Source: Schmidtea polychroa (lineage: Eukaryota). Taken from it: a DNA stretch of 64,000 bases. A program made the translations under genes and the position numbers. The DNA is taken from contig CM097886.1 in the NCBI GenBank assembly GCA_044892525.1, forward strand, positions 114,514,001-114,578,000. The letters run 5' to 3'. The notes under the pieces were generated by a model. The model ran no database searches. It was not told the DNA's origin and worked only from the letters and a program-made list of their open reading frames with translations. Shown here in pieces: positions 1 through 64,000 of this stretch; position 1 is the stretch's first letter, and the number at the start of each line of letters is the position of its first letter.

Positions 1-1270
1 AGAGGTCAGACATACGATAATGCCAGTAATATCCCCGGACAATATTCCGATGTACAAGCGCGTATAATTGAAATCAACAGAACAGTTTCCTACATTCCTT
101 GTATGGCACATTCACTGAACCTATCTGGAGTTGTTGTGGTTGATACGTGCACTGAGGCAGTTACGTTTTTTGGTGTTGTTCAGAAAATTTATGTTTTTTT
201 GTTTGATTCAACACATAGATGGAATCTTGTCAAAAATGCTGTCAGCTAAGACATCATCGGAACAAAAAAGTCAGCGCTTCTTCTAAAACGTTTAAGTGAA
301 GTAAGTCTCAACACTATAAAACATACAAATCTGTCTTGCAAGAAATTGGCAACAACAATCTGCAAAAGAAAGAGGCGAGAACAGAAGCAATGAATTTGGC
401 TAAATCAATGGATAAGATGGAAACTGTGATCTTAGCGTGCATCTGGAATATCGTTCTGGAGTGTATAAATGATGTCAGCCTACTGCTATAGTCAGAAAAA
501 CGAATCTTTGCACTGCAGTAGGACTCCTGAAGTCGTTGTTGCAATTTCTAGCATCTCAGAGGAACAGGTTTGATTTTTATCGAGATAGCGCTTCAGAATT
601 ATGCTCTGAAAAGCAATTCTATTCAAAACGTGCACGTAAACCAAAACGCAAAGCGGATGATAACAATGAAACCACCTGTTGTTTTAATGGGCGAGGAAAA
701 GTTCAAAGTCGTTACCTATTATGTTATAATTGATTCCATTGTTACCGATCTTAGTCGTAGAATTGTAGCATATAAAGCAATTGACGATCGTTGTTATTTT
801 TTTACGCCGATGATGAACGCAGCACTCCAGCAATGGAATCTTTAAAATTGTTTGTGTAATTCTACTCTGACGATGTCATTGGTAGCCTCTGTGATGAGTG
901 GATTCAGTGGAGAACATTTCAAATAGAAATCCTATTATTGCCTACAAAGAAAACACCGATGCAACTGGTGAAATTGATGAATGAATTGAATCTGAAGACC
1001 GGGTTTCCAAATGGGGATGTTGCTCTGCACATTTATCTTACTTTGCCTGTTTCAAACTGTACCGGTGAACGATCCTTTAGTTATCTCAAACGTATTAAAA
1101 ATGCTGTTATATCAACTATGGGCCAGAAAAGACTAAGCAGCTTAACACTGATGGACATTATGGATATTATCGACTCTTTTTCAACAATTAAGTCGCGTAG
1201 GAGATTTTTGACATTATACAGCGCCTATCGGTATGTTACAGTTACGATTAAAAATACATTCACATAATTT
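1..1270 (+). pseudogene. hAT-family (ZMYM1-like) transposase remnant, C-terminal half
   Basis: Manual translation gives GQTYDNASNIPGQY (from nt 4) and YIPCMAHSLNL (~90-125). ORF 938-1267 holds the hAT dimerization motif LTLPVSNCTGERSFSYLKRIKN...MGQKRLSSL. Stops and frameshifts lie between these blocks. Confidence 0.82.
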
Positions 1271-1739
1271 CATATTTTTAAGATATGATATGTTTTATTT
1301 TGAGGCAGCAATTTATTTGTGAAACGGGCCTACAAAAACTTAATCCAGCTCAGTGTAGCTACGGTAAATACCAAGAGCACAAGTGTATAATTAGTACGCA
1401 ATAACCCAAAATATTCAGGTTCTTGCTTAAAATATTCTCAAAACTTGGCTCTAACTCTGAAACGCAAAACTTTTGACATCCCAAACACTGATTCCATTGT
1501 TACGTTTACCTCCCTTTCCATTTTCAAAATTCATAATGAAATTTATTAAAAATTTAATTCATACAAAAATTTATTTTATGATAACTTAGAAAAATTTAAT
1601 ATCAATTACCTTTAAACGGTTTAGTGGAGTTGAAAAAGTTATGATTTATTATCCCTCTATATATATCTTCTATATAATTAAATTGACCAATACAATTGTA
1701 GGAAAAATAATAACCAATCAACTCGTTAATCCTCCTTAC

Positions 1740-2380
1740 CTGCGGCAAATTCCTTGCAACCACGTGTCAATCGATTTGAATATAAACCGTTTGATCTCAT
1801 AATTATCCGACACAAATTTATACGAATCGAACACTCGGACTTTTCCTTTATTCCAGCGAGCGCCTAATGATTTTTCTCCATCACCGAGTAGGATTTCAAC
1901 GTGCATTATGTCGTGTTTTTGTGGTTTTTCTTATGGGAAATATTTTATCATAATGAATTAAGTTTAATTTAGCTAGATTGATTACTTTTTTCGCTGTAAT
2001 AAACTCCTTCGACAAATACTAAATCGCCTGGCTTGGCGTCTCGAATATCTGTATACTCGATCGGCAATAAATCAAACATGTAACCCTGATTCCAAGGCCC
2101 TAATCGAAATCCGAATTCATATTGTAAATCTCTCATAACGCGGCGTACTAGGGCGCAACAATCCAAATAACAAGATGAATAAAATTCATCATCTTTTGAA
2201 ATCCGGGATAATTTTGTTACAATACTTAGCAAAATTACCATTTACAGTCCAATAACGCTTAGCATATGGGACACCGATGTATTCATATGCTTGTTGAAGA
2301 AATAATTGTCGCAAATTATCTTGTTTATCGTCATCAATAATTTTTCTAATTTGATAATTTCGATTTAACTTCTTGTGCAT
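1740..2380 (-). CDS. Host multi-exon gene with NlpC/P60-like papain-fold domain (partial; ends not resolved)
   Basis: Exons 2380-2239, 2192-1986 and 1929-1740 are joined by GT-AG introns of 46 and 56 nt and splice into one open frame: YIGVPYAKRYW...YLDCCALVRRV...KPGDLVF...HDIMHVEI...SIDTWLQGICR. The GVPY, DC, PGDLVF and H motifs occur in NlpC/P60 order. Confidence 0.75.
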
Positions 2381-3294
2381 TTTGTAAGGCTTAAGTTGAT
2401 CCTGAAAATCGATAGCTATAAGTTGATTGGTTTTTATTAAAATTTTTAACTTGTCTATTTTTTAGAAATTTTCTAAATGAATCTTGCAGACATATATTAG
2501 ATTCGCTTTCATCAAAAGAAATAAAAAATGTTTGATTATCCATTTTTCTTATATTTGACAAATTAAGCAGTTAAATGAAATCCATTAATATTTAAGAGAT
2601 GTACAATAAGAATTTTTAATATTATAAAATTTAAATTAATTCAAAGAAAAAATAGTTACAAAAATTATGTTTAGAAACAATAATATACTAAAATAATTAT
2701 TTTAACAGATTATAATTAAATGAAATGTATTAATTTAATTTATAAATTTTCATATTACGCTGATATTTAAACAAGATTTATGTAGGATGGCAACGGTTGA
2801 ATAACAATTTATTCTGAAAATAAATAAGAAAATGTAAGTAAAATTACACGTTTATAATTTTAACTAATTTAATTTTCATGAAAAAATAACAAAATGTTAG
2901 GAGTACGTAATTCATCAATATTAAGTTACCCGTCGAGTCGTTGTGTTCATGGGATACCTTAGAAGGTATTGGGCCCCATTTTCTCTTGTCCCCTCATTCG
3001 TTTTTAGATTTTACTTCATCTCTTCATTGTAAACATCTACATTGAACTTCTTTGTTAAAATATTCCATGGATATGGACTGTCAAAGATTTTGAAAATACC
3101 AGATTATATGATTAATGCTTTCTATTACGTTACCATATCTTTTAAGAGTCATTTTTATTATACAGGTATTGGTTTTCTAAAGTTGCTATTAATTTCTAAA
3201 CAAATATATGTTGGGAATTTTTGTTTATTGATTTTGGAACACGTGGAGTCAGAATTTCCAACGGTTGACTTTTCATAGTTACTAAACTCAACAG

Positions 3295-3505
3295 NNNNNN
3301 NNNNNNNNNNNNNNNNNNNNNNNNNNNNNNNNNNNNNNNNNNNNNNNNNNNNNNNNNNNNNNNNNNNNNNNNNNNNNNNNNNNNNNNNNNNNNNNNNNNN
3401 NNNNNNNNNNNNNNNNNNNNNNNNNNNNNNNNNNNNNNNNNNNNNNNNNNNNNNNNNNNNNNNNNNNNNNNNNNNNNNNNNNNNNNNNNNNNNNNNNNNN
3501 NNNNN
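3295..3505. other. Assembly gap (N run)
   Basis: Run of N; ORF calls spanning it are artefacts. Confidence 1.
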
Positions 3506-4382
3506 ATTTTCTCCATTGAATTTATTAAAAAGAGAGCTTGAAGACTATAAATCAGTAATATCATAATAGTAATAATAATTCAAAAACCAAGTACTCACAA
3601 CAGCCAAGTAAAAACAACCTTGTACTAACAACCACATACCTACGCATAAAATAATAATAATTAAAGACTTAACAAAATTTATTCATCAAGTATTTGCTTA
3701 TAATAAGCTCTTCCTTATTCAGCAAGCAGATTATTTCTTATATTCTTGTCAAAGTCTAAAAGGTCAACCCCACATACCCATTGTACCATGTACTAACAAC
3801 TATGTACTTCTAACAAACAGCTAACTACTAGATACCAATGCTGGGGTACCACTCGATTGAATCTGTCCACGTTACTTCTTTTCGCTAAGGGATGATTGTC
3901 CACCTCGTATATTATCCGTTTCGCCCGTTCAACTCGCAGTGGGACCCCACGTAACTTGTCCTCCAACATAGTGCCCGTGAATTGCTCCACGTTGGTACTG
4001 CACTATGCAGGCGAGACGCCAGCAAGCAGGTGAGCTTCTGCCTTAAAACTACTCCTTGCTGAGGCCTCGACTTTTCACTTACGACTGCCGATAGAAGGGC
4101 TTACGTCCGTTCTCAGCACACAACCGCCTAGCGAAATTTCGTTGAGCACAGATTGGCATTTGTTTACTGAATCTCTAAAGTTTTTAGCTCGACGTCCTTA
4201 ATCATAATCAGACTAATCTTGAAAGGGAAAGAAAACAAAATAAACAGTAAGATTTATTGATCACCATATTATAACACAGAACTTAACCATGCACATTTCA
4301 ATGTTTTTAATAGGCAGGGGAGATATCACAACAAAGGTAGATGGAGTCTTTGAACGTCATTATGAACGCTCACCGTGGCCTC

Positions 4383-5131
4383 CTACTTCTTCCATTCCGT
4401 ATCGGCGAGTAACTCATCCAAATCAAAGAACTCGGAGGCGTTCTCCTCCCAGGTTACTCCGGTTGCTGAAATAACTCGTGCTGGGGGTCCGGTAGTTAGG
4501 TCTACGGTGCGTGAGAATCGTTAATGCTAGTTGGATTTTCCGTTGAAGAGACGTTCGGCTTTGTAGATGCACGCTCACGCTGTCTCTTTTTGCGTTCAGC
4601 ACGTGACAGTTGCCGACGCTTAGGCTTTGAGGAGCTACTGATGACGAGAGGCAGGGCGGAGGTAGAAACGATAGATGGAGTCGTTTTGCTGGTGCCGGTA
4701 AAGATCATGTCGGCTGGCTTGGGCGAGAGCTGAGTCTCTATGCACCCTCTGCAAGGCTTTCTAGACGGTGACGACGACTTTGACGAGGTGTCGTGGTGCC
4801 TTGGGAAGAGCTGATCGGCTTCGCCTATAGGAATTTGGACAATTTGCCGGGTGGCGGCTGCCTGGATATAGACTTTGTGCAGCGCCTCAGACTGCTCCTT
4901 GATTAGACTTCTCTGGGCACGGCTCTCAGAGATTAGAGCGTCCCGGCAATGCTCACTACGATGGAGCTTCTTCTGGGTCTCTTTCATCTGAGCGGGACTG
5001 AACCACGTCCCCTCTAGCTCATCGATCTTTCTTTTGTATTTCCCAATCTGGGTTTGTAAGTCCTTGATGATGGCGTTTTTGTCCGAGCAAGAAAAACAAG
5101 GACGTAACGTAGGCTTGGCAGTTGGTATCAT
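4383..5131 (-). pseudogene. LTR-encoded ORF, 3' LTR copy, frameshifted near the C-terminus
   Basis: Nearly identical to 35327-36076. A 1-nt deletion near 4508 (ggtgcgtg vs ggtcgcgtg) gives the premature end SHAP* at 4502. Confidence 0.85.
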
Positions 5132-6347
5132 GATAACTATAAAGGCAAATGTGAGATGTGGAACATACAAGATTCAATTTTAAAATATGGACTCGATTAG
5201 CTGGCTATTCGCGGGTATTCAACGAACACCAAGAAAAAACTTATTTTAACATCCAAATCTGTTACTTAGATTCTTACAGCAAAATTCAACTTAAACATAT
5301 ATTGTCGATTTGACGAATGCGAAAAAAAAGGATGGTGAAATTTCCCATGTTGGTGAAACGATTTTAATTCGCAGCTCTCCCTTTGATTTATTCAATTAAG
5401 TAGTTACGCAAGTAAGTTCATTGGAGATTGATATTCAATTACTACCCTGGGCTCGTATTCACCATTATCCATTTCAAAATTCCTATGTCGTTATTTAAAG
5501 AATTTGTTTATTTCCATTCAAACACTCGGTGTTATCGTTTACAATTTGCAGTGATTAGTTATTATGCGTCACGTGCAAGGATCGCACACTCTATTTACCA
5601 TGAGTATGTACAGCGGCGACGATTATCCTTATCACTTAGTTCACTACGCACGATCGTCGCTTGACCCGAACGGAGATTGATAGTAGATAATCGATCCTGC
5701 GAATTCTAATATCTGTTGTTATCATTGGTTGCTCACACTACTTAGCCTGTCATGATATGAAAATCTACCGGTCTAACATCTGCGAATCGACGGCTTACGA
5801 GATTCACTAGCCAACATACTTATCTACTAGCATTCGTCGGGGTGAGAATTCAAATGCATACGTCCTGTGTCAGAACAGTTGTGTGTTAATTATGCAATCT
5901 CCCATTCATATTCGGTACAGATGTCACCAACCATGAGTGGATATCGTTCAACAGGAGTTTGTGCACTAGCTCGGGTGACGTAGAAAGCTTTGGATATTAT
6001 CTCACTGTCCGCAAATTCACGCTCGTCTACAATGTTGGAATTAATTGCTGTAATTCGAAAATTCCTTTATGTTGTGATGCTTCAAAATAAAAGAAAATCA
6101 AATGATATCCTCGAGCCGTGTTCCCGGGAAGATATTCCGAATGCGATGCAGAATGGACACTTATTCAGATAGTAGGAATTTATTTCCTAACTGTATTAAA
6201 TAAAATGTTAAAGTAACTGTAGTCTTCCGTTTTAATCCATTTTCGTATTATGTCACTTATCTGAATGCCAAAAAACATAAATTCTCGACTCTGGCTTATT
6301 AGCGAAATTTGTTCATGAAATTTAATGCTGGAGTGTCGTAGATGAGT

Positions 6348-9230
6348 AAAAAAAATCAAATTTTATTTTAATCAAAACGCGGGTCACAAGGCCAAGAAGG
6401 GGAGATCGATTCTCACCCTTAAGAATTCTGCAGCTTTTAGTCAAATAATCGAAGGATATCAGAGTTATAAACTCCGATATCAGAACGTGGTTTTCCCTGA
6501 AAACTCCAGTCAGGTTTTTTGAGGGGATCCTTTCTGATGCTCCTGGCAATTGATCATTCTCTTTTAAGGTAAGCATCATTGGGCAGTGTAGGGGATAATC
6601 ATGGCTAATCATGAACATGATCAGCCATGGCCCATATAGATGCACCTGGCAATCATTCATTGGAGGTTGATTAGGAGAGGCAGAGCAAGTCCATCCTCTG
6701 TCAGGTGAGTTTCAGTTTCCGCCGGATCCAATTGAATTCTGTGGAGGTGTTCCAATCAGGTCCAATCATGTCAGGACGGATTTTCAGACGTATTTTCAGG
6801 TAGTAATTTTTGGAATGTTATTTGATTCCGCCGGATCCAATTGAATTCTGAAGAGGTGCTCCAATTAGGTCTGGTCGGATTTCGAAGTTTATCATATCCT
6901 CTGTCAGTTTGAGTTTCTGCTGGATCTAATTGGAGGAGAAATTCCAAACAGGTCAGGATGGACAGTTTCAGCTTCAGTGTTATAAATGGAATGGTTCTGA
7001 AGGAAATGGTTAATTTTTTCGGAGTAGAAAGACTATTGGTGATATTTGTAGCGTTGGATAATTTAATATAATATAATATAGCCTATAGAATGTTAAAGGT
7101 ATGAGAAAGATATAATAGAGATAGCAAGACATTAGATAAAAAAAGGATTAACTGTCAATGGGCGGGATCCATACAAGGATCCCTACAAGTACCCAATGAC
7201 GGTTGGGTAAAGAGACCTAATGTCTCCTTTTTTTCTTCTTTTTACCATTGTTCTTTGGTTTTTCTCGTTCAGGCAAGTTTATAGGATTGTCAGTTGAGTT
7301 AATAAACATAGTAGATTGGTCTATGACATCAGGATTTAGGTTTTCGGACAGGTGAGAGTATGCCGTGTTGACAGATGAGATAATTTTGCCAGCTAATTGT
7401 GGGTCTGGTAGTGACGAATTGCTGTCCCTGTGACTATGGAAGGCAGACATAATCACATCAATTTGGTTCATATGTTCAGGAGTTAGGGGTCCAGATATGC
7501 TTTGGGCTGAAGTTATCAAATTCATAATTTTATTGATCTGTATAATCGGATTCGTAGGTTTTTCAGAGTCGGAATTGGATTTGATAACCGAATCAACAAT
7601 CGTATTCATTTCGGTTATCATGTCATCAGGAGTTAGGATTTTTTGAGAGGCAGTGATGATCGGATTATCATTGTTGTCGAGGTCGGTATTGGAATTGAAG
7701 ATCGGCATGATCAATTGAGTCAAGTGGTTTAAGTCAGAGGTATGATTTTTAGGTCGGTCCAGATATGAGGCTTCAGATGATGTAATGTTATCAGGTTTGA
7801 ACACTGACTCACAGGCAGTTAAATTTGGTGATTTTGTATAATTTTCGTTAATTTTGGGTGTTGAAATAAGTCTAGATATTTGGTTCAGATGTTCTGCGGT
7901 TAAGTGCTCTGAAAGGTCTGCATAGGTTGATTTGATTGAGTTCATAAGGTCATTGCTACATCTTTGGTCCTTGGCATGACAATTGGATTGTCGTTGTTGA
8001 GTTGATGAATTAGCATGGATATTTGATCTAGATGCTCGGTCGTAAGGGGTTCGGATAGGTCTTGATAGTTTGAGTTGATGGAGTTTATGAGTTCCGATAT
8101 GGAAGTTGGATGGTCTTCATTAAGTTGATCATTTTCTTGGGTATTTTGGTGAATAAGTCTGGGTAATTGATTCAGATCAGGGCGTTCGTAGAGGTCTGGA
8201 TTTTGGTTAGTAGGTGGCTTTTTTGGGATTGGGCTAGAGTAGTGGGGTCTTGGTTGGTTTATATAGGTGTAGGATTTCGGTTTCCATATTTTGACGGTTT
8301 GTTTTTGAGCATTTTGAGGTTCGTTTGTCGGAAGTGTTGTCATCAGTAGTCGTCCGGAGGCATGTGACGTTTTCTGTGAGTCGGCCGAAGGCCGGCGAGC
8401 TGTGAATGAATTTTTCGGACTCGGGGCTTACGTTTGCTGTGAGTCGGCCGTAGGCCGACGAGCTGCGTATAATTTTTTCGTCCTCCTGAGGAGGACGAAA
8501 AAAATTTTTAGCGTGGTCATTGGATCTGAAATTATTGTTAGAATATTCAAACAAATTACTCCGAATTTGTTTTTTCTTTAATTTTTTACGTTTTTTATAC
8601 TTAGAATATTTAGATTTAATTATAAAATCATTAAAAAACCAATTATCATGCTTTTTTTCAGAAAGTGTATTCACGTTTTTATTTTTTAAAGCTTGTTTTT
8701 TAATAAAAATTTCATTACTTTTATTAATTTTATAGAGTATATTTTTAAGATTAAGATTTTCATTAAAATTAGTATTTTCATTAAAATAATGATTTTCTTT
8801 TGAATTAGGATTTATTTTAAAATTAACATTTTTCTTAAAAAAAGCATGTTTTCCGAAGGTATTAATATTAAAAGAATGGGAAAAATTAAGGTAGTTTTGA
8901 TCATAAGTTACGTTTGAGTGCCATATTTTTATAGCTGTTTCGAAAGCATCTAGGAATTCAATATGCTGCTCTCGGACCAAGTTTTCAAAAGTAAAACATC
9001 CAGAGATAATATTGTCGGCATATTTGAACGTATTATGGCTTATTTCCCGAATATTGGACCCAACACAGTCCCAGCATGCTTTTCGGAGATCCTTCGACAT
9101 TTCAATGGTTCCTGAAAAAAAGTTAATAAGCTGAAAAGCAATAAAAAACTCATTGATTTCTGCCCCAGTGCTAGTGAATGTTATATGGAGTAATTCTACT
9201 AAGCTCTGGGGACTTTTACCAAAAATTTTT
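6348..9230 (-). mobile_element. Insertion in the LTR: RT-less derivative or 5' part of a NeSL/LIN-like non-LTR element
   Basis: Absent from the sister LTR at the corresponding 37292-37302. Its 5' end (9155-9215) is homologous to the 5' region of the non-LTR element at 9845-9900, and it shares the double-hairpin motif at 11429-11491. Confidence 0.65.
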
Positions 9231-9343
9231 AGCGTGGTAGTGAAGATCAAGATTCGGATTTTCAGATAAGTGGGACTTTCGAATGATGAGATGTGACGTT
9301 GTGAAATGATGAGAAGTGTAAAATTTGCATTTTCCCCAATCAC
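7217..9343 (-). pseudogene. Broken ORF1-like reading frame (N/I/S/T-rich, internal helical repeats, basic C-terminus)
   Basis: Overlapping ORFs 8234-9343, 7942-8343 and 7217-7945. Repeated motif Y.DLSE.LT.EHL.QI..LI. The last ORF ends NNGKKKKKRRH. Confidence 0.5.
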
Positions 9344-11280
9344 TGTGAAGCATATACATGACTCCCCAAAATTTCGGAATCTGTTACTGAAATCAATAAG
9401 ATATCCTTCTATGAATTTTATGTCACCTTCAGCGATTGGACCCGTGAAGAAGCCTCCACATTTCGGCCCAATCTAGCTGCGTGATTGAAATACTCCATGT
9501 CCACCGGCTGAGCTCCCGAAGGCACCTCACGCCATGACATGGAGTATCTCAACTCCACGTGTCTCATTAAATTTAATTCAATCAAATAATACTTTATGAA
9601 ATAAAAACATCCAAATTGTTCGATAATAATAAATTTATTATAAAATAAAAATGTACTTTAACCAAATAAATCGTTTACTTTATTAAATCATTTATGGGAC
9701 CAAACGAAGAGAAAATTAAAACTAATTTAAGAAAACTTTTAATCATTCATTAAATAGGTGCAATTACCATTAACTTCAAAGAGATGTTTTTTCTTTAAAA
9801 AATTTTTAATGCATGATAATCTTTTCAAATTCTTATTACCCGCCGTTACCCAGTGCTTAGCAGAACTACTGCTATATATCATTCATAGCACTGGGCAGAA
9901 ATTGACCGTGACGCTGAGAAAATAATTGTATTTTTCAATTCAGGTAGGACGAAAAGCGGAGATGATCTCGCACAATGCTGGAACCGGATTCGGACGCGGC
10001 TACGACAGAGATATTCGAACACGGCGCTTTATGTAGAGCAAACACTGAAGGGAAAAATGAAGAGAGCGGCCGATATGGACCAGAGAGCGATTACGCTGCT
10101 CACAAGAGTCCGAGATAACAAATACAGGAATAATACAAACGATAAAAATAATGAAAAAGAGAACTTTAATAATATTAATAATATTTATTCTAAGGATCAA
10201 AATAAATGGAGAAATGAAGCTGCTTTGAGACGGCAGATGACAATGGAACACCGTGACACGACTACTCCACCTCATGACCTGGACTATGGACATGGACCTG
10301 GCAGGCAGATGGCTGCAGCGCACAGAATAACGACTCCACCATCCTGTGATCTTGATTGCCAGGATGTATCCGGCAGAGGCTTTGTGGACGGGAGAGATGC
10401 TGGAGGAGTAATGAATGGGTACGATAATTATGATTACTCTAATAAAAATAAATCAATAATATATAATTCGAATCAAACAAATATGAGAGGAAAAAATAAT
10501 GACTATTACCCGCATGACAACCATATAAAGAAATCAACCTATGGCTTTGCTTCACCTAATATGCCTGCTGAAAGTAACTCTCCCTCTAAATGCTTTAATA
10601 ATGAAAAACAAAATACTTCTTACGTGAATGGCCGTCCGTTAAATGAAAAGGCATACTATCTTGACACTCCTGATCTGCCTAACAGTGATAAGGGATAAAC
10701 ATCTCATACAAGAAATCCACAGAATAATCAACTGTAACAATAAATTAATGAACTTAATGCGAAAATAATTGATAAAATAAACAATAATAACCAAACCTAT
10801 GCCAACAATTACCTTCTTCCACATCCTTCTTCTGCCCAATATGATGAAAGAAGTGCTCCAATAAAAATAAATCCACCTTCCTATAAAGAGAAATTAATAA
10901 ACAGAATAAATAAAAATAATGCCCATGAAGATCGAATTAATGAAGACTATATTAGAAAATACAGTCTCCATAATGATACGAAATACTATGATTATAATAA
11001 AGAATGTAATACTCATATTGACAATAGTAAAAAATACTATTGTCCTGACGAATATAGTTACTTTTGCGAAAATCGCTCTGCCAAAAATGGCGAAAATAAA
11101 TTTAAATTAATTAATAATGATAATAATAATATATTTAAACAACATATTTATAATAATGATATAAGTAATAGTGAATATAATAATAATAAAAAGCATAATT
11201 TAAATAATGAAAATTATAAATCCAATAACTCTAAAAATCCAAAAAACAAATATAATAATAAATTTATAATTAATAATACA

Positions 11281-13575
11281 TTGAACTATAATTTAAATCA
11301 AATTGAAAATGAATTCTATAATTTTAAATTAAAATTAGATAATAGTCTAATTAATTTTAAATACAAAATCGGAAATTTGTTTAAATTACCTAAACAATTT
11401 CCTTTTTTGAAAAATAATGATTTCCAAAATTTTTCTTGCCCTTCGGGCAAGAAAAATAAGCCCCTACGCAGCTCATCGGCCTGCGGCCGATTCGCCGGCT
11501 CCCGGACCAACAACGACGACGACGAAACCACAAAAAACGACCTTACTATCGACTTAACCGCAGAACCTCTACCCAACAATAACATCAATGACCAACACGC
11601 TGAAATACCAAATACGAAAATATCCAATAATACCTTTCGCCGGGAAATAAAAACACTCTCGAAACATTTTTGGACGATGTTCCACAAAGACCCCACCTAC
11701 ATAAATATTCTTAAAGATTATAATAACGAGCTAAATAACTACAATGAAGACGACCAACCAATACCACTGACCAATAACACTACAATGAACGTACCCACAC
11801 TACCCATCACTAACAATAATGACACTACATTATCCAAAACACAAGCCAACAAAAATGACAAATACGAAACCACACCTAGTCTCACCAATAACAGATTTCA
11901 CGCCTTAGCCACCATAAATAATGACCCTAAGGTAAACAGTATAACAGACGCAAACCCACCAGCACCGTCTAACTACAACATTCCTACATCCACCACTAAC
12001 AGTACCACTAATGTCCCACAACCTCATTCCATTTCCCCCCCTACCAAACCCATAGAAACTCAATCTTCCCCAATCAAAGCTAATCAATCAAACACAATAC
12101 AATCAACAACTAAACCACCCACTTACACTACTCCATTAAATACATGCAATAACAATATCGAAACCACAATACACTCGTCCCCAAATAAGGATACAAATAT
12201 CACCCACAATAAAAGGGATAAACATCTCATACAAGAAATCCACAGAATAATCAACTGTAACAATCAAGAAATCTCCAAAAAACATGAAACAACCACAAAA
12301 AACCTGCAACAATACATAATACAACAACAACACGAACAAGCTAATACACACGAAACATTAGCGCTCCTAATCTCACAGATGACAAAATTGCAACAACTAC
12401 TCACACATAATACAGCAGCATCCTCCCAACTCCCTCACGACATTGATGATGTACACTTAACTCTCACGCCCAAGGATGATGACCTAAACATACCTCCACA
12501 ATTCCATCAACCTGAACCCTCAGACAATGAATCAAATGATTCCCAATCGGAAGATGACAATGACGGATACATCACAGAAATAGAACGACAAATCCATGTG
12601 AATAACAAAGTCGACATTGATGAGACCCCAACCCAACAAACACCATCACAATATGAACAAATCAACAACACCCAACAAGAACAAACAATACAAAGAACAA
12701 CATCTTCCAGCGGCTCCCTTTTTTCACCAATGGAAAACATAACTCCAGTTGACCTCAACGACCCCTTTAACATGTATCATGCACTAGATGTCCTCCACAT
12801 AAAAGACTTTGCAATCGTTAAAGACATAATGAAAACGCCACCAGCACCAGATACACAAACCTCAGAATCATCCACCAATACACCCAATCCACTATATAAC
12901 CTGCTCAACACCAACGAACAACCAGTAACCCAAAACCTCACCACGATTGACTCCCCATTCACGCTCAAAAAACAAGCACTATTTAAACTAGGTAGTGAAG
13001 GCTACCTAAAATGTAGGATGAAAAATTGCAAACATGGCAAAATTGGCCCTCTGATGGAAGACAAGCAACATGAACACATGAAAAGCATGCATGACCGAAT
13101 TATAAAAGACACAGACACATTCGAATGCCTAATATGCCAAAGACAGAGGAAAAAAGGACAGAACCAAACCAAATTCCTTCTCACAAATATTGAAGAACAC
13201 TGGCTTGATTATCACCCTGAAAAACAAATCCCTGGTACTAGAGAACAATATAATGACAAAAAGCGAATCCTCACACTAGAGCTCAACGAAGAGGGAACAC
13301 TACTATGCACATACATATGTAAGAAAAACCCCTGTGATATACATATGACTGTGAAGACCACCGCCAATGACATACTCAAACACATTTCTACAAAACACAA
13401 AAGTAAAGTATTTGACCAGACCACAAACGTCAAATGCCACTGTGGTGAAACAATAAACTTTGATAATATGAAACAACACCACCACTCACACATGGGGATA
13501 CTTGAACCCACTGAAATAAACAATGAACCCCCCACAAACATCCCAGTAACCACCAAAGACATAGACTCCGACTGA
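11281..13575 (+). CDS. N1 ORF1: low-complexity N-terminus plus C2H2-type zinc fingers
   Basis: 764-aa ORF with CRMKNC..H...H, CLIC...H...H, CKKNPC...H...H and CHC...H...H motifs. It ends in a TGA that is in frame with the downstream domains. Confidence 0.75.
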   Translation: MNYNLNQIENEFYNFKLKLDNSLINFKYKIGNLFKLPKQFPFLKNNDFQNFSCPSGKKNKPLRSSSACGRFAGSRTNNDDDETTKNDLTIDLTAEPLPNNNINDQHAEIPNTKISNNTFRREIKTLSKHFWTMFHKDPTYINILKDYNNELNNYNEDDQPIPLTNNTTMNVPTLPITNNNDTTLSKTQANKNDKYETTPSLTNNRFHALATINNDPKVNSITDANPPAPSNYNIPTSTTNSTTNVPQPHSISPPTKPIETQSSPIKANQSNTIQSTTKPPTYTTPLNTCNNNIETTIHSSPNKDTNITHNKRDKHLIQEIHRIINCNNQEISKKHETTTKNLQQYIIQQQHEQANTHETLALLISQMTKLQQLLTHNTAASSQLPHDIDDVHLTLTPKDDDLNIPPQFHQPEPSDNESNDSQSEDDNDGYITEIERQIHVNNKVDIDETPTQQTPSQYEQINNTQQEQTIQRTTSSSGSLFSPMENITPVDLNDPFNMYHALDVLHIKDFAIVKDIMKTPPAPDTQTSESSTNTPNPLYNLLNTNEQPVTQNLTTIDSPFTLKKQALFKLGSEGYLKCRMKNCKHGKIGPLMEDKQHEHMKSMHDRIIKDTDTFECLICQRQRKKGQNQTKFLLTNIEEHWLDYHPEKQIPGTREQYNDKKRILTLELNEEGTLLCTYICKKNPCDIHMTVKTTANDILKHISTKHKSKVFDQTTNVKCHCGETINFDNMKQHHHSHMGILEPTEINNEPPTNIPVTTKDIDSD

Positions 13576-16500
13576 CTAAACCAGCACCAGATCTCCGCAT
13601 ACATGCTAACACATGCAACTACTGAAAACACTATATACATAGATAGCTTTATAGGACTTGCATGCATTGAAAAACACTTCCAAACCTTTTTTTCTGCCTT
13701 CCCATTTCATAAATATCCTACATGGATAGACCTAATTTGGCCCATCAACATCGAAAGGAACCTCTGGATACTCTTTTACATAAATAAAAAACGTAACCTT
13801 GCCACAATTATTGATCCCACCTGCCAAATTAGCACCATGAAACATTACAACACAGCAACAACTATACTCAACATACTGACCAACCTCCAAAACATAATAA
13901 CCACAAATGATTTCACCTTACAAGAACTAACATATCCAAGATGCAATGAAACAAAGCAATCAGGATACTACATATGCCACTTTGCCAAATGCCTAGCCTC
14001 CAACAGATGCATCACACTCCCCGACATACAAAACATACGCACAGACCTTAACAAAATAATAAACCTAATAATATATAGAAGGAAAGCAACTGATGACGTG
14101 ACCAGATATACCGCATTCATTGATGACATAATTATCCAGCTTGACACTAATACTATCCATGTTGATGAGAGCCTCGCAGAAATTGCCAAGATACATGAAG
14201 CTATATACCCCAACAAATACAAAAGTAAAACAATACCAATAAACATCCTCAACTCAAAAGACACTAAGCGATTAGTATTCGAGCTAGACTAGACTTTGAT
14301 AGAAGACCAAAAGCAACAATTGAAAAAATACTCAACAAAAATGAAAACACAACGACCACACCGACAGACGATGACATCTACAAAAACTTCCAAACCACAA
14401 CAAAACACATAACTAAATATAGTACACCAGATACACAACCCTCATACATTGACCTTATATCAGATAAACCCATAACAGACACAGAACTCAACGAATCCAT
14501 ACTCAAACTTGACAGCACATCAGCCCCAGGTAGTGACAAAATCACATACAAAGAGTGGAAAAAGATAGACCCGAAAAACAAATTTAGACTGGCACTTTTT
14601 AACAACATACTACGCAATGGACATAGTCCCAAAACGTGGAAAACCTTTAGAACGAAACTCATCCTTAAACCAGGCAAAGAGCAATCACCGCATGAAGTAT
14701 CATCCTGGAGACCGCTTGCTATACTGGACTCAGCATATCGCACATTTGCCTCAATCATGAATGATAGACTTCTCTCCTGGATTCAGCTAGGACACCTGTT
14801 GAGCACTAACCAGAAAGCGGTGGGAACTCCGGATGGATGCGCTGAACATAACACAGTTATCAGTCTCGCCAAGGAATGTGCAATGAGAAATGGGACGGAT
14901 ATTAATATCATCTGGCTGGACCTTGCGGATGCTTTTGGTAGCCTTCCGCATGACCTTATTTGGCATACCCTGTCGAGACTGAAACTGAAGGCAAAAACAA
15001 TCAATCTTATTAAAGAAATGTATACTGACTGCTACTCAATATACGAATGCGAGGACCGACGATCAAGGGAGATACGGATAAACAATGGAGTCAAGCAAGG
15101 CTGCCCAATGTCTATGACTCTGTTCAGCCTCTCCATTGACTATATCCTCCAGAAAATCCTCAAACAACACCCACTTGTTATAGATGGACACAATATAAGC
15201 ATAATGGCATATGCAGATGACATTGTCATGATCTCCAACACACGGCAAGAAATAGGTAACATGTTACGAACTATAGTTGAACTCTCTGACATATCTCACC
15301 TTAAATTCAGACCCTCTAAGTGCGGCTACTTCCAACTACAACGAAACCACAAAGAGATACCCCTAACTATATACAAGGAAAAAATACCCATCATTGATCA
15401 CGACAACATATATAAATACCTAGGAGTTGACTTCGGCCAGAAAGGCAAACATGACATTGACAACACACTCATAAAAGCGATTGATGACACGACAAAAATA
15501 ATGACCTCTGACCTACACCCAGCACAAAAACTTCAAGCATACAAGACTTTCATACACTCTAGACTAATATTTCCATTCAGAAACTGTACAATCAACAACA
15601 TGATTCTTGACAGCAACAGAAACAAAGTAGTACAAAATAGACCCAAACAATTAGGATATGACCAAAAAATAAAGAGAATATTAAAAGATACACTAGATGA
15701 TATACACCAAAACATTAATAACAACTTCTTTTATGCACATTGTAAACTAGGAGGTCTCGGCATAGTGCCTAGTATAGATGAATACATGATACAAGGCATC
15801 ACACACATCATCAAAATACTACACACACGAGACACTAGCATGAGGGAATTCATAATCCAGCAAATGATAGCAGTAGCCAAAATACGATTTAAACACACCA
15901 CAATAGACATACACCAAACACTACGCTGGATTAATGCAGACATTAAAGGTGACATAAGTGGACCAGCAACTGTTTTCGGAAAATTTCGGTCTGCCATAAA
16001 AAGAATGAATGAGAAATTCGGCATCAAAATCACACTGACACTTGACAACAACAAATACATACTACTCCTGAAAACAAAAGACTACACCATATATATTAAC
16101 GACACAAACCTCACAGAAACCTCTGCCAAACTACATGAAATCACAAGTGAATGGTATGCAGATCAATGGTACCAGATGACATGTCAAGGATACATTTCTA
16201 GGACCATAGGCGCAAATAGACAATCAGCACACCTAATCAAATCACACACCCTGACAGATAAACAATACATATTTCTCATTAAAGCAAGAAACAACATGAT
16301 AAGCCTCAACTATAGTGCATACAGAATGAAAGAAAACATGAATACAAAATGTAGGCTCTGTAATGCTGAACCAGAAACACAAGCACACATATTCAATCAC
16401 TGCCTCAAAACAACAAATGCTAGGAGAAACAAACACAATAAGGTCATGGATAAAGTTAGCGGGTATCTCATTTCGAAAGGTTTCCAAGTAGACGTAGAAC

Positions 16501-16892
16501 GCCCACCCCCCGGAATAGACACTAGGCTAAGACCAGACCTCATCATCAAAACAAAAAGGAATAACAAAATCCACATACTTGACATTAAGGTACCCTATGA
16601 CCGTGAAGAAAACTTCAAAACTGCCAGAGAAGACAACTACAAAAAATACAGAACATTGGCAATTGAAACAGGGAAAAAGAACGACTGCAAGACTACATTG
16701 GATGCGCTAGTTGTCGGCACTCTAGGCTCCTGGGACAAAAATAACGACACAGCACTTACCAAGATAGGACTAAACAACAGCGAAATCAAAGCTATAGCCA
16801 AGCTATGTATGAGAACAGCAGTGGCTGCCAGCTTTGCAATATACATGGATCACATAACAAATATAAGTAAACCATTATCAAACACACAATAA
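13576..16892 (+). pseudogene. N1 ORF2: Ulp1-like domain, reverse transcriptase, CCHC, RLE (one frameshift)
   Basis: RT motifs SAPGSD, WRPL, LDLADAFGSLPH, GVKQGCPMS, AYADD and KYLG; CRLC...ETQAHIFNHC; KHN, RPDLII and LDIKVP. A 5-nt tandem duplication (ctagactagac, ~14284-14293) shifts the frame. Confidence 0.92.
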
Positions 16893-16959
16893 GATACATA
16901 CCAACATAAACCCGTTCTAACCACCATGATCTCAGTTAAGCAGAATATTGTGTTATGTT

Positions 16960-17328
16960 NNNNNNNNNNNNNNNNNNNNNNNNNNNNNNNNNNNNNNNNN
17001 NNNNNNNNNNNNNNNNNNNNNNNNNNNNNNNNNNNNNNNNNNNNNNNNNNNNNNNNNNNNNNNNNNNNNNNNNNNNNNNNNNNNNNNNNNNNNNNNNNNN
17101 NNNNNNNNNNNNNNNNNNNNNNNNNNNNNNNNNNNNNNNNNNNNNNNNNNNNNNNNNNNNNNNNNNNNNNNNNNNNNNNNNNNNNNNNNNNNNNNNNNNN
17201 NNNNNNNNNNNNNNNNNNNNNNNNNNNNNNNNNNNNNNNNNNNNNNNNNNNNNNNNNNNNNNNNNNNNNNNNNNNNNNNNNNNNNNNNNNNNNNNNNNNN
17301 NNNNNNNNNNNNNNNNNNNNNNNNNNNN
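16960..17328. other. Assembly gap (N run)
   Basis: Run of N; the five X-filled ORFs here are artefacts. Confidence 1.
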
Positions 17329-20300
17329 AATGTCTGCGACACAGGAGAGGGGCTTAGGAACAGGTAATAAAAATAATAAACCTAAAATTGCATCTAATGG
17401 CACAGAGTGCTTATTAGTGCAAGTACCCTAACGGACCCCAGATCAGAAATGGGTCTTTTAGGGTAGACTAAAAAAGCAAAAATAAATGTAGTCAGAGGCA
17501 TAAATAACCAACTGACACATAACAAACATGTAAATGGTTTGATAACTCGCCAATATCAAATCATTGAGCGGTTTTATCTCTGATATTCCCGTGAAGCACT
17601 GCATAATAGTGCTCAAATCCTTGGCCACCAGCGTAGTGATGACTGATGATCCCTCATGGGAACACAGAAGAAAATAATTCGTTTAAAAATCAAACCCGTT
17701 ATGCTATGACCGCTTTGAGGTTGAAGCTCATCCGCCAGGATCCGACCTTCTCTTTGGAGCGGTAGGTAAAACCAAGCTTTGAATCACATCGGCGGAGGAC
17801 TCAAAACTAGACGATACGCTTATTGATGGAAGAAGCTCCAATCATGGAGATATCAATAAGAATAAATTATTTTTAACACAGTCTAATATCCCTTATAGAT
17901 CCGATACAGCTCCTTCAAACAGAAATGGAAGAAGCTCCAATCCTGGAAACTACATTAAGGATAAATCATTTTCAACATTTCTTAATCTTAATCCTAGAAA
18001 TGATGAAGTCCGATTCCATGGATCGCCTTATGCCTCCTGCCCGGATGTACCGAATCTTGATGCTACCAGGAAACCAGACGATTGTGAGATGATGGCTAGC
18101 AGATTCTGTCCTGCCAAGAAGATCCTGAAGAAATACGGAATCTTTCCCCCTGTTTATGATACTATTGCTCCAGTGAATGCATCCTCGGACCCGACCAGAG
18201 ATACTTCCTGGAAAACCTTTTGCCCTGCTCGAAGGATTCACATCCTAAATAAAAATAAAGGTAATTATAATCAAAATTTCTATAATGATTATATCCTAAA
18301 AAATTCTATTTACGAATTAGATAACAGTAATTTTAACTTTAATTATGAGAATGCTAAATTAATCTGTAATAATTGTAATTGCAATTTAAATAGTAAAAAT
18401 TGTAAAGTAATCTTAGATAACCATAATTTAGATCTTAAAAACTATGAATTAAAATTAAATTGTAATAATTGTAATTTAATTAAATTTAATTCTAAATATA
18501 CTTACAACTTAAATAATGAAAATTTAAATTGTGATAATTATAATCTAAAGGATAAAAATGATAATTGTGAAGTAAATAATGACCAAACTAATTATAATTA
18601 TGATAAATTTTTTAAAAATAAAATTAAATATATCACTAAAAAAATAATTACAGATTATAATAAAAATAATAACTCTACAGAAAGACTTCCTAATGAATTA
18701 ATTAACATTATCTTTATTAATATATCTAATTTTAATATATCTAATTTTATCTAATTTTATCACGCTTTTTCTTTCCTCAAAGACAGTCACCTTCAGTTCT
18801 CCAGTTAATGAAACTCCTACCACCTCTTCACCTACTGACGAACACACCATTATGACTCAAGCCTCCTCGTTGCCTCTTGAAAACGACATCTTGGTTCCTT
18901 CATACAATCCTTCCTCCAACATCTCAACTAACAAAGATCTTTCTGAAAACTCTACTAAAGAAAGTATATCACTAATAAATAAAGTAAACATCAATAGTTT
19001 ATCCACTCTCCCTGTTATACCTAACATTACTAAAATATCTAAACCAACCTACCATAATCAAATCACGTGTAGTAGACCACATTTTTCTAAGCCTATTCCG
19101 AATTTTTCTTGCCCTAAAGTTATCCGCCCCAATGAAAAACTACTTGAAAAGATTAGATATACTGATTCTATTAATATGAATAATACCTCCTCTCCTTACA
19201 CCCTAGAAGATACTTCATCATGCTCTAATTCATCAGAACTATCCTATGACCCTGACAGTGACTCATCCCGTTCAACATTCAGTATCGACACATCCCACTA
19301 CAGCTGTTACTTTGATGACACAATCGAGTCCCCTGTGTCGGATGGTGGGGAAGTTATTAATACCTCAGAAAGACCTCCTGAATACCCAAGCGATCTCTTC
19401 AACTCTGACTGTGATGATGTCATCTTATCAAGCAGCTCCAGCACTAATGAATTTACTACTCCTCTTCATAATACTATACCTGCTCGCAACGACACTGAAT
19501 AAGTATCTCCTACTAATAGCCTCAATCTTCCTTCAACATCTGTCCCAGAAAACAACCTACTTCTGACTGAATCTAATGAGGACTCCAAGATTTATAACCT
19601 CTCACTTAGACCTTCGCCTCTTGATGACTCTTCAACCTTACTAATATATAATAATGTAAGGGTAGCTGAAAACAGCTCCTTTCTCGAAAAAGTAGACTTA
19701 GACAGCTCCCCAGCATTACCCAAAAGACTTATACCTCTTGATAATTCTGACTTGCCAAATCTTAAACGTAAAAGTGACACCTTGCCATCTGATAGAGGGG
19801 AATCGGTTTGCGCATCCACATCCACACCTTTACAGCAGAAAACAGACAGGGATTTCCAGAAAGGCCTGGAAGTAACTGGCAAAAAGATTACTCTTTATGT
19901 CCCCCCTAACGATCTAATCAAACCGAGGAAGTCCAAAATCCCAAAAGACCAGAAAACAAATGGCTTAAACGACGAAATACTATACTTTTTTGACTCAAGG
20001 GGAAAACTACAATGCCGAGGTATTCATCACACAGATTTTTGCGGCACTATATCTGCTATCGACTACGATAAAATCTTCTCACATGCGCAAGAAATCCACA
20101 ACATAGCCATAACCTATGACTCACTTATTGACTGCTTGCAATGTAGACCCAAAGGAGAGGGAAGCAGGTCCACACTTAATCTTGTCACACTTAGGAACCT
20201 TCTTAACCATAGCTCTCAGTTCCAACACCAAAGCAGTGTAAGTAAGGACTTTCTAAAAATTGTCTCCCTAAAAATTACAGCCTCAAATCTCCTTGCTTGC

Positions 20301-21190
20301 CAATTCTGGAACAAAAACTGCCACAAATGTTTTGACTCCTTCGACATTGATACTCCCCTAGAAACCATTATGTCCCATATCTCCAAAAATCATAAAAACC
20401 TTAAATTTGACATTAATCGTAAAATATATTGTTTCTGTGGAGAGTGGATAAACTACGCTGATACCAAAACTCATATAGAGAATAATCACCCCACCATTGG
20501 GAACAACAACTCTATTACTCCTAGCAACTCTTCTAAGGTAATTAACAATAATATAAATAATGTTTTTATAGACATTCTGGATACCCAGGAGGCAATCCTA
20601 TCTCCCCTAAATTATGAAATTACTGCCAGAGACTTACCTGATAATATTCTCTTCTCTAACAATATTGATAAGGAAGCTGCATGATGGTCACAGCATACAA
20701 TCAAGGCGTTCATATTCTCTTTTGCCATAAGACCTACTTCTATTTTCGTTGACCCCTATATAGGAAATGCCCTCATTCAGCACAACTTCAAAACCTTCTT
20801 CGAATCCTTTCCCTTTAAAGAATTTGCGGACTGGAATGAGATCATAATGCCAATGTGTCACTCCAAGGACAATTGGTTCTTCTTCTTTCTTGACAAGCGA
20901 CGTAATCTCGCACTTCTTATTGACCCTATCACTGATGAATGTCCCTCTACCTATCAAACACTTGCTAATAATATCCTGGAAACCATTCTCGACTTACAAA
21001 AAATTGTCTCTCCCTTAGACATCAAACTTCAATATCTTGAATACCCCAGATGCAGCTCTCCTTATGAATCAGCCTTCTTTGTATGCCATATGATTGAATG
21101 TTTGATGAAACATGATAGGATTACCTCCCCTAACATCCAGAATATGTCTGATAGGATAAAAAATATAATTAAAAAAATTATTAATAACAG
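17329..21190 (+). mobile_element. Second, divergent NeSL-like non-LTR element N2, 3'-truncated (no RT)
   Basis: ORFs 18852-19502, 19752-20684 and 20847 onward are all in one frame. The zinc fingers (CFCGEWINYADTKTHIENNH) and Ulp1-like domain (FESFPFKEFADW...KRRNLALLIDP...YPRC) align with N1. It ends at ~21190 against LTR-element sequence. Confidence 0.82.
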
Positions 21191-21751
21191 TCGTCTAATT
21201 TCTTCCCTTTTCCTTTCTAGGTTCCTTTTTAGTTCAATTTGTAGAAAATCTTGTTCGTTTCCTTGTTGGTGACTTTGTTGTTGCTGTTGTTGATTTCTTC
21301 CTTCTATCTCCCGGTATTTGCGAATCCACTTCTCCATCTCTTCACTGTCTCGTTGTTTTTCCTTTAATTGGTAGTTTAATTTGTTTATGGTCACTTGGCG
21401 TTCTTCCGCCTCGGTTTTCCAGTAGTCCTCAATTACCTCCTCTGCTTTAATACTTGCCCTTTCTTTCCATTATTCTCCCGCTATCTTTTCCCAGTTTTTT
21501 TCTCGCTTCCTTTGTTCATGAAGCCATTCGTTTTCTTCTTCTATATCTCTTTTTACTTCCCCCAACGTTTTACACTCTTTCTTTAACACCTTTATCATTC
21601 TTCAGTCTTCCAGGTATTTGTTTATTAATCTCCCATTCTCGCGCTTCTCTTCCCCTAACTCCTCTTTTAGCGTTTGTGTTTTTGTTGTTTCTGCTTCGAT
21701 TTCTCCTTCTTCTACGTCACTCGTGATTTCTATTATTTCCTCGATCTTCAT
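21190..21751 (-). pseudogene. Accessory coiled-coil ORF of copy 1 (internal stop, truncated by N2)
   Basis: MKIEEIIEIT... is an E/K/R-rich frame continuing through a stop at 21602 into the 21394 ORF. It is preceded by attatag|atATG. Confidence 0.6.
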
Positions 21752-21934
21752 ATCTATAATATGTACAATTAATGGTGCGCTATAATGCGACTTATACGTA
21801 TACATTTATATAAAGTTTGATAGTTTGGGTTAGAGTCCCTTAATTACTTTTAATTTACTCCTTATTTTTTTGTTTGGGATATAGGTCCCGATTTTATACA
21901 AAACATTTTTTGTCTTTTCGAACACAGCATTTAT

Positions 21935-22990
21935 TTATACGAATGTCTCCTCTTGCCCTACGTATCCCTCGTCGCTCTCTACCGACGACCGTAATTGGAT
22001 AGCGATAGGGTCGTATGGTACATAGTGTTGGGGGATTTGAGCCCTCAGCTCGTGAATTTCGTCTCTTAGAGCCCTTGAAATGTTTAGTTCCTCATCCAGT
22101 AAATAGGTGAGGTACCTTGTCTCTTCGTCTTTTACTTCTATTTGTCTGTCTAGGGCCTTGATTTTCTCGTTGCCCTTCCATTTTTCGATTTCTATTTCTA
22201 AATTTTTGATATTGTCACTGTACATTTTCCTTTCGACCTCCAATTTTTTGTTTTTTCCTGCTAGTACCATATTTCTCTGCTCCAGAGCTCCTTGATATCC
22301 ATTGATATCTCTTTCCATTTCTGCTACTTTATTTACTAGCTCCACAACTCTTCCAGACTGTTGGAGTATCATTTCCTCCATTTCCGCATTCTCGTGTTCT
22401 CTGATGTCGATTTTTATAGCCAAATGTCTTTCAAACTCCATGGCTTTTGTCTGCCAGGTTTGACTTCGAGCGGCAATTTTTCTTAATCGCTTTAGTTCCT
22501 CTTTTATGACTAAATTCTCTTCCCATTTACCTTGTTCGCTCTCGTATTGCAGTCTCATAGGCAAATCTTTCATTTCCTTTTTCATTTCTTTGTTTTGTCT
22601 TTTCCATTTTCTAGCTTCCGCTAATGTGTGGTTCATTTTCTTACCTTCTTTTTGTTTTTCTACTTCAAGTTTGGTGTTTTCGTCGGTGAGCCTCTTTCTT
22701 GCTTCTTGTATTAGCTGTTTTAGATAACGGCTGTGTGCTTCTTGGCGTGTATTTTCCAACGATGCCCATTTCGATGCTCTCTTGCATGCCTCAGCCTCCT
22801 CCCTCAAATTGTGTATCAGCCATCGATATTTACTATTCTCATCTTCCCTAGCTTCTTCGACGTGATTTCGGGTGAGGTTAATTAGTTGGAACATCACCTT
22901 GTTCCACTTGTCGCTATATTCTCTGGGAATTGGTGTTTTGGTTACATTAATTGGGGTCGTCGTTGTTCCGGTCATTTTTTCTTGTGTCAT
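21935..22990 (-). CDS. Accessory 351-aa long coiled-coil protein of copy 1
   Basis: Intact ORF, heptad-like E/K/R/L-rich, same purine-rich strand bias as the element. It is preceded by aatttag|aaATG and followed by AATAAA. Confidence 0.75.
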   Translation of the reverse strand: MTQEKMTGTTTTPINVTKTPIPREYSDKWNKVMFQLINLTRNHVEEAREDENSKYRWLIHNLREEAEACKRASKWASLENTRQEAHSRYLKQLIQEARKRLTDENTKLEVEKQKEGKKMNHTLAEARKWKRQNKEMKKEMKDLPMRLQYESEQGKWEENLVIKEELKRLRKIAARSQTWQTKAMEFERHLAIKIDIREHENAEMEEMILQQSGRVVELVNKVAEMERDINGYQGALEQRNMVLAGKNKKLEVERKMYSDNIKNLEIEIEKWKGNEKIKALDRQIEVKDEETRYLTYLLDEELNISRALRDEIHELRAQIPQHYVPYDPIAIQLRSSVESDEGYVGQEETFV

Positions 22991-23183
22991 TTCTAAATTA
23001 GAGATATTGATTAATTTTTATTTTGTTACGATTTTATTACTTAGTTACTGGTTTATCAGGAATTTTTCGCATTATTTTTGGGTTTTCGTGTTTAGGTTTT
23101 TACATACTAGTACCATGTATGATTTTATTGGTTATATATACCGATATATATATACATTTTATATACAATATTATCCACGCCGG

Positions 23184-24559
23184 CTACTCGGTTCTGCCTT
23201 TTCCCTCTCTTCTCACATTCATTTTTATATATATTGTGTCATTCCTGGCCATGACTTCCACCTTTTGTTGCAAGATGAACTTAGGCGCTCCCGTTGCTGC
23301 ACCTTCTTCTTCAAGTGGTCTTTGGTTGGCTAATTGGTTGCCCGTTGCCTTGAAACTTTGTTCGTGGATGCTTTGGTCATTCATTATTGCGATATCGATT
23401 TTCGCCTGAAATGGCCATTCTATTATTTCGTCGTGTTCCCCTTTACATACTAGGAAGAATACTGAGAAGTGTGTTCCCAATCCTATTCCATCTCCGTTGG
23501 GATATACCTTCATTTTCATTTTGTATCCGTTCTTCCAGGAGAGAAATGCGGGGCTGGTTATCCTAGTATCTTCTCCGATTTTTGCTTTTCGTATCTTTTC
23601 TTTCACTCCCGTAATTTTCCATATGTAGGGTGTGGTTGGAATTACTTCGTTTAGATTTATTTCGGTTACTTTTTGACGGAGCACCTTGGCTTTCCATTCG
23701 GTTTATTTGCTTTTTTATGTTTGCTCGAGCTTCCTCAAACGCTTCTCTTTCTTCTAGTAATTCCTTTACCAATGCTTTCAATGAGGTTGTTTCTATCCCC
23801 ATTTGTTGTACTTTCTCTTCGTTTTCTTGCAACGCAATTGACCACATTTCTGCGTGAGTTGATACGTTTTCGGTTAGGTGTTGTGGTAATTCCTCTCGAT
23901 GTAGTAGTTTCTGACAGCCCCATTTACCTAGTACGCATATCATTCTTTTCTTTTCACATTCTTTTAGGTGCTGGGCTATTTTTAGGGTTTCACCTTTGTT
24001 ACATCCATTCGGACATTCCCCGCAGAATTCCGCGCATATTTTTTTCCTCCTGTACGTTGTGGTGTTTGAGGGTTAGGTTTTTCCACGTATCTACTTCCCT
24101 GCAGTATTCGCATCTTTCTAACCTTTCTTCACATTGGCTTTGATGTTCTTTTTCTTCGCTAGCTCGTATTGTTTTATGGCACTTGCCGCACTGGCCGACT
24201 CTGTACATACATTCCCCCATATGTTGCTTTACCTTCCATATTGATCCTTTCCATTCGCTTGGGGTATTTTTACATCCCAGATTAGTATTTAGCATATCTT
24301 TTACTGCGGCCTTATCTTCATTTGTATCTTCTAAAGTTGATATCAGGGTCTCTTTACATTTTGGGCACCACTGTGGTCTGTTTTTTATCGTTTCTTTTAT
24401 ACATTCTTTGCATAATCTGCATCCGCATTGGGTTTGGTGGGGTTCTTTTAGCAACTTTTCACATATTCCACACATGACGTGTTTGTGTATTCTGATAGTT
24501 GTGGAATTTCTGACTAACTCGATGATCTCGTTAAATTCCTCTCTTCGTTGTCTATCCAT
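23184..24559 (-). pseudogene. Intronless TRAF homologue carried by the retroelement (RING, TRAF zinc fingers, coiled coil, MATH); disrupted
   Basis: RING CGICEKLLKEPHQTQCGCRLCKEC...CPKC; zinc fingers HMGECMYRVGQCGKC and HQSQCEERLERCEYC; MATH SPAFLSWKNGYKMKMKVYPNGDG...GTHFSVFF...GEHD...EWPF. Split by stops near 23999 and a frameshift near 23670. No introns are needed to join the pieces. Confidence 0.9.
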
Positions 24560-24643
24560 ATCTACAATTAGGTACATATAGTCTTTATCGCTACAGATTC
24601 GATATTTTATTTACAGTTATTTACATTGTAATTTAGGTTTTGT

Positions 24644-25003
24644 TTATGGTTCGGAAGAGTCGGCCTCCTGTCCGCCCTCCTCTCTACTCATTAACCATTC
24701 TGACCAGTCTTCCATTTCTGCCTGTTCTGCTTCCTCCACCATTCTTTCCAATTCGATTTCCTGTCTTCGGCTATATTGGGTTATCCTCTCTATCTCTCTT
24801 TGCATTTGTTCGATTTTTACCCTCTGGTCCTCGATTATTTTTAGATAACTAAATTCTTTGTTCAAACTGTCGATAAAGTTCCTTTGCATCGTCAGTCCTT
24901 GCTCTTGTAAATTAGATACTAATTGTGCTAATACTGAGCATTGTTGTTTCCACATGTCTTCGGTAGCTGTGAGGTGGTTTATTTCGTGGTTTCTTTGCTC
25001 CAT
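24644..25003 (-). CDS. Accessory 119-aa coiled-coil ORF
   Basis: Intact ORF, Q/E-rich amphipathic pattern, located in the accessory cluster. Confidence 0.55.
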   Translation of the reverse strand: MEQRNHEINHLTATEDMWKQQCSVLAQLVSNLQEQGLTMQRNFIDSLNKEFSYLKIIEDQRVKIEQMQREIERITQYSRRQEIELERMVEEAEQAEMEDWSEWLMSREEGGQEADSSEP

Positions 25004-25165
25004 TCTTAATTTATATGTACTTTCTCAATCCTTATCCAATTTTAATTTCATATTATTTACACCCATCGTTATATAATATTGATACCGCGCTTATATAAAG
25101 ATATAATACTGTTATATACATAAACTATACTTACTTTTTACATTTATATACAGTCATAACCCTTT

Positions 25166-25522
25166 CTATTTCTGTGGATTTGGAGGGCGCTGGGCATTCC
25201 AGGCCTCCACCCACTGTTCTTGTTTGATATTATTCGGTCGTTTTACCCGATGTCGAAAATTTCTGATTCGGGTCATTTCCAATTCTCCGCGATGTCGTCT
25301 ATCTTTGATTATTTTTATTGTTCCCCCCGTTATGATTAAAAGTGCCCCTGTTATTATTATCCCACTGATCCACATCATCTGTTTTATGCTTATAATTTCT
25401 GGTTTTTCTTTGTTTGTTATTGTTGATATTGTCTCCGTACTTTCCTCGTTTCCTCTTTTGTCTTTTCTTTTCATCATCTCACGTATCCTTGTTATCTCCT
25501 CGTCCATACCCTCCTTGGCCAT
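25166..25522 (-). CDS. Accessory 118-aa single-pass membrane protein
   Basis: Hydrophobic stretch MMWISGIIITGALLIITGGTI followed by basic KIIKDRRHR. Confidence 0.55.
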   Translation of the reverse strand: MAKEGMDEEITRIREMMKRKDKRGNEESTETISTITNKEKPEIISIKQMMWISGIIITGALLIITGGTIKIIKDRRHRGELEMTRIRNFRHRVKRPNNIKQEQWVEAWNAQRPPNPQK

Positions 25523-25951
25523 TTTTTAAATTTTTTCCATTTCTTCCGCTGACACGTAATTGTCCTGGTTTTTCTCATTGGTTCTCTTACGCTTTTCTTC
25601 CTCATCTTTTTCATCGTTAAATTTTCTTTTCTTCCCTCTTTTTCCCGGTTATCGTCGACATTCCCTTTTTGATTCGTTCCTCCAGATACAAACCGTGTAT
25701 TCCTTTGGGGGTTGTTGCTGTGTTACATATTGTAAACAGTCTTCACCCGGTCTTAATCTTGAAATACAGACTTTGTGTTCTTTTCTTGGTTGGAGTTGTG
25801 TTATCACTACCTCCCCTCCTTTTTCTAGGTGTACCTCTTTCCCTTTAACTGTTGTGTTCTCTTCCCGTTTCGCTGTCGGTATGCCTCCTGTATTCTTACT
25901 TCCGTTATTGGTTCCGTATCCTCGTTTATCAATACTTGTTTCTGATATGCT

Positions 25952-28900
25952 CTAGACATACATCTTCCTAGGATGCACCTTTCTTTTAGATCCCACTCCT
26001 CTTTTAAATCCCACTGCTCTATCTATTATCTGCCTTGACATATAGATGCCTGCGTAGTTAGTCTTGGATACTATACTATCGCATTTGGTGGTTTCTTTCT
26101 CCTTGATAAATCTCATACCTAGGTCCGGATCGTCGGTGATTAGTGCCGTTGGTGTTTTTTGCGTTGAGAGTCTCTTTTCTCTGGGCGATGGTGGCACTGG
26201 TTTTCCATTTCTCATTCGTACTTTTCCATTTCCATCCTCGTCATCTTCGTTCTCATAAATTTCTCCCTTTACTTCATTAAACAAAGCACTTTTTAACAGC
26301 TGGAGTCGGCATTTTTGAGTGTTAGCTTCATATATTATGGTTGATACTCCCGTCTTGCATACGTTTTCCGTAGCTCTACACGCTGGGTTGGTTTTCATCT
26401 GATAATTATTGGCGTCAAATTGCGCTTCGTATTCTTTTAATTCAACCGTATAGGACTCGATTACTACCACTCCCGATATCACCTCGCCTCGGATTGTATA
26501 TGTACCTCCGTTGCACGATCCATCTGATGATTTTACTTTTCCGGATACATAAACACTTTCGGTTTTAATCATTCCGGTTTGTCCGTGTATTGTCACTCCG
26601 TTATGCATTTTCATCGCTCCGGTTCTAAAAAGCTCTTTACAGTCCTCTCTTTGTATTGGTACGATTTCTTAATCCAATCCGGGTAGTATGAGAGTCGAGT
26701 ACGAATATTGTCCACAATAATATGCGAGTACCTTTTTTGATACTACGCATTCCTTTGCTTGCGTTCTGATGAAATCTGATTCTTGATACACATGGTAGGT
26801 GACTTTTGTTTTTACTGTGTCCAATTTGTTGGGTGACGCCTGCCTACATTCTTCTATATCTCTCAATGAGTATTTATCTCTCATTACCATATTATCGCAA
26901 TCATAGATGGTGAAGCCCGTTGCTCCACTTGTGCATAGCATCCATATCATCATGGTCATCATTAGCGAATTTATTGATGCTTTTCTACTGGCTGGGTCTT
27001 TCATTGGTAATTCCCATTCAAGCTCGTTCAGCAACTTCTTCAATCTGACTTGCATTGACCTTTCCTGTTCGTTTTTTCGTGGTGCTTGTATGAGTCGTTT
27101 CCATCCTCCTGCTCGGATAATGTGTGGTTCAATAGTATTCTCTATGATTGCCACTGTCATTTCTACGTGGTTTGCAAATTGTTTATTGGGTATTTACCTC
27201 GCAGCTAATCCCATTAAATTGTACATTAAATAAGTTATTACCACTAGATGATGTTCGTCATCGTTTGCATTTGTTGTGAGCTGTTCAATCACTCTCTTCG
27301 TTTCATCCCAATCTGTTTTGGTGGTTTTGGTTTTCTCTTTGATTAGCTTTGGGATTATCCCTGATACGATGTGCCATAATTGTCTAGCTTCTACGCTGGC
27401 TACCTTTCGTTGCCACAAGCGTCTGAGTTGCGGGTTTGTTATTATTAACATATCTTTGATTAATTCTCGTATCCATTTTTCTCCTCTTTCGATCGTTGGT
27501 TGGGTTTCCTTTAGATCCCATACTATTTTGTCTAACTTTTCCAATCTGACTTGTCCTTGCTCTTGCTTTAGCTGTTCCTTAGTTTTGAACTCGGGCTTTT
27601 CTCCTTGTCTCTTAGGTCTTCCTTTTGCCCGTTTTTCCATCATTGTCCCCGCTTCTCTCGTATTCTCGTAATTCGGATTTCTTTCATTATCTGTTCTGGG
27701 CAATGAACTGTCGTTATTTCTCAGCCATTCATTCCATTCATCTATTATTTTATCGGTTTGTCCTTCTGGGGTTATTCTTGTCGATTCTTTTTGTTTCCTG
27801 AACTGTCCATCCGTTTCGGTTTCCGTAGTATCGTCGATGATTTCTTCGATGTTTAGTTTTGTTGGTTGTTGATAACTCGTTGATGGTTGGTTTGTAGTCC
27901 ACATTTCTGCTCCTGTCGGCCATCTTACTAATATCGGCGATCTTTCCCCTGGTTCATCGTTACTATCTTCTAGGATAATCTCTTCCACTCCTTCAGTTTC
28001 ATTGGATTTACTTAGTGCCTTGTTCGGGCTTGGAGTACTGAGACTACCTTTTGTTGGTCTATCATTTTTACTTTTCCTTTTTAACGGTTTTCCCAATGTT
28101 TCTGCCATGGTTAATACATTTGTCTCTTCCAACCTCATGGGTGTTATTCCAACGTCGGCATTATCGTCTAGTGATTTTCCTTGTAGTTGTAGATGGAATG
28201 GAGTTTCGTATGCTAATTTCTTTTTTAATTCCCTGATTTTGGTGGTTGGGTGTAATTCTACTTCCTCAACATTCTTATCTGGGTATTTGATTCGAATTCG
28301 ATATCTCTCTTGGGTGTCCTGTGACCATTCATGGTTACGCCACTTCCCGATGATTTGCTCCAGTTGTTCCGGGTACCATTCGTTGTATTGTCGGTATTCT
28401 TCTATAGTTTTTACTATCTCTCTCAAATAATGGATATTGTCCGATATTTTTAGAATGAAGTTGGCCAATGCTATCACTTGCCTTTTTTGGTTCTTTGTCC
28501 CCGTCTCTAAGATATCGCCTAGGTGTTTATATCTCTCTCTCTCTTCCCGATCTCTCGCCTCTTTCGCCTCTTCGCCGTCTATATCGGCGTATTCACGTTC
28601 CTTTTTTCTCATTGATTGAATATGTCTGGCTTCGTGTTCACTTTCTGACGTGACGTCTGTCTCGCTTTCTTCCTCTGATGTTTGTTCTATTACTTCTTCT
28701 TCATATTCTGGAGGTTCGTCTTCTTCCTCCTTTGGTTCTTCATCCATCTCCTCGATTTCTGTTTCTATGAGGATTCCCCTCTTAATTTCCCATACTTTAT
28801 TTTCCGCATTCCACGCCCTTTCCCATGGGGTTCGTCTGCAGGATCTGGTGCTTAACTTCGTTATTTTTCCTTGTAGTTCCTTTTCTCTTAACCATTTTTG

Positions 28901-31900
28901 GTGGATTTCAATTATTTCTACTGATTTTTGGTATAACGCTTTCATCCTATCTCGTATCTCTCTTTGATAGGTTACATCCCTCGTTCTGAATTCATCCATT
29001 GGTACTATTCGGATTACTTGCTGATCGTCCCACATACCCATTTCACTCAACGAGGTGTCGTCCTCAGCTCGTAATATTATTTTGCCGTACATCATAACTA
29101 CATCGTCTATCATGCCATCGCTACTCTGGTCTTGTACTTTTTCCGTTATTTCTTGGTTTATTTTTGATACTAATTCGTCTACCGTACTCTGATTGCGCAT
29201 TTTTACTTGTCGTTTCTCCTCATTTGGTAACCATATGATTATTTCCAACTCCTGTGGTTGAGTCTCTTTTAACCTTCCATATTTGTGGATCAAATTTACT
29301 GTTCTCCAATCGCTCATTCTGAGCAATTCAGTATCTCGTAATCGACTCATTAGTTCGTGCATAGCTGAGGCTCGCCTAGTTATGAGTAAGTCCCAGTTAT
29401 CTTCAACTTGTTCTTGAATCTGTTTGATGAGCTTATCCAGGTTTCGTCTCAAAGTACATTGTTTTATTTGTTCTAACTTCAACTTGATGTTAAAATCGTA
29501 TTCTGCCTTGGCGTCTTTAGCCCAATCGTAGATATTGGCTAGTTGTTTTTCTTTATGCAGCTTTAATATTTGTGTTTCCCCTGGCCATATCTGCGCGTCT
29601 ACCAAGTGCATATCCGGTTTGATTTGCTCTCCTTGATATTGATATAAGTACTCTTTTTTCCTCGAACTACCTAAATGTTCCCTTATCCAATCGAAAAGTT
29701 CGTCAGTGACTGTGTTTTTAATCCATATTCTTTCGAGTCCTTTACTCGTTCCGATTTTTATTACATATTGCGTGGTATCGACTTGCTTCATTTTCTCCAT
29801 ATATTTTTTTATATTTGATTTTTCCTCGTTTGGTATTAAATCTTTCTCGTTCCTTTCCAGTTTCATCACTTTTTGTACGAATCGTCTGAATGGTATTGTA
29901 TCGATGAACTCCTGGTTTCTCACTACTACTGGGAGTATCTCCGTTACTTGTTTTATTGCCTCCTCTTTCTCTTTTCTCAATTTTAATCCAATATCCTCAT
30001 CTTCACTTTCGCTGGTTATCTCGCTTTCACTTTCGCTTTCTTCGTTCTTGGTTATTTCTCTTGGTGGTTCGCTGGCTTCATTTAGTTGTAGTATTTCTCC
30101 ACCCAAGTTGCTCACGTAGTCTTCGTCTTCGTCTGATGACGCTGTATCTTTTGTCCTTTTCATCATGTTGATTCGCAAATTTCTCATCCTAGGTACTCTC
30201 CTTAGTTTCTTATTTTCGAATATCGTTGTTTCTTCAGATTCCAGTTCTTGTAGTATTTTGTGGTTTAGATGACTGGTTTGTTCCTGGTCTTTTTTGCTAT
30301 CATCCTTTACCTCTGTTTTCGTTTTATCGTGTTCTTTTTCGATTTTATCTTTTATCTTTTTCCAGAATATCTTCTGAATTCTCTGGTTTCCTTTTAATAT
30401 CGGGGTTGGATCCTCAGTTCTGATTTCCGGTGTGGTTTCCTTTACTTTTTCCGGTTCAGCCATGGGTACTACCCTTGGGTTTCTCCCGTAATTGTAACAA
30501 TATTGGCTTTTCATGTCTTTCACTAACCTCATCATATTTATTCGTAATGGCTGTTCTTGTCGTTGTTGGTTGCGTTCTTGTTTTATTCTTTCTTCCTCGG
30601 CCTGCAATCTTCGCCAATCTTGTGCATGCTGATGTACTTCATAATTGTTAAGATTTTCCGTGCTCCTCATCATGCGTATGTTCTGAGTTTGCTGGGGCAC
30701 TTGTACTTGCCTTGGTCTCATCATTTGTTGCATCATATGTTTCATTTGTGAGATTTCTTGCATTACGTTCATCTGTTTCCCTTCACTGGGGTTACTTTGT
30801 CGCTGCGGGTTCGGTGCATAATTATTATTTCGCTGCAGGGGTCGTTGTTGTTGGCTCCTTTCTCGGCAATCTCTTGAGATGTGACCTGGCTGACCACAGT
30901 TGTAACATCCCCTTGTTTGGCATATAGTTTCCGTATGCCCTCGTCTTCCACATCTATTGCAGTTTGCGTTTCGGTAACAATCGCTATCCCAATGCCCTAG
31001 TTTACCGCATGTTCGGCATTGTTTGTTATCGTTCGTATTTCGTCGATTATTAAAATTGTTCCCGCTTTTCCGGTTATTACGATCGTTATTATTCCCATTT
31101 GTTCGTCCTTGTGGTGGTTTAAAAATTTGATGCGCTCCTGGTATAAATTGATTCATTTTTGGTTCTTGATTGTTGTTATCTCCGTTATCCGTTTTCGCTA
31201 TGGCTGTCGCTATCCTCCCATCGTCTTGCATCATATTCATTTGAGCTGGTAGGTGGAGCTCACATCGTGTGGCCCAATCTATGGCTTCTTCCTACGTTTT
31301 ACACATTTTACATCCAACTGAGGCTCTTACTTCTTCTCGGCGTAATCCCTCTATGAAATAGCCGATCAGATTTTCCTCTGGTAATTTTCCGTTCATTGCT
31401 TTTTTCGCTAATCTTCGTAACTCACTAGCATATAATGTTATGGATTCGTTTACTCTTTGCTTCCTGTTTGCCAGTTCACCTAACGCCTGGTTGATTGGCT
31501 TGCTAGCTCCGAAAGTTTTCTTTAGGAATGTTTTGATATCTTCCCACTTCTCTAATTTCGTATCTCTTTCTTTAGCTTCTAGGTATACTTCTAATGCGCT
31601 ATCGCATAAAAACAACGGCATCCTTTTACTGACTGCCTCAGGTGTCCATCCACACACCGTGATATAGACTTCAAAGTTGGTTATAAACGTTGCCAACTTG
31701 TTGGCATTTCCGTTGAACGGTTCGCCTCTAAACTTTTCTTTATACTCGTCGGTTTTTACGACATTCGTCATGATTGGTTCTCTGAATTCGCCTGTTTCTT
31801 TTAAATTTTCCAGTGATGTGGTTAGGCTGTTGGCGGATAGTGCCTCTGCTGATGATGCTAAGCTGTTGGTTATGTCCGATAGGCTATCTCGGCTTCTAGC

Positions 31901-32495
31901 TCGACTGGGTGTATATCCGGTTGTAGGGTTTTCTTGGTCGAATTTCGGTATGTTGTGGGTTCTTCTTGTTCCTTGTGATACTCCTCTAGAATGGTTTATA
32001 GATCGACTTCTTCTGAGTCGTTCTAATTCGTCTCCTGAAAATAATACGTCTCCTGGCTTACTCGAGGATCTGAGATTTGGTTTCTCCGTGATTCCTTCTT
32101 ACGCTTTCTATCGTCTCTTGTGGACTTCTCTGTGATTAGCGGCTGCTGGATTGGGTGAATTCGGTTCTGACTGTGTGTCCTTCGAAGAATATTCTATACG
32201 ACTCTGCAATTAATATCCCGAGGAGCTTTATAAATCCTTGGTTGATTGCCGTTAATACAACAAGACTGAATATATCGTGAATTCGTTCGAAGTTGGAGAT
32301 ATTGTTGTCGGTGTCGTCTTCCGTTTCTGGAGTCTTCCGGTTACTGTATTCTTCTGTGCGGGTTCTGAATTGATTTATTCCTGGTTGATTACCGATTTCT
32401 TCGAATTCCTTTTGTGCAGGTTCTGGATTGGCTTGGGTGACTGGATTGGTTTGGTATCTAAAATGATAAAATGATCTCGTGTTGCATCTGCTCAC
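25952..32495 (-). pseudogene. Copy 1 polyprotein: Gag, CCHC x3, Ubl x3, Bcl-2-like, N-terminal part of Env
   Basis: ORFs starting 31771, 31240, 27160 and 26614 are one frame broken only by point stops at 31292, 27194 and 26669 (sense codons in copy 2). Zinc knuckles at 30866-31018. Homology to copy 2 stops at ~26010 (after IDRAVG), where the rest of env and all of pol are deleted. The N-terminus probably starts near 32495 with a frameshift. Confidence 0.88.
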
Positions 32496-33186
32496 ACGAC
32501 TTCATCATTCTTTCTGCAACATTCAAACACAAACACCGTTTAGGTTTTTGTTTGTGCTTCCCCTATTTTCTTATACCATTATTCCGCGGGTTATAATTTC
32601 CCATTATCCCGTATTTTTCGTCGATTTTAAACTATCTATATGGGGTAGTAACAATTATCTATAGAGTCGCAATAATTATCTATCGTTATCAATTATAATA
32701 GAAATAGGTCGTTGTCGGTCACTGCTTATTACCCCCCTTTATTTTCCTAATCCTTTGCGCCATGGTCGCTATTTTACCTATCTTTCTCTCACTCGGTTCT
32801 ACCCTGGAACCAAAAATTGCGTTTTCCCGGTTTAAACACACAAAAAAAATCTGTAGAGTTTCTCTCTCTACTTCACTGGGATCCCTTTATTCAGTTAATT
32901 ATTCTCTTAATTATTTATTCTTGCTTACTTTTTATTTTCGTATCCTATTGATTCACTTTCCTATTTCTCTTTCTCACTAAAGTTTATTAACATCTACCAC
33001 GAGCTCGTTTATCCCTTTCCAATTTTTCAGTTTAACTTTTATCTGTTTTCCTCAATCTTCTTTCTTAGCTAGGCTTAATGTTATATCTTGTTATGGTTTA
33101 GCTTACTAATCAATTTTAATTTTATTCGGTTGTCTCACTGTTTATCTCTGATGGCCATCTCACTAGGTTAGCTCTATTGGCTACTT

Positions 33187-33280
33187 CACTATCGTCCGTA
33201 TTATTTCACGGCCTCACTATCGTCCGTATTATTTCACGGCCTCACTATCGTCCGTATTATTTCACGGCCTCACTATCGTC
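33187..33280. repeat. 28-bp tandem repeat (3.4 units) in the 5' leader
   Basis: CACTATCGTCCGTATTATTTCACGGCCT x3 plus a partial unit. Confidence 0.95.
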
Positions 33281-33759
33281 ATGTTGTTACATTAGTTGAT
33301 TGGTCGACCTACTTTCTTCCGCTTGGGAGTGCTTCCCCTTTCCCCCTTTGCTCAAAACGCATGACGATCGCGATGATCCGTTTCTACATTGGTATGGTGA
33401 TCAGTCACACCGTAGAAACTTCTCATCATGTGCGATGGTACCCCGCCCTACGCTTCTTACTTGGGTTGATCGGTTATCCCCTCCCAATTGGTTTCTTGTA
33501 ATAGAACGTACCGCCCGAAGGTGGCTCGGTTTGTACCCTTACAGCCTATATTGGGACTAATTCCATATTACTTTACTTTTCTTTTCGCTTGATCCCAAAA
33601 ATTAAAAATAGATATAAAAGCAATAAACTATTCAGTTTGTAACAAAGATTTATTCACCATAAAATAAAAGTTAAAACTTTAATAATATTCACACAAGAAT
33701 TACATTTGATCGTCAATATCAGTTCGATGTTCGTAGTTGTTGTGGTATTTTTATTCATT

Positions 33760-34245
33760 TCAATCGCCATAATAAACCATATGGGTCTCCTTTATCTCGT
33801 GTCTACATATAGTACATCGATTTAGATTGTTCACGCACTCTTCACAGTGACTGAGGTGTCCGCATGGCAAGAACAGTACTCGTATAGGACGAAGTTTACA
33901 AGATAGACAAGTTCGGATTACGGCGACCGTCTCTTGTATCTTTTGCTCGATGGCGTCTGATATGGTGTTTAACCGGTCTTTTATTCGCTGATATTTTAAA
34001 TTCAAGGCTGGATGGTTCAATCTTTCTTGGTACCACTGGTATATTATTTCGAGATTTATTTTTTCGTCTGGGCGATTTAAACCTATGGCCAGTAACATGT
34101 GGGTAGGTACAACTAGTACTTGTTCTATGGTTTGTAGTTGTATGCTCCTAATTCTCTCTCTTTTTTGCGTAAGGGTCTGTAGGGGATCGCTGTCTATATC
34201 GATGAAGTTGGTTAATCGTTGGATCTGTTCGGTGAATTCGGCCAT
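33760..34245 (-). CDS. IAP/MDM2-type C-terminal RING protein (161 aa), copy 1
   Basis: CLSCKLRPIRVLFLPCGHLSHCEECVNNLNRCTICRHEIKETHMVYYGD. Intact, with an orthologue at 52301-52786. Confidence 0.88.
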   Translation of the reverse strand: MAEFTEQIQRLTNFIDIDSDPLQTLTQKRERIRSIQLQTIEQVLVVPTHMLLAIGLNRPDEKINLEIIYQWYQERLNHPALNLKYQRIKDRLNTISDAIEQKIQETVAVIRTCLSCKLRPIRVLFLPCGHLSHCEECVNNLNRCTICRHEIKETHMVYYGD

Positions 34246-34536
34246 GTCTATTAGGAAAGAAAATATGTTATTAATATACTACCAAGTGATGGTGATTTTA
34301 TTAAAAATTTAAGTTGTTATTGGTTATTCAATTTCGCCTTCTTTTAGATTTACTTTATTTGTTTTTAGTTTTATTATTATCTAAACCCTTATTTTTATTT
34401 ACCCCATTTATGCAATAATTCGATAGATTCTCATCGATTCGCATTCGTCAATCAATCAAACTCAGTACATCTCGGTGAATTCCGCACCAATCACTAGAAA
34501 TTCAATTGTTAGGCCTTTCCATTTATGCGTAGATAT

Positions 34537-34554
34537 ATCCCGGCTGAGCCCCCA
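34537..34554 (-). promoter_or_regulatory. Primer binding site, tRNA-Pro type
   Basis: TGGGGGCTCAGCCGGGAT lies 7 nt after the LTR end. It matches the canonical tRNA-Pro PBS TGGGGGCTCGTCCGGGAT at 16 of 18 positions and is identical in copy 2. Confidence 0.88.
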
Positions 34555-35029
34555 AAAATTATGCTGGGGTACCACTCGATTGAATCTGTTACTTCTTTTC
34601 GCTAAGAGATGATTGTCCACCTCGTATGTTATCCGTTTCGCCCGTTCAACTCGCAGTGGGACCCCACATAACTTGTCCTCCAACATAGTGCCCGTGAATT
34701 GCTCCACGTTGGTACTGCACTATGCAGGCGAGACGCCAGCAAGCAGGTGAGCTTCTGCCTTAAAACTACTCCTTGCTGAGGCCTCGACTTTTCACTTACG
34801 ACTGCCGATAGAAGAGCTTACGTCCGTTCTCAGCACACAACCGCCTAGCGAAATTTCGTTGAGCACAGATTGGCATTTGTTTACTGGATCTCTAAAGTTT
34901 TTAGCTCGACGTCCTTAATCATAATCAGACTAATCTTGAAAGGGAAAGAAAACAAAATAAACAGTAAGATTTATTGATCACCATATTATAACACAGAACT
35001 TAACCATGCACATTTCAATGTTTTTAATA

Positions 35030-35483
35030 GGCAGGGGAGATATCACAACAAAGGTAGATGGAGTCTTTGGACGTCATTATGAACGCTCACCGTGGCCTCC
35101 TACTTCTCCCATTCCGTATCGGCGAGTAACTCATCCAAATCAGAGAACTCGGAGGCGTTCTCCTCCCAGGTTACTCCGGTGGCTGAAATAACTCGTGCTG
35201 GGGGTCCGGTAGTTAGGTCTACGGTCGCGTGAGAATCGTTAATGCTAGTTGGATTTGGCAGGGGAGATATCACAACAAAGGTAGATGGAGTCTTTGGACG
35301 TCATTATGAACGCTCACCGTGGCCTCCTACTTCTCCCATTCCGTATCGGCGAGTAACTCGTCCAAATCAAAGAACTCGGAGGCGTTCTCCTCCCAGGTTA
35401 CTCCGGTTGCTGAAATAACTCGTGCTGGGGGTCCGGTAGTTAGGTCTACGGTCGCGTGAGAATCGTTAATGCTAGTTGGATTT
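35030..35483. repeat. 227-bp tandem duplication inside the 5' LTR
   Basis: 35030-35256 is repeated at 35257-35483. The 3' LTR has a single copy. It duplicates the 3' end of the LTR ORF. Confidence 0.93.
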
Positions 35484-36076
35484 TCCGTTGAAGAGACGTT
35501 CGGCTTTGTAGATGCACGCTCACGCTGTCTCTTTTTGCGTTCAGCACGTGACAGTTGCCGACGCTTAGGCTTTGAGGAGCTGCTGATGACGAGAGGCAGG
35601 GCGGAGGTAGAAACGATAGATGGAGTCGTTTTGCTGTTGCCGGTAAAGATCATGTCGGCTGGCTTGGGCGAGAGCTGAGTCTCTATGCACCCTCTGCAAG
35701 GCTTTCTAGACGGTGACGACGACTTTGACGAGGTGTCGTGGTGCCTTGGGAAGAGCTGATCGGCTTCGCCTATAGGAATTTGGACAATTTGCCGGGTGGC
35801 GGCTGCCTGGATATAGACTTTGTGCAGCGCCTCAGACTGCTCCTTGATTAGACTTCTCTGGGCACGGCTCTCAGAGATTAGAGCGTCCCGGCAATGCTCA
35901 CTACGATGGAGCTTCTTCTGGGTCTCTTTCATCTGAGCGGGACTGAACCACGTCCCCTCTAGCTCATCGATCTTTCTTTTGTATTTCCCAATCTGGGTTT
36001 GTAAGTCCTTGATGATGGCGTTTTTGTCCGAGCAAGAAAAACAAGGACGTAACGCAGGCTTGGCAGTTGGTATCAT
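35327..36076 (-). CDS. LTR-encoded ~250-aa protein (CxxC, coiled coil, basic NLS-like segment, acidic tail)
   Basis: Intact ORF; ATG at 36076 follows the acceptor tttgcctttatag. The N-terminal ~85 aa differ from copy 2 at only about 7 residues despite many third-position changes. Confidence 0.82.
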   Translation of the reverse strand: MIPTAKPALRPCFSCSDKNAIIKDLQTQIGKYKRKIDELEGTWFSPAQMKETQKKLHRSEHCRDALISESRAQRSLIKEQSEALHKVYIQAAATRQIVQIPIGEADQLFPRHHDTSSKSSSPSRKPCRGCIETQLSPKPADMIFTGNSKTTPSIVSTSALPLVISSSSKPKRRQLSRAERKKRQRERASTKPNVSSTENPTSINDSHATVDLTTGPPARVISATGVTWEENASEFFDLDELLADTEWEK

Positions 36077-38112
36077 GATAACTATAAAGGCAAATGTGAG
36101 ATGTGGAACATACAAGATTCAATTTTAAAATATGGACTCGATTAGCTGGCTATTCGCGGGTATTCACCGAACACCAAGAAAAAACTTATTTTAACATCCA
36201 AATCTGTTACTTAGATTCTTACAGCAAAATTCAACTTAAACATATATTGTCGATTTGACGAATGCGAAAAAAAAGGATGGTGAAATTTCCCATGTTGGTG
36301 AAACGATTTTAATTCGCAGCTCTCCCTTTGATTTATTCAATTAAGTAGTTACGCAAGTAAGTTCATTGGAGATTGATATTCAATTACTACCCTGGGCTCG
36401 TATTCACCATTATCCATTTCAAAATTCCTATGTCGTTATTTAAAGAATTTGTTTATTTCCATTCAAACACTCGGTGTTATCGTTTACAATTTGCAGTGAT
36501 TAGTTATTATGCGTCACGTGCAAGGATCGCACACTCTATTTACCATGAGTATGTACAGCGGCGACGATTATCCTTATCACTTAGTTCACTACGCACGATC
36601 GTCGCTTGACCCGAACGGAGATTGATAGTAGATAATCGATCCTGCGAATTCTAATATCTGTTGTTATCATTGGTTGCTCACACTACTTAGCCTGTCATGA
36701 TATGAAAATCTACCGGTCTAACATCTGCGAATCGACGGCTTACGAGATTCACTAGCCAACATACTTATCTACTAGCATTCGTCGGGGTGAGAATTCAAAT
36801 GCATACGTCCTGTGTCAGAACAGTTGTGTGTTAATTATGCAATCTCCCATTCATATTCGGTACAGATGTCACCAACCATGAGTGGATATCGTTCAACAGG
36901 AGTTTGTGCACTAGCTCGGGTGACGTAGAAAGCTTTGGATATTATCTCACTGTCCGCAAATTCACGCTCGTCTACAATGTTGGAATTAATTGCTGTAATT
37001 CGAAAATTCCTTTATGTTGTGATGCTTCAAAATAAAAGAAAATCAAATGATATCCTCGAGCCGTGTTCCCGGGAAGATATTCCGAATGCGATGCAGAATG
37101 GACACTTATTCAGATAGTAGGAATTTATTTCCTAACTGTATAAAATAAAATGTTAAAGTAACTGTAGTCTTCCGTTTTAATCCATTTTCGTATTATGTCA
37201 CTTATCTGAATGCCAAAAAACATAAATTCTCGACTCTGGCTTATTAGCGAAATTTGTTCATGAAATTTAATGCTGGAGTGTCGTAGATGAGTCTACTCTA
37301 AGTGTGGTAGTGAAGATCAAGATTCGGATTTTCAGATAAGTGGGACTTTCGAATGATGAGATGTGACGTTGTGAAATGATGAGAAGTGTAAAATTTGCAT
37401 TTTCCCCAATCACTGTGAAGCATATACATGACTCCCCAAAATTTCGGAATCTGTTACTGAAATCAATAAGATATCCTTCTATGAATTTTATGTCACCTTC
37501 AGCGATTGGACCCGTGAAGAAGCCTCCACATTTCGGCCCAATCTAGCTGCGTGATTGAAATACTCCATGTCCACCGGCTGAGCTCCCGAAGGCACCTCAC
37601 GCCATGACATGGAGTATCTCAACTCCACGTGTCTCATTAAATTTAATTCAATCAAATAATACTTTATGAAATAAAAACATCCAAATTGTTCGATAATAAT
37701 AAATTTATTATAAAATAAAAATGTACTTTAACCAAATAAATCGTTTACCTTATTAAATCATTTATGGGACCAAACGAAGAGAAAATTAAAACTAATTTAA
37801 GAAAACTTTTAATCATTCATTAAATAGGTGCAATTACCATTAACTTCAAAGAGATGTAAAAAAATCATAATAAATAGAATCCTGCTTACGCTTGAGTTAG
37901 GCTGAATCGCAATAATGCTCGTGGTCAAAATGAATCGGCTGTCTCTGGTTCTTTAAATCCTTCTGGTTATATCTCAGTTACTAGTTGAATTGAATTATCG
38001 AGTCGCTCGTGAGTTTAGGTTCGCTAATATTTCTGATGCTGGAATTAGTCCTGGTAAGCCGTAGTCGTTTTCCTATGAAAATTTTGATTAAACAGTAGTT
38101 GGTAGAATTGGC

Positions 38113-38199
38113 ACTTACCTATGAAAATTTTGATTAAACAGTAATTTTAATGATTTTGGTGCCCGTTTATATAGTAAGTTCTTATTTGTGCGGACCAAT
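38113..38199 (-). promoter_or_regulatory. LTR promoter (inverted CCAAT, TATA) and first splice donor
   Basis: ATTGG at 38199-38195, TATATAAA at 38173-38166 and AG|GTAAGT at 38118, with the same order and similar spacing as in copy 2. Confidence 0.7.
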
Positions 38200-38519
38200 C
38201 AAAATTGAGTACCGCTTATTTTATTAAATTAATTTGCTTTTTTCCTATTTCTTTGGATATTTTACTTATTTTTCTATTTTTATTATATCTTTTATTTATT
38301 TCTTAAATTCCTTAATATTTATTGCATTTTACACTATTTCTCGTCATTCAATTGTCTTATTTAATTTTTTCTTATATTTTTTGTTTTAATTCTTATTTCC
38401 TAATTATTGTTTTTCTTATATCTTATTCTATTTTATTCTTATTTTGGTTTATTTTATTTTTATTTTTATTTAGTTATCCCTAACCTAATTTCCGAGGTGT
38501 TTTCCGATTCAGCCCAACA

Positions 38520-39320
38520 CCAAGTACTAACTCTCAAACAACTAGATACTAACAACCATCTAAGTAAATTTCATTGTATTTTATCAAATGCTTTTTAAAT
38601 TAATTAATTTTTATTTCTGTTAGAATTTAAAAATATTTTGAATTAGAATCAATAATGAATAATTGTCAACCACTTTTAAACACCACGTGGAATTGAAGAA
38701 AATTCAAATTACAATGAAAGACTATAGAATTCTAATTCTAATTCATAAAAACATCCTTCTTTTAATTGATTACTACTGACTCACTATTGCAAAGTAAAAA
38801 TTGCATTCAATAAATAGTTATTGTTAATTCGTTTTATTATATAGTTTATCCGACAGGATGTTTTGACCTTCTATGTGTACTGGTCGTAAGAGTATTGGTC
38901 GTAAGGGTATTTGTTACGCTCAACTCCCACCTACCCATTAACTAGCTAGCTACCATGTACTAACAATCAACAGCAAATCCCATCGAGAAATTAACAAATA
39001 TCAACCTATAACTATATAACAACAATCAGTTAACAACATCGTACCAACTTCCAAGTACAAGATACCAACAACTTGTATCATCAACCAGTAACTTACGAAC
39101 ACGTATTTACAACTAGATACCAAGTACTTATAACTAGATACTAAGTACCAACAATCAACTAAAAACACATAAAAATAATAGCAATTAAATACAAAATATT
39201 CTTCATCACCTACATTTTCTTCTTGTCATTATCTACATCTAAACTCTATCAACCAGATACCAAATATTAACAACTAAGTACTTACTAAATACCAATAACT
39301 ATGTACTAACAAATAGATAA
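38520..39320. repeat. Degenerate short-period repeat (ACTAGATACCAAGTACT-like), the insertion target of copy 1
   Basis: The motif recurs (e.g. ~39112-39150) and also occurs left of 3839. Removing the element rebuilds CTAGATA-CCAA-GTACT. Confidence 0.7.
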
Positions 39321-40596
39321 TAAATAAATCCTCTTCACTTGAAGAAATTGGATGAAAAATTAATAAAATTTCGATTGAACTCGAAATTTTCCAATAACTA
39401 GGTAAAAATTGAATAAATCATTGAAAAAATTTAAATTATTCAAAATAAATATCCTAAAATGTAATTAATGGACAAGAAAGAACTTTAAATTCTAGTCATT
39501 AATAATCCAGTAAATAAAATATACTGATCATTCAAGTTAATATGAATCAACTAAAATAATAAATTAATAAGAATTTTGTAATAAGATTTAGTAAATAAAT
39601 GGTTTAGATTGAATAAATTAATTGAATAAATTAATTTTAATTATTTTTTTGAAAAGTAATACATGTATACTCAAATTGATTGACAGATTGCTCAAAATAT
39701 TCAAAAAAATCAGTATAAATTCATCAAAGTCATCAATCTACACTAAAGATAATTATCATTAAATTCCAAAAGAGACTGATATAAGCCCACTAATGATAAC
39801 ATTTAATAAACCAGTAAATTCATTTAAATGGCAATATTCTACCATTTGTTATATCCAAGCGAATTCTCAAATAAAATCATCTAAAAAGCATCTATATTTC
39901 ACCCATCAAATACCTAACTAGAGATGATATATATTGATTGATCATAATTCTTCAGCGATTCAGCCAATAATTTTCAAGCAATTATAGCAAACTAAATAAC
40001 AAATTTCAGTATATCCTACAATAATTTTCAAGTAGATTTCAAATAAATATATCATCATGATAAAATTAGTTGGTTTCAACCTTAGATTTTAATTATTTAA
40101 AAGTTCATCAATGTGTAAATGGAAATATTCTTAGAAAATTATTGAAAAAATTATTTAGCCAAATTCAATATCATTACAAAGTCATCATCATCGAAATTTA
40201 TTCTATCAATGATAATTGTAAAAAAACTCAAATTATTAACCTGTCATTAAAAATAAATTTTTATTTAAAATTAAAAAATGTTCAATAAAAATACAGCAAA
40301 TTTCAAGAAATTAATTAAATTTACCTTAGAATTAACATTAAAACTTTAAATTTTTAAATATTCTTTCAATCAACATGAAATTCATAAAAATTTAAAAAGT
40401 TACTTGGTTGGTACTTGGTTAAATGTTTTCATTGAGGCGTCAATAGGCGTATGATTTCCCGCCTGGTTGGTTAGTTTTGATAGATCACTAGTTCTTGCTT
40501 TGATATCTAAATATGAGAAATGTAATGGTTTATCGTCTGATCTAATTCTCTATCTTTGACTTGTAGGTTAATGTCATTTCATTTTGTTTATAGATA

Positions 40597-41160
40597 ATGT
40601 CTAACAACCCTTCAACTTCGGTGGCACTCAAGTCATGCTACTCGTGCGCCGAAAAGAACGCGATAATCAAAATTTTACCAACTCAAATTGATCTGTTAAA
40701 AAAGAAGATAGATCACATTGAAGGAACGTAGTTCGCGCATCGGAAATGATGGAAGTGAGAAAGAAATGAGCTAAAGTGGAACATTGTCACGATATTCTTA
40801 TATAAGAGAGCAGGTCGCAGCGGTTGCTCATCAGAGAACAGTTGAAGGCACTGCATAAAGTCTACGTGCAAGAAACCCTCACTAAGAAAATCGTGAACGT
40901 GCCTATCACTGCATCAATATCCTCACGCAACCAACTCGTGCCAAACGCAAAAGAAATGCAAGATCTTGCAAGTAAAACGAGAAGCGAAGTTAATCGCTGA
41001 AAAAGTGCAAGCCATTCTACAGGCCTAGACTGTGAATCCGATTACTCCGGCTAAACAATTTCGTGTTATACCACCCTCAAGTACTTCTTGGGAAGAAGAT
41101 GCAGCCGATTTTTTCGACATCGAAGCATTTTTTGTCGAAACAACATCATCCACCTTGTAA
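40597..41160 (+). pseudogene. Decayed, distant homologue of the LTR-encoded ORF
   Basis: Manual translation gives LKSCYSCAEKNAII...KKKIDHIEGT*F...EHCHD.LI*ESRSQRLLIREQLKALHKVYVQ...SWEEDAADFFDI. It has several stops, and the acceptor ttttgtttatag precedes the ATG. Confidence 0.8.
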
Positions 41161-44100
41161 CTGATGAACTATTAAATCATAAGGTCGAGTGTCTGAATGG
41201 TGCGAGGCTTTTCATCTAAATGTTTTTTTTCTTTTTGTAAGTATTTGACTCTGTTCTTTAGCTACAGTCTGTCATGCATGTATATCGGTAAAAATAAAAA
41301 TTAATGATTCTTTTCGATGATTTTGTTGTTAATTCTTTAAGTAATGTATTTTTCAATGACAAGAAAGATAGAGATTTTCAGGCTAGAGATTTTCACGAAG
41401 TACGATGAGACGTGGGACCTTCTATTGGCCGTCAGAAAGAGATCAACCATAGAAAAGTGAAGGAGTAGTCCTAAAGCAGGCAAATCGTTATTTGATTTGG
41501 AGTAATTGACCTTCATCTCCTGGTAGAATGGAAATGTGTGTTGACCTAGTCGGCACCCCAAAAATATTATCATTTAAATTTTCATTGTCATTATGATTAT
41601 TATTACTATTATTAATACTAATATTATTAGCATCATTACTATTATTATTATTATTATTATTATAAAAACTTTTTTTCCCATTTTCATCGCTACTTTCTTT
41701 CCATTTTATTTCTTAAAAAGAGCTTGAAGACTATAAATCAGTAATATATAAATGTTTTTGATATTCAAGGATGTTCGGAACTGCATTTTTAAGTGAATTT
41801 TGAAATGGTACTATTTTGATTTTTATATCCTAATGATATTATAAAATTATATTTTATCTATTTTTCTATATTATTTTTAATTATTATTTTTAATTTTTAA
41901 TTTAAATTTTTTAGAAGCTATTCTCAAGGTCAAAAACAACAAATCAAATTGATAATTTCATTGATCTCTTCTTTAATGTTGATTGTTTTCCATCTGTTTA
42001 TGATGAGAATTGATTCCTTAAATCTGACATTTTTTTTGGTTGTTTCCATTGACTAAGATTTTGATTGAAATATTTTTTCTTTTTTTCCTTAGTTGACATT
42101 GTTGGAGATGTCTGTATATCGAGGATTTTCCACCAGGATCTGGATGTTCATTAACTCTTTGGTGCAAGGTCCTGAGGATAAACTTAAAAAGCTAAATTTC
42201 TTTGTAGTTTTAAGGGTCGCTCTAATAAGATCAACCACTATCCCACATGTAGACAGGTTGAGTGTTGCCCAGCGGTATGATTATGGGAGCTCTTCAAGCC
42301 ATATCACACTTTGGTCTGACAGATGGATCTTCAATTGGAGCTCATTAATGGTCAATAGGTTTGTAGTTTTCGGAATCCGGATGAGCTTGTTACCTGAAAC
42401 CCAAGCAGTGTAGCAAGACGATCCGTCGGGGGTATAAGTGGGATGGCCCTTGCGGGTCGAACCAGCGATAAAAACCTCGCGAAAACTCATCCAAAATCAC
42501 GATTCACGAGTGTGAAAGGCGTTTTGTGATGTAGGTTAGCAGAAAAAAAACAATTGTATAATATAAGGTTAAAGTCTCTCTCGGTGATAAGCAGGTAGGT
42601 AGGAATAGGATTTGGGCAATGCCTGGATTTATTATCAACCGGGTGCAGTAAATCACTATACAATGACCTTCTGAGATTCGTACATCTCATTTTTTCTGAA
42701 TTGAGATCTTAGAATCGATAGGGACCTTTAAGATATGATCAGTAGTGGAAATAAGCTAGTTGAAACAATCTCGATTTTTACGTGTAGAACCATGCAATGA
42801 TAGACGTTACTACGACCTAAAATTGTAAGTCTGTACTACACTGAGGCTAATAAATAGGAAATCCAGCTCAACGGAAAATAAAAATTTGGCAACACCATTT
42901 CCCGAACAACCGAGAACCCATATAATAATGAAGATCAACAAAAACCGTGGAATGTTTTTCCACAATAGGACAACGAATGATGAGTATTCCCTCCAAAATT
43001 TAATAATCAACTATTCGCGAAACAGCTGTTAGTGTAAATATTTTACATTTCTCTATTTTCACTTTAAAACAATTTAAGTTTTGTTTCCTGTTTACAATTT
43101 TTATCTTGTTTTTATTCATGTTATAATCACTCTGTAATCGATGTTTTGTTGAATATTTTTTTGCATAATCTGTTGTTCAATTACGCTGTATGAACAAGAG
43201 ATTTTCTCAGTCTTTGCAAAAATTACAAAAGCAAACAAATTTGTTATAAAGTAGCAGCGAAAAATATATTTGTCATCACAAAATTTTCAAAATACACAAC
43301 GAATGATAACGTAACACGATTGTATAGAGCTCCTAGCATTATATAAACGAGAGTCAGATAAATTTTAAACTAATTTACCATCAAAAATTGCATCGAATAT
43401 CAAAACACACATTATTTAAATTACACCTAATTCCAAAAGTTAAGTCTCTATAATACACGTTGGTGTGTTCATCAGTGAATGACTCGCCATTTATGAGAAT
43501 GTGAAGTTATTTACTTCATTTCATTTATTCAATTTTACAAGTAAGTTTTTTTAATTTAAGTAACTTTTAAGGTTTGAATTTTGATTTTATAAAATTATGG
43601 ATCATTATTCAAGCTCTTAAATGTTACTTGTAGTCAACATTTTGATTATAAATTATTTTTAATTAATTTTCAGGATTTTTATGATTATGAATTTATTTGG
43701 AATTATTTCGATAAAATGTAAGTTAGATTAATATTTTTAACTATAAATAAATAAATAAATCACCAAACACATTTATATTTTAAAGACATTTAAGAAAGAA
43801 GAGGAGTAGTTTTTTAAGTTTTTGTAATCTTCTTTCTCCAGCTCATTTATATGGCGAATTTTGTCATTTTATGTAATTCTATGAAATTATTATTTTTTTA
43901 TACAAGTTATTAAAATTTAGGATTTTCGAATTTTTTTCTGCAAATGTCGATGGACCTTGCTGAATATTAGAAATGCTACCTTCACACAAAGTCGTTTGAC
44001 AAGAAATATCTGATATACTTTAAAATATTTTAATTATTTTTAATTAAATGAAAAAATTCTTACATTCTCACCTTCGCAAAAAGCTAGCGTTTCCAGAGAA

Positions 44101-44599
44101 ATATCTAAAAATCTAAAGAAATAATAACTTCAAAAAAATTTATAAATAGATTTTACGATATTTTGTCGTCCTTTTATCGAAAACTCAAAGTTGAGTTGTC
44201 CGATTGAAAATCCAAAATCTTTTCTTCCATGAATTTTAATATATTAAAAATATGTTAACTTTCAGAATAAAAAAAACTTTAATAAATTTTCGTGCATTTT
44301 ACACTGTGTGCTGTGTTTGTATGTAAAATTATTTTTCTGTCACTTTGTCCTATAATAAAACTTTTACACCAAAGCGCATTTGATTATCATAAATGAGACA
44401 TTCATTTAGCTATGTCAAATAAGCTTTGTTTTGGATTTTAGTTAATTTTAAGATTTTTTGTTAAAATATTGAATAAAGAAGTAAGATATTTATTTATTTA
44501 CTATAATATACATTAAATTTTTCATAGTTCACCTAAAATATCAAGTATTTAGGAAAGAATCTTTAATATGATTATTATGATTTTTGAAATTATTATGAT

Positions 44600-44990
44600 C
44601 TGGTTTTCGAAGTTCCTCGTTAACTGCTTAGAATATTGCAGTAAATCATTCATTGAAGGTAAATCTGTCTGGTAAATTCATCAGCCGAAGAAACTTTAGT
44701 CCTTTCCCCATTTTTAATTTTGCTCAACACTTTCGATGGGGTTCAAAAATGGATTATATGGCAATTTTTCTATTTGAATAGTCAATGAATATATATTATT
44801 GTAAATGGATTAGCTCATCTTTGTATATTGAGACCTCGATTTGTTGGTATATTGTTATAAATTCTATTGTCTACTCGTGATCTACCGAATCTCTTGTTCG
44901 TCCATGTATTGAAGAGCATTCATCAATGAATTTCTTGAAATGCAATAGTCGATTCTGATGAAGTTTATGACATTCTCGTATAATTTTTTA
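44600..44990 (-). pseudogene. Tc1/IS630-like transposase remnant
   Basis: IEKLPYNPFLNPIE at ~44732-44770 resembles LPxYSPxLNPIE. The flanks are decayed. Confidence 0.45.
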
Positions 44991-45545
44991 TAATTAATTA
45001 ATTTTAAATTGAAAATTTTTAGCTAATTGGATGTCCGCATGATAAATCAATGTCCTACAGTGTGTATTTTTTATTATAGAAATTTTGTGAACCGTGTCTG
45101 TATGTATTTATTTTTCTTCCAACAGCGATTTTTTCTATCTTTCTTTCTATCTTTTTTTTCTGGCTATGACACACACACACATATTTATTATAGGTAAGTT
45201 AATATTTATATTATTAAATATGCAAATCAATGGCCATTTGATGATAATCAATTGTCGGTTGGTGTAACTTTCGGAACCTTAACTTTTAGCACACAGGTAA
45301 GTTTGTGTTCCTATATTATAATTTTATCGATTTTTTTAGATTATAGAAACTTTTAACTTTCGGATTTAGGTGTAAATTAGTTCCTTAACTATTTTGTTTA
45401 AATTAAAAGTATAAAAGTCATATTTTCCAACAATTTTTACTGACAGCTAATTATTATGCGAATTGTCAACGGAAATGTAAAGAATGACATAAAAATCAAA
45501 AATTGAGAAAAAATACAATAAGTCATCGGGAAATCGATAAACCAA

Positions 45546-46961
45546 CTAACAACTGACTTTACACCTAAATCTCAGCTTATCATTTACAAGGATGACCCCC
45601 AAAAACGTGAAGCACCAAATTTCCGAATTCCTCTCGGTGGTCGGCCTAACCCAAGCCGCGCTGTTGGGACAGAAATCGTATTTGATCGTCCGGCTAGTAC
45701 ATATGTGCCCATTGGGTTGATCGATTGCCCCAATTATCACACTGGATTTGAACGGCCAGCTCAATTGGCTGTCATGCTCTCCACGCAGTAAATGGAAATA
45801 AACATTTACCGAGTTGCCACAAAACTTCACACTCAAACACATTTTATACCCGAATTTGTGGGAATAAAACGGCCGACTGTATATCCATGAATTTATTGGT
45901 TGCTGACTTAGTTTATCAATTTTCCAATCAAATTCTCCCAAATTTGTCTCATTCCCGAATTCCGATTCGTCATCGATATCCAAATGTGTTATTGGAGCTG
46001 CATTGCATAAATTATCGATCTGAAAATGATCACACATCCAATATCGATTACTATTCGATCACTAATCAATTTTACCTCGTTGACTCTGATCGGGCAACCT
46101 TGTGTTGAATCACCGATTTTAGTAATTGAATGGGATGATTTATTGATCAATTCCTTAATCTGTACAGAAGCATTTAGATATGTAAATATTTGACTAAAAA
46201 AATTACATCAACTATTGATTGGGAAATTTTTTCAATTTCAATTTTCAATGATAAATTTTCATTTGTTAATGAGTCTATTTTCTGATTTAATTTTTCTATT
46301 TCCGATTTATTTACTGTTTCATTTCTGCTTGTTTCATTCATTCTCATCTGTTTTAATAGTAAATTATAGTAAATGTTGAAAAATAACTAATTACACAAGA
46401 AAATCGATTCTCTGTTTCCAATCCAATCATTTTATTCTTCGTCGATTCTATTTCGTTGCGTAAATTATTGATAAAATCTAATAACAGTTTATTGTGCTGA
46501 TAGCTATCCACATAAAGATGGTCATTAATTTCATTGCTTAACACTTCAAATTTATTACATCCGAATTCAAAATATGGACAACTGATGGGATTTTTATTAC
46601 AAGTTCTAATGTGGCTTTCTATTGCACTCAATTCATCTTGGAAATCACAGTTTCTTCTTGGACATTTTACAATTATTTCTGTTATCCTTACATTTACGGC
46701 ATGGTCGACAATGATATCCTTTTCGAAATTTATCAATTTAACTTGGCAATATTTTGATTTTACGGGACAAAATTTGCTTTCACCTCCCAAATAAGATTGA
46801 ATGCATTCTGAACAATACCTACATCCACATTGCGCTTGACTCGCTTTTATCATTATTTTTTTACAAATATTGCATAATAAATCATTGGCAATTTCAGATT
46901 TAAAAACAAATTCGATTTCTTTCATTATTTTCCAAATATCTTCAAAAATTTCATTGGTCAT
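45546..46961 (-). CDS. Host TRAF-family gene, 4 exons, intact (~421 aa)
   Basis: Exons 46961-46395, 46347-46207, 46159-46076 and 46019-45546, with phase-0 GT-AG introns of 47, 47 and 56 nt. RING (CNIC...QAQCGCRYCSEC), zinc finger, coiled coil and MATH (SRPFYSHKFGYKMCL...GEHD..LSWPF). Confidence 0.9.
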
Positions 46962-47619
46962 TTATAATTAAAAATATAACTATTTCTGAGCTATAATATT
47001 TATCATAAAAACCATATTTAATACAAAATAAAAATAATTTATCAATGAATAATAATGAAACATTACTTTATAAAAAACTTCAAAGGAATATTTAAAATTT
47101 AGATAATTCATTAAAACATGTCAAATAAATTTGTTAATTGCGATAAATACAATTATTTATAAATAAAGATCTTGGAAAATTTTGATTTAAACAAAAATAG
47201 ATAATTTATATTAAAATTTTTGAAAATATGATAGCTGATTTAACAAAGAGTATGACGGTGCAAAAATTTATATAAATTCGTTTCACTTGTATTAGGATTC
47301 CCATCCGTTACAACATTAACATCTTGTTCCAAATCACTAAATAATTCCATAAATTTTATTCAATAAATTTTAGACTCAAAAACTTGTCTTTCTTATTTAT
47401 GTTATTTAAACAAATTTTCATTTTCCTTTTAAAATATATTTCGATAAAAATATTTTTTTAAGAATGCTAAATTTCAGTCTTCTTTTTAAATTTAACAAAA
47501 TTTCAAATTAAATCTTTAAGAATCTATCAACTATTTTATATCCTCTCATTAAGAAATTTTTTAGGTTTTTCCACGTTTTTTAAAATCTTTTTACCATTTT
47601 AGTTAATTAAGATATATCG

Positions 47620-47969
47620 TCTGCCATGCAATTTCTGGATTATATGGTCCCTCATTACTGTCCTGGCTTTTTTTGCGTGTTTCTAATTTTACTAACACCT
47701 TTTCTCCTATATTGAATTTCCTCTTCTTGTTCTTTCTTTACCAGTTTTTCCTTTGACCCGTACCATTTTTCCCTGCAAATCTTTTTTCCAAATATTATCT
47801 CTGTAGGCTTTTTCTTGTCGTTTTTTGTTTGGTTACATTTAATGTAAATTTAACTTCTGGTAGTATCTCTGCCCAAAATTTCTTTCATCTGTCTCATAAA
47901 GTAGCATTGATCAGCTCTCGTTTTGTCCTGAATTGCCTTTCTATCTGTCCATTTGTTAGGTGATGGTAT
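47620..47969 (-). pseudogene. Older, unrelated Gypsy integrase remnant interrupted by copy 2
   Basis: Manual translation YHHLTNGQIERQFRT...WAEILPEVKFTLN...KTTRKS matches the integrase YHPxxNGxxER region. It is cut exactly at the LTR start. Confidence 0.7.
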
Positions 47970-48300
47970 TGTTGGGCTGAATCGAAGGGTAGCTGGGAAA
48001 TTAGGTCGAATTTAACTAAAGTAAAAATAAGAAATAAAATAAATAGATTGACGAATAAAATAGAATAGAACATAAGAAAAACAATAATTAGAAATAAGAA
48101 TTAAAACAAAAAAATATATAAAAATAAGAAAAATTAAAATAGGACAATAGAATGACAGAAAATAACGCAAAATATAATAAATAATAAGGAAATTAAGGAA
48201 AATAAATAAAAACATAATTTTAATAAAGAAAATAAGAAGAAATAACTCTAAAACAAGGAAAATAAATTAAATTAATAAAATTAAGCGGTACTCAATTCTG

Positions 48301-48388
48301 ATTGGTCCGCGCAAACAAAAAATTAATATATAAGCAGGCATTAAAATCATAATAATTACAGTTAATCTAACCACCTCAATAGGTAAGT
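48301..48388 (+). promoter_or_regulatory. LTR promoter and splice donor
   Basis: ATTGG at 48301-48305, TATATAA at 48327-48333 and AG|GTAAGT at 48383. Confidence 0.7.
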
Positions 48389-50662
48389 AAAGTTTAAAAT
48401 AATCACAGTTAATCTAACCACCTCAATAGATCCATTCTACGACGAAACCGCAATTAAACAATCAATCCACAGCAACTCACGAGGACTATTCCGGAATCCA
48501 AGAAATTTCAGCTGAATCTAGATAATTTCGAACATTTATTACTTCGACACAGTACCCCTTTTCGACTCAGCCTATACCTCTATTAAACACTCGGTAAGGA
48601 TCTTTTGATTTCATAATTTGAATTTTAAAGTAATAGTTATGCATATGATTTAATTATAATTTTAATTTAAAGAACTTGTTTTCTTTTCGTTTGATTTCGA
48701 ATACTTGGTGTAATTTAACGATTTAGTATTTAACAATAAATGATTTGCTATGAATGATTGATTTCTAGGAATTATTGACTTTTATGAACTGTTTTAATGA
48801 GTTATTATTTAATGCCATTCAAATTTTCGAGAAACGTGGCGTTGATATACTCTAGTGTCATGGTGTGAGGTGCCTTCGGGAGCTCCACCGGTGGGCCTAG
48901 GGTATTTCAATCACGCAGCTGATTCGGGCCGTAATGTGGGGGCTTCCTCACGGGTCCGTCGCTGAAGGTGCGACTAAATCCTATAGGAAAATGTTGCCAG
49001 AAAATTGGTAGTCGTATAGCGATGGAAAATAGAGATGTAGGAAGAAACGTTCAGAGAGTTTTTATGTATTCGCGCAGTGATTGAGGGTGTCACACTATCG
49101 TCTCAAGATATCGTTTCTACTAAGCCCAAATTTCCTCTATCGCTCTAAAGCTCTATGTAGGTTGCTCATCGAGAGTCGTTCAAATGCTATAGGTGACATA
49201 TCTTCGATGCTCGTATGTTTCACTCGAAATTTATACCTACTATGTTTTATGGCCTTCCGTGTTATTATTTTCCTCGTCTACGTGTTCTCTCAAAGATGTA
49301 GCTGCAGGGGATTACAGAAAATAAGTAGTCTCGGATGAGCGTTAGAATTCCATGAACAAGTTGTCTCGCATAAAATTTTGAATTACGTAAAACGGGTTAC
49401 TTCAACTATTTTTGAATTGTATAAAATGATTTACTTCAATTGATTTTAGAATTATATAAAGGGATTAACTTCCACAAATTTTTCTAATTACATAAACCGG
49501 TTAGTGCCAAATAATCTCAAGAGTAAAACGAAATCAAATCGAGTCAAAAAATATATTTTTTTTTTACAAACCAATCTAACATGATAATCCTTACCTAGTA
49601 AATATAAATTACCCGTGTTTCATGGAGTTGATAATCCGGCGAGGATAGGTAGGAAATCTCCAAAATATCGGGAACGGATCAATAAACCGCATTTGAGGAG
49701 TTGAGAAGTTCCCCCTGGGGGGCAAATTATATCCAACTCTTGCGATACCGAGAATCATAATTTTTCCAGCATTTCCGTGAGAATTAGTATGACATCATCA
49801 TGAGCAAGGAAATGTGAGCATCTGTGCAGTGGGTTGATCGAGATAGTAGCCAGAGAACATGCCAGCATGTAAACAGTTGAGGGCACCAGTTAGTCATTAG
49901 GAGTGGAATTAAGTATGAGAAATAAAAACTTGCATACGTCACCCGTTTTCAGACACACTACAGTAGCTAATCACGGTGTGTAGATTCACACCGACTTGTA
50001 CTCATAACAAACCAGACCGGACGTGTCAGCTGGAATTTTTGGGTTATCAAATTAAATCACTCGCAGTCATTAGATTCCCACTGGTCGGAACTAATAGCCA
50101 ACTGTCAGACTGATTTTGTCTACTTAGTAGGATTAATTTAGTTATTATCTCATGTTGAATAATTTGTCGCCTATCATAAATAAATAATTAAAAATTTTTT
50201 TTTAATGTCTTCCCGTTCATCATAAATGAACTAATTAAGAATAATTTATGGATTTCTATTCACCCTAAATAATTAATCTAAAATTAATCGACCTACGTAC
50301 AGGATACATTCATCGAAACGATTTGTTAGGAAAAGTCGGCAATGTAATTCAACTCTCTTCAAACGTTAATTACTAACTTCAAGCAATTTAGATAACCGTA
50401 GTTTCCTCGACCTAGAATTCCTCTCACCAGTAGTAATACCTCTCCTTACTTGTGCAAAATCGTGCTAGACTGATTTATTTTCTTATAATTAATGACCCAA
50501 AGGGAACGAGGACCCATAGCGCAGTTGAATTTCTTTGGCTGATACACCCATTCTTGTCTATGAAACCAACTATGATCAGTAAAATATAAATGTGACCAGA
50601 CGACGACCTTCTAATTGATTTGATTTGTTGTTCATTTCCATCTTTTCTTGCAGTCACCCAAG

Positions 50663-51406
50663 ATGTTACCCAATTCCAAGACCATTCTCAGACCTTGTTT
50701 CTCTTGTTCAGACAAGAATTCAATCATCAAGGATCTGCAGGCCCAAATCGGAAAGTACAAGAGAAAAATAGACGAGTTAGAGGGGACATGGTTTAGTCCT
50801 ACCCAGATGAAAGAGGCTCAGAAGAAGCTGCACCGCAGCGAGCACTGTCGAGATGCGCTAATTTCCGAAAGTCGGGCGCAGAGAAGCCTAATAAAGGAGC
50901 AGTCGGAGGCGCTGCACAAGTTATACGTCCAAGCAGCAACCACTAGGAGAATCGCGAAGATCCCAATTAATGAAGCCAGTAATCTTTTTCCAGCGCACCA
51001 CGAGATCTCGGGCGGGCCTTCATCTCCACTTGGGAAGTCCTGCCATGGGTGCGTGGAGACCGAGCTCTCTCCCAGTGGTCCAGACGTTGTATTCACCGGA
51101 ACTAATAAAGTGCAGCCAAACACCGCATCGTCCTCAATCGTGCAAACCCCAACAGCTTCAAAACCTAAACGTCGGCAACTGTCGCGCGCCGAACGAAAAC
51201 GAAAGCAACGAGAGCGGGCTTCCATCAAACGGATTCTACCATCAACCGTCACCCCAGTCGACGGCAACAGCAATCCAATAGTAGTCGATCTAACGACCGG
51301 AATCTCAGGGCGAGTCATCTCCGCCGCCGGGGTAACATGGGAAGAAAACGCCGCCGAATTCTTTGATTTAAACGAGTTACTCGCCGACTCGGAGTGGGAA
51401 AAATGA
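50663..51406 (+). CDS. LTR-encoded 247-aa protein, copy 2
   Basis: Intact ORF after the acceptor tcttttcttgcag (50653), with AATAAA at 51543-51548. Homologous to 35327-36076. Confidence 0.82.
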   Translation: MLPNSKTILRPCFSCSDKNSIIKDLQAQIGKYKRKIDELEGTWFSPTQMKEAQKKLHRSEHCRDALISESRAQRSLIKEQSEALHKLYVQAATTRRIAKIPINEASNLFPAHHEISGGPSSPLGKSCHGCVETELSPSGPDVVFTGTNKVQPNTASSSIVQTPTASKPKRRQLSRAERKRKQRERASIKRILPSTVTPVDGNSNPIVVDLTTGISGRVISAAGVTWEENAAEFFDLNELLADSEWEK

Positions 51407-51974
51407 GAATTGCTCCGTAAACTGGCCTCATCTTCTAGAGATACCTGGACATCTTCTGACATCATTGTTTACCCTTGTGTTTTCCCTATTCTTAGGAATT
51501 TTGGTATATAAGTGTTCAATGTACTTGTATAATAATTCTGACAATAAACCATTCTCGTCTATATATGTGTTTTTGTTTATCTTAAAATAGTCGATCTGAA
51601 ATTGGTGAATAACATTGAGAGTCGTAGAAAATGAGGAGCATTAGTCAGTTGGCAACCCCAGCTAGGAACCTTGCGATGGGGTGATGGAATGATTAGACGT
51701 AAGTCCTTCTATCGGCAGTCAGGGTTGGGAAGTCGACGCCTCAGTAAGGAGTAGTCCGAAGGAGCTGGCTCACCTGCTTACTGGCGTCTCGCCGGCATAG
51801 CACAGTTCCAACGTGAAGCAATTCACGGGTGCTATGTTGGAATGTAGGTTATGTGCGGGTCCTGCTCGGCGATGACAAAACGAAGGACGAGCGAAATCGA
51901 TGTGGGCATTCATCCTCTAGACTGAAAGCTGCACTAAAAGGGGTCATCCGAGTAGCTACCCGCAACATAATTTT

Positions 51975-51992
51975 TGGGGGCTCAGCCGGGAT
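51975..51992 (+). promoter_or_regulatory. Primer binding site, tRNA-Pro type
   Basis: TGGGGGCTCAGCCGGGAT. Confidence 0.88.
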
Positions 51993-52300
51993 TTAGATTG
52001 AAATTTCCATTGACTAGTGCGAACTTGACTGGGATTTATTATTGAAATTTTGTCGAATAGTGTGAATTCACCGGGATTAGTGATTTTAATTGACTGGCGA
52101 ATGCAAATTGACTAATGCTTATCGAATCTTATTATAAAATCACGATTAGAAAATAATAAAATTAAAGATATAAATAAAGTAACTTTAATAATGGAGAAAT
52201 AAGATAAAAGTAAAATAAAGTATAACGATTTAAAAGGAAAATGTTTGATGAAACAACCACTAATTAGTTATGTATGACTAAAACATTTTTTTTAATAGAC

Positions 52301-52786
52301 ATGACGGAATTCGTGGACCAGATACAACAACTAATCAACTTCATAAACATCGAGAATGACTCCCTTAAAACGCTGACACAAAAGAGAGAAAGAATTAACA
52401 TCATACTACTCCAAGCAATCGGGCAAACCCCAGTCGTCCCCAACCACATGTTATTAGCCGCAGGACTAAGTCACCCAGATGGGAAGATAAACCCTGAAAC
52501 CGTGTATCAATGGTATCAAGAGAGATTGAACCACCCAGCATTAAATCTTGATTATCAACGTATAAAAGATCCATTAAGTACCATATCAGATACAATCGAG
52601 CGAAAAATACAAGAAAAACTGACCCTACTACGAACTTGTCTTGCTTGTAAACTTCGTCCTATTCGCGTACTGTTCTTGCCGTGTGGACACCTCAGTCACT
52701 GCGAAGAATGTGTGAACAACTTAAAACGATGCACGATATGTAAGAATGAGATAAAAGAAACTCATATGGTTTATTATGGTGAATGA
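52301..52786 (+). CDS. IAP/MDM2-type RING protein, copy 2
   Basis: Intact; CLACKLRPIRVLFLPCGHLSHCEEC...CTIC...HMVYYGE. Preceded by ttttaatag|acATG. Confidence 0.88.
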   Translation: MTEFVDQIQQLINFINIENDSLKTLTQKRERINIILLQAIGQTPVVPNHMLLAAGLSHPDGKINPETVYQWYQERLNHPALNLDYQRIKDPLSTISDTIERKIQEKLTLLRTCLACKLRPIRVLFLPCGHLSHCEECVNNLKRCTICKNEIKETHMVYYGE

Positions 52787-53427
52787 ATAGTTAAAGATAC
52801 AATAACATCTATGAACATTGAATTAATACGGGCGATTGAATGAGAATAAGTGTAATTGATGTGTGGAATTTTATTAAAGCTTCAATTTTTATTTTTATGA
52901 CGAATAAAATTTTGTTACGAACTGAGTAATTTATGGCTTTTAATTCTATTTTATAACTTTGTTTTCGAGTCAAGCGAAAGGAAAACTAAACTAACGTGGA
53001 ATTAGTCCCAATATAGGCTGTAAGGGTACAAACCGAGCCACCTTCGGGCGGTACGTTCTATCATACGAAAAAACCAATTGGGAGGGGATAACCGATCAAC
53101 CCAAGTAAGAAGCGTAGGGCGGGGTACCATCGCATATGATGAGAAGTTTCTACGACATGACTGATCACCATGCCAATGTAGAAATGGATCATCGCGATCG
53201 TCGTGCGTTTTGAGCAAGGGGGGAAAGGGGAAACACTCTCAAGGGTAAAGATCAAGTCGACAAATTAAAAGTAGAGACAGAGAAAATGATAATTCAGGGT
53301 AAAAGAGGAAAAGAGAAGTAGAAGCATGCAGAGTGGGGAATATTAAAGCCGAGCTGTTGAATAGTCCAGCCGGTCAAGGAAAATGAAAACTGAGCTGTGA
53401 AAAGTCCAGCCAGTTCGGAGATATTAA

Positions 53428-53649
53428 GATCGAGTTGTTGAATAGTCCAACCGATCAGAAGGAAGAAGATTGAGCTGTTGAATAGTGCCAGCCAGTCGTA
53501 AGATCGAGTTGTTGAATAGTCCAACCGATCAGAAGGAAGAAGATTGAGCTGTTGAATAGTGCCAGCCAGTCGTAAGATCGAGTTGTTGAATAGTCCAACC
53601 GATCAGAAGGAAGAAGATTGAGCTGTTGAATAGTGCCAGCCAGTCGTAA
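53428..53649. repeat. 74-bp tandem repeat x3 (each a dimer of ~37-bp subunits) in the 5' leader
   Basis: Units start at 53428, 53502 and 53576. Degenerate subunits extend upstream to ~53350. Confidence 0.93.
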
Positions 53650-53974
53650 AGGCCTAGAAAAGCGAGAGATAGCAGTTAAGCTACAATGAGATAATATTTA
53701 AATTAATAGTGAAATGGAATATTAAAGCTAGCTAGAAACAAATTGAATGTAATTACGAAAATTTGAGTTTAGAGAGGAAATAAACGAGCTCGTGGAAAGG
53801 ATGATAGGATTATAATGAAAAAGGAAGGGGAAGAAGGAAATGAATTAAAGAGATAATGGAAAATAAAGAATAGGTGAAATGATGATAATGAGTAAAGAGG
53901 AAAGTAACTAACTAATTAAAGGGATCCCAGTGAAGTAGAGAAACTCTACGAAATATTTTTGTTTTTGGTTAAAT

Positions 53975-56900
53975 CGGGCGAACTAGCAAATAGGAAACAA
54001 AGAGCGAACGAATCGATAACATTATATGCCAGTGAATTACGAAGATTAGCGAAGAAAGCAATGAATGGGAAATTACTCGAGGAAAATCTGATCGGCTATT
54101 TCATAGAGGGATTACGCCGAGAGGATGTAAGAGCCTCAGTAGGTTGTCAAATGTGCAAAACGTTAGAGGAAGCCATAGACTGGGCTACAAGATGCGAGCT
54201 CCACCTTCCAGCTCAAATGAATATTATGCAAGAGGATGGGAGGATAGCGACAGCAATAGCGAAAGCGGATAACGGAGATAACAACAATCAGGAACCGAAA
54301 ATGAATCAATTTATACCAGGAGCGCATCAAATTTTCAAACCACCACAAGGACGATCAAATGGGAATAATGGTAATCGTAACAACTTGAATAATGAGAACA
54401 ATTTTAATAATCGACGAAATATGAACGATAACAAGCAGTGCCGAACATGTGGTAAACCAGGACACTGGGACAGAGATTGTTATAGAAACGCAAATTGTAA
54501 TCGTTGCGGACGGCGTGGACATACGGAAAATAGATGCCAGTTGAAAGGTTGTTTTAACTGTGGTCAGCCAGGTCACATCTCCAGAGACTGCCGAGAAAGG
54601 GGCCAACCACAACGACCACCACAACGAAATACTAATTACATGTCGAATCCGCAACGACAAAGTAACCCTAGTGAAGGAAAACAAATGAACGTTATGCAGG
54701 AAATCTCACAAATGAAACAGATGATGCAACAAATGATGAGACCAAGGCAAGAACCAGCACCACAACAAACCCAGAATATACGTATGATGAGGAGTACCGA
54801 AAATCTCAATAGTTATGAAGTACATCAACATGTACAAGAATGGCAAAGACTACAGGCCGAGGAAGAGAGGATAAAACAAGAACGCAACCAACAACGACAA
54901 GAACAACCATTGCGAATAAATATGATGAAGTTAGTAAAAGACATGAAAAGCCAGTACTGCTACAATTACGGGAAAAACCCAAGGGTAGTACCCATGACTG
55001 AACCAGAGAAGGTAAAAGAAACAACAACGGAAATGAAAACCGAGAATTCAACCACGATCTTAAAAGGGAACCAGAGAATTCAGAAAATATTCTGGAAAAA
55101 GATAAAAGATAAAATCGAAAAAGAACATAATAAAGCGAAAACCGAGACAGAAGATGAAAATAACAAGAGCAAGGAACAAGCCAGTCAACCAAACCGCCAA
55201 ATGTTACAAGAACTGGAATCTGAGGAAACAACGATATTCAAAAATAAAAAACTAAAGAGAGTACCTAGGATGAGAAATTTGCGAATCAACATGATGAAAA
55301 GGACGAAAGGTACGTCGTCCTCAGACGAAGACTATGTGAGCAGTTTGGGTGGAGAAATACTACAGCTAAATGAAATAAGCGAACCTCCAAAAGGGGAAAT
55401 CGAAGAAGAAGAAGGCGAAAGCGAGATAACCAGCGGAAGTGAAGACGAGGATATAGAAATAAAGTTGAGAAAAGAGAGGGAGGAAGCGATAAAACAAGTA
55501 GCTGAAATACTCCCAGTAGTAGTGAGGAACCAAGAGTTCATCGATATAATACCATTCAGACGATTCGTGCAAAAAGTGATGAAATTGGAAAGAAACGAGA
55601 AAGATTTAATACCAAACGAGAAAAAATCAATTATAAAAAAATATATGGAAAAAATGAAGCAGGCCGATACCACGCGGTATGTAATAAAAATCGGAACGAG
55701 TATAGGACTTGAAAGAATGTGGATTAAAAATACAGTCACCGACGAACTTTTCGATTGGATACGAGAACATTTGGGAAGTTCGAGAAAGAAAGAATATCTG
55801 TATCAATACCAAGGAGAACAGATCAAACCAGATATGCACTTAGTGGATGCACTAATATGGCCAGGAGAAACGCAAATACTGAAGTTGCACAAAGAAAAAC
55901 AACCAGCTAACCTGTACGATTGGGCTAAAGATGCCAAGGCGGAATATGATTTTAATATCAAATTGAAATTAGAACAAATAAAGCAATGTACTCTGAGACG
56001 AAACCTGGACAAGCTGATCAAACAAATTCAAGAACAAGTGGAAGACAACTGGGATTTACTCATCACCAGACGAGCCCCAGCCATGTACTAACTAATGAGC
56101 CGGTTGCGAGATACAGAATTGCTCCGAATGAGTGATTGGAGAACCATAAATTTGATTCCCAAATATGGAAGGTTAAAAGAAACCCAGCCGCAGAGGTTGG
56201 AAATAACCATATGGTTACCGAACGAAGAGAAACGACGAATAAAAATAAGCAATCAGAGTACAGTGGATGATTTGGTATCAAAGATAAACCAAGAGATAAC
56301 GGAAAAGGTACGTAGCGAAAGTAGTGATGGTATGGTGGATGATGTAGTCATGATGTACGATAAAATAATATTACGAGCGGAAGACGACACCTCGTTGAGC
56401 GAAATGGGTATGTGAGACGATCATCAGATAATCAGGATAGTACCAATGGATGAATTTCGAACAAGAGATGTAACGTATCAAAAAGAAATACGAGACCGGA
56501 TGAAAACGTTATATCAAAAATCTACAGAAATAATTGAAATTCACCAACGATGGTTAAAAGAAAAGGAACTACAAGGAAAAATCACGAAACTAAGCACCAG
56601 ATCCTGCAGACGAACCCCATGGGAAAGAGTGTGGAATACAGAAAATAAGGAATGGGAAATCCGGAAAGGAATCTTCGTAGAAACAGACATTGGGGAGACA
56701 GAAAGTGAATCGGAGGAAGAAGAAGAGGAACCCCCAGAATATGAAGAGGAAGCAAGGAGACAGATCTCAGATGATGAAAGCGAGACGGACGTCACGTCAG
56801 AAAGCGAAAATGAAGCGAGACATATTCATGCAATGCGGAAAAAGGAACGTGAATATGCCGATATGGACGGCGAGGAAGCGACAGAAGCAAGAGAACGAGA

Positions 56901-58528
56901 AGAGAAAGAAAGATATAAACACTTAGGCGATATCTTACAATGGGAGCGAAAAATCAAAAACGTCAGGTAGTAGCATTGGCTAATATCATCTTAAAGACAT
57001 CAGAAAATATCCACAATCTGAGAGAAATGGCGAAAGTAATAGAGGAATACCGGCAATATAATGAATGGTATCCAGAACAGCTAGAACAAATTATTCGAAA
57101 ATGGAGAAATCAAGAGTGGGCACAAGACACCCAGGAGAGGTATCACATCCGAATCAAGTATCCGGACAAGAGCATTGAAGAACTAGAAGTGCATCCAACA
57201 ACGAAAATTAGAGAATTAAAAAAGAAATTAGCATATGAAACTCCATTCCATCTGCAACTATTCGGAAAATCACTAGACGATAATGTAGACGTCGGAATAA
57301 CACCCATGAGATTAGAAGAGACTAATGTGTTAACAATGGCGGAAACGTTGGGAAAACCGTTGAAAAGGAAAAGCAAAATTAATAAACCAACAAAAGGTAG
57401 TTTGAGTACTCCAAGTCCAAACAAAGCCCCAAGTAAATCTAATGAAACTGAAGAAGTTGAAGAGATTATCCTCGAAGATAGTGGCGACGAACCAGGAGAA
57501 AGATCACCGCTATTAGTGAGATGGCCAACAGGAGCCGAAATATGGACCAACAACCAACCATCAACAAGTTATCAACAACCAACGAAACTGAACACCAAGG
57601 AAATCGTCGACAATACTACGGAAACCGAAACGGATGAACAATTCCAGAAGCAAAGAGAACCAACAAAAATAACACCGGAAGGTCAAACTGATAAAATAAT
57701 AGATGAGTGGAATGAGTGGCTGAGAAATAACGATAGCTCATTACCCAGAACGGATAACGAAAGAAATCCGAATTACGAAAATACCAGAGAAGCTGGAACG
57801 ATGATGGAAAAACGGGCAAAAGGAAGACCTAAGAAACAAGGAGAGAAATCTGAGTTCAAAACCAAGGAACAAGTAAAACAAGAACAAGGACAAGTTCGAT
57901 TGGAAAAGTTAGATAAAATAGTATGGGATCTAAAAGAAGCTCAACCAACGATCGAAAGAGGAGAAAAATGGATACGAGAATTGATCAAAGATATGTTAAT
58001 AATAACAAATCCACAACTTAGACGCTTGTGGCAACGGAAAGTAGCCAGTGTAGAAGCTAGACAATTATGGCACATCGTATCGGGGATAATCCCAAAGCTA
58101 ATCAAAGAAAAAACGAAAACTACCAAAACGGATTGGGATGAAACCAAGAGAGTGATTGTACAGCTCACGACAAATGCAAATGATGACGAACATCATCTAG
58201 TGGTAATCACTTATTTGATGTATAATTTGATGGGATTAGCTGCAAGGAAAATACCTAATAAACAGTTCGCAAATCACGTAGAAATGACCGTGTCAATCAT
58301 AGAAAACACTATTGAACCCCATATTATCCGTGCCGGAGGATGGAAAAGACTTATACAAACGCCACGAAAAAATGAGCAAGAAAGGTCGATGCAAGTTAGA
58401 TTGAAAAAGCTGTTAAATGAACTAGAATGGGAACTACCGATGAAAGATCCAGCAAGCAGAAAAGCATCAATAAATTCGTTAATGATGACTATGATGATAT
58501 GGATGTTGTGCACAAGTGGAGCAACGGG
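53975..58528 (+). pseudogene. Copy 2 Gag, CCHC x3, Ubl x3, Bcl-2-like region (Gag N-terminus deleted)
   Basis: Zinc knuckles at 54439-54591. Stops at 56089 and 56413 and a frameshift at ~56940. A deletion of roughly 1.3 kb relative to copy 1 lies at ~53975. Confidence 0.88.
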
Positions 58529-60345
58529 TTTTACCATCTACGATTGTGATAATATGATAATGAGAGATAAATACTCATTGAGAGATATAGAAGAATGCAG
58601 ACAAGCATCACCCAACAAATTGGACATAGTAAAAACAAAAGTTACCTACCATGTATACCAAGAATCAGATTTCATCAGAACGCAAGCAAGAGAATGCGTT
58701 GTATCAAAAAAGGTACTCGCGTATTATTGCGGGCAATATTCGTATTCAACTCTCATACTACCCGGTCTAGATAAAGAAATCGTATCAATACAACGAGAAG
58801 ACTGTAAAGAGCTATTTAGAACCGGAGCGCTAAAAATGCATAACGGAGTGACGATACACGGACAAACTGGAATGATTAAAACCGAAAGTGTTTACGTATC
58901 CGGAAAAGTAAAGTCATCAGATGGGTCATGTAACGGAGGTACGTATACGATCCGAGGCGAGGTAATATCGGGAGTAGTAGTGATCGAGTCCTATACGGTT
59001 GAATTAAAAGAATATGAAGCGCAATTTGACGCAAATAATTACCAAATGAAGACCAACCCGGCATGTAGGGCTACAGAAAACGTATGCAGGACAGGAGTGT
59101 CAACTATAATCTATGAAGCTAACACGCAAAAATGCCGACTCCAACTGTTAAAAAGTGCTTTGTTCAATGAAGTAAAAGGAGAAATTTATGAAAACGAAAA
59201 CGACGAAGATGGAAACGAAAGAGTGAGAATGCGAAATGGAAAACCAATGCCACCATCTCCCAGAGAAAAAAGACTCTCGACGCAGAAAACACCAACAGCA
59301 TTAATTACCGACGATCCAGATCTAGGTATGAGATTTATCAAAGAGAAAGAAACCACCAAATGCGACAGTATAGTATATAAAACCAATTACGCTGGTATCT
59401 ATATGTCAAGACAAATAATCGACAGAGCAGTGGGAAAGATAGCAACGGAGGACGTAAAACTATACTTATATGCAAATAATAAAATGGATTTTTTTATTTC
59501 ATCGTGGACAAACGACCCTACAAAAAGTATATTACGATCTGATACAAAACGATTGTTCATTGAATAAAGAAATACTGAAAACAAAGCTAGCTATTGCGAT
59601 AACGCACCCAGATAACACGATGCCATCACTCCCATTACCAGACGGACATTTTGGTAGAATGGTAGGAAAAGTGATGTACACATACCAGTGTACCAAGACG
59701 TATGCACGAATGCCAGAAAAATCCATACTACCCGAAAAGAGATGTGCAAATGAATTAGAAATCCGCTATAAAGGACAAAATCGATTCGTTTCTACCCAAA
59801 TCTCTTTAACTGTTCTAATGCATACGGACCATTGTATGAAAGACCCGATGGGAAATGGATGATGTTACCGGGAAAAACCATATCCGAGGAGCCCAAGAAA
59901 TTTGGATTAATAGAACTCGCCACAGAGCTGGATTTCAAACCTATAGACGTGTCAAACGGTGGTATGTATTCCCCAGAAGATTTAGAAACAGCTCGGCTTA
60001 ACGTATTATTCCCAGCAAGACGAGAATCTATTTTGTCCAATATGGTAACAATAACTGGGGGAACGAATTACCAAATAGGCCCAAACTATGAACTACTGCT
60101 GTCACCAGACCATTTCCAACAAGCAACCTCAAATATGATGAAAGCAATGTGGGGAAGATTCTTAGTTTTTGGACAAATGATGGCCGGAATATTGGGGATC
60201 ATACTCATAATTCAGATCGTCAGAGTAATACTAACACAAATGTTAGCTTGTTTTGATATATACAAGCGGGAAAAGAAAGTTAACTGGAAAATGATAGTAG
60301 GCTTTCTACCATTTTTAGCTAAAACCATGGTATTACATGGTCACT
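58480..60345 (+). pseudogene. env: Envelope glycoprotein, class III (chuvirus G / herpes gB-like) type; two frameshifts
   Basis: Signal-like LMMTMMIWMLCTSGATG followed by FTIYDC...YSL..IEEC...YYCG.YSY...EDC...DGSC.G, a Cys pattern typical of chuvirus-like glycoproteins. TM segment [25 protein letters not shown] at ~60158-60245. Frameshifts at ~59490 and ~59800. Confidence 0.75.
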
Positions 60346-60839
60346 CAAAAGACATTCATCGGATAAAGCGATTGATCAAAATACTAACAAAGATTAAAGG
60401 AACCGACGAAGAAGTAGGCAGACGATTCCGGAAAGTAATGTACGATGAAGCAACAAGACGACAATTGAAAAAGAATAAGCCAAAATTTTTGGACCGATTC
60501 AGAAGTCAATCATCTAACAGCGATAGTGACGACGATGATAACGGGAACAATAAATGTCTATATCCAAACAGAAACCCAAACGAAAAACCAATGGAAACAG
60601 CACCGTATTGGGAAAAGGAAAAGACAAACACCTGGATCGCCAACGGAAGCTATATACCACCGGATATCGTGGGACCACAAGCCGCTTTGACCATGACACA
60701 GAATATGTATCCGCAATTACCGAGTCAACCCGGGATGCATTATATGCCAACACGACGTACCAAAAGTGTAGATCAAGCAGATGACGTAAGAACAATAGCA
60801 GAGATGAGTTTACCTGGAGGTCCAGCAGTAACAGTTATG

Positions 60840-63800
60840 ATTCAAATCAATGGTAAAGAAACCAATGCTATGATAGACACCGGAGCTAATGTATCAGCAA
60901 TAGCGATTAATCAAATTCCCAGTAAGCACTGGAAGGATATCGAATCAACAACAATCCACATCATAGCATGTAGTAAAGAAACAGTAGATGTGGTCGGAAG
61001 ATGGTGGACTACATTGAGATACCAGGACAACGAAATTGAAACGTATTTGGCAGTAATACCAAAACTTAGCGTACCAGGCATAATCGGAACGGATTTGATG
61101 CCAGAATTATTAAAAGAAGTGGTAATTGACTTAACAACCATGTGCCTAAAAGACAGAACAGGCAGAATATGCAAAATGAATGCCATAATCCGATGTCCAG
61201 AGAAAATTGTAGTACCAGCAAAATCGCAGATGATTTGTCAAATAAAAGTGGATACGGGTATGGAAGGAGAAGTTGTCTTCGAACCAAGTAAATCATTTGA
61301 AAAGCGACGAGAGTTACCCCTCGCCAGAGAAATAATAACAATAAACCCAGAAGGAGTGATACCGATCAACATCACAAATTTTGAAGAGGAAGACAAAATC
61401 ATCTATGAGAATGAAAAATTGGGAAGATTGACCCCAATGATGGACATAGAATTACCGAAAGTGACCAACGAGATGATCAAAGACGATGAATTATGGACAA
61501 TAGATAGTATGTTGTTGACGAATGATGAAAAGAAAAAATTGCACCGATTATTAGTAGAATATAAGGATATATTCGCCATCTCGGACCTAGATTTGGGTAC
61601 ATGTGATGTTACCCTGCATGCGATACCATTAATAGATGAAACTCCAATTGCGTTAAGACCATATAAACTAGCGGAAATGCAAAAAGGAATAGCTGAAGCA
61701 GAAGTACAAAAGATGTTAGACGCAAAAGTGATCGAACCAAGTTGCTCACCTTGGCAATTCCCAGTGGTCATGGTGAAAAAGAAAGATGGCACCCAACGAT
61801 TCTGTATCGATTATCGAAAGTTGAACGCAGTAACCAAGAGAGATACCTACCCATTGCCAATGAAATGTTACTCATGTTGCAAGGGGCAGCATATTTTACT
61901 TCTTTAGATTTAAAAAGTGGATACTGGCAAATTAAAGTCAAAGATGAGGACAAAGAGAAAACGGCTTTCACGTTGGGACGAGATCTATATCAGTTCAGAA
62001 AAATGCCATTCGGACTGACCAACGCACCAGCATCGTTTCAAAGGTGTATGAACTTTGTCACTCATGGAATCAAACAATGTATGGTATATATTGATGATTT
62101 GTTAATCTATTCAGCGACATTTGAACAACATCTGGAGGATATCCGAAATGTATTTATTCGATTACGACAATGGAAACTCAAGCTCAAACCGTCAAAATGC
62201 GACTGGTCAAAGGAAAAGGTCACGTTTTTGGGACACATAGTGTCAGCTAAAGGAAAGGAGCCAGATCCAAGAAACATTGAGAAAATAAAAACATGTCCAG
62301 CACCGAAAACTGTCACCCAAGTTCAGGAATTTCTAGGATTATGCGGATACTATCGCAAATTTATCAAAAATTATGCAGGAATTGCAAAACCAATCCAGGA
62401 ATTAGTAAAGAAAGACATTTCGTTCATTTGGGGGAAGGAACAACAAGAGGCGTTTGAAACGCTGAGAGACAAACTAATCGAAGCACCTATCCTCGTACAC
62501 CCAGATTTCAAGAAACCATTTCTATTAGCAACGGATGCAAGCGGGTACGCGGCAGGCGCGATTCTGGGACAATTAGACGACGAAGGTAAAGAAAGAGTAA
62601 TTGGATATTACAGTCGAACATTCAAAAAGCACGAGAAGAACTATTCGGTAACAGAACGAGAAGCATTGGCTATAATACAAGCAATCAAACATTTTCGATA
62701 TTTGTTATGGGGACATGAGATATGTATAACCACAGATCATCAACCATTAGTGTGGCTAGGGCAACATAAAGAAGCGTCCAGTAGACTAATGAGATGGGCA
62801 ATGCAGCTACAAGAGTATTCACCGTTCATAAAATTCAAAGCGGGAAGAGCGAATGCAAACGCCGACTGTATGTCAAGGTTTATTTTTCCAGATTTGGTAG
62901 ATCCAGAAATGCAACGTATATGCCTGATGGTAGCAGAAGACCTAGATTTCTGCCAATTACGAAAAGACCAACAAGAAGACGCAGAACTGAAACAAATTAT
63001 CGATTATGTAAAAACAGGAAAGACGGAGGTATATGCGAAAGACCAAAAATTAAAAGAACATATGGATAAACACCGACACCGATATATCATAGAGAAAGAT
63101 TGGTTGCTGATAATGGATGGGGAAAAACGATTAATGTGTATACCGGAAAACCGACGGAAAGAGTTACTAACGCAATACCACGATGGGAGATTGGGAGGAC
63201 ATATGTCATCAAAAAAGACGTTAGCAAGAATGAAACAAAAATATTTCTGGCCTACCCTAACGGAAGACGTAACCGAATGGGTGAAAAACTGCATAACCTG
63301 TGCAACAAGGAAAAACACTGGATCGAAATGGAAAGCACCTTTGACGCCAATGCCGGTACCAATAGAGCCGATGACAATGATATCAATGGATGTAGTTGGT
63401 CCATTGCCAGAATCGGATAAAGGAAACGTTTATATTTTAGTGATTACAGACTTTCTCACAAAATTTCCAGAAGCATTCGCGATGCCAGACCAAAAAGCTA
63501 AAACAATCGCAAAAATCTTGGTCGAAGAGATATGTTGCCGTTACGGGACACCGAAGCAAATCTTGACTGATCAAGGAACTAATTTTATGAGTGAAATAAT
63601 GAGTGAGGTAACCAATTACTTCAAAATCGCAAAATTGAGAACATCACCGTATCATCCTCAAACCAATGGGATGACGGAAAGATTTAATGGAACACTTATA
63701 CAAATGTTATCAAACTACGTCGACCGTCACCAACGAGATTGGGACGAATATATAAACCTATGTCTTATGGCGTACAGAATGTCGATTCACGCATCAACGA

Positions 63801-64000
63801 AAATGAGCCCATTCAAATTAATGTACGGAAGAGAATGTAACATGCCAATGGACCTGGAATACCAACCACCGATATCGCAATACATGGAGATAGATGATTA
63901 TGTTACGAAATTCAAGGAAAGAATGCAGGAGATTTGGGAAACTGCGGGATTAAACATCAAGTTCTACCAGGAAAGTTATAAAGATTTACACGATCGAAAG
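60840..64000 (+). CDS. pol: Pol: aspartic protease, RT, RNase H, integrase (one frameshift at ~61860; then open to the window end)
   Basis: MIDTGA (D at 60876); [14 protein letters not shown] and YIDD (62087-62098); TDAS (62534); HHCC (63179-63301); integrase D63389, D63569 and E63677 with D-35-E spacing. Gypsy domain order. Confidence 0.97.

Follow-up and report, generated by a model that had tools for sequence, protein, structure and literature searches.

A putative common LTR leader and conserved acceptor-like sites in a Burro-like giant Ty3/gypsy element of Schmidtea polychroa

Two copies of a Burro-like element at the locus

The 64,000-nucleotide stretch of S. polychroa DNA analysed here (the window) contains a Burro-like giant Ty3/gypsy element in two copies, which bear all five AG-NN-ATG sites that a previous sequence-only reading had proposed as splice acceptors. 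Each site lies at the place and on the strand reported, with the AG ending at 34248 and 52298 (RING), 24562 (TRAF), 22993 (first coiled coil, CC1) and 21754 (second coiled coil, CC2), in each case separated from the ATG by two bases. As the two RING sites are homologous, they represent four independent sites rather than five.

A Pfam scan of 26 ORFs recovered the order protease (PR), reverse transcriptase (RT), RNase H (RH), integrase (IN), together with a Gag carrying CCHC knuckles. Homology to a mononegavirus-like fusion glycoprotein (PF24664) was found between Gag and protease at 56940-61907, where the frame is broken, and MATH/TRAF cargo (PF21355/PF22486) is encoded by a separate ORF 3' of pol. 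Burro and GYPSM1 are giant gypsy-like LTR elements of planarians (PMC6431247). As described there, they share with our element a length of ~30 kb, multi-kb LTRs, CCHC knuckles in Gag, a mononegavirus-like fusion protein between Gag and protease, the PR-RT-RH-IN order, and MATH/TRAF and RING cargo, a likeness judged by description. In contrast to Burro/GYPSM1, the TRAF and coiled-coil ORFs lie 3' of pol here, and the BIR, ankyrin and BCL2 motifs of ORF1 of Burro1/GYPSM1 proper had no Pfam match at E 0.01 among the 26 ORFs. In its account of these elements the same review is silent on splicing of Burro RNA, and in the literature examined we found no description of how the many Burro ORFs are expressed.

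The features that frame the two copies are as follows.

47970..51967, + strand: 4.0-kb 5' LTR of copy 2, whose 3' partner, 99.7% identical, is outside the window
34561..38519, - strand: 5' LTR of copy 1
51975..51991, + strand: primer-binding-site-like motif, directly after the copy 2 LTR

The last motif is a putative primer-binding site, named for a presumed tRNA match. Rfam returned nothing real on the LTR. Copy 2 measures 28.55 kb and has an internal deletion; by eye, none of the deletion junctions of copy 2 or of three other loci (L001, L009 and L029) falls on a splice site. In all counts given below the copies are related, and the counts are not independent.

The LTR contains a TATA box, a predicted two-exon leader and two donors

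48327..48333, + strand: TATA box, 16 nt downstream of a conserved reverse-CCAAT box
48358..48382, + strand: predicted leader exon 1 of 25 nt, with an exact second copy at 48405-48429
48383..48429, + strand: mini-intron of copy 2, beginning at donor 1
38118-38073, - strand: mini-intron of copy 1, with donor 1 at 38118
48430..48593, + strand: predicted leader exon 2, free of ATG
48594 (copy 2, + strand) and 37889 (copy 1, - strand): donor 2, long-range, 210-230 nt beyond donor 1

The sequence-only reading had named a single strong donor ~50 nt past the TATA box as the source of a common leader. A donor is indeed present at 48383/38118, but it is not single, as the LTR holds a second donor and a third lies at 25134. 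Nor is it the long-range donor: donor 1 serves a mini-intron of 46-54 nt, and the long-range donor is donor 2. The mini-intron (GTAA..YAG) was found in 33/36 LTRs and is exactly absent from 3; in 3 elements it has been precisely lost from both LTRs. In 10/10 leader types the end of exon 1 is identical to the end of the intron (23/23 positions), while the types share only 12/23 with each other. Across 11 types, exon 2 contains 0 ATG versus 7.3 expected from dinucleotide shuffles.

Transcription would start ~30 nt past the TATA box, and the mini-intron would then be removed. Strong-stop DNA copied from a 5' end that has been spliced would land on the exon-1 copy at the tail of the intron in the 3' LTR, and the mini-intron has likely survived because of this pairing. 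The retention of introns within an LTR is unusual for an element with an RNA stage.

A spliced DNA copy joins the leader to the LTR gene

48594..50653, + strand: intron 2 of copy 2, bounded by donor 2 and the LTR-gene acceptor
48800..48975, + strand: conserved hairpin within intron 2 (z -2.7)
50663..51406, + strand: LTR gene of copy 2, 247 aa, with no Pfam family above cut-off
36083-36082, - strand: LTR-gene acceptor of copy 1
36076-35327, - strand: LTR gene of copy 1

An AG located 3-9 nt before the ATG of the LTR gene had been claimed for all copies. The AG was confirmed at 15/15 loci; the range was not, as the YAG lies 5-11 nt upstream overall and 5, 5 and 9 nt upstream in the window. Using a pattern for spliced copies of this gene we obtained two matches, one real (L062) and one due to chance (L061); a second pattern recovered the L062 locus again, and a backwards control pattern gave 0 matches. 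L062 is a 1874-nt genomic LTR that retains U3, TATA and U5 and lacks exactly intron 2. Its exon 2 is joined to the LTR-gene exon at a GT and an AG that are present in 4/5 of the closest relatives checked, where intron 2 spans 1.2-1.9 kb; the fifth has lost the AG. A LINE-processed copy was rejected, since U3 and U5 are kept and there is no poly(A), as was a microhomology deletion, since the junction fits the exact GT and AG and not shared bases. L062 is a DNA copy of a spliced RNA, directly supporting cis-splicing of the leader to the LTR gene, at a single locus and for this gene only.

The intron 2 hairpin, like a basic stretch found in the protein of the LTR gene, is suggestive, and only that, of a Rev/RRE-type export switch.

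Acceptors precede RING and gag

52297..52786, + strand: RING acceptor AG and RING ORF of copy 2
33760..34249, - strand: RING acceptor AG (34249-34248) and RING ORF of copy 1
31771..32459, - strand: gag acceptor AG (32459-32458) and a 686-nt ATG-free exon reaching the gag ATG

A YAG lies 2 nt upstream of the RING ATG in 17/17 copies, and the AG is invariant while 36/38 preceding bases vary. The gag acceptor is conserved in 15/15 copies and is followed in 13/15 by 602-687 nt without an ATG, compared with 8-15 ATG in the same length upstream; the dinucleotide control is weak per copy (1.8-3.6 expected) because TG is rare in the ATG-free exons. A conserved acceptor followed by an ATG-free stretch suggests that Gag-Pol, too, is probably made from a spliced mRNA. 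Taken together, this points indirectly to likely use of the leader at RING and gag. Pattern searches for DNA copies with the leader spliced to RING, gag, CC1 or CC2 returned none, which is weak counter-evidence since such copies are expected to be missing if the primer site is spliced out.

The 3' cassette carries conserved AGs

25129..25134, - strand: donor 3 (GTAAGT), 34 nt past the start of the pol stop codon
24644..25003, - strand: ORF A, 119 aa, with a weak acceptor
23184..24563, - strand: TRAF acceptor AG (24563-24562) and RING-MATH TRAF gene, broken into three here and 462 aa in other copies
21935..22994, - strand: CC1 acceptor AG (22994-22993) and ORF, 351 aa
21190..21755, - strand: CC2 acceptor AG (21755-21754) and its ORF, interrupted by stop codons, with an inserted element cutting it

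Conservation of the AGs among copies, the lack of which would have refuted the original claim, extends to the cassette: the AG is kept in 38/38 copies at TRAF and in 37/37 at both CC1 and CC2. ORF E, which could not be seen in the sequence-only reading, has a YAG 4 nt upstream of an ATG in 33/34. The two-base spacing did not hold as a signature and was rejected, as the TRAF AG lies 1 nt from the ATG in 34/38 copies and 2 nt in 4. For CC2, 138 genomic matches have the G of the AG and 0 lack it, with 86 TAG and 14 CAG among the 100 matches listed. Because most of the 40 nt ahead of CC2 do not vary (28/38), the AG there is inconspicuous, and an ATG in the same frame is found 54 nt upstream of CC2. 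Ranked among 364-443 AGs, the acceptors scored 1-2 (CC2), 2-7 (TRAF), 3-19 (CC1) and 11-16 (ORF E), using a matrix trained on four 5' acceptors that in part scores the T-richness of intergenic DNA; TRAF, CC1 and CC2 have no long pyrimidine tracts. ATGs are found within 150 nt upstream of the TRAF, CC1, CC2 and gag acceptors, and splicing would remove them.

The least probable explanation that we weighed is that the 3' AGs belong to the context of the start codon or arise by chance in a strand rich in purines, the ORFs being reached by leaky scanning or reinitiation. A YAG lies 0-9 nt before 93/342 sense ATGs (27%), and a G at -3 suits a purine start context. Against this background 6/8 ORFs comply in most copies (binomial by hand ~0.004), and under the stricter rule a TAG ends 2 nt before 8/342 sense ATGs in copy 1, four of them the sites in question, and 11/385 in copy 2. 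The figure from local shuffles is 0.9-2.2% per site, and the AG-NN-ATG sites exceed chance. Moreover, at TRAF the AG persists while its spacing from the ATG and the bases that follow are free to vary, variation at -3 is limited to T versus C, and the cassette lies >10 kb behind other ORFs. The TRAF, CC1 and CC2 AGs behave like acceptors; since no junction was found, their partner donor, and with it leader use in the 3' cassette, is what we infer.

It is also possible, albeit unlikely, that the element comprises two units, with the LTR leader serving the LTR gene, RING and gag-pol and an internal promoter near the pol stop serving the cassette, through a short exon of its own that ends at donor 3 and is joined to the acceptors of TRAF, CC1, CC2 and ORF E, or through small unspliced promoters before ORF A and CC2. 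Donor 3 occupies the same position in 37/38 copies, belongs to a set of just three GTAAGT across 17 kb of copy 1, and is much nearer than donor 2 to the 3' acceptors. The pol-ORF A and TRAF-CC1 gaps hold clusters of TATA-like words, the ORF A acceptor is poor (rank 36-115), and internal promoters are described for foamy viruses (PMC12789967) and Oikopleura Tor3b/4b (PMC4402516). However, by eye there is a conserved ATG 23 nt ahead of donor 3 whose frame would match neither CC1 nor CC2; the reverse-CCAAT box was not seen near donor 3; and unspliced CC1 starts would bear several upstream ATGs. No internal match to the LTR core-promoter matrix was found, a matrix built from homologues that other promoter types may escape.

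Donor 3 and the TATA-like motifs keep alive both this reading and a quite improbable one, in which the cassette forms an operon whose cistrons are separated by spliced-leader trans-splicing, with these AGs as acceptors. The flatworm spliced leader ends in AUG; where the spacing is 1, 2 or 4 nt, this AUG would not be in frame. In the cassette of L010, 1/23 A[AT]TAAA words has a U-rich stretch downstream, judged from sequence only, leaving upstream cistrons without clear 3' ends; trans-splicing thus becomes the weaker of the two options originally offered. It would also cut the genome RNA, and an upstream cis donor out-competes the spliced leader (PMC4558846). On the other hand, the gaps of 55-192 nt between cassette ORFs fit the range of flatworm operons (300 nt or less), and planarians trans-splice, with cis and trans acceptors alike (PMC12582326). 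The short same-strand gaps and the AG just 5' of the start codon resemble the operons described there, from which our element differs in that a cis leader is present and used and there is no poly(A) site per cistron.

No RNA record was listed for 47970-53000. When putative-RNA contigs from four runs were placed on L010, no GT..AG ends were found among the 15 of 26 joints listed, with runs mostly <95% alike. Some of these contigs crossed donor 3 and the acceptors of ORF A and CC2 without being spliced, while one (n=1; RNA origin guessed) starts on the G of the CC1 AG, three letters ahead of the ATG. These placements do not count as evidence for any of the readings.

A proposed expression programme and its relation to known systems

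We favour, with a probability of roughly 0.6, a model in which an ATG-free two-exon LTR leader is spliced to the LTR gene, and likely the same leader onto RING, gag-pol, TRAF, CC1, CC2 and ORF E. The idea of common-leader mRNAs is hence borne out directly for the LTR gene by L062 and indirectly for RING and gag; for TRAF and the coiled coils the partner donor is inferred only. Donor 2 would pick one acceptor to give a one-gene mRNA, the first AUG past the junction would start the protein, and the 3' ends of the mRNAs would fall at a small number of U-rich poly(A) sites, located behind the LTR gene, RING and ORF E. The RNA that keeps the primer site would be the packaged genome; mRNAs for RING and later genes would be without it and therefore not copied.

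We put at somewhat less than even odds a broader scheme for all eight genes, including Gag-Pol, in which one LTR leader is joined to alternative acceptors with few shared poly(A) sites. All translated mRNAs but the first would be free of the primer site, apart from the packaged genome; reverse transcription would renew leader intron 1; and this late-unit style would have evolved independently of complex retroviruses.

The adenovirus major late unit combines a multi-exon common leader, alternative acceptors and few shared poly(A) sites; as it belongs to an unrelated DNA virus, the likeness is one of design only. An LTR promoter, a 5' donor and an acceptor before each of several accessory ORFs are shared with complex retroviruses, among them HIV-1, HTLV-1 and MMTV, in whose account retroviral Gag is always made from the first ORF of unspliced RNA (PMC12789967). 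In contrast, gag is the third ORF here and probably depends on splicing, the pol domains are in Ty3/gypsy order, the LTR itself encloses the two leader donors together with one complete intron and gene, several poly(A) sites are predicted internally, and the env-like region is within ORF1, with no separate env after pol. Foamy viruses and Oikopleura Tor likewise carry accessory or env genes at the 3' end, and in Tor3a env is spliced from the LTR (PMC12789967, PMC4402516). They differ in having a mapped internal promoter, and our element has five 3' ORFs and two 5' ORFs.

The donor, acceptor and poly(A) map predicts isoform-specific expression of the TRAF, RING and coiled-coil cargo and yields exact primer positions. 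It also predicts that Gag-Pol works in trans, on a genome RNA distinct from its own mRNA, and this would account for the abundance of deleted copies. Burro elements are abundant in planarian genomes and carry apoptosis and ubiquitin regulators, and one has been reported to support regeneration (cited in PMC13465017).

A giant Ty3/gypsy element with two copies in the window

The 781-Mb host genome harbours a giant Ty3/gypsy element, two copies of which lie within the window. Pfam matches in the element comprise Gag, CCHC, a mononegavirus-like fusion protein, protease, RT, RNase H, integrase, RING and TRAF/MATH, a domain content with which the description of the Burro elements of planarians (PMC6431247) agrees; on this likeness the host is presumed to be a planarian. 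Intact copies are ordered as LTR gene, primer site, RING, gag-env-pol and a 3' cassette of ORF A, TRAF, two coiled-coil ORFs (CC1 and CC2) and ORF E. The primer site is presumably a tRNA match. This Burro-like element is a real feature, with a splicing programme in the style of complex viruses that is demonstrated at its first gene, probable at RING and gag and predicted along the 3' cassette. The literature search returned no report of Burro RNA splicing or of an LTR intron maintained by an exon-end/intron-end repeat; Grohme 2018, Rossi 2014 and Lee 2026 (Burro1 in regeneration), with their supplements, may already describe transcripts of Burro.

Features of the two copies and their surroundings in the window
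38519-34561, minus strand: 5' LTR of copy 1, which has an internal deletion and a 3' end broken by insertions
47970-51967, plus strand: 5' LTR of copy 2, whose 3' LTR lies outside the window (identity 99.7%)
10057-21190: non-LTR elements that entered the 3' end of copy 1 head-on and cut CC2, with RT at 14757-16892
45546-46961, minus strand: host-type TRAF gene between both elements, its MATH part 31% identical to the element's TRAF
53340-53649: tandem array of a 74-nt unit, variable in copy number, in the RING-gag acceptor interval (also at L044, another genomic locus, 6850-7330)
53978: point in copy 2 where the gag acceptor and gag start are missing, although its LTRs are nearly identical

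Since copy 2 combines nearly identical LTRs with the loss of these gag sequences, it probably moved in trans. In copy 1, a 28-nt array replaces the 74-nt array, and another insertion splits the 3' LTR. A deleted element elsewhere (L029, ~480-600), without RING, gag or pol, has its primer site joined almost directly to donor 3, a splice donor after the pol stop, and the accessory cassette.

Acceptor-like AGs precede the element ORFs

The sequence-only reading had described AG-NN-ATG contexts before five ORFs, all of which we found as written. The AG was kept across a 38-row alignment of the 3' cassette, comprising 36 of 37 other genomic matches, copy 2 and the window copy (L022, a duplicate locus, was left out). 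TRAF has an upstream AG in 38/38 copies, as TAG or CAG, at a spacing of 1 nt in 34 and 2 nt in 4, and both CC1 and CC2 have one in 37/37 aligned copies. The triplet preceding ORF A is AAG in 24 copies and TAG in 14, and ORF E has a YAG 4 nt ahead of its second in-frame ATG in 33/34 aligned copies. Among 20 fetched 5' loci, RING was found in 17, always with a YAG 2 nt before the ATG and a pyrimidine tract upstream, and the LTR gene in 15, always with a YAG 5-11 nt before the start. Judged by these counts, an acceptor-like AG is a general feature of the element's ORFs, whereas the two-base spacing is not. Across all sense ATGs, a TAG ending 2 bases upstream occurs at 8/342 in copy 1 and 11/385 in copy 2, and a YAG within 9 nt at 93/342 in copy 1.

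The LTR carries a predicted two-exon leader with a mini-intron

A reverse-CCAAT box and a TATA box were present in 36/36 LTR promoters found, with the end of exon 1 71-73 nt downstream. Exon 1 is followed by a mini-intron (GTAA..YAG) of 46-54 nt in 33/36 LTRs. It is precisely absent from the other three, and as the 5' LTRs of these three elements lack it too, the loss was inherited via copying. Lineages exactly without the mini-intron (L017/L046, L028/L047, L031/L048; L068, L070, L072, L077) indicate that the element is able to spread without it. Exon 1 and the mini-intron end in identical stretches of 23 nt in 10/10 leader types; compared with each other, leader types share a mean of 12/23 nt in the exon-1 end. 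The simplest mechanism we infer for this repeat is strong-stop pairing, in which strong-stop DNA templated by the spliced 5' end would anneal to the repeat of exon 1 that closes the still unspliced intron in the 3' LTR, restoring the mini-intron and overwriting its tail every cycle.

Donor 2 (GTAAG/GTGAG; 48594 and 37889 in the window) lies 140-190 nt past the mini-intron, its count of 36/36 being partly by construction, as the search demanded the motif. Exon 2 contains 0 ATG across 11 types versus 7.3 expected from dinucleotide shuffles, and ATGs reappear downstream of donor 2 (1-8 per equal length). In design alone, the proposed splicing resembles that of the adenovirus major late unit.

The most conserved LTR region (48800-48975, plus strand; 37661-37494, minus strand) contains two putative hairpins inside intron 2, which runs from donor 2 to the LTR-gene acceptor. 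They precede a gene whose product has a basic stretch, KRRQ..RKKRQR, a possible Rev/RRE-like layout.

A genomic copy of a spliced leader

Because intron 2 lies entirely within the LTR, RNA spliced there retains the primer site and is copyable. A gapped pattern search found such a locus, L062, a 1874-nt LTR with U3, TATA, exon 1, exon 2, LTR gene and U5. In four of five relatives checked, exon 2 runs up to GTAAG and TATAG directly precedes the LTR-gene exon, the two lying 1.2-1.9 kb apart; the fifth has an altered AG, and in a separate check the donor was visible in 11/16 relatives. L062 joins the two exons at exactly these points, and none of 40 other matches to its junction region spanned the junction. 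This single locus shows that splicing has joined donor 2 and the acceptor of the LTR gene at least once; the common-leader splicing proposed earlier is directly supported for the first gene.

Gag and RING are likely served by the same leader

A T-rich acceptor is conserved 602-687 nt upstream of the gag ATG in 15/15 gag-bearing copies. The exon from acceptor to gag is ATG-free in 13/15 copies versus 8-15 ATG immediately upstream, with 7.6-9.1 expected from base shuffles and 1.8-3.6 from dinucleotide shuffles; in the 5' part of copy 1, the longest ATG-free run (716 nt) begins 29 nt ahead of the acceptor AG. Given in-frame stops in the copies read, this exon is likely untranslated. Because two ORFs and ~6 kb precede gag, production of Gag-Pol probably depends on a spliced mRNA that lacks the primer site, unlike in retroviruses (PMC12789967). 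Leader splicing to gag is likely, as it is to RING.

The donor for the 3' cassette

For the cassette, the LTR leader appears the most likely donor, a ranking kept tentative by the evidence below. An acceptor matrix trained solely on the four 5' acceptors, scoring 364-443 AGs in 10 copies, placed CC2 at rank 1 in 9 copies and rank 2 in the window copy, TRAF at 2-7, CC1 at 3-19, ORF E at 11-16 and ORF A at 36-115, a ranking that owes part to the T-richness of the gaps. At CC2 starts genome-wide, the G of the AG is present in 138 and missing in 0. Against the LTR leader stand the weak ORF A acceptor, conservation throughout the region upstream of CC2, and the finding of no leader junctions to RING, gag, CC1 or CC2 in DNA. 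An internal promoter used with donor 3 ranks next, as this perfect donor lies 34 nt past the pol stop in 37/38 copies and TATA-like words cluster in two gaps. Resolution of an operon by trans-splicing ranks last: the AUG that ends the flatworm spliced leader would be out of frame at spacings of 1, 2 and 4 nt. In the cassette of L010, another element copy, only 1/23 poly(A)-like hexamers has a U-rich stretch downstream, and it follows ORF E. This pattern disfavours an operon and fits 3'-coterminal mRNAs. Other hexamers with such a stretch are located within intron 2 and downstream of both the LTR gene and RING.

Donor 3 (25134-25129, minus strand; L010 566-611) has a conserved AAG 46-57 nt downstream that scores high in the acceptor matrix. 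Together they may delimit a second mini-intron, located in the 3' UTR of gag-pol and so near the stop that decay would be avoided; alternatively, donor 3 may be a U1 site protecting against early poly(A).

TGTA(A/C/T)ATA, which we take to match a Pumilio element, occurs 11 times in five gaps before ORFs and 0 times in ORFs.

Examples of gaps between the 3' ORFs
L010 536-695
L010 1056-1140
L010 2530-2721

Follow-up and report, generated by a model that had tools for sequence, protein, structure and literature searches.

A frame-broken copy of TRAF lies in the window, the whole 64,000-nucleotide stretch of Schmidtea polychroa DNA analyzed here. In the reading we consider probable, this gene is a regular and conserved part of two giant Ty3/Gypsy retrotransposon families, was in all likelihood acquired from the host's TRAF clan in a single event, and likely acts as an adaptor or ubiquitin ligase that biases survival or immune signalling in the cells that express it.

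The TRAF gene of the window and its element

The preliminary description had proposed a complete, intronless TRAF gene with all of its modules in order, placed inside an element defined by its target site duplication and sharing that element's strand bias. RING, zinc fingers, coiled coil and MATH do lie in that order on the minus strand from 24559 to 23184, Pfam finding the RING, zinc-finger and MATH parts. The RING matches zf-C3HC4 (PF00097) at E 8.7e-5, over the Pfam cut-off, and the MATH domain matches TRAF-mep_MATH at E 8.6e-25. The zf-TRAF match is under the Pfam cut-off (E 5e-4), and this stretch is supported by a match to a TRAF6 RING-ZF structure (E 4e-13) and by conserved Cys/His residues. 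The gene is spread over three reading frames, one break falling in a run of A near 24045 and the other at a short deletion near 23690, so it is complete in its modules but not intact. We considered introns as the cause of the frame changes and ruled them out, since the DNA is collinear over its full length with two natural open-frame copies and shows only two small gaps; the same alignment bears out the lack of introns. The first break could be a sequencing error given its position in a run of A, an explanation that is less likely for the second. An uninterrupted single frame is absent here and present in many other copies, and the window's TRAF is probably dead. Its sense strand has an A content of 0.42 and an AT skew of 0.42, which is the A-rich composition of the element, as opposed to a skew of 0.00–0.18 in eight host TRAF frames, and the claimed strand bias therefore stands.

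Copy 1, the element around this gene, is flanked on both sides by CCAA (3835-3838 and 38520-38523), which confirms that TRAF lies inside an element delimited by a target duplication, and its LTRs differ at 19 of 3294 aligned bases (Table 1). In-frame stops interrupt its polyprotein, and the internal deletion removed the end of env, PR, RT, RH, IN and the ankyrin region, while nested non-LTR sequence now stands where the final ORF and the first part of the 3′ LTR would be. The primer-binding-site-like sequence may resemble a tRNA-Pro site.

Table 1. Annotated features of the window, numbered from its first letter.
Feature	Position	Strand	Basis
Copy 1 of family A, a Burro-type Ty3/Gypsy LTR element carrying an internal deletion and nested insertions	3839..38519	-	LTR pairs and CCAA
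3′ LTR remains, with insertion at about 6348-9230	3839..9787	-	
Nested non-LTR retrotransposon sequence (RT, Ulp1 protease); a second one truncated	9788..21190	+	
Next accessory ORF, 3′ end cut off	21194..21805	-	tblastn
Coiled-coil-like accessory ORF downstream of TRAF, without Pfam match	21935..22990	-	
TRAF gene, intronless, two frame breaks	23184..24559	-	Reading frames, Pfam, alignment to open copies
MATH / TRAF-C domain of TRAF	23214..23627	-	PF21355 E 8.6e-25, PF22486 E 2.3e-23
TRAF-type zinc fingers, limits approximate	23878..24290	-	zf-TRAF and conserved Cys/His columns
TRAF RING, Cys for the usual His (CGCR), as in host TRAFs	24356..24472	-	Pfam, alignment
TAG immediately before the TRAF ATG, a candidate splice acceptor	24560..24566	-	
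orfB, a small accessory ORF that immediately precedes TRAF in families A and B	24644..25003	-	
Polyprotein C-terminal tail, frame broken	25172..26019	-	tblastn
Junction of the ~7 kb internal deletion at a short microhomology	26009..26018	-	
Remnant of the polyprotein: gag, CCHC knuckles, a long region lacking annotation, beginning of the fusion glycoprotein	26009..32098	-	Retrotrans_gag, zf-CCHC, Monjiviricetes_fusion
Upstream accessory ORF, IAP-type C-terminal RING, no BIR match	33760..34245	-	zf-C3HC4_3 E 1.4e-11
Primer-binding-site-like sequence just inside the 5′ LTR	34537..34554	-	Nearly the same motif after the copy 2 LTR
5′ LTR, about 4 kb, with 263-aa frame (35327-36118) without Pfam match	34562..38519	-	
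Host TRAF-like gene, clustered type, short intron-like gaps, between the two element copies	45546..46961	-	
Copy 2 of family A, continues past the window, about 28.5 kb in total	47970..64000	+	GTAT target duplication

Copy 2 ends 12.5 kb past the window, has LTRs with 12 mismatches in 3998 bases and a frame-broken polyprotein, and beyond the window carries TRAF in the same slot as copy 1, in a 478-aa stop-to-stop frame. Both copies in the window have 4-bp target duplications, and the LTRs are multi-kilobase, at 4.0 kb. The layout of family A is LTR, RING ORF, polyprotein, orfB, TRAF, coiled-coil ORF, two more ORFs and LTR, and the polyprotein runs gag, CCHC, fusion glycoprotein, PR, RT, RH, IN and ankyrin, as Pfam places them in copy 2 and family B. 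No Pfam match was found in the frames scanned for the BCL2-like motif before env; a stretch near 27100 in copy 1, recognized by eye, may be BH2-like.

Several side observations concern the elements themselves. The LTRs contain a conserved frame, roughly 250 aa long, that includes a basic stretch and matches nothing in Pfam (35327-36118, 4502-5173 and 50624-51406), and the 2.9-kb insertion in the 3′ LTR (6348-9230) holds two long low-complexity frames, also without Pfam match. A relative of the nested Ulp1-protease non-LTR retrotransposons interrupts another copy (locus L147). At loci L046:7545-10000 and L047 a family A copy has received an insertion of a different, seemingly Polinton-like element, which has integrase-chromo, endonuclease VII-like and RING frames.

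Distribution and conservation of TRAF in two element families

TRAF is present in other copies of the element, copy 2 past the window being one. A family A TRAF motif has 275 exact matches in the genome and a family A pol motif has 237, with 0 for the reversed control of each, and the TRAF motif recovers 28 of 30 fetched TRAF loci. A DNA search with TRAF gave 370 candidates, of which 40 were scored, most of them full-length at 80–89%. All 30 fetched loci have element flanks and 17 of the 30 have open frames of at least 475 aa; the regular 479-aa frame was seen in 13 of 20 loci. Of the 92 matches that a protein search listed with at least 83% identity, 86 have no internal stop, though these are the top of 2018 candidates and thus biased to open copies.

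TRAF was found in 86 of the 93 pol-bearing copies checked (C1, first 252 Mb). Sixty-nine pol matches pair with the TRAF motif 3.5–6 kb downstream (median 5168 bp), a further 7 have TRAF by a protein-search match, and 10 of the other 17 have it by inspection (2 partial). The remaining 7 are without TRAF within 8 kb owing to truncation, deletion or insertion, in one case to a deletion that affects TRAF only. In the opposite direction, 32 TRAF matches lack the pol motif nearby, and all 20 that were fetched are still flanked by element genes. Two single loci were also noted. In L134, a family A copy, a deletion is limited to the TRAF ORF and the neighbouring ORFs remain. In L167 a deletion fused TRAF in frame to the polyprotein tail, giving a 1694-aa frame and a natural example of an accessory gene becoming a polyprotein domain.

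A Pfam MATH search (1551 candidates, 150 scored) returned many 487-aa and 4,791-aa frames that belong to a second, Burro1-like family, family B. This family has MATH inside its polyprotein and, downstream, orfB, a full TRAF, a BIR/RING IAP and a coiled-coil ORF. TRAF thus sits in a slot common to both families, orfB-TRAF-CC in family A and orfB-TRAF-IAP-CC in family B, and a family B TRAF motif has 245 exact genome matches (reversed control 0). At locus L116:6004-8783 family B has TRAF twice, as the MATH domain of the polyprotein and as the full downstream gene adjoining the BIR-RING IAP. The pairing of TRAF with cIAP belongs to animal TNF signalling, and the TRAF-IAP adjacency of family B echoes it.

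The dN/dS of TRAF across 27 distinct open family A copies is 0.13, 0.13, 0.115 and 0.095 in bins of rising dS, and so stays at 0.095–0.13 in every bin with dS above 0.03 (dS up to 1). Near-identical pairs gave 0.76 and 0.31; high values limited to such pairs are expected from decay after insertion. For one element pair, TRAF dN/dS is 0.094 (95% interval 0.058–0.137); pol, env-PR and the ankyrin region gave 0.012, 0.058 and 0.105, respectively, and TRAF evolves about 8 times faster than pol. Within TRAF, the modules of one element pair gave 0.064 for RING, 0.116 for the zinc fingers, 0.069 for the coiled coil and 0.093 for MATH. A second subfamily has a TRAF that is 70% identical, with dS saturated and dN of 0.17, and two family B pairs gave 0.12–0.17. 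The upstream RING accessory ORF has a dN/dS of 0.09. Most of the pairs are open copies by choice, the three pieces of the window's TRAF also give 0.04–0.10, and two gene pairs with saturated dS (o226 and the LTR frame) were left out.

Against neutral evolution, which the preliminary description had raised, the values of 0.09–0.13 show that the TRAF protein is conserved by purifying selection. This selection shows a benefit to the element lineage, and says nothing on which pathway is touched. Third codon positions of the element TRAF are 0.45–0.49 A and 0.14–0.17 T, as in gag and pol, compared to 0.30–0.38 A and 0.30–0.44 T in eight host TRAF frames, and this A-rich, T-poor usage points to long residence in the element. 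We see next to no chance that the window's TRAF is a one-off retrocopy or a neutral passenger: the gene being broken twice would fit such an origin, yet the hundreds of copies, the fixed position and the dN/dS of about 0.1 rule it out.

Probable capture of TRAF, and the host TRAF family

The RING of the element TRAFs and of all six host TRAFs aligned has the variant CGC[R/K], with Cys for the His of CGHR, and this variant is found in 12 of 78 motif-matching public proteins, named triclad TRAFs among them. Given this common RING variant, the element TRAF was likely captured from the host's TRAF clan. Its identity to the host TRAFs sampled is low, at about 30%. The preliminary description had further suggested capture through mRNA. 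Capture from the host clan is supported, but the mRNA route is not, since seven host TRAFs with the same architecture are themselves intronless single open frames of 454–487 aa and the loss of introns therefore cannot show it. The flanks of four of these seven hold no genes of families A or B. The host TRAFs have close relatives in Dugesia japonica (71%) and Dendrocoelum lacteum; the named triclad relatives are Dugesia TRAF2-like A and Dendrocoelum TRAF-2/-4/-5. We name no donor, as the full-length tree has one outgroup and an unresolved host backbone.

This full-length tree, built from 21 proteins (8 element, 12 host and 1 outgroup), places the element TRAFs of families A and B in one clade at 97/98, which makes one capture before the two families split likely. 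In a MATH tree of 55 rows, for which 11 of 36 distinct family A domains were kept, the A+B clade has 89/79, with a warning of long branches meeting, and the families each have 100/100 with no host row nested in either. From these alignments, a single ancient capture predating the split of families A and B appears likely. Two independent captures into the same slot would be the alternative, and we think this improbable. It could account for TRAF being about 30% identical between the families while pol is 81% identical, for the meeting of long branches in the MATH tree, and for the second, more host-like MATH in the family B polyprotein, which makes repeated capture plausible in itself. Set against this, TRAF has the same neighbours on both sides in A and B, and these are equally diverged (orfB 29–30% identical, coiled-coil ORF 31–32%); the roughly 8-fold faster evolution of TRAF relative to pol and the 97/98 clade also speak against two captures, and we keep to a single one.

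It had also been proposed that the element disperses TRAF copies and contributes to expansion of the host family, and the data do not bear this out. The element-borne TRAF loci of families A and B number at least 520 in the genome and inflate the raw TRAF count, and the window lies inside a host TRAF cluster, with more TRAF exons in loci L032 and L037. Host TRAF-like clusters are large, as seen on C2 at about 105–124 Mb and 1–5 Mb. An element that acts as the engine of host TRAF expansion, with shed copies becoming host genes, would suit both the number of element loci and the location of the window. It would also suit the AU test on the short MATH alignment, where element and clustered host TRAFs as one clade were not rejected (p 0.15 and 0.16), so there may be a deep link between the two. 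All 20 sampled copies are nevertheless in an element context, 24 clustered host TRAF rows form a separate clade (100/99 in the MATH tree), and the clades of families A and B, both at 100/100, contain no host row. Furthermore, the clustered host gene in the window is interrupted by short intron-like gaps and follows host codon usage, and the intronless host TRAFs are closely related to those of Dugesia and Dendrocoelum. Expansion by this route is therefore very unlikely in our view. A separate concern for work on the host family is that counts and knockdowns of 'expanded' planarian TRAFs may include element genes, given the at least 520 element loci.

Possible role of the element TRAF and known systems

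A TAG lies 1–2 nt before the TRAF ATG in 27 of 27 distinct open copies. Of 10 accessory ORFs, 7 have a TAG 0–3 nt ahead of their ATG, as compared to 11/132 (8%) and 12/197 (6%) of all ATGs there; these starts were picked from alignments and by visual inspection, with some doubt over one of the ten. Nearly all accessory ORFs of families A and B have TAG or AAG 0–3 nt in front of the start codon. The AG just before the accessory starts suggests spliced or trans-spliced expression. Contigs of four runs that are only presumed to be RNA, and are indistinguishable from DNA, were compared to the 3′ region of copy 2, where X1 covers 30 of 30 bins including spacers, X6 covers 23, X7 covers 5 and X8 covers 0. 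No GT..AG joint at the TRAF start is listed in these presumed-RNA contigs over that region, and we give this coverage no weight for or against expression.

Among solved structures, the open-copy TRAF is closest in sequence to TRAF2/3/1 (E about 1e-26). The predicted model of this protein (pLDDT 80.9, pTM 0.38) has a long helix at 232-308, corresponding to the coiled coil, and a beta-strand MATH domain, so that the open-copy TRAF is predicted to fold as a normal TRAF. Within MATH, the element TRAF departs from human TRAF2 in the stretch that aligns with the SSSF loop of the latter, and its targets may differ as a result. Close relatives were not seen among public proteins: a word-index protein search gave 2 matches among 1597 candidates, both distant, a profile search found none close to the element TRAFs among the best 150 proteins, and those of the 150 whose top match is an element TRAF are 21–29% identical. 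Two element TRAFs were absent from the public protein collection by exact look-up.

In general, TRAF proteins form trimers, engage the tails of receptors or adaptors and cooperate with RING ligases. In the mechanism we propose, the element TRAF would be translated from a spliced or trans-spliced RNA using the AG just before its start codon, and the protein would trimerise, bind receptor or adaptor tails through its MATH domain, and work with the element's IAP/RING and Bcl-2-like cargo. In its simplest role, this would keep element-expressing cells alive or damp defence. The main rival to a role in survival or defence is that TRAF serves the element's own life cycle, as in Gag assembly, budding or polyprotein turnover, or is a decoy that blocks host TRAFs, rather than being an active adaptor. 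Purifying selection would fit this rival just as well. The element also has genes for an envelope-type fusion protein and for a further RING, and its TRAF is no more than about 30% identical to the host TRAFs sampled. All four modules are similarly constrained, however, which a simple decoy would not need, TRAF adjoins an IAP in family B, and the IAP of Burro1 is reported to protect stem cells (PMC13465017, in the part available), so we regard this rival as unlikely, though not negligible.

The survival or defence reading can be taken further, and we offer the extension only tentatively, as something we doubt more than we believe. Here the whole TRAF, an IAP or RING ligase and a Bcl-2-like domain would form an ancient co-ordinated survival kit, spliced gene by gene like the accessory genes of complex retroviruses. 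With more than 500 copies in the genome, the element TRAF would make up much of planarian TRAF dosage and would join the IAP on TNF-receptor-type signalling in stem cells, as a second mutualistic gene beside B-IAP.

A captured TRAF in a mobile genome has a parallel in ISKNV ORF111L, a viral TRAF that binds TRADD and affects apoptosis (PMC3352826, available part). That gene is pro-apoptotic and belongs to a DNA virus, whereas the TRAF described here is carried by an endogenous retroelement that occurs hundreds of times in the genome. Iridoviruses and giant viruses, which are DNA viruses too, encode further TRAF-like proteins, and identity among the fold matches listed is only 12–27%. The triclad TRAF family is described as expanded (PMC6109357; PMC7586133), and its members have the architecture and the CGC[R/K] RING variant in common with the element TRAFs; the latter, unlike triclad host TRAFs, group in a separate clade on long branches and use codons as other element genes do. 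The available part of PMC7586133 makes no mention of 'transpos', 'retro' or 'intron', and that of PMC6109357 does not link TRAFs to elements.

The closest known systems are the Burro / GYPSM1 elements, giant gypsy-like LTR retrotransposons of planarians (PMC6431247, citing Jurka 2007 and Grohme 2018). As far as the available part of PMC6431247 describes them, Burro elements and family A have in common a size of ~28.5 kb with 4-kb LTRs and a single polyprotein with gag, CCHC, env between gag and pol, PR-RT-RH-IN and ankyrin, and the elements studied here also resemble Burro in their apoptosis and ubiquitin cargo. Family B, with its 4,791-aa frames, internal MATH and downstream BIR-RING, fits Burro1 by that description. 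MATH_TRAF_C is reported there in Burro1-4, and is placed in the Burro1 polyprotein or in an upstream accessory ORF of a D. tigrina element, whereas families A and B have a stand-alone RING-ZF-CC-MATH gene downstream of the polyprotein. Scans of family A found no MATH match in the polyprotein pieces and no BIR match in the frames. In the literature as available in part, no whole stand-alone downstream TRAF gene is described in Burro; Grohme 2018 and Lee 2026, which are outside this scope, may show one. TRAF is absent from PMC11410931 and PMC8532177, and PMC13524379 has neither TRAF nor Burro.

TRAF, IAP and BCL2 cargo in Burro is known already, and what is added here is the full-length stand-alone TRAF gene. 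This turns the MATH_TRAF_C label in Burro into a testable gene, which is full-length, has all of its modules under purifying selection, and likely predates the divergence of the two families. A parallel is the B-IAP of Burro1, a tested anti-apoptotic IAP that is reported to protect stem cells (Lee et al., Dev Cell 2026, cited in the available part of PMC13465017), to which we liken the BIR-RING gene directly 3′ of TRAF in family B. B-IAP is a host-derived cell-death regulator carried as an accessory gene, and the element TRAF would be another; B-IAP is reported to have been tested functionally (PMC13465017, available part), and the role of the element TRAF is a predicted one. Alongside B-IAP, the element TRAF can be targeted directly by RNAi to learn whether giant planarian retroelements influence the survival of host cells.

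Follow-up and report, generated by a model that had tools for sequence, protein, structure and literature searches.

A Burro-type Ty3/gypsy retroelement in the planarian Schmidtea polychroa carries conserved cargo that probably acts on host cell-death and ubiquitin signalling

Giant gypsy-like LTR retroelements called Burro, or GYPSM1, have been described from Schmidtea mediterranea, and a Burro-like element is known from Dugesia tigrina (PMC6431247, where Grohme et al., 2018 and Jurka, 2007 are cited for Burro/GYPSM1). A size above 30 kb is quoted for Burro; members of this group have long LTRs and encode one polyprotein of about 4,900-5,100 aa that runs from gag to integrase (IN), with env placed between gag and pol; they carry MATH/TRAF, BIR, ankyrin, BCL2-like and Ubi/SUMO domains, a cargo proposed to interfere with host apoptosis and ubiquitination (PMC6431247). 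In S. mediterranea, BURRO1 RNAi left the smedwi-2 phenotype unchanged (PMC8532177), a result that does not speak for a strong effect on the host. A second point of comparison is the GAG-ENV-POL errantiviruses of Platyhelminthes with an HSV/gB-type env (PMC13524379); a word search of its main text turned up no mention of Burro, Bcl, TRAF or ankyrin.

The locus analysed here, called the window, is a stretch of 64,000 nucleotides of the S. polychroa genome (CM097886.1, positions 114,514,001 to 114,578,000). It holds two related element copies in opposite orientation, whose inverted arms are 71-93% alike (Table 1). Copy B is a Ty3/gypsy element with a full span of 28,551 bp: it starts at window position 47,970 and ends 12.5 kb beyond the window, its 3′ LTR occupying the stretch from 8,523 to 12,520 bp after the last window position. 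The LTRs are 4.0 kb long, the termini are TG..CA and the target duplication is the 4 bp GTAT. An earlier note on this DNA had described a giant, endogenous-retrovirus-like Gypsy element of roughly 26 kb or more, with 4-kb LTRs and an Env, by combining the two copies; copy B by itself, with its LTRs, target duplication, env and pol, bears this out and no combining is needed. Env matches PF24664 (E 1.6e-26 in copy B, 5e-72 in another copy, c3), and it lies in frame between gag and pol wherever a copy is uninterrupted. Pol follows the Ty3/gypsy order of protease (PR), reverse transcriptase (RT), RNase H (RH) and IN. Between PR and RT, in the place of Burro's dUTPase-like domain, lies a conserved stretch of about 100 aa (dN/dS 0.05), and no Pfam match to dUTPase was found in this interval of the scanned ORFs. 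Past the window, pol runs into ankyrin repeats (PF12796, E 4e-18) and a second protein with a signal and a TM segment, followed by ORF111, a TRAF gene (a 478-aa frame), two coiled-coil ORFs, a TM ORF and the 3′ LTR. The TRAF, coiled-coil and TM ORFs had previously been seen in copy A only. The TRAF ORF has the whole RING-zfTRAF-coil-MATH architecture (MATH PF21355, E 3.5e-25). A polypurine tract was looked for before the 3′ LTR; there is a conserved non-purine motif and no purine run.

Table 1. Features of the two element copies, in window coordinates
Feature	Position	Strand	Remarks
Copy A remnant of 3′ LTR, lacking its 5′ part	3838..9787	-	target duplication TTGG
Copy A 3′ cassette: second membrane protein end, ORF111, TRAF, coiled-coil ORFs	21394..26018	-	
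Copy A TRAF, frame-broken	23,184-24,565	-	
Copy A gag-Ubl-Bcl2-env N-half	26009..32098	-	stops at deletion joint
Copy A RING ORF	33760..34278	-	
Copy A 5′ LTR	34561..38518	-	internal duplication of 227 bp
Copy B 5′ LTR	47970..51967	+	3,998 bp, TG..CA; preceded by GTAT target duplication; 99.6-99.8% identical to 3′ LTR
ORF of 247 aa within the LTR, likely in U3	50663..51406	+	acceptor-like YAG, 9 nt upstream of ATG
AATAAA, likely poly(A) signal	51543..51548	+	417-443 nt before primer site in 12 of 15 5′ LTRs
GTAAG(T), predicted major splice donor	51699..51704	+	3′ part of LTR, upstream of primer site
Primer-binding site	51975..51992	+	complementary to host tRNA-Pro(TGG)
Upstream ORF, 161 aa	52301..52786	+	C-terminal IAP-type RING E3, no BIR; PF13920 E 1.2e-11
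74-bp tandem repeats, 5′ untranslated region	53340..53649	+	
C-terminal portion of Gag, three CCHC knuckles	53920..54620	+	gag 5′ part deleted in copy B
Ubiquitin-like domain 1 (predicted)	55669..55897	+	dN/dS 0.04
Ubiquitin-like domain 2 (predicted)	56194..56460	+	broken by stop in copy B; dN/dS 0.04
Ubiquitin-like domain 3 (predicted)	57135..57345	+	PF00240 E 0.072 in copy c3
Bcl-2-like domain (predicted)	57891..58382	+	BH2-like GGW motif; dN/dS 0.03
Env: signal segment, mononegavirus/gB-type fusion glycoprotein	58467..60270	+	TM helix ~60,153-60,263
Pol: aspartic protease (DTG), RT (YIDD), RNase H, integrase	60810..64000	+	continues past window

Both copies are defective. Copy B has lost 1.3 kb of gag and has two stops and five frame breaks. 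Copy A has a private 7.2-kb deletion, from the C-terminal half of env to the ankyrin repeats, with about 10 bp of microhomology at the joint (26,009-26,018), as well as non-LTR insertions; its 3′ LTR remnant is interrupted by a 2.9-kb insertion at 6,347-9,231. The idea that this deletion marks a non-autonomous subfamily was rejected: the joint is spanned by one of 40 scored matches, copy A itself. The two copies share 86% identity across 5.5 kb of coding DNA, and the continuation of copy B beyond the window is 81.6% identical to copy A at the DNA level.

The family to which copy B belongs has 728 candidates in the genome. A hand count found an open, stop-to-stop frame of 4,732 aa (its first ATG about 110 codons in) in 59 of 150 scored copies, encoding in order gag, three ubiquitin-like (Ubl) domains, a Bcl-2-like domain, env, PR, RT, RH, IN, ankyrin repeats and the second membrane protein; seven accessory ORFs, among them the RING E3 and the whole TRAF, accompany it. 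LTR pairs are 97.7-100% identical in the 14 of 18 sampled copies for which both LTRs were compared. The three Ubl domains and the Bcl-2-like domain, the LTR ORF and the RING ORF occur in all 18 sampled copies, TRAF in 15 and the ankyrin repeats in 14. Median dN/dS, computed at a median dS of 0.4-1.4, is 0.03-0.13 for the cargo (one ORF stands at 0.33), with 0.10 for the LTR ORF, 0.08 for the RING ORF and 0.06-0.11 for TRAF, and 0.01-0.02 for RT, RH and IN. The cargo is common to the copies, so that one of the earlier note's grounds for giving up its reading, modules not shared among copies, does not apply. It is also under purifying selection; such selection is evidence of use, not of an anti-death role.

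How does this family relate to what has been described? Going by the published description, it is another Burro-type element, not a new kind. As in the account of Burro, one polyprotein, 4.7-5.1 thousand residues long, combines gag and three CCHC knuckles with Ubl and, in this family as a prediction below threshold, BCL2-like domains, then env, PR, RT, RH and IN; ankyrin repeats, MATH/TRAF, multi-kb LTRs and accessory ORFs are further points in common. A sister family in the same genome, about 35 kb long and 90% identical in RT, matches the printed Burro1 layout domain for domain, including a MATH domain in the polyprotein and a BIR gene (PF00653, E 9e-16). The earlier suspicion of a Burro connection was right. 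The RING ORF of copy B's family is 29% identical to the C-terminus of the sister's BIR-RING protein. There are also differences from that account. Copy B, at 28.55 kb with 4-kb LTRs, is smaller than the >30 kb quoted for Burro; its family, unlike Burro1/GYPSM1 proper, has no MATH domain inside the polyprotein, and the scanned ORFs of copies A and B gave no BIR match; three Ubl domains are predicted where one is noted for Burro; and the whole RING-ZF-coil-MATH gene lies downstream of pol, whereas in the D. tigrina element TRAF is in an upstream accessory ORF. The second C-terminal membrane protein, the LTR ORF and the splice-like signals find no mention in the section on Burro (PMC6431247). The earlier note's other ground for giving up its reading, a cargo already in the literature, largely applies, since the cargo types and the idea of host interference are in print there. 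Repbase, Dfam and the extended data of Grohme et al. (2018) may already list a counterpart of this family along with its accessory ORFs and its three Ubl domains. In the Burro literature consulted, nothing appeared on splice-like signals, on selection acting on the cargo or on its shuffling among sister families, and searches found no paper on Burro splicing or on selection on Burro cargo.

With the flatworm errantiviruses the family shares gene order and env type, a gB/chuvirus-like env before a gypsy pol. Among the elements listed there, the closest is Smed_errantivirus_5 (env domains I-II ~55% identical, 102 of 187 positions counted by eye) and the sister's env resembles Smed_errantivirus_6, while copy B's family differs from each of the six S. 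mediterranea errantiviruses listed (PMC13524379).

The window sits in a large array of host TRAF genes, with TRAF-like genes to either side of copy B. This setting would suit a reading of the cargo as passenger DNA or as a chimera formed locally, with host TRAF genes picked up by, or assembled beside, an ordinary Gypsy element. The survey of copies and the MATH tree led us to reject it, and we regard it as extremely improbable: the cargo sits between LTRs in copies on three chromosomes, TRAF is held at the low dN/dS given above, and the element MATH domains form their own clade (support 100/99) apart from the local array, being 28% identical to the neighbour. In the tree the element clades fall into a weakly supported group with intron-poor host TRAFs (at best 39-41% identical), and branches are long; the tree does not single out a donor. 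Planarian TRAF/MATH gene counts may include such element-borne genes.

Complex retroviruses such as MMTV (sag), HIV (nef) and the foamy viruses have LTR-encoded and spliced accessory genes. The element resembles them in having an ORF inside its LTR, and, should the donor predicted in the LTR and the acceptors before the single genes be functional, would work in the same way. It is not a member of the Retroviridae, from which it differs in its Ty3/gypsy pol, a class III-type fusion protein within the polyprotein and host-derived TRAF/RING cargo. The LTR ORF itself matched no known family in a Pfam-type domain search, and in different subfamilies it is only 36-53% alike. The predicted GTAAG donor is present in all 15 of the 5′ LTRs examined in copy B's family and at the matching place in none of four sister-family LTRs. 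Six of the seven accessory ORFs have a YAG no more than 13 nt from the ATG, where the background rate is 18% (the second in-frame ATG was chosen for CC2, TM and ORF111); the RING ORF has an acceptor-like TAG 2 nt before its ATG, and ORF111 has the YAG in just 3 of 14 copies. The sister family has acceptor-like YAGs in six of seven ORFs looked at. A short LTR leader, with its donor upstream of the primer site, is likely, on these predictions, to be spliced to an acceptor just before each accessory ATG.

SL trans-splicing occurs in planarians, and the accessory cassette could instead be an operon that the host spliced leader resolves, with no cis-splicing of an LTR leader involved. Most ATGs have an acceptor-like AG 1-2 nt ahead of them and A(A/T)TAAA hexamers farther upstream, and the sister family has acceptors without a matching GTAAG donor; these points, and the SL trans-splicing reported for flatworms, would agree with this. 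However, a canonical donor is kept in all 15 LTRs examined in copy B's family, even across the divergent subfamilies, and hexamers are common in AT-rich DNA. We consider the operon quite unlikely and favour cis-splicing from the LTR leader. Contigs from three runs, taken to be RNA only by guess, cover 30, 21 and 5 of the 30 bins into which the 3′ part was divided, which demonstrates neither transcription nor splicing. One joint in these contigs, 4050-7637, was rejected as a splice: its short side is 23 letters, it is not GT..AG, and it coincides with a motif that occurs before each of two ORFs.

The earlier list of accessory modules stands for the LTR ORF, RING, TRAF, coiled coils and TM protein, and more weakly for the three Ubl domains and the Bcl-2-like domain, whose statistics are below significance thresholds. 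Neither gave a Pfam match at threshold in the copies scanned, and predicted models of the two regions have low confidence (pLDDT 45 and 40). All Foldseek matches listed for the Bcl-2-like domain are Bcl-2 family members (best E 0.24), viral anti-apoptotic Bcl-2s among others; those listed for Ubl are all of the ubiquitin fold (probability up to 1.00, best E 0.029, the match not being assigned among the three domains). A Ubl profile search had a redesigned ubiquitin as its top match (E 0.093), and the number of Ubl domains, three, was derived in part from alignment and secondary-structure prediction. The positional homologue of the Bcl-2-like domain in a compact family, whose 3,053-aa polyprotein retains both Ubl and Bcl-2-like domains, matches PF00452 (E 1.1e-4); HHalign to host Bcl-2s gave 16% probability over 28 columns, and phmmer against PDB sequences returned nothing relevant. 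The Ubl3-Bcl2 stretch had no match among 1.84 billion protein representatives, and neither it nor TRAF had one in a word-indexed protein search; these blanks carry no weight for novelty because such collections evidently lack eukaryotic elements of this kind. For the second membrane protein, alignment to the compact family was uninformative, phmmer of the ectodomain against PDB sequences found nothing relevant, and an FN3-like fold was dropped as an unsupported guess.

It is possible, if on balance somewhat unlikely, that the polyprotein Ubl and Bcl-2-like domains are particle parts (spacers, a membrane tether beside the Env signal peptide, or protease-control modules) and that only the free TRAF and RING ORFs touch host signalling. 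The domains lie within the Gag-Env polyprotein, they are conserved to the same degree as gag and env (dN/dS 0.03-0.04), they persist in the compact family, and the Bcl-2-like domain retains mainly the BH2-like GGW motif. Against this, the fold matches include the viral anti-apoptotic proteins noted above, and the same lineage separately bears IAP and TRAF genes that converge on the same pathway.

We think it probable that this is a young, high-copy, env-carrying Burro-type Ty3/gypsy retroelement whose extra genes, kept by purifying selection, likely dampen host cell-death and TRAF/ubiquitin signalling during replication. The structure, the copy number, the young LTRs, the tRNA-Pro primer site, the single polyprotein frame, the shared cargo and the dN/dS far below 1 are established directly. 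In the proposed cycle, tRNA-Pro would prime the full-length RNA, and reverse transcription would be followed by integration with a 4-bp duplication; the polyprotein would be cut by its own protease and signal peptidase into Gag-Ubl-Bcl2, Env, Pol-ankyrin and the second, type-I membrane protein; and putative cargo activity, particles and Env-mediated cell-to-cell spread may complete the picture.

The findings on selection, module differences and splice sites leave the kind of element unchanged. What they add is that purifying selection acts on each module in subfamilies that have diverged and were inserted recently, and that sister lineages differ by whole modules, the polyprotein MATH and the IAP. 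A bolder and doubtful extension, which we hold to be unlikely as a whole, is that Burro elements are complex planarian retroviruses that spread from cell to cell with a swappable anti-death cassette: the LTR leader would be spliced to seven accessory genes; sister lineages would gain, lose and exchange TRAF, IAP and MATH modules; and the elements' intact TRAF genes, in their hundreds, would account for some of the TRAF expansion reported in planarians and tune stem-cell apoptosis. With exact splice sites predicted, the scheme of expression and the anti-death idea can both be put to a direct test in a regeneration model.

Two related LTR elements, copy A and copy B, lie in the window on opposite strands; their coding DNA is 86% identical over 5.5 kb and their LTRs about 70-80%. 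The giant endogenous-retrovirus-like Gypsy element of roughly 26 kb or more proposed in the earlier note is borne out by copy B alone, which spans 28,551 bp from LTR to LTR: its LTRs are 3,998 bp long and mutually 99.6-99.8% identical, and its target duplication is the 4-bp GTAT (4-bp duplications also occur in three other copies checked). Copy B's upstream ORF has a Pfam match to an IAP-type RING, and its further matches within the window are to gag, CCHC knuckles, a Monjiviricetes-type fusion glycoprotein, PR, RT, RH and IN; in the continuation Pfam finds ankyrin repeats and a RING-zfTRAF-coil-MATH protein, and this part also carries two coiled-coil ORFs, a 111-aa ORF (ORF111) and a TM ORF. 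A second signal-plus-TM protein, with cysteines in its ectodomain and a counterpart in the sister family described below, was matched to no known family. Judging from these parts, the element would replicate as a Ty3/gypsy element. Its primer site corresponds to a tRNA-Pro(TGG) pattern with 2,164 genome matches, other repeats perhaps among them. No polypurine tract was found before the 3′ LTR of copy B (L001:8,490-8,523), where a conserved, partly palindromic motif lies instead. Copy B is defective: its gag has lost 1.3 kb, stops lie near 56,090 and 56,414, and the frame breaks near 56,935, 59,495, 59,787 and 61,850 and, beyond the window, 1.76 kb past its end. In copy A, one NeSL/R2-type stretch sits within the 3′ LTR.

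Features of the window and of other stretches of the host assembly G000 (L001, DNA directly past the window end; L002 and L003, further continuation; other L numbers, stretches elsewhere)
Feature	Position	Strand	Description
Copy B 5′ end	window 47,970	+	LTR, TG..CA ends
Primer site	window 51,975	+	complementary to host tRNA-Pro(TGG)
Second signal-plus-TM protein	L001:2,475-3,488 (window equivalent 66,475-67,488); copy A counterpart 25,100-26,018		C-terminal end of polyprotein
TM ORF	L001:7,650-8,303; counterparts in other copies		last accessory ORF, hypervariable
Copy B 3′ LTR	8,523-12,520 bp past window end	+	found in DNA beyond the window
Inverted solo-LTR-like copy of related LTR	L002:9,199-L003:3,187		6.7 kb beyond copy B
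Copy A	window 38,518 to 3,838	-	private 7.2-kb deletion at short microhomology; non-LTR insertions
NeSL/R2-type non-LTR elements, two or more, in copy A	window 9,889-21,272; 6,347-9,472	+; -	Ulp1/C48 protease, RT, C-terminal endonuclease-like motif
Host TRAF-like genes flanking copy B	window 45,546-46,961; L002:6,611-7,228	-; +	RING-zfTRAF and separate MATH exon
tRNA-Pro(TGG) tandem array	L136-L139, C1 about 130.9 Mb		475-bp period
Sister family	L116-L127, L133-L135		LTRs 4.75-5 kb; TRAF ORF 487 aa; separate BIR-RING IAP ORF
Compact relative	L067, L070, L082, L084		3,053-aa gag-Ubl-Bcl2-env-pol frame; RT about 50% identical

Burro/GYPSM1 of S. mediterranea is over 30 kb long, with a 4,873-aa ORF1, accessory ORFs, and MATH_TRAF, BIR, ankyrin, BCL2-like, Ubi2/SUMO-like and dUTPase-like domains, its env sitting between BCL2 and PR in the same frame; its domains for apoptosis and ubiquitination were taken to suggest meddling with host systems (PMC6431247, available text). 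A Pfam MATH search of the S. polychroa genome yielded a sister family, about 35 kb long, whose 4,791-aa frame has MATH between Ubl2 and Ubl3; together with its separate TRAF and BIR-RING ORFs, this is the layout published for Burro1. Among the best 150 MATH matches, 51 fell in 487-aa and 6 in 4,791-aa frames (hand count), and the 4 examined were all of the sister family. Copy B's family is 90% identical to the sister in RT, 88% in RH and 79-81% in IN, whereas the cargo proteins are 24-48% identical. Given the sister's Burro1 layout and these pol identities, copy B's family is probably a Burro-type sister of Burro1, from which it differs in having neither a MATH in the polyprotein nor a BIR gene. 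It belongs to the published Burro kind: the suspected Burro kinship stands, and the cargo types and the env placement are already in print in the available part of PMC6431247. The available parts of PMC11410931, PMC13238120 and PMC11663942 hold nothing further on cargo. GAG-ENV-POL gB-type errantiviruses occur in Platyhelminthes; copy B's family is identical to none of six S. mediterranea elements in the supplements, as available, the closest env being that of Smed_errantivirus_5 (102/187 positions, counted by eye; PMC13524379). This homology points to a dugesiid planarian as the likely host. BURRO1 is reported, in the text available, to be silenced by PIWI, and its knock-down by RNAi left the smedwi-2 phenotype unrescued (PMC8532177).

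A 601-bp probe gave 310 candidates in the genome and a Bcl-2-like domain search 728, of which 150 were scored. The frame was open at exactly 4,732 aa in 59 of these and at least 4,700 aa long in 65 (hand count); because open frames are shared, gag, Ubl, Bcl-2-like, env and pol form one polyprotein in the family. Eighteen copies were sampled (both window copies, four from the top of the DNA matches and twelve hand-picked down the Bcl-2-like ranking), all having the Bcl-2-like region by choice of sample. The cargo recurs among them: Ubl1-3, LTR ORF and RING are present in 18/18, while 15 have TRAF, ORF111 and the second coiled-coil ORF, and 14 have ankyrin and the first coiled-coil ORF in full. 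Ten copies have a recognisable TM ORF (identity at least 64% in five, 27-36% in five), and others carry a similarly sized ORF that does not align. LTR pairs are 97.7-100% identical in the 14 copies compared at both ends, so the insertions are recent. LTR types mix with internal types among copies, which suggests recombination between them.

The Bcl-2-like domain had no Pfam and no PDB sequence match. Its low-confidence model (pLDDT 45) gave Foldseek matches that, among those listed, were to the Bcl-2 family only (best E 0.24, probability 0.98); by VIA, 12 of 50 rows were Bcl-2-family chains, at Z 6.2-7.6, within the chance range for helical bundles. At the same position the compact relative matches PF00452 (E 1.1e-4) and shares a GGW motif with the present family, and in HHalign comparisons the probability was 16% for five host Bcl-2 frames, as against at most 0.3% for five control modules. 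For the Ubl stretch (pLDDT 40), the Foldseek matches listed were to the ubiquitin fold only (best E 0.029, the particular Ubl domain not being given), and a joint profile of the Ubl domains best matched a redesigned ubiquitin (E 0.093). From this converging weak evidence, both assignments are likely right. Other repeated Bcl-2-like loci have 152-aa frames, or frames of 170-180 aa in which a stop interrupts the match, and Burro modules were not found near the three repeated loci examined; host-type Bcl-2 genes form a tandem cluster on C4 near 90 Mb.

A large array of host TRAF-like genes surrounds the element (C2, about 105-124 Mb). The available text on a TRAF expansion in S. mediterranea states no link to Burro (PMC6109357). 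The MATH domains of the element form their own clade (100/99), separate from this array, in a midpoint-rooted tree of 57 rows with long branches, its host rows nearly all drawn from the best 30 Pfam loci plus a few further stretches; the tree did not single out a donor.

YAG lies within 13 nt before the ATG in the LTR ORF (27/27), RING (15/15), TRAF (15/15), both coiled-coil ORFs (14/14 and 13/13), TM ORF (4/5) and ORF111 (3/14), against 18% of nearby background windows, with the second in-frame ATG taken as start for three of the seven ORFs. Because the copies are related, the result is more fairly counted by ORF, six out of the seven. The sister family has YAG in six of seven ORFs examined, two at the second ATG. 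A candidate donor, GTAAG, is present in 15/15 5′ LTRs examined, 261-277 nt upstream of the primer site (three further copies, in which the primer motif did not match, were left out), and AATAAA lies about 150 nt upstream of it in 12 of the 15. The simplest reading of these motifs is that a short LTR leader would be joined by splicing to each accessory gene, with the LTR ORF expressed from the 3′ LTR. The rival is that the accessory ORFs instead receive their leader by SL trans-splicing; the GTAAG donor is absent from the sister family's four LTRs.

Selection was estimated as Nei-Gojobori dN/dS for pairs whose dS was at least 0.15, saturated pairs dropped; the pairs are not independent. Medians were 0.01-0.02 for RT, RH and IN, 0.03 for env and Bcl-2-like, 0.04 for each Ubl, 0.07-0.10 for ankyrin, 0.08 for RING, 0.10 for the LTR ORF, 0.06-0.11 for TRAF, 0.07-0.13 for the coiled-coil ORFs and 0.33 for the TM ORF (6 pairs). 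Cargo dN/dS is low, and therefore the element uses its cargo, which, going by domain identity, may limit cell death and TRAF signalling. The family is real, young and functional in the evolutionary sense, and what is added here to the published Burro kind is that its cargo is under selection, that modules are shuffled between sister families, and a set of splice predictions open to test.

Follow-up and report, generated by a model that had tools for sequence, protein, structure and literature searches.

The long terminal repeats (LTRs) of a giant Ty3/Gypsy element of Schmidtea polychroa probably carry a gene of their own, in which a promoter, two introns and a poly(A) signal would form a self-contained R unit of 3.2 kb, the first intron being rebuilt in every cycle of reverse transcription. 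The window analysed comprised 64,000 nucleotides (assembly GCA_044892525.1, contig CM097886.1, positions 114,514,001 to 114,578,000 of the forward strand).

Giant elements and the gene cassette of their LTRs

The window holds two giant Ty3/Gypsy elements, A on the minus and B on the plus strand (Table 1), which are Burro-like as judged by described size and domains and not by the Burro1-4 sequences. Element B is flanked by a 4-bp target-site duplication (GTAT) and measures 28,551 bp, of which 20,555 bp are internal. Its 3′ LTR lies 24,553 bp downstream of the 5′ LTR, with an identity of 99.675% between the two (L002; 12 mismatches, 1 gap), and the LTR pairs sampled among genome matches were mostly ~26 kb apart. 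Pfam searches of the element revealed Retrotrans_gag, zf-CCHC, RVP, RVT_1, RT_RNaseH, Integrase_H2C2 and rve domains, together with a Mononegavirus-like env that precedes the protease (PF24664, E 1.5e-26 and 3.7e-18). The CCHC-knuckle gag and the order PR-RT-RH-IN are as in Burro/GYPSM1. MATH/TRAF, ankyrin and RING accessory domains were also present, the ubiquitin-like (E 0.003) and Bcl-2 (E 0.098) matches were both under the curated cut-off, and BIR and dUTPase domains gave no match in the element pieces scanned. In the accessible part of the account of the planarian giant gypsy-like elements Burro/GYPSM1 (PMC6431247), the internal region reaches 25 kb and the total ~30 kb, and common features are the env-like region between gag and pol and the TRAF/MATH, ankyrin and RING domains; of the ubiquitin-like, BCL2-like, BIR and dUTPase-like motifs of Burro/GYPSM1, the first two may be shared, given the weak matches. 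Here, unlike there, TRAF forms an ORF of its own 3′ of pol, and that part of the account makes no mention of an ORF, an intron or a long R in the LTR.

The initial annotation had described CCAAT/TATA signals, a donor, an acceptor, an ORF and an AATAAA in both elements. All of them were found where it had placed them, and the signals are conserved in 13/13 divergent copies. A GTAAG donor follows the first acceptor by 144–183 nt in 19/20 copies, the ATG has a YAG no more than 14 nt away in 13/13 copies with less than 90% ORF identity, and an AATAAA is located 122–140 nt past the stop in 13/13 divergent copies (counted in element A after its 227-bp duplication), the exception being one copy with 75 nt, whose ORF is 16 codons longer. 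The chance background in intron 2 was 0.25% for a YAG with pyrimidine tract and ~7% for an AATAAA in 25 nt. In the distant clade the AATAAA is not kept as such, occurring in 1/7 copies listed and far from the expected place.

A single splice from 48382 to 50654 had been annotated, which overlooked the 47-nt intron 1 and the 164-nt exon 2. To judge from the sequence, the mRNA likely consists of three exons, with joins 48382-48430 and 48593-50654; a direct skip from 48382 to 50654 is possible, but it is not the simplest reading. Exon 2 bears, in inverted orientation, a 12-bp motif that is also present at the LTR start, and intron 2 is weakly conserved apart from one block. The RING accessory ORF, whose acceptor arrangement is kept in 14/15 copies, is likely fed by the same LTR leader.

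We have also searched for traces of the spliced RNA. No splice joint was found among the joints listed for contigs of the runs guessed to be RNA (X6, X5 and X7). In a search made without the U3 part of the LTR, contigs of X6 and X5 matched ORF, hairpin block and U5, X7 gave no matching contig, and one contig of the RNA-guess runs reads the unspliced acceptor. Because these contigs gave no splice joint, we infer splicing and the poly(A) site from the conserved signals. No DNA copy joining exon 2 to the ORF was found, the sole match being an inverted LTR start beside the ORF; this match led to the distant clade. Genome pattern searches likewise returned no copy joining exon 2 to RING, no poly(A)-tailed copy and, in the clade II subfamily, no copy without intron 1, although the absence of retrocopies is a weak one because the search patterns were tight and exact.

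Table 1. Positions of the elements, LTR parts and predicted gene features in the window
Feature	Position	Strand	Remarks
Element B 5′ LTR	47970..51967	+	3,998 bp, TG...CA ends
Putative U3	47970..48357	+	~390 bp, A-rich
CCAAT (as ATTGG)	48301-48305	+	+332 from LTR start 47970
TATA box (TATATAAG)	48327	+	
Exon 1	48358..48382	+	25 nt, without ATG; predicted start site 48358 (range ~-3 to +1)
Intron 1	48383..48429	+	47 nt, GT..AG; donor AG/GTAAGT after 48382
Exon 1 copy at intron 1 end	48405-48429	+	Exact, last 25 nt of intron 1
Exon 2	48430..48593	+	164 nt, non-coding, without ATG
Intron 2	48594..50653	+	2,060 nt; second donor 48594, acceptor CAG before 50654
Two-hairpin RNA element, intron 2	48843..48975	+	Conserved; candidate packaging signal or response element
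LTR ORF	50663..51406	+	247 aa; ATG 50663, stop 51404-51406
AATAAA	51543..51548	+	419 bp before LTR end 51967; TGTA upstream, G/T-rich tract downstream
Putative U5	51570..51967	+	~400 bp, conserved structured block
Primer-binding-site-like motif	51974..51992	+	3′ of element B 5′ LTR; presumably tRNA-Pro type
RING accessory ORF	52301..52786	+	Pfam zf-C3HC4_3; acceptor AG 2 nt before ATG
Element A 5′ LTR	34562..38519	-	TATA 38173; exon 1 starts at 38142, its repeat at 38096
Element A 5′ LTR ORF	36076-35327	-	227-bp tandem duplication over ORF end
Element A 5′ LTR AATAAA	34975-34970	-	408 bp before LTR end at 34562
Element A 3′ LTR	3838..9787	-	Promoter end lost; interrupted by insertion 6348-9230
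Element A 3′ LTR ORF copy	5131-4502		Early stop, 209 aa

The exon 1 repeat and the extent of R

In 72/75 LTRs, with 22 exon 1 types of mean similarity 0.70, intron 1 ends in an exact repeat of exon 1, and the repeat was seen in two clades. The distance from TATA to the start was 30–32 nt in all 75 LTRs. The base before the first repeat was T in 75/75 LTRs; before the second repeat it was G in 14/75 LTRs and 11/25 types, and since G alleles can be passed on, these counts do not represent independent events, which makes the Fisher P of 6e-5 too strong. In the young subfamily, the repeat junction was the most allele-rich of 772 windows of 10 nt. Counting by eye gave 15 alleles in 53 elements (100 of 119 rows listed), and the allele was the same in both LTRs for 46/46 elements listed with two or three LTRs. 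The clade with 38% protein identity has the same repeat pattern, its private changes recurring in the one repeat as in the other, and a G before the second repeat in 35/70 rows, on at least five backgrounds (by eye). A single exon 1 type was found paired with several different exon 2 starts, as would be expected if strand transfer recombined there. Intron 1 was missing from 7/82 LTRs, a loss indistinguishable from deletion between the repeats, and no LTR without intron 2 was found. Triple repeats occur in L197 and at one further locus, hence slippage acts at the junction too.

The repeat and its variable, G-enriched junction are best explained, on the grounds of sequence comparison, by reverse transcriptase copying a spliced, capped 5′ end onto an unspliced 3′ R. 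Copying of the cap G at strand transfer belongs to general background, and no report of it was found in the literature searched. Such copying would set the start near 48358 and speak for the short U3 and the ~3.2-kb R of the initial annotation; the short U3 held up, together with a start ~31 nt past TATA, and the 3′ end of R is drawn from conserved signals only. We infer that R ends ~15–25 nt past the AATAAA at 51543. This hexamer, mostly missing from the distant clade, is the sole marker of that end. A linkage test for locating R showed no clear break, because recombination is dense everywhere.

In the life cycle that would follow, transcription would start near 48358 and the packaged RNA would have intron 1 spliced from its capped 5′ end and intron 2 kept. 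Minus-strand strong-stop DNA would extend to the cap and then land on the unspliced 3′ R, and exon 1, in many cases with one more G copied opposite the cap, would therefore overwrite the 3′ end of intron 1. By default, a 5′ or solo LTR would yield a fully spliced short RNA ending at the first AATAAA, and RNAs keeping intron 2, or splicing to downstream acceptors (RING, other accessory ORFs), would read through. A point against an R of 3.2 kb is that it would demand a 3.6-kb strong-stop DNA and a suppressed 5′ poly(A) site.

The same start and spliced 5′ end could also belong to a short R of ~25 nt, with genomic RNA ending after the second repeat, the gene lying in a 3.5-kb U5 and the AATAAA at 51543 serving the short mRNA only. 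That the repeats are identical and the G is so frequent would then be accounted for without a long R, because every transfer would have to use the cap end. We consider this arrangement quite improbable, as a conserved poly(A) signal is absent in or near intron 1 and as 25 nt of homology should often lead transfer to the first repeat and delete the intron, which 75/82 LTRs keep. It is also very unlikely that the gene lies in a 3.5-kb U3 with its own promoter, genomic RNA starting near the AATAAA and the repeats being kept alike by slippage or gene conversion. Retroviral LTR-overlapping ORFs are usually in U3, TATA-like stretches precede the AATAAA of element B by 16 and 37 nt, and the triple repeats reveal slippage. 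However, the downstream TATA-like motif is not conserved, TGTA being kept instead (12/13), and a second promoter near the AATAAA was rejected. Slippage also fails to explain why the repeat starts at TATA+30–32, ends at the donor AG and leaves out the spacer, or why the variable G-rich edge is limited to the second repeat and the same in both LTRs.

The LTR protein and the intron 2 RNA element

Purifying selection on the LTR ORF, as the initial annotation had proposed, was confirmed by a median dN/dS of 0.125 (64/136 pairs with unsaturated dS), with ~0.02 for residues 11–95. Under neutral drift the ORF was open in 2/1000 simulations at 0.25 substitutions per site, and 140 of the best 150 genomic matches, which are biased to intact copies, had no internal stop. 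An antisense ORF (51465-50818) was rejected, being not conserved (66–248 stop-free codons across copies).

The 247-aa protein has a CxxC (12–15), helices at 15–94 with HC at 61–62, a second CxxC (127–130), a basic run at 166–190 (13 K/R in 25 residues, low dN, predicted helical) and an acidic aromatic tail (223–247). Its Cys/His positions are invariant, and so are F233, L236 and L239 of the tail in 63/63 copies. The CxxC with coiled coil, basic run and acidic tail annotated earlier are present; the second CxxC had been overlooked, and the tail does not lack Trp as was stated, since W226 and W245 occur in 62/63 copies, though not at the p53 position. We take the likeness of the tail to the p53 TAD to be one of pattern only. 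The protein of the distant clade has a similar acidic end and a basic run resembling a plain NLS. No homologue was found in Pfam, PDB sequences and two protein collections, where the length-limited searches covered forms neither fused nor split. Structure prediction, suggested earlier as a check, gave a weak AlphaFold model (pLDDT 60.5, pTM 0.22) with a helical N-terminal part. Foldseek found no match with this weak model, and VIA-align returned generic coiled coils only (Z ≤5.7), which is silent on fold novelty.

The two-hairpin element of intron 2 showed compensatory change in 9/48 pairs over 21 copies, gave a z of -3.45 and had no relevant Rfam family. Among the predicted RNAs, only the fully spliced one lacks it. 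A ribozyme of the hammerhead or hairpin type was dropped after inspection by eye.

On balance, and judging by motifs only, we favour the LTR protein being a nuclear regulator of element expression, an “early” product of the Tat/Rev type, for which transcriptional and post-transcriptional action seem about equally likely. It may possibly be a Rev/Rex-like factor, a reading to be held with reserve, which would bind the intron 2 hairpin and promote export or read-through of intron-retaining RNA. This would suit the helical-predicted, K/R-rich basic run and the covarying element in all predicted RNAs but the fully spliced one; according to the accessible part of PMC12789967, Rev, Rex and Rem are products of multiply spliced RNAs and have elements of this kind as their targets. 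Against it, there is no homology to known members, and the distant-clade basic run looks like a plain NLS. Furthermore, a position just 3′ of the major donor is the classic place of a packaging signal. In the hydrophobic helical tail, the spacing does not clearly fit NES patterns.

A transcriptional transactivator of the LTR, the proposal of the initial annotation, is likewise a doubtful but possible form: the tail is acidic and aromatic with its three invariant residues and has a counterpart in the distant clade, invariant Cys/His positions accompany a helical N-terminal part, and the 12-bp motif is repeated in U3 and exon 2, but no DNA-binding domain or homologue was found. It is rather unlikely, in our view, that the host (anti-silencing, cell-death, SUMO/ubiquitin pathways) and not element RNA or promoter is the target of the protein. 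Residues 206–210, which we take to resemble a SUMO-interacting motif, would fit such a role, but the motif is only partly conserved and missing in the distant clade, and there is no host homologue. Further points in favour are the RING, TRAF and ankyrin parts of the element, with its weak ubiquitin-like and BCL2-like matches, and the control of Burro RNA by PIWI, as stated in the accessible part of PMC8532177.

We tentatively extend the regulator reading to R as a whole, which might be a 3.2-kb three-exon early gene whose orphan protein evolved independently into a Rev/Tat-like switch, allowing the element to pass its own first poly(A) site. If so, thousands of LTRs, solo ones included, could provide the regulator in trans. 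The earlier suggestion that solo LTRs express the protein stands to the extent that there are solo LTRs (L007, L008) that have target-site duplications and whose ORF is open.

Relation to known retroelements and significance

In textbooks, LTRs are non-coding, R measures 15–250 nt and introns are lost on reverse transcription. MMTV sag and HIV nef are LTR-overlapping ORFs in U3. Like the present ORF they are part of the LTR sequence and hence found in each LTR of a pair; their expression uses the 3′ copy, reached by splicing from a distant 5′ end, whereas in the present case a single LTR contains promoter, introns, ORF and poly(A) signal. Foamy accessory genes have an internal promoter. Foamy viruses resemble the present elements in that their major splice donor is situated inside the LTR, upstream of the poly(A) signal, and the 5′ poly(A) site must therefore be suppressed; in the accessible part of PMC3694450, a complete spliced gene or an intron within R is not described. 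HTLV Rex/RexRE, HIV Rev/RRE and Tat/TAR, and MMTV Rem combine, as is predicted here, a small basic protein, a doubly spliced RNA and a structured element in or near the LTR, but these proteins are encoded in the genome body and have no sequence likeness to the LTR protein, and retroviral R is given as 15–250 nt versus the ~3,200 nt proposed here (PMC12789967, accessible part). The literature searched described no LTR-internal gene or self-renewing intron for Burro; Grohme et al. 2018 and its supplements, outside that search, may annotate LTR ORFs.

If true, an LTR that is a spliced gene, an R more than 10 times longer and an intron surviving by rewriting would extend three textbook rules. The junction scars would offer a DNA-only readout of the cap site and of the spliced state of the packaged RNA. 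The genome holds ~7,000 first-look candidates for the LTR ORF, and a trans-acting product could therefore shape transposon control in an animal that represses its elements by PIWI proteins.

Two giant elements and their surroundings

The window (C2:114514001-114578000 of the 781-Mb genome) contains two giant Ty3/Gypsy elements in head-to-head orientation, elements A and B. Element B carries a 4-bp duplication, GTAT, on both sides. Its interior comprises RING and gag, a mononegavirus-like fusion protein placed 5' of the protease, the RT-RH-IN region, and ankyrin and TRAF parts; the polyprotein is split over several frames. This layout agrees with the description of Burro/GYPSM1 (PMC6431247, section 7), which points to a planarian host; the element family is already known. 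TRAF-like genes also flank element B outside the elements, and a host TRAF cluster may be its setting.

In 44/44 elements among element B and loci L101-L150, the 3' LTR is directly preceded by a 16-nt motif that is almost invariant, and this motif by a conserved short inverted repeat. A polypurine tract was absent just before the 3' LTR at these loci, and plus-strand priming may be unusual. At another locus (L151), LTRs of two different clades adjoin head to head, the plus-strand LTR beginning at the acceptor of its ORF.

Coordinates of the features (plain numbers refer to the window; L001 and L002 are downstream stretches containing the rest of element B)
Feature	Coordinates	Strand	Remark
Element B 5' LTR	47970-51967	+	99.675% identity to the 3' LTR located 24,553 bp downstream
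Element A 5' LTR	38519-34562	-	
Element A 3' LTR, damaged	9787-3838	-	
12-bp motif	47975-47986		LTR start
12-bp motif, inverted	about 48563-48574		near exon 2 end
Exon 1 (repeat 1)	48358-48382		
First donor	48383		
Repeat 2	48405-48429		end of intron 1
Intron 1 acceptor AG	48428-48429		
Second donor	48594		
LTR ORF	50663-51406		247 aa
AATAAA	51543		
U5 block	51696-51967		conserved fold
Leader tandem repeats	53340-53649		between RING ORF and gag
3' accessory ORFs, element B	L001:3652-8303		TRAF, coiled-coil and unknown proteins, mostly with AG just 5' of the ATG
3' accessory ORFs, element A	25003-21935	-	as for element B
Env-like part to 3' accessory block, element A	26009-25166	-	directly joined; protease-to-integrase region apparently missing
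Nested non-LTR retrotransposon insertions	10057-21272		within element A
RT with zinc finger and restriction-like endonuclease-type end	14757-16892		inside element A
227-bp tandem duplication	35030-35483		across ORF end of A's 5' LTR; missing from A's 3' LTR
TRAF-like genes (RING, zf-TRAF, MATH)	45546-46961	-	outside the elements
TRAF-like genes (RING, zf-TRAF, MATH)	L002:8617-9231		outside the elements
Inverted repeat and 16-nt motif	L001:8480-8523		5' of element B 3' LTR

A conserved, probably spliced gene inside the LTR

The initial annotation had described the LTR of element B as a complete spliced gene cassette, and every cassette feature was found at the position it gave. Conservation was followed in 50 elements with paired LTRs, another 13 LTR loci and 20 LTRs from a distant clade with a more diverged ORF. 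An acceptor-like YAG 5' of the ATG and an AATAAA 3' of the stop were present in 13/13 copies with <90% ORF identity, against background rates, measured in intron 2, of 0.25% and about 7%, respectively. A TGTA lay upstream of the AATAAA in 12 of these 13 copies and a G/T-rich tract downstream; the AATAAA is mostly missing from the distant clade. The mean distance per 100 bp was 0.07-0.2 in the promoter, the hairpin block, the first ORF half and U5, and 0.3-0.4 across most of intron 2. In the U5 block, compensatory change occurred at 14/71 predicted pairs (12 copies).

The proposed purifying selection on the ORF was borne out by a median pairwise dN/dS of 0.125 (64/136 pairs, those unsaturated); the value was about 0.02 over residues 11-95, and 0.13 inside one young subfamily. 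Internal stops were missing from 140 of the best 150 protein matches (7,061 first-look candidates). As for expression from solo LTRs, there are solo copies that have target-site duplications and keep the ORF open (L007, L008). The cassette is a real feature. In the parts of the literature covered (including PMC8532177, PMC11410931, PMC4558846, PMC12801592, PMC13238120 and PMC9278108, with Grohme et al. 2018, supplementary files included, outside this scope), neither an LTR-internal spliced gene nor a kilobase-scale R or a strand-transfer-renewed intron was described.

The annotated single intron kept its donor, but the intron 1 acceptor, an extra exon and a second donor had been overlooked. 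Because this acceptor is followed by an ATG-free 164-nt exon and then by the second donor (kept in 19/20 copies), the mRNA of the LTR gene likely has three exons. In some subfamilies (L056, L059-L072, L076) GTAA lies directly 3' of the intron 1 acceptor, so that splicing would re-form a donor, as at a recursive-splice-like site. In all families listed, the 12-bp motif with which the LTR opens is found again, in inverted orientation, close to the exon 2 end; it could be an RNA-RNA pairing or protein site.

An AG also sits 2 nt upstream of the ATG of the RING ORF, 3' of the primer site, in 14/15 copies, and 1-2 nt before the first ATG in 3/5 of the 3' accessory ORFs of element B (in a fourth, before a later ATG). 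This placement suggests a single leader spliced onto many acceptors. Among the matches listed for contigs from RNA-guess runs, which are short and derive from a polymorphic repeat, no splice joint was seen, and one contig read through the unspliced acceptor. A search of the genome with narrow, exact patterns for a spliced-mRNA retrocopy found none.

The exon 1 repeat and the proposed renewal of intron 1

Of 86 LTRs, 75 contained intron 1, seven had a single repeat copy and four lacked the promoter in the fetched stretch. Exon 1 was identical to the last 24-27 nt of intron 1 in 72/75, despite 22 exon 1 types with a mean similarity of 0.70. The TATA box lay 30-32 nt upstream of the repeat start, and the base 5' of repeat 1 was T, in 75/75; the base 5' of repeat 2 was G in 14/75, across 11/25 types. 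The distant clade (protein 38% identical) had the same repeat layout with a different sequence. There, changes private to one LTR appeared in both of its repeats (L185, L188, L190, L191, L195), and G stood at -1 of repeat 2 in 35/70 rows.

The repeat 2 edge was the richest in alleles among 772 windows of a young subfamily (9 alleles, 21 copies). Genome-wide, the 100 listed of 119 matching LTRs, tallied by eye, comprised 53 elements and 15 alleles, 11 with G at -1 to -4. All 46 multi-LTR elements among them had the identical allele in both LTRs, indicating that junction variation arises at reverse transcription. At least five different exon 2 starts were joined to one exon 1 type (100 of 154 matches listed). 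Inheritance accounts for part of the G alleles, and slippage also acts here, as the occurrence of triple repeats shows. Linkage analysis of LTR copies did not locate the break.

The simplest explanation of these data would be renewal of the intron by strand transfer. Intron 1 would be spliced out at the capped end of the packaged RNA; strong-stop DNA would extend to the cap and then pair via exon 2 with the unspliced 3' R. Its exon 1 end would overwrite the 3' end of intron 1, at times with a G added opposite the cap. Copying of the cap during reverse transcription can add a G.

Such a transfer would place the start site near 48358, giving a U3 of about 390 bp, and R and U5 together would have to cover 3.6 kb. 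The short U3 and ~3.2-kb R of the initial annotation agree with this, the conserved AATAAA predicting an R of about 3.2 kb. Retroviral R measures 15-250 nt (PMC12789967). A model with a short R and a long U5 accounts for the repeat data almost equally well; it is, however, without a poly(A) signal and would entail frequent intron loss. For the long R, foamy-like control of 5' polyadenylation is plausible by analogy: in the foamy virus LTR, a donor that precedes the poly(A) signal can suppress 5' polyadenylation via U1 snRNP (PMC3694450).

The LTR protein and its possible role

Residues C12, C15, H61, C62, H113, C127, C130, E232, F233, L236 and L239 were invariant in 63/63 copies of clade I (families of the A/B type); the distant clade is without the second CxxC. 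The predicted structure was weak (pLDDT 60.5), with helices at 15-40, 46-94, 175-189 and 236-239, and neither sequence nor structure searches found a homologue.

Intron 2 contains an RNA element of two hairpins in which 9/48 pairs show compensatory changes, a covariation exceeding 500/500 shuffles and every slid control; a separate test of the element gave z -3.45. On the transcript map we infer, the short LTR mRNA would be the sole RNA without this element and the default product of the 5' LTR, a position that would be that of an early regulator. A host-directed role for the protein seems rather unlikely; we lean slightly towards autoregulation of the element, in which the protein may act either as a transactivator or as a Rev/Rex-like switch.

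Follow-up and report, generated by a model that had tools for sequence, protein, structure and literature searches.

The polyprotein of a Burro-like Gypsy element in Schmidtea polychroa appears to carry one clear and two probable ubiquitin-like (Ubl) domains that lack a di-Gly end, each behind a helical segment, and the evidence leans, if only somewhat, toward their being adaptors or decoys directed at host ubiquitin/SUMO signalling. They lie in the window, i.e., the stretch of 64,000 nucleotides that was analyzed, in element copies 1 (reverse strand) and 2 (forward strand; Table 1). The presence of a Ubl in Burro elements is already known, and the window element is not new in that respect: a Ubi2/SUMO-like motif at this place is in print in the sections of PMC6431247 on Burro. 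What the present analysis adds is the unit of helix bundle and Ubl, its variable number, the absent Ile44 patch, and possible protease sites.

The element and its polyprotein

The host of the segments is a young, high-copy element of ∼28.5 kb, whose Burro-like assignment was made by comparing it with the published description of Burro/GYPSM1. Across 3,999 bases, the 5′ LTR of copy 2 was 99.7% identical to a 3′ LTR in another stretch (L098), the target duplication is 4 bp (GTAT), and the primer-binding-site-like stretch is one that we take to be tRNA-Pro-like. Given the TG...CA ends and the 4-bp duplication, Troyka, as far as it is described in the relevant part of PMC12440569, was set aside. 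The stop-free frame of copy 1 (1,365 aa) holds all three Ubl segments. The coordinates and peptides quoted in the first-pass annotation were right, with 68 of 72, 69 of 83, and 60 of 67 residues identical between the copies for Ubl1, Ubl2, and Ubl3, although such conservation is not peculiar to these segments. The frame of copy 2 is broken by stop codons at 56089-56091 and 56413-56415 (the latter within Ubl2) and by a frameshift near 56950. The 3′ part of copy 1, which matches the corresponding region of other copies at 81%, also carries coiled-coil ORFs.

Table 1. Features of the two element copies in the window.
Feature	Position	Strand	Remarks
Copy 1, 3′ element part after internal deletion (mid-Env to near polyprotein end)	21188..26018	-	
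Copy 1, TRAF-like accessory gene, broken	23184-24610	-	within 21188..26018; RING, zf-TRAF, MATH
Copy 1, stop-free frame	27194..31291	-	zinc knuckles, three units, start of Bcl-2-like domain
5′ LTR of copy 2	47970..51967	+	TG...CA ends, 4.0 kb; element's 3′ LTR beyond window
Primer-binding-site-like stretch	51975..51992	+	directly 3′ of LTR
Upstream accessory ORF with C-terminal RING finger	52268..52786	+	zf-C3HC4_3; also copy 1 33760-34278 (-)
End of Gag capsid and three CCHC zinc knuckles	53920..54594	+	Retrotrans_gag, zf-CCHC
Helical segment 1, before Ubl1	55474..55674	+	weakest unit (shuffle tests)
Ubl1, probable ubiquitin fold	55675..55890	+	copy 1: 29555-29770 (-)
Helical segment 2, before Ubl2	55951..56196	+	stop codon at 56089 in copy 2
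Ubl2, probable ubiquitin fold, long insert after helix	56197..56445	+	copy 1: 29000-29248 (-); copy 2 stop at 56413
Helix bundle 3, before Ubl3	56910..57137	+	frameshift near 56950 in copy 2
Ubl3, ubiquitin (beta-grasp) fold by model	57138..57338	+	copy 1: 28106-28306 (-)
Bcl-2-like domain (BH1-BH2 region)	58059..58388	+	family profile versus Bcl-2/Bcl-xL
Signal-like stretch, class III fusion glycoprotein (Env), transmembrane helix	58470..60263	+	frameshifted in copy 2
Protease, RT, RNase H, integrase	60834..64000	+	continues past window, then ankyrin repeats

The segments sit in a single frame of ∼4,700 aa in the order Gag-[Ubl]-Bcl-2-like-Env-PR-RT-RH-IN-ankyrin. In 11 of 20 copies the landmarks from capsid to RT had the same frame, and in 4 of the 20 it was free of stops; by a count made by eye, ∼58 of the 150 Ubl3 matches that were scored, out of 612 candidates, lay in open frames of 4,732 aa. 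The earlier placement within Gag is imprecise: the segments sit ∼360 residues past the last zinc knuckle, outside Gag proper, between nucleocapsid and Bcl-2-like domain and upstream of the Env signal-like stretch, and the frame runs on through Env and Pol. This whole Gag-Env-Pol polyprotein had been missed, as had the repeated unit and the published Burro motif. The Gag pattern of Burro/GYPSM1, Retrotrans_gag (E 1.2e-11 in copy 1, weak in copy 2) and then CCHC knuckles (zf-CCHC, E 3.6e-10), was present. An eight-row family profile of the Bcl-2-like domain matched Bcl-2/Bcl-xL in the PDB (E 3e-4); copy 2 alone was sub-threshold in Pfam (E 0.055). Env was recognized as Monjiviricetes_fusion (E 1.6e-26 and 2.8e-19), with a hydropathy peak at the transmembrane helix and none above threshold at the signal-like stretch, and the protease as RVP (E 4e-10); RT, RH, IN, and ankyrins were seen in a homologous stretch (L057). 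The spacer of ∼220 aa between PR and RT, where Burro has a dUTPase-like region, gave no Pfam or PDB match (HHpred was used for Burro in PMC6431247). The MATH/TRAF and ankyrin cargo is present, the ankyrins after IN and the TRAF-like ORF downstream. The RING finger of the upstream ORF (Pfam E 1.2e-11 and 1.6e-11 in the two copies) is presumably of the IAP type; no Pfam match to a BIR domain was obtained in the scanned stretches, which covered part of the accessory ORFs.

A repeated unit of helix bundle and Ubl

Both model and profile give Ubl3 a ubiquitin fold. The AlphaFold model of unit 3, which depends on the alignment of relatives, reached pLDDT 68.6 in Ubl3 and 66-74 in the three predicted helices of bundle 3, and matched ubiquitin-fold chains in Foldseek and, at about 20% identity, in VIA (Z 10.6, rmsd 1.6 Å, 70 aligned); Ubl matches took up the whole listing of the fold search. 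A profile of 21 units matched ISG15 (E 5e-7), FAT10, NEDD8, and Mdy2. Against a profile built without the window sequence, unit 3 scored 32 bits (shuffle maximum, 5.5), and with the relatives' helix profile bundle 3 was equalled by only 1 of 1,000 shuffles. An Atlas search with Ubl3 gave a match at 0.87, which is a lead only.

For Ubl1 and Ubl2, profile comparisons point to probable ubiquitin-fold domains. With the Ubl part of the relatives' profile, Ubl3, Ubl2, and Ubl1 were peaks 1, 2, and 3 of 17, with Ubl2 equalled by 1 and Ubl1 by 48 of 1,000 shuffles. Including the preceding helical segment, these numbers were 0 for unit 2 and 8 for unit 1; helical segment 2 alone gave 43 and helical segment 1 alone 341. 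The best Pfam matches of both segments in copy 1 were beta-grasp families: Rad60-SLD for Ubl1 in that copy (E 0.066) and, for Ubl2, sub-threshold PI3K_rbd, UN_NPL4, and UCH_UBL1. In hhalign, Ubl1 reached P 0.007 over 93 columns (probability 5.4%) and Ubl2 P 0.048, in its first half only (probability 1.1%). When the three units were modelled together in AlphaFold, using 11 close copies, no confident model resulted (pLDDT 33), albeit with strand-strand-helix at all three Ubl places. Of the three Ubl domains originally proposed, Ubl3 is thus upheld by model and Foldseek as a beta-grasp fold, whereas Ubl1 and Ubl2, for which this structural check gave no model, are probable by profile. The by-eye match of Ubl1 to ubiquitin did not survive: on its own it was not above chance, as 632 of 1,000 shuffled sequences did as well against host ubiquitin (377 for Ubl2 and 488 for Ubl3).

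The repeated unit, a bundle of ∼70 aa followed by a Ubl, occurs once, twice, or probably three times in different families. With the window-free unit profile, families L069-L076 showed two units, as did P0006 (the second weak, 10 bits), and P0004, P0005, and L058-L067 one each. Homolog searches with the Ubl region, and with the unit profile among proteins of 274-2000 aa, found none; these negatives are weak because three polyproteins carrying the unit were found otherwise. In a tree of units, units 1-3 could not be placed (long branches), and when units 1-2 were aligned with relatives that carry two units the register was wrong, so this alignment was discarded.

Selection, putative cleavage sites, and a possible mode of action

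No Gly-Gly was found in residues 441-1365 of the frame in any of 18 copies, as the first-pass annotation had noted for the domain ends; three of 20 loci (L032, L037, and L046) were dropped by the gap-free filter for this and the dN/dS analysis. The segments therefore lack the C-terminal Gly-Gly of conjugatable (type I) modifiers, and their earlier description as integral, non-conjugatable domains is supported for Ubl3 and probable for Ubl1 and Ubl2. The Ubl segments are under purifying selection (dN/dS 0.02-0.08; linkers, 0.06-0.15), but dN/dS is low everywhere, so that selection does not single them out. The strict motif [IM][NRH][MAVI]M occurred five times (0.34 expected), never within a unit, although the shuffle test is inflated because the motif was chosen by eye from the same sequences. 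Four of the five sites were invariant in 14 copies (14 of 20 loci passed the filter); a looser form was not enriched in the 3′ part (590 of 1,000). Putative protease sites thus possibly flank the units.

The Ubl segment, because it precedes the Env signal, would stay in the cytosol; the element's own protease may free it from Gag at the recurring I/M-x-x-M motifs. Cleavage would yield two products, units 1-2 and unit 3 with the Bcl-2-like domain; units 1-2 may be diverged products of a tandem duplication of the unit. Candidate partners lie among the E2/E3 or SUMO-binding proteins that act in cell-death and immune signalling, at which the RING, TRAF, Bcl-2-like, and ankyrin products of the element may also be directed. 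A decoy role, or docking to E3 or E2, would fit this cargo.

Alternative explanations

That only Ubl3 has a ubiquitin fold, segments 1 and 2 being unrelated or fully degenerate alpha/beta domains, is possible but rather doubtful. It would explain why Ubl1 and Ubl2 gave no direct match to ubiquitin, why no pairwise test against ubiquitin or among the three segments was significant (137-797, and 41, of 1,000 shuffles), why PDB searches with the own-family profiles of Ubl1 and Ubl2 found nothing, and why helix 1 is at chance level; the top three peaks with an independent profile, the shuffle results for whole units 1 and 2, the Pfam matches of copy 1, and the tandem units at the same place in related families speak against it. 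Docking to the proteasome, or degron modules of the Rad23/FAT10/midnolin type that control how fast element proteins turn over or that deliver host proteins to the proteasome, is unlikely. Long acidic low-complexity linkers on both sides of the units would suit it, and the Ubls of FAT10, Rad23, Dsk2, Mdy2, and midnolin were among the structural and profile matches, but these were tied with SUMO, ISG15, and others and hence show the fold only. Proteasome receptors usually bind the Ile44 patch, a hydrophobic surface typical of Rad23/Dsk2-type shuttles. In Ubl1 and Ubl3, Gln occupies the Ile44 position (Ubl2 is not alignable there), and just 2 of the 21 rows in the family alignment have Ile; this absence counts against classical docking, and the proteasome docking suggested earlier is, for the usual surface, not supported. 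Cleavage by host deubiquitinases, with the Ubls as processing signals, is very improbable: ubiquitin inserts raise NS2-3 processing in BVDV according to the relevant part of PMC13517609, and the same genome has a di-Gly ubiquitin fused to another Gag, but the copies have no Gly-Gly and the identity to ubiquitin-fold chains is only ∼20%.

It also seems improbable that the bundle is a TFIIS-N-terminal-type domain (TND), through which the unit would bind factors of transcription elongation or chromatin, either to target integration or to put those factors out of action. A profile of 15 bundles aligned with 12 host TNDs over 61 columns (P 0.0017) at a score of 21.2, higher than any of 100 column shuffles or the reversed control (15.2), and in eight of eight proteins a window overlapping the bundle, read by overlap, was among the top three TND-profile peaks. 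Under the strict label, however, three of the eight had no unit peak, and in two more it ranked 9th and 11th; hhalign gave a probability of 15.6%, scores were ≤8.7 bits, and two Env windows (20.5 and 19.8) beat the bundle window (17.6) in the profile control. Pfam Med26 did not match any of 21 units or any long frame of the genome, and PDB sequence matches of the bundle were generically helical without a TND. A literature search for this domain in connection with both retrotransposons and integrase found no paper. A repeated cargo of TFIIS-N-type bundle and Ubl, cut from the polyprotein as a copy-number-variable adaptor gripping host elongation or chromatin factors, is accordingly quite unlikely; if real, it would couple such factors to the ubiquitin/SUMO machinery or steer integration, the retroelement in effect carrying its own LEDGF-like tether. 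A defined repeat unit of variable number that lacks di-Gly and Ile44 offers small expressible domains and narrower hypotheses.

Comparison with known systems

Few known retroelements are as complex as the Burro-like elements, which carry a set of apoptosis and ubiquitin modules. As described in the sections of PMC6431247 (Arkhipova & Yushenova, 2019) on them, the giant planarian Gypsy-like Burro/GYPSM1 elements share with the window element the ∼4,700-aa frame, Gag with three CCHC knuckles, a Ubi2/SUMO-like region upstream of a BCL2-like domain that precedes Env, the mononegavirus-type Env in frame between Gag and Pol, PR-RT-RH-IN, ankyrins, TRAF/MATH cargo, and giant size (largest Burro >30 kb; here, ∼28.5 kb with LTRs of 4.0 kb). 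In those sections, one motif is named without a count, whereas the window element has up to three units; the helix bundle before each Ubl is absent from the description, and the upstream RING ORF is a further difference. MATH lies inside ORF1 of Burro, or upstream in D. tigrina, and here in a full TRAF-like ORF downstream; BIR and dUTPase, reported there for Burro, gave no Pfam match here. PMC6431247 was the only relevant literature found on Burro/GYPSM1 with such motifs, although Grohme 2018 and Repbase may describe more; the relevant parts of PMC8532177 and PMC11410931 hold no domain detail on these elements. The Platyhelminthes GAG-ENV-POL errantiviruses with HSV/gB-type Env (Chary & Hayashi, PMC13524379), as presented in its main text, have the same gene order and Env type; among the six Schmidtea rows listed, the Env of Smed_errantivirus_5 looks closest (about half of the positions identical by eye). 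That main text contains neither "ubiquitin" nor "bcl" and does not treat cargo.

Integral type II Ubl/SUMO-like domains (Rad60 SLD, Mdy2/Get5, and Rad23) share the beta-grasp fold, the lack of di-Gly, and the location in a larger protein. Unlike these, the window Ubls have no Ile44 patch, are paired with a helix bundle, and are borne by a retroelement, and their relatives have a conserved acidic loop, L-D-D-D-E-Y-L-x-D-x-G. The inserts of cytopathic BVDV likewise place ubiquitin-related sequence in a viral polyprotein, but, as described in the part of PMC13517609 on them, they are recent host captures tied to processing, whereas the window Ubls are old, diverged, and devoid of di-Gly.

The segments lie between nucleocapsid and Env

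The element that carries the three candidate ubiquitin-like segments (Ubl1 to Ubl3) is a Ty3/gypsy element of ∼28.5 kb, with LTRs of 4.0 kb (99.7% identical) and a target duplication of 4 bp. Its two copies in the window are inverted relative to each other and 86% identical across 5.5 kb. The first-pass annotation had placed the segments correctly, and their conservation in copy 1 was borne out (68/72, 69/83, and 60/67 identical residues for Ubl1, Ubl2, and Ubl3, respectively). In copy 1, all three are contained within a single stop-free frame of 1,365 aa; in copy 2, two stops (56089 and 56413) and a frameshift near 56950 disrupt it. Searching the genome with Ubl3 gave 612 candidates; among the 150 scored, ∼58, as counted by eye, belonged to 4,732-aa open frames. 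Of 20 copies, 11 have capsid, knuckles, the three segments, the Bcl-2-like region, Env, protease, and RT in a single frame, and 4 of 20 have it stop-free. The segments are therefore part of the cargo that a Gag-Env-Pol polyprotein carries after its nucleocapsid and before Env, outside Gag proper; the first-pass annotation had placed them in the Gag polyprotein. Ankyrins follow the integrase, TRAF-like and coiled-coil ORFs are located downstream, and an ORF with a C-terminal RING upstream. An 8-row profile of the Bcl-2-like region matched Bcl-2 and Bcl-xL (E 3e-4).

Positions of the segments and of other features
Feature	Position	Strand	Remark
Ubl1	55675-55890	+	copy 2
Ubl2	56197-56445	+	copy 2
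Ubl3	57138-57338	+	copy 2
Upstream accessory ORF, C-terminal RING	52268-52786; 33760-34278	+; -	window
Bcl-2-like domain followed by Env signal-like stretch	58059-58538	+	window
LTR-internal ORF, ∼260 aa	50624-51406; 35327-36118	+; -	both copies; also in LTRs of other copies
Copy 1 LTRs and intervening DNA	3838-9787; 34561-38519; 9889-21272		window
Non-LTR retrotransposon (RT, zf-RVT)	14268-16892		copy 1
Frame after integrase and ankyrins	L051:3151-4992	+	genomic locus just past the window
Ubiquitin-Gag fusion	L108:4574-5878 (G000:C1:15636000-15645999); L109-L114		multi-copy BEL/Pao-like family, DUF1759 Gag; loci in the genome searched (G000)

Together, the upstream RING ORF and the downstream TRAF-like ORF would give the element two RING-type ligases. 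The Env signal-like stretch after the Bcl-2-like domain could double as its membrane anchor, at a hydropathy below the threshold used. At the end of the frame just past the window, two further hydrophobic helices flank a segment that contains Cys; this end resembles a second membrane protein and had no match in Pfam. Only weak coiled-coil matches were obtained for the LTR-internal ORF. The LTR pair of copy 1 is 97–99.6% identical, and the non-LTR retrotransposon, together with other DNA, separates the 3′ part of this copy from its 3′ LTR. Besides Bcl-2 matches in long frames, many near-identical ones, at many places in the genome, fall in short frames that a single TAG interrupts; these may belong to another Bcl-2-carrying mobile family.

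Ubiquitin likeness and fold

Direct evidence of ubiquitin likeness is thin: all Pfam matches were sub-threshold (ubiquitin for Ubl3, E 0.0012; Rad60-SLD for Ubl1, 0.066; UCH_UBL1 for Ubl2, 0.044), and the host's own ubiquitin did not score above chance against any of the three. Searches of the genome using the Bcl-2 and Env families, together with one protein search, yielded four further families and three ENA polyproteins (P0004, P0005, and P0006), with Env identity of 35–40%. A profile of seven units from these relatives, with window sequence excluded, defined the conserved unit as a helical segment of ∼70 aa plus the Ubl behind it. P0004, P0005, and two of the genomic families have one unit; two genomic families and P0006 have two (the second of P0006 at 10 bits). 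Where several exist, the best-conserved one is always that nearest to Bcl-2. In P0004 and P0005, inspection by eye showed no Bcl-2-like domain behind the one unit that each has; each also contains three stretches resembling aspartic proteases.

Against this profile, unit 3 scored 32 bits (shuffle maximum, 5.5). Of 1,000 shuffles each, 0, 1, and 48 scored as high as Ubl3, Ubl2, and Ubl1, and 1, 43, and 341 as high as helical segments 3, 2, and 1; for whole units, with unit 3 included in the profile, the numbers were 0 (unit 2) and 8 (unit 1). In a sliding scan, Ubl3, Ubl2, and Ubl1 were the top three of 17 peaks (21.2, 11.7, and 5.8 bits). hhalign gave P 0.007 across 93 columns for unit 1 (probability 5.4%) and P 0.048 across 47 columns for unit 2 (1.1%).

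A 21-row unit profile matched ISG15 (E 5e-7), FAT10, NEDD8, Mdy2, and Rad23, and Pfam ubiquitin matched 14 of its rows (E up to 1). Unit 3 was modeled (pLDDT 68.6) as three helices and a beta-grasp; Foldseek retrieved SUMO1, ISG15, and ubiquitin with this model, and the best VIA match (Z 10.6, rmsd 1.6 over 70 residues) was tied among many ubiquitin-fold chains. The three-unit region as a whole gave no fold (pLDDT 33), and no ubiquitin-fold chain was found when units 1 and 2 were searched with profiles of their own families. Ubl3 almost certainly has a ubiquitin fold, which is likely for Ubl2 and fairly likely for Ubl1. The beta-grasp expected by the first-pass annotation was recovered by modeling for Ubl3, and no confident model was obtained for Ubl1 and Ubl2; its overall claim is real, but confirmed only in part.

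By eye, the helix bundle is reminiscent of the TFIIS N-terminal domain (TND). Its profile could be aligned with 12 host TNDs across 61 columns (P 0.0017, above 100/100 shuffles), yet with a probability of 15.6%; in a control, it was outscored by Env windows, and Pfam and PDB searches gave no TND match. A TND-type domain may be taken as a lead.

Possible functions

Gly-Gly was absent from the region in 18/18 copies, in line with the lack of di-Gly ends in the first-pass annotation; therefore, neither conjugation nor cutting by deubiquitinases is expected. The Ile44 patch is the surface for classical proteasome docking. At the Ile44 position, Ubl1 and Ubl3 have Gln, and only 2 of 21 rows of the unit alignment have Ile, which speaks against the docking originally suggested, at least in its classical mode. 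dN/dS was low in units (0.02–0.08) and linkers (0.06–0.15) alike; therefore, the protein is under selection, but the Ubls are not singled out.

The motif [IM][NRH][MAVI]M recurs in the linkers behind the knuckles, ahead of unit 1, and in the stretch that separates units 2 and 3 (5 found versus 0.34 expected, an enrichment inflated by picking the motif by eye). These motifs are putative sites for the element's own protease, and cleavage there would release units 1-2, and unit 3 with the Bcl-2-like domain, as cytosolic products. The units may act as adaptors or as decoys in death and immune signaling that depends on ubiquitin/SUMO, beside the RING, TRAF, Bcl-2-like, and ankyrin cargo of the element.

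Comparison with known elements

In the BEL/Pao-like family, two ubiquitin units, each with a Gly-Gly end and 79–95% identical to host ubiquitin, are in frame ahead of Gag at all seven loci checked. This is a cleavable-type ubiquitin fusion; Gly-Gly ends and near-host sequence set it apart from the Burro Ubls. No description of it was found in the literature searched; it is possibly more novel than the latter and merits separate study.

According to Arkhipova and Yushenova (PMC6431247), Burro/GYPSM1 has a 4,873-aa ORF with a three-knuckle Gag, in-frame Env, ankyrins, MATH, and a "Ubi2/SUMO-like (PF11976)" motif ahead of BCL-2, and interference with apoptosis and ubiquitination was proposed. The match to this family suggests a planarian-type host. 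Chary and Hayashi (PMC13524379), in the sections covered, list GAG-ENV-POL elements of Schmidtea and leave their cargo untreated. Neither the helix bundle nor the count of three units was found in the literature searched, which did not extend to Grohme 2018 and Repbase. Gag knuckles, Ubi2/SUMO-like motif, BCL-2, in-frame Env, ankyrins, and MATH are common to Burro/GYPSM1, as described in PMC6431247, and the window element, which is a further case of the already described Burro-type cargo.

Follow-up and report, generated by a model that had tools for sequence, protein, structure and literature searches.

The closest described relatives of the locus analysed here are the Burro (GYPSM1) elements of planarians, giant gypsy-like LTR elements treated in section 7 of Arkhipova & Yushenova (2019; PMC6431247), where Jurka (2007) and Grohme et al. 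(2018) are cited. A BCL2-like motif was noted there in Burro-2, -3 and -4, with a Ubi/SUMO-like motif before it, and the region from BCL2 to the protease was described as an Env that lies in frame between gag and pol and matches mononegavirus glycoproteins. That treatment differs from the present one in being motif annotation alone, with no fold test, groove analysis or reading of the junction. According to the accessible text of PMC13465017, which cites Lee et al. (2026), the BIR-RING protein of Burro1 (B-IAP) protects stem cells from caspase-mediated death, and the accessible text of PMC8532177 reports that Burro1 is transcribed upon loss of PIWI silencing.

A second comparison is offered by the platyhelminth errantiviruses (Chary & Hayashi, PMC13524379), which, in the accessible parts of that paper, share with our element a GAG-ENV-POL order and an HSV/gB-type Env, and among which six elements of this kind are listed from S. 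mediterranea. The start of the Env studied here is identical to that of Smed_errantivirus_5, as given there, at 82 of 157 positions, or about half, by hand count. The terms Bcl, Burro and apoptosis are absent from the main text of PMC13524379, and Bcl is absent from its seven supplements. The third group for comparison comprises cellular and DNA-virus Bcl-2 proteins, such as Hydra Bcl-2-4 (6wgz), Bcl-xL, BHRF1, A179L and BALF1, with which the element domain shares a predicted helical bundle over 130-140 residues, the BH2 GGW and a hydrophobic segment after BH2. It differs from them in its low identity (10-16%), in having neither NWGR nor a BH3 motif, and in lying inside a polyprotein, where the 'tail' leads into what would be a lumenal glycoprotein.

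The preliminary description of this DNA knew of no retroelement-encoded Bcl-2 homologue, which was wrong, since the BCL2-like motif of Burro had already been described (PMC6431247). The domain is real and conserved, and its layout is one already reported for planarian Burro elements; because that layout is in print, our finding adds support more than discovery. What it does add is a test of the fold in a family missed by Pfam, a constraint on the domain equal to that on Env, a concrete proposal for how a Gag-Env-Pol polyprotein threads the membrane, and the lineage-wide loss of the BH1 glycine. A printed signal-peptide or anchor reading of the junction was not among the titles and abstract openings searched, and Grohme et al. 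(2018) or Lee et al. (2026) may contain one.

Organization of the Burro-type element and its copies

The window (the whole stretch of 64,000 nucleotides of Schmidtea polychroa DNA that was analysed) holds two copies of the domain and its junction with Env. Copy 2, in which the 57940-58530 stretch lies, belongs to a Ty3/gypsy element of Burro type measuring 28.6 kb, with TG...CA ends to its 4.0-kb LTRs and a 4-bp target duplication, GTAT, at the ends of the element. The 5' LTR (47970..51967, plus strand, ~4.0 kb) is 99.6-99.8% identical to the 3' LTR, the end of which lies ~12.5 kb to the right of the window. All features of this copy are on the plus strand. An upstream accessory ORF (52268..52786) has a C3HC4 RING at its end (PF13920, E 1.2e-11), and no BIR was found in it. 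The Gag part (53920..57944), 5' of the Bcl-2-fold domain, contains CCHC knuckles, a long spacer, a weak ubiquitin-like match and a basic GRP motif; in copy 2 the Gag ORF proper runs from 53920 to a stop at 56089-56091, and there is a frame change near 56937. The ubiquitin-like match upstream of the domain has E 0.12 in this copy and E 4e-4 in family C (see below). Protease, RT, RNase H and integrase ORFs span 59772-64000, 3' of the domain-bearing ORF, with the recognized enzymes at 60834..64000 running on beyond the window; 3' of the integrase follow ankyrin repeats and a TRAF-like ORF, along with other ORFs and the 3' LTR. The element thus shares with Burro/GYPSM1 a length of 25-30 kb with long LTRs, a polyprotein of ~4,700-5,100 aa in a single ORF, ankyrin repeats and TRAF/MATH cargo, and also the order Gag, CCHC, ubiquitin-like, BCL2-like, Env (mononegavirus-related), protease, RT, RNase H and integrase, Env being flanked in frame by Gag and Pol and preceded by the BCL2-like domain.

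Searching the genome with the domain gave 708 candidates, of which 150 were scored, all being 92-100% identical. By hand count, about 59 of the 150 retain a Gag-Env-Pol open frame of 4,732 aa, and in seven the domain is interrupted by a stop. An unbroken natural copy reads in a single frame from Gag and CCHC, through a weak Bcl-2 match (E 0.084), into Env, protease and RT. The claim of a domain fused directly upstream of Env, while correct as to the in-frame junction, thus understated the arrangement, in which a single Gag-Bcl-2-Env-protease-RT frame encloses the domain. This single-frame Burro-type layout, intact in natural copies, is broken in both copies in the window. The stops and frame changes of copy 2 all lie outside the domain, and its Env frame is broken, by comparison with the unbroken copy, near 59491-59498 and 59784-59790. 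Copy 1 (26912..27520, minus strand) is missing pol entirely, as well as the second half of env, and has a TAA stop at 27194-27196, inside the domain. An internal start at a Met shortly before the GRP motif, considered for families A, B and E, was dropped, as no support for it was found. As to transcription or a spliced Bcl-2-Env message, the stretch is covered by contigs from runs tentatively taken for RNA, which contributed no joint among the 15 listed of 48.

Sister families and wider distribution

Six families in the genome carry the domain at the same place: that of the window (A) and five sisters (B-F). Scanning for Pfam Bcl-2 yielded family B, scanning for Env yielded C and D, and scanning for BIR yielded E; F was reached by way of D. 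In each of B-F the domain ends in GGW, 48-76 residues before the YDC motif of Env. The domain of family E is 34% identical to that of the window (E 4e-42), and that of family B 26% identical over 154 aa. A MATH domain lies inside the polyprotein in family E and in a separate ORF in family A, while BIR was found in E only, in a BIR-RING gene that forms a separate downstream ORF in this Burro1-like family. Neither a MATH inside the polyprotein nor a BIR is present in the family-A ORFs scanned, which sets family A apart from Burro1 and indicates that it is not Burro1 itself. Family E fits the description of Burro1 better than family A does, the match being one of description and not of nucleotide identity.

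Among 1.84 billion proteins searched with a profile, ten matched at E <= 0.001, all of them unnamed singletons. In six, the domain leads into a hydrophobic stretch and then the YDC start of Env, and the junction is therefore shared well beyond the window's family; one further match combines Gag, ubiquitin-like and the domain. Pfam Bcl-2 was matched at E <= 0.05 in six of the ten.

Sequence relationship to the Bcl-2 family

The motifs on which the preliminary description relied were found where it had placed them, in an ORF at 56919-59567 on the plus strand, between the Gag and protease ORFs. Taken by itself, the domain has no match in Pfam at E <= 1, none among PDB sequences and no usable match in the ESM Atlas, and word-seeded protein searches with it gave 0 of 72 candidates of 119-380 aa and 0 of 513 of 381-2000 aa, a result that is weak evidence. 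The window domain falls short of the curated PF00452 cut-off of 31.4 bits, the scores being 13.9 bits in the unbroken family-A copy and up to 31.3-32.2 bits in family B. Since the window domain alone finds nothing, it is the sister families that settle Bcl-2 membership. Family B matches Pfam Bcl-2 at E 3e-7 to 2e-6, D at 2e-5 and C at 0.004-0.02, and family E has no match at E <= 0.05; in the first alignment 17 of 22 members matched at E <= 1, the window sequence not being among the 17.

A profile built from element sequences only retrieved Bcl-2-family chains in all of the best 60 of 130 rows (best E 5e-5, Bcl-xL/Bcl-2), and with family B removed it still did so in all of the best 60 of 115 rows (best E 8e-5), whereas one limited to families A and E reached Bcl-xL at just E = 2. 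Profile searching, which the preliminary description had proposed as a check, thus bears it out with the element-only profiles and not with the window sequence alone or with A and E. A profile from families B, C, D and F only gives the window domain 24.8 bits, a score reached by none of 1000 shuffles, and the reversed window sequence 0.6 bits; hhalign of A and E against seven host-like Bcl-2 sequences matched only 29 BH2 columns, with a probability of 68%. At the level of sequence profiles the domain is homologous to Bcl-xL/Bcl-2, and the likeness is beyond chance. In a tree of ten element and seven host-like domains (131 columns) the element domains fall on one side of a branch with support of 88/89, a value short of strong; the tree excludes intron-split host-like genes, long branches meet in it, and no donor Bcl-2 gene can be named from it.

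Predicted fold

From a single sequence AlphaFold gave a model with a pLDDT of 44.6, too poor for structure searching; with 33 element sequences and no templates the value rose to 72.7. In the latter model the helical core of the domain (57945..58373, plus strand, model residues 8-150) has predicted helices at about 57963-58007, 58050-58088, 58101-58121, 58134-58172, 58185-58244, 58257-58331 and 58341-58358, which are predicted to form a bundle round a central hydrophobic helix 5 that can be aligned with Bcl-2 proteins across the whole domain. In VIA-align Bcl-2-fold chains fill the top 34 rows, among which are all 26 rows with Z >= 8; the first unrelated row has Z 5.6. The best match is Hydra Bcl-2-4 (6wgz; rmsd 2.6 over 137 aligned residues) with Z 13.2, a value that helical bundles can come near through a common arrangement. 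All 42 of the Foldseek matches listed from the PDB are of the Bcl-2 family, and the viral library is led by herpesvirus BALF1 (E 2e-3), followed by other viral Bcl-2 proteins; no row from either library has E <= 0.001. The AlphaFold and Foldseek comparison suggested in the preliminary description therefore came out in its favour.

Three routes agree on a Bcl-2 fold, itself a prediction, and on this basis the domain almost certainly has that fold. It is extremely unlikely that the resemblance is due to a chance helical bundle with a GGW. Such an explanation would account for the failure of the window sequence to find a significant match by itself and for the absence of Foldseek matches at E <= 0.001, but it is already largely refuted by the independent matches of sister families to Pfam Bcl-2, by the leave-family-out profile that 0 of 1000 shuffles could equal, by a whole-domain structural match that far exceeds the unrelated rows, and by the existence of an earlier published BCL2-like annotation.

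The BH1, BH2 and BH3 positions

The BH2 motif (W-x4-GGW; 58320..58343) is recognizable by its GGW end at 58335-58343, which is present in all 33 aligned rows, with the first Trp kept in 21 of 33 and replaced by His in the window's family A. BH1 is degenerate. In the register of the element-only profile alignment D-D-E-H (58182..58193) takes the place of N-W-G-R, so that the loss of the NWGR signature, claimed in the preliminary description, is confirmed. The BH1 alignment given there is probably one residue out of register, as setting D-D-E-H on N-W-G-R places the Arg of family E on the BH1 Arg. The Gly position is D or E in 31 rows and N in two, and is thus replaced in all 33; the Trp is likewise lost in 33 of 33, and the Arg position holds R or K in nine rows and His in the window copy. 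The BH3 motif, L-x3-G-D, lies in helix 2. Residues 43-66 of the aligned window segment, which correspond to this helix, contain no Asp, and hence no BH3 motif.

Because the BH1 glycine is replaced in all 33 copies, classical BH3 binding by the domain appears doubtful. The accessible part of a preprint (bioRxiv 10.64898/2026.06.23.733989) reports that changing G138 of Bcl-xL to Ala impairs Bax binding and leaves BAD binding intact, which suggests that an altered BH1 need not close the groove. Given this non-canonical groove, in which the BH1 Gly and Trp and the BH3 Asp are missing, we file the domain as a Bcl-2-fold homologue and not as a canonical pro-survival member.

The junction with Env

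Between the domain and Env lies a linker (58371..58466) with a predicted helix and then a short basic stretch, followed by a segment (58467..58529) with a hydrophobic core and a polar c-region that, from the Pfam match, hydropathy and the -3/-1 residues, we predict to be an internal signal peptide of Env; the hydrophobic stretch proper covers about 58467-58511. Env itself (58530..60263) is a fusion glycoprotein of class III/Monjiviricetes type (PF24664, E 1.6e-26 and 2.8e-19), and by hydropathy its C-terminal transmembrane segment lies at about 60153-60263. The predicted cut at 58529/58530 was placed by eye, with a constant spacing to the YDC motif.

The preliminary description had proposed that the stretch serves both as Bcl-2 tail anchor and as Env signal peptide, and the direction it implied, in which a captured Bcl-2 gene brought its own tail anchor and this was later reused for inserting Env, is very unlikely. 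The position of the stretch 23-54 residues after BH2 is in keeping with such an origin, and the spacing in family C is near that of the host-type Bcl-2-like gene of this genome. However, the stretch aligns within positions 1-20 of the Pfam viral-fusion model: the PF24664 match begins inside it, with profile position 3 at ORF aa 520, and at position 1 in family E. As the glycoprotein model begins within the stretch, the stretch likely arrived with Env. Its polarity too is that of a signal peptide, basic before and small and neutral after: the net charge ahead of the hydrophobic core is +1 to +3 in all 33 rows, and small residues occupy -3/-1 in 28 of 33, five of the seven family-B rows failing the -3/-1 rule. 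The window copy has no basic residue after the stretch, whereas the host-type Bcl-2-like gene ends its hydrophobic tail with Lys. The hydrophobic core is short; its best 11-residue hydropathy is 2.05 in the window copy and 2.35-3.35 in the other families, and in the first 3,074 aa of the unbroken copy only the stretch and the Env anchor pass 2.0 by this measure. The best 19-residue value of the window copy, 1.27, is weak for a lasting anchor in family A.

Taken together these features indicate that the stretch most probably functions as the internal signal peptide of Env. The hydrophobic segment after BH2 is present, with the build of a signal peptide, and would become C-terminal only once cleaved. 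An anchor shared by the Bcl-2 domain and Env is topologically plausible, in the form of a candidate signal peptide kept after cleavage, and its membrane would be that of the ER and not of mitochondria.

Selection on the domain

Copies 1 and 2 differ at 64 of 609 nt, and five of 203 codons change the protein; over the segment 59 sites are silent and four are replacements. The domain of copy 1 had been called almost invariant, which holds for the number of altered codons, with the qualification that one of the five is the TAA stop at 27194-27196. For the core, four of five family-A pairs give a dN/dS of 0.017-0.039, and one is saturated at silent sites; Env has a similar 0.02-0.04, while the Gag-side spacer gives 0.08-0.22 in most of the intervals compared, with two flanking intervals also low (0.01-0.02). 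For pairs from sister families the value is 0.08-0.34. The domain is under strong purifying selection.

Possible roles of the domain

Our best explanation, held with modest confidence, is that the domain is an ER-tethered Bcl-2-fold module of a Burro-type polyprotein that favours survival of the producing cell. Placed in frame after Gag and before Env, it would belong to a polyprotein that crosses the ER membrane twice, inwards at the signal peptide and outwards at the Env transmembrane segment, and this double crossing would leave Gag-Bcl-2 and Pol cytosolic and Env lumenal. By standard membrane biogenesis, signal peptidase would cut before 58530, leaving an upstream product with the peptide at its end; if the peptide stayed in the membrane, the domain would be held on the cytosolic side of the ER. 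For the cleaved peptide staying as the domain's anchor the chances seem to us even. The tethered domain would likely dampen host cell death during expression of the element; on balance we take the domain's job to be survival of the host cell, probably by a route independent of the classical BH1 Gly-Arg pair.

Poxviruses encode Bcl-2-fold proteins (A46, A52, B14 and K7) that block innate-immune or stress signalling. The domain could similarly be a scaffold that blocks such signalling and not apoptosis, possibly together with the TRAF-like and RING proteins of the element, but we regard this as unlikely. The loss of the BH1 N-W-G-R in all families, with a mostly acidic residue at the Gly position, is in keeping with it, as are the full TRAF-like ORF and the RING ORF that the element encodes, and A52, A46, B14 and N1 are among the structural matches. 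These poxvirus proteins, however, reach Z 5.5-7.7 against up to 13.2 for apoptotic Bcl-2 proteins, the BH2 GGW is invariant, and Bcl-xL G138A, in the accessible part of bioRxiv 10.64898/2026.06.23.733989, keeps BAD binding.

It is quite unlikely that the domain is instead a structural, matrix-like adaptor, anchored by the cleaved signal peptide and holding Gag at an Env-rich membrane. The foamy-virus Env leader peptide and flavivirus capsid anchors provide analogous membrane holding. This reading draws on the constant place of the domain before the signal peptide in six families and in six of the ten outside matches, when other host-like cargo varies in place (MATH) or presence (BIR), and on a dN/dS as low as that of Env. 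The fixed place, however, is also explained by the need of any membrane function for an anchor.

More tentatively, and with little likelihood in our estimation, a captured Bcl-2 may have been rewired, such that one signal peptide launches Env and then anchors an acidic-BH1 fold that binds a new partner and not BH3 helices. The candidate partners would be proteins of host immune or ER signalling, or the Gag of the element itself. If this were true, the domain would be either the retroelement equivalent of the Bcl-2-like proteins with which poxviruses block immunity, or a matrix protein derived from Bcl-2, and any binding of something else would be a new use of the Bcl-2 fold.

Returning to a survival function, B-IAP, as presented in the accessible text of PMC13465017, is likewise anti-death cargo of a Burro element and is reported to affect the survival of stem cells; it differs in being a BIR-RING caspase inhibitor with another fold, acting at another step of the pathway. 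If the Bcl-2-fold domain protects cells, Burro elements carry two anti-death devices, an IAP and a Bcl-2, as large DNA viruses do, and this would bear on the persistence of Burro in planarian stem cells. As context for an anti-death role, the element also bears RING and TRAF-like ORFs.

Cargo and integrity of the family-A element

Downstream of pol, the family-A element (the 28.6 kb Burro-type Ty3/gypsy element of the window) carries a whole TRAF-like ORF comprising a RING domain, TRAF zinc fingers, a coiled coil and a MATH domain (window 23184-24610, minus strand; 4049-5482, plus strand, in L075, the element portion beyond the window); in copy 1 this ORF carries a frameshift. The region from pol to the 3' LTR also holds several unannotated ORFs, some coiled-coil-like and some with hydrophobic stretches (L075:1650-3488, 5633-6730, 6851-7591 and 7623-8300, all plus strand). 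The 4 kb LTR itself contains a 260 aa ORF of no known family (window 50624-51406, plus strand), and a related ORF lies upstream of copy 1 (window 35327-36118, minus strand).

Copy 2, which extends from window position 47970 to about 12.5 kb past the right end, has LTRs that are 99.6-99.8 % identical, yet its polyprotein is interrupted by several stop codons and shifts of frame; either the copy is defective and was mobilised by helpers, or the damage reflects assembly errors. Directly 3' of the 5' LTR is a primer-binding-site-like sequence (window 51975-51992), which we take to resemble a tRNA-Pro site.

Other Bcl-2-like genes

A short Bcl-2-like gene is present in many dispersed, near-identical copies in the S. 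polychroa genome (stretches L046-L051, L059, L060, L079 and L080; e.g. L079:2543-2854, plus strand). An intron appears to precede BH2, and the gene has a hydrophobic tail of its own; a similar match lies to the left of the window, at a distance of about 20 kb (G000:C2:114493859). In L079 and L080 it is accompanied by TBP-like, Pox_A32 ATPase and rve integrase ORFs, and these stretches look like a Maverick/Polinton with Bcl-2 and TBP as cargo, apparently a second mobile Bcl-2 of this genome. Among the titles and abstract openings listed by a literature search, none pointed to a Maverick/Polinton bearing Bcl-2 and TBP.

A second multi-copy Bcl-2-like ORF, of 152 aa and a single exon, occurs in L053-L058 (e.g. 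L053:1405-1860, minus strand; Pfam 32.5 bits), where the copies have common flanks and a TBP-like ORF nearby. Another Bcl-2 gene, in which the BH1-BH3 motifs are complete, forms a cluster of seven near-identical copies (L031-L037; G000:C4, 89.9-90.8 Mb); the cluster represents either a true expansion or a duplication introduced by the assembly.

Neighbouring and related elements

The window also holds a non-LTR retrotransposon with zinc fingers, an Ulp1/C48 protease-like domain and RT (10744-16892, plus strand), followed by a probable partial second copy (17783-21272, plus strand). In family E, the sister family fitting the Burro1 description, the ORF adjoining the BIR-RING gene has a weak N4BP1 KH-domain match (L106:1220-2026; E 0.005).

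Follow-up and report, generated by a model that had tools for sequence, protein, structure and literature searches.

A probable Burro-type family of giant Ty3/gypsy elements in Schmidtea polychroa with Gag, a class III-like Env and Pol in a single open frame

The analysed region, referred to here as the window, is a 64,000-nucleotide stretch of the Schmidtea polychroa genome (assembly GCA_044892525.1, contig CM097886.1, positions 114,514,001 to 114,578,000). It contains the 5′ part of a retroelement copy of 28,551 bp (the window copy), whose LTR pair is 99.675% identical over 3,999 columns, and, on the opposite strand, an older relative (copy 1; Table 1). The paired TG...CA LTRs, the target-site duplication and the tRNA primer site, which matches the 3′ end of tRNA-Pro genes from the same genome, are Ty3/gypsy features, as is the Pol order PR-RT-RH-IN, found together with Pfam matches to Retrotrans_gag, RT_RNaseH and Integrase_H2C2. 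Both copy 1 (E 1.2e-11) and a sister copy match Retrotrans_gag, and the integrase region carries a motif that we take to be the GPY motif. A BEL/Pao element with a chuvirus glycoprotein was considered and rejected: no Pfam match to Peptidase_A17 or a BEL-type Gag was found, and env precedes PR here, while in BEL/Pao elements with such a glycoprotein env follows pol.

Table 1. Features of the window copy and of copy 1 (window positions unless another coordinate system is given)
Feature	Position	Strand	Comment
5′ LTR	47970..51967	+	3,998 bp, TG...CA ends; target duplication GTAT (4 bp)
3′ LTR, outside the window	G000:C2:114586524-114590520		partner of the 47970..51967 LTR
260 aa ORF within the 5′ LTR	50624..51406	+	coiled-coil-like; Rootletin match weak, below cut-off
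Primer-binding site	51975..51994	+	complements 3′ end of host tRNA-Pro(TGG); 7 bases past the LTR
Upstream accessory ORF, RING finger, 172 aa	52268..52786	+	zf-C3HC4_3 E 1.2e-11
Leader tandem repeat, 74-bp unit	53344..53649	+	
Gag, 5′ end missing in window copy	53977..54591	+	three CCHC knuckles at 54439-54591
Ubiquitin-like region, three likely units	55678..57335	+	units about 55678-55895, 56197-56440, 57141-57335; 2 stops and 1 frameshift inside
Bcl-2-like domain, weak	58125..58343	+	Pfam Bcl-2, below cut-off
Predicted internal signal peptide	58458..58529	+	basic and hydrophobic, with small -3/-1 residues
Env ectodomain, class III (chuvirus G / gB-like)	58530..60176	+	about 550 aa with 15 Cys and a single R-X-K-R site; window copy carries two frameshifts
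Predicted transmembrane helix	60177..60233	+	basic residues and another, weaker hydrophobic stretch (60291-60335) lie downstream
Aspartic protease, same frame as Env TM	60834..61109	+	RVP E 4e-10; Asp at 60876
Candidate dUTPase-like insert between PR and RT	61200..61450	+	position agrees with available passages of PMC6431247; no Pfam match
Reverse transcriptase and RNase H	61640..62818	+	one frameshift near 61865
Integrase	63140..64000	+	ORF continues past the window: ankyrin repeats, second signal-ectodomain-TM unit
Copy 1, older relative	21394..34824	-	internal deletion at about 26010, mid-env to ORF end

The original prediction, made from the window alone, was that Env sits between Gag and Pol and shares their frame. 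The two stop-to-stop ORFs concerned (56919-59567 and 59772-61907) do share a frame, and sister copies show a single ORF. The first, described as Gag running into Env (56940-59567), passes through the signal-like stretch into the PF24664 match as proposed, but its upstream part is a ubiquitin-like/Bcl-2-like accessory linker rather than Gag proper; the zinc knuckles of the window copy sit in a different frame from this ORF. The second (59832-61907) leads, as described, from the Env TM in frame into the protease and the start of RT, covering the C-terminal half of PF24664, the TM and RVP. Alignment to an open sister copy, the ruler, shows that the window copy has stops at 56089 and 56413 and frameshifts near 56950, 59490, 59790 and 61865, and that it has lost about 630 bases from the 5′ end of gag, including the gag start. 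Copy 1, 86% identical to the window copy across gag-env (5.5 kb), had been said to hold one frame; Gag to Env are indeed in frame, but with 3 in-frame stops, and about 7 kb is lost after mid-env. It retains the last TM and the ORFs for a TRAF-like protein (23184-24610) and a coiled-coil protein (21935-23017).

When the same genome was searched at the DNA level with an env-to-protease query, 608 candidates emerged, of which 40 were scored; 37 of the 40 cover the whole query. The 20 best non-self matches were taken as a sample of sister copies, which is therefore biased towards close relatives. Five of these 20 hold one open frame of 4,730-4,732 codons (about 4,617 aa when counted from the first Met), well above the polyprotein of more than 3500 aa first proposed, and intact copies thus bear out the single ORF. 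A frame that stays open for 4,700 codons is far longer than chance would produce. Six of the 20 are open from Gag to RT, and 15 are broken over the full frame. The Bcl-2-like and env-start landmarks fall within one ORF in 17/20 sister copies, and the TM and PR in 18/20. In the open copies the frame runs Gag, ubiquitin-like, Bcl-2-like, signal, Env, TM, PR, RT, RH, IN and ankyrins (Ank_2 E 5e-20 for the repeats after IN in an open copy), with about 230 aa between the TM and the protease Asp. Outside the main frame lie the upstream RING protein and, downstream, a 478 aa TRAF-like RING-MATH protein (MATH_2 E 5e-26) and coiled-coil ORFs. The total length of a sister copy is 30.7 kb, versus 28.6 kb for the window copy with its lost gag start. 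LTR pairs are 99.4-99.95% alike in all ten copies compared, and copying is therefore recent; 4-bp target duplications are readable in at least 9 of the 10.

Conserved stops or frameshifts that would isolate env were sought across 21 copies aligned to the open ruler copy, and no break was found at a fixed gene border. Lesions present in more than one copy comprise two that are common to two sister copies and one shift 5′ of the first Met in two copies; the rest are private. Since the breaks are private or confined to two sisters, they do not speak against the single frame. The signal and protease are free of shared stops or shifts among the same 21 copies. What looked like shared frameshifts near codons 597-603, 657-659 and 695-696 proved to be paired gaps that net in frame and are present in an open copy too. 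Programmed frameshifting or read-through between the genes was considered and is unneeded because 5/20 copies are fully open, in agreement with the original remark that no separate gag-pol frameshift signal is evident. Slippery-like heptamers are scattered at 26-33 per 10 kb in 6/6 copies, a density given without a control.

Purifying selection was estimated from pairwise NG86 dN/dS between eight diverged copies and one ruler copy (dS 0.16-0.94; the pairs share the ruler and are non-independent, and the values are uncorrected for transitions). The lowest to highest values per region were 0.01-0.02 for RT-RH, 0.01-0.05 for the TM and tail (6/6 copies), 0.02-0.04 for the N-terminal half of Env (8/8) and 0.03-0.06 for its C-terminal half (6/6), 0.02-0.06 for the protease region, 0.03-0.11 for the Bcl-2-like domain, 0.06-0.13 for the linkers and 0.06-0.11 for the last membrane unit (4/4). 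Every part of the frame is thus clearly read as protein, with purifying selection throughout, and because this extends to the inter-domain linkers, these are translated as well.

The arrangement extends to other families. Searches of the genome via an outside relative and PF24664 identified three more, whose Env proteins are 36-38% identical to the present one and 70-75% among themselves. Knuckles, Env and PR lie in one frame in 7/8 sister-family stretches, which were chosen for long frames; the eighth is internally deleted. Each sister family has a signal-like stretch ahead of the same A/T-x-D-C Env start. Two proteins from outside assemblies, 39-40% identical, likewise fuse Env to protease.

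The ectodomain was predicted to be chuvirus-G/gB-like, and both Pfam and three fold searches led by class III proteins (on a low-confidence model) agree. The Env of a sister copy matches PF24664 (Monjiviricetes fusion glycoprotein) above cut-off (E 1.3e-71); in the window copy the match is split into an N-half (58476-59090, E 1.6e-26) and a C-half (59805-60266, E 2.8e-19). The feature of HSV/gB-type errantiviruses, a gB-like ectodomain between a predicted signal and a TM, is accordingly present by the PF24664 match and by fold matches on the low-confidence model. This model, built with AlphaFold2 from a 6-row alignment, has a mean pLDDT of 44, with values close to 70 or higher confined to about residues 50-165. 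Against the PDB, all 41 rows listed by Foldseek are class III fusogens (herpes gB, thogotovirus GP, baculovirus GP64), with a best E of 8e-6 and a TM-score of about 0.14 for this poor model; TM-scores for the Env model span 0.08-0.29. Foldseek viral matches are led by chuvirus-, qinvirus- and xinmovirus-like G, the top one being a chuvirus-like G (E 4.8e-18), at 15-17% identity. In VIA-align the top 11 rows are class III fusogens that cover model residues 46-201, including the fusion domain; the best Z of 7.1 (rmsd 4.5, 135 aligned) is middling and within the range that the tool calls common. The Pfam match and the fold searches on this low-confidence model support Env as a class III fusogen with a predicted role in fusion. 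It shares the PF24664 match and the top fold matches with chuvirus/xinmovirus G and herpesvirus gB, but at 15-17% identity, and it differs from them in lying inside a retroelement polyprotein. No stand-alone Env relative was found by sequence at E 0.001 among near-length proteins, and none in viral contigs or the PDB.

The accessory domains ahead of Env are more weakly marked. The limits of the ubiquitin-like units in the window copy were placed by eye from the translation; the third unit matches Pfam ubiquitin at E 0.24 and PDB ubiquitin variants at E 0.35-0.44, both weak, and the units of sister families reach E 1e-4 and 2.7e-5, just below cut-off. Pfam Bcl-2 matches at E 0.008-0.009, below cut-off, in 3/3 families scanned. 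BIR and dUTPase domains gave no Pfam match in this family (the published Burro calls used HHpred-level sensitivity).

The window copy is very probably a defective giant Ty3/gypsy element of the Burro type. Its intact sisters carry Gag, a gB/chuvirus-like Env and Pol in a single frame, and the resulting protein would probably be threaded through the ER membrane and cleaved by host signal peptidase and its own protease. Hydropathy and charge predict a plausible topology of signal in, TM out and Pol in the cytosol. The signal stretch of this family has an 11-residue hydropathy of 2.05 and falls below the 19-residue hydropathy cut-off; those of the three sister families are stronger (2.4-2.8 over 15 residues). 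In all four families the Env TM is followed by a second hydrophobic stretch, which would place Pol in the lumen were it to span the membrane. The flanking basic residues argue against this; as Pro and Lys lie inside it and basic residues on both sides, it was taken as lying on the membrane. Gag and its ubiquitin-like/Bcl-2-like cargo would be made in the cytosol, and the internal signal would direct the Env ectodomain to the lumen and then be cleaved off. The Env TM is predicted to halt transfer, so that PR-RT-RH-IN-ankyrin would lie in the cytosol again, still joined to the Env tail. Past the ankyrins, a second signal would send a second ectodomain to the lumen, anchored by the last TM; this further predicted crossing after the integrase was missed in the original prediction. 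By analogy with retroelement and flavivirus biology, signal peptidase would free the start of Env and PR the cytosolic parts. Tethering to the Env tail may carry Pol to Env-bearing membranes, where particles would bud. Gag, Env and Pol would be produced one-to-one unless splicing or turnover altered the ratio.

In an alternative reading, the frame is uninterrupted at the DNA level, yet little of the full polyprotein is made: Gag, Env or Pol would come mostly from spliced or shorter messages, as in copia-type elements, and flavivirus-like processing would not be the main route. One-to-one output of Gag and Pol is unusual among retroelements, and several Met codons ahead of the signal could start Env. 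The linkers, however, are under purifying selection (dN/dS 0.06-0.13) and hence translated, and four divergent families hold the frame open over both borders, so we regard this route as unlikely. GT..AG ends were found at 0 of the 15 joints listed among 57 in read contigs, a type of data that cannot show level, strand or splicing.

The second membrane unit begins, in an open copy, with a signal-like stretch near codon 4400 and runs for about 250 aa to a last TM near codon 4668. A membrane unit ends the frame in all four families, although in one only the TM is within the open stretch, and among the three sister families it aligns at 37-38%. A model of the sister-family unit (pLDDT 56) is all-beta; tandem fibronectin-III arrays predominate among its Foldseek matches (best E 7e-7, TM-score about 0.2), and VIA gave generic Ig-like sandwiches (best Z 8.3, rmsd 2.9, 76 aligned). 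The unit of the present family is shorter: hhalign against the sister families gave a probability of 0.05, and Pfam none above cut-off. The model thus suggests a fibronectin-III-like unit in the sister families, to which that of this family has no detectable relation. The last unit is not named in the available text of PMC6431247, figures aside, nor was it found by literature search.

Together, the two membrane proteins could be the entry machine of infectious retrovirus-like particles made from one polyprotein, with a class III fusogen in the middle and, at the end, a rapidly changing surface protein that selects the target cell, and with Pol riding in on the Env tail. This remains a speculative picture to which we attach a low probability. 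In the proposed mechanism Env would allow particles to pass between host cells; it could instead be kept for an intracellular job, as an assembly anchor at the ER membrane or a block to entry by related elements, with no particle moving between cells. Copying inside stem cells needs no envelope, and the available passages of PMC6431247 and PMC13524379 report no Burro particle or transfer. Against this, the whole ectodomain with its cysteines is constrained like the protease, and in the modelled fold the class III match is kept over the fusion domain, which leaves a purely intracellular Env improbable in our judgement.

A chance origin of the Gag-Env-Pol frame, either through in-frame insertion of part of an RNA-virus glycoprotein into one copy or as an artefact of assembly, is practically inconceivable and is ruled out by copy counts and selection: chuvirus-like glycoprotein genes are common as endogenous inserts and the window copy itself is broken, but 37/40 scored matches cover the full length of the env-PR query, the layout recurs in four families, purifying selection is strong, and the layout has been published for other species.

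Burro / GYPSM1 elements of planarians are said to have been described in Jurka 2007 and Grohme 2018, and Sacco et al. 2022 reportedly found nematode endogenous retroviruses with a continuous gag-env-pro-pol frame. The novelty implied by the original prediction does not stand. In its available passages, PMC6431247 (2019) presents planarian Burro elements as the first with an in-frame env between gag and pol, gives Burro / GYPSM1 totals around or over 30 kb with internal regions up to 25 kb, and ties Burro Env to gypsy Env and mononegavirus glycoproteins. Those of PMC13524379 report gB-type elements in the order GAG-ENV-POL from three phyla (Nematoda, Bryozoa and Platyhelminthes), with six such elements in S. 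mediterranea, and cite non-canonical nematode endogenous retroviruses with Env before pol, as here; they describe ORF order, not one polyprotein. Burro is merely mentioned in the passages available from PMC11410931. Because the layout has been in print since 2019, the present elements are a new family of known layout and not a new concept. What is added is the count of open copies, the purifying selection on Env and the Env-to-protease linker, and the evidence for a class III fold; the questions raised are how a membrane-threaded polyprotein sets the amounts of Gag, Env and Pol, and what role the terminal second membrane protein has.

Among the published Env proteins compared, the nearest is that of Smed_errantivirus_5, an element with the same Gag-Env-Pol order and a gB-type Env, with 71/129 residues identical, counted by eye, over a gap-free Env stretch (available part of PMC13524379). 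At about 55% identity it is a distinct family; it is listed there with 1 copy and no tRNA type, whereas at least 37 env-PR copies and a tRNA-Pro site are found here. By the description in the available text of PMC6431247, Burro is alike in its length of about 30 kb and in one ORF of 4,600-5,100 aa that holds a three-CCHC Gag and Env in frame before PR, RT, RH and IN; ankyrin, MATH/TRAF and coiled-coil cargo is common to both. The ubiquitin/SUMO-like and BCL2-like domains of Burro have candidate counterparts at the corresponding positions ahead of Env in three families, each match falling below the curated cut-off. The Burro ORF is given as about 4,900-5,100 aa, so that the present one (about 4,617 aa, in elements of 28.6-30.7 kb) is slightly shorter. 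In contrast to Burro, the present family has an upstream RING ORF without a BIR match, and its Env fold searches point to class III. The MATH domain lies here in the downstream TRAF-like ORF, while the available passages of PMC6431247 place it in ORF1 in the Burro elements of S. mediterranea and upstream in those of D. tigrina.

The long Gag-Env-Pol-ankyrin frame of the Burro-type element terminates in a second signal-ectodomain-TM unit, with signal and TM segments assigned by prediction, and this unit is under purifying selection (see table). In the sister families the unit is fibronectin-III-like, and one of these families has a PPxY-like motif at its very end. The related Env-protease fusion proteins from outside assemblies, P0003 and P0004, apparently contain two or three protease-like motifs downstream of Env and appear to terminate upstream of RT.

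In the window copy (47970-64000), whose LTR pair differs at only ∼13 of 4,000 sites, six lesions are disabling and part of gag is deleted. This combination may reflect a defective template copied in trans, or an assembly error.

The TRAF-like gene adjoining the 5' LTR probably derives from another Burro-like element. The LTR-like segments, near-identical to one another, are ∼70% related to the element's LTR, a pattern that suggests nested relatives.

Features in the window, in the stretches beyond it (L051, L052) and elsewhere in the source genome (G000, contig C1)
Feature	Location	Strand	Details
Second signal-ectodomain-TM unit	L052:5916-6489		beyond window
Second signal-ectodomain-TM unit	L051:5640-6630		beyond window
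Second signal-ectodomain-TM unit, copy 1	25200-26000	-	
TRAF-like RING/zf-TRAF/MATH gene	45546-46961	-	two pieces; further such gene
LTR-like segments	3838-9787 and 34561-37857		97.7-99.6% identity to one another, up to 2,036 bp
Non-LTR-type element	10744-17431	+	ORFs and Pfam domains
tRNA-Pro(TGG) tandem array	G000:C1:130901009-130952345		period 475 bp

In the non-LTR-type element, a 943-aa ORF without a Pfam match precedes a frame, broken up by stops, that encodes both a Ulp1-like protease (Peptidase_C48) and an RT accompanied by zf-RVT. Several further ORFs of 195-412 aa, at 17783-21272 (+) and 7217-9472 (-), gave nothing above the Pfam cut-off.

The tRNA-Pro(TGG) pattern has 1,555 matches genome-wide, and the tRNA of the tandem array is the one matched by the element's primer site.
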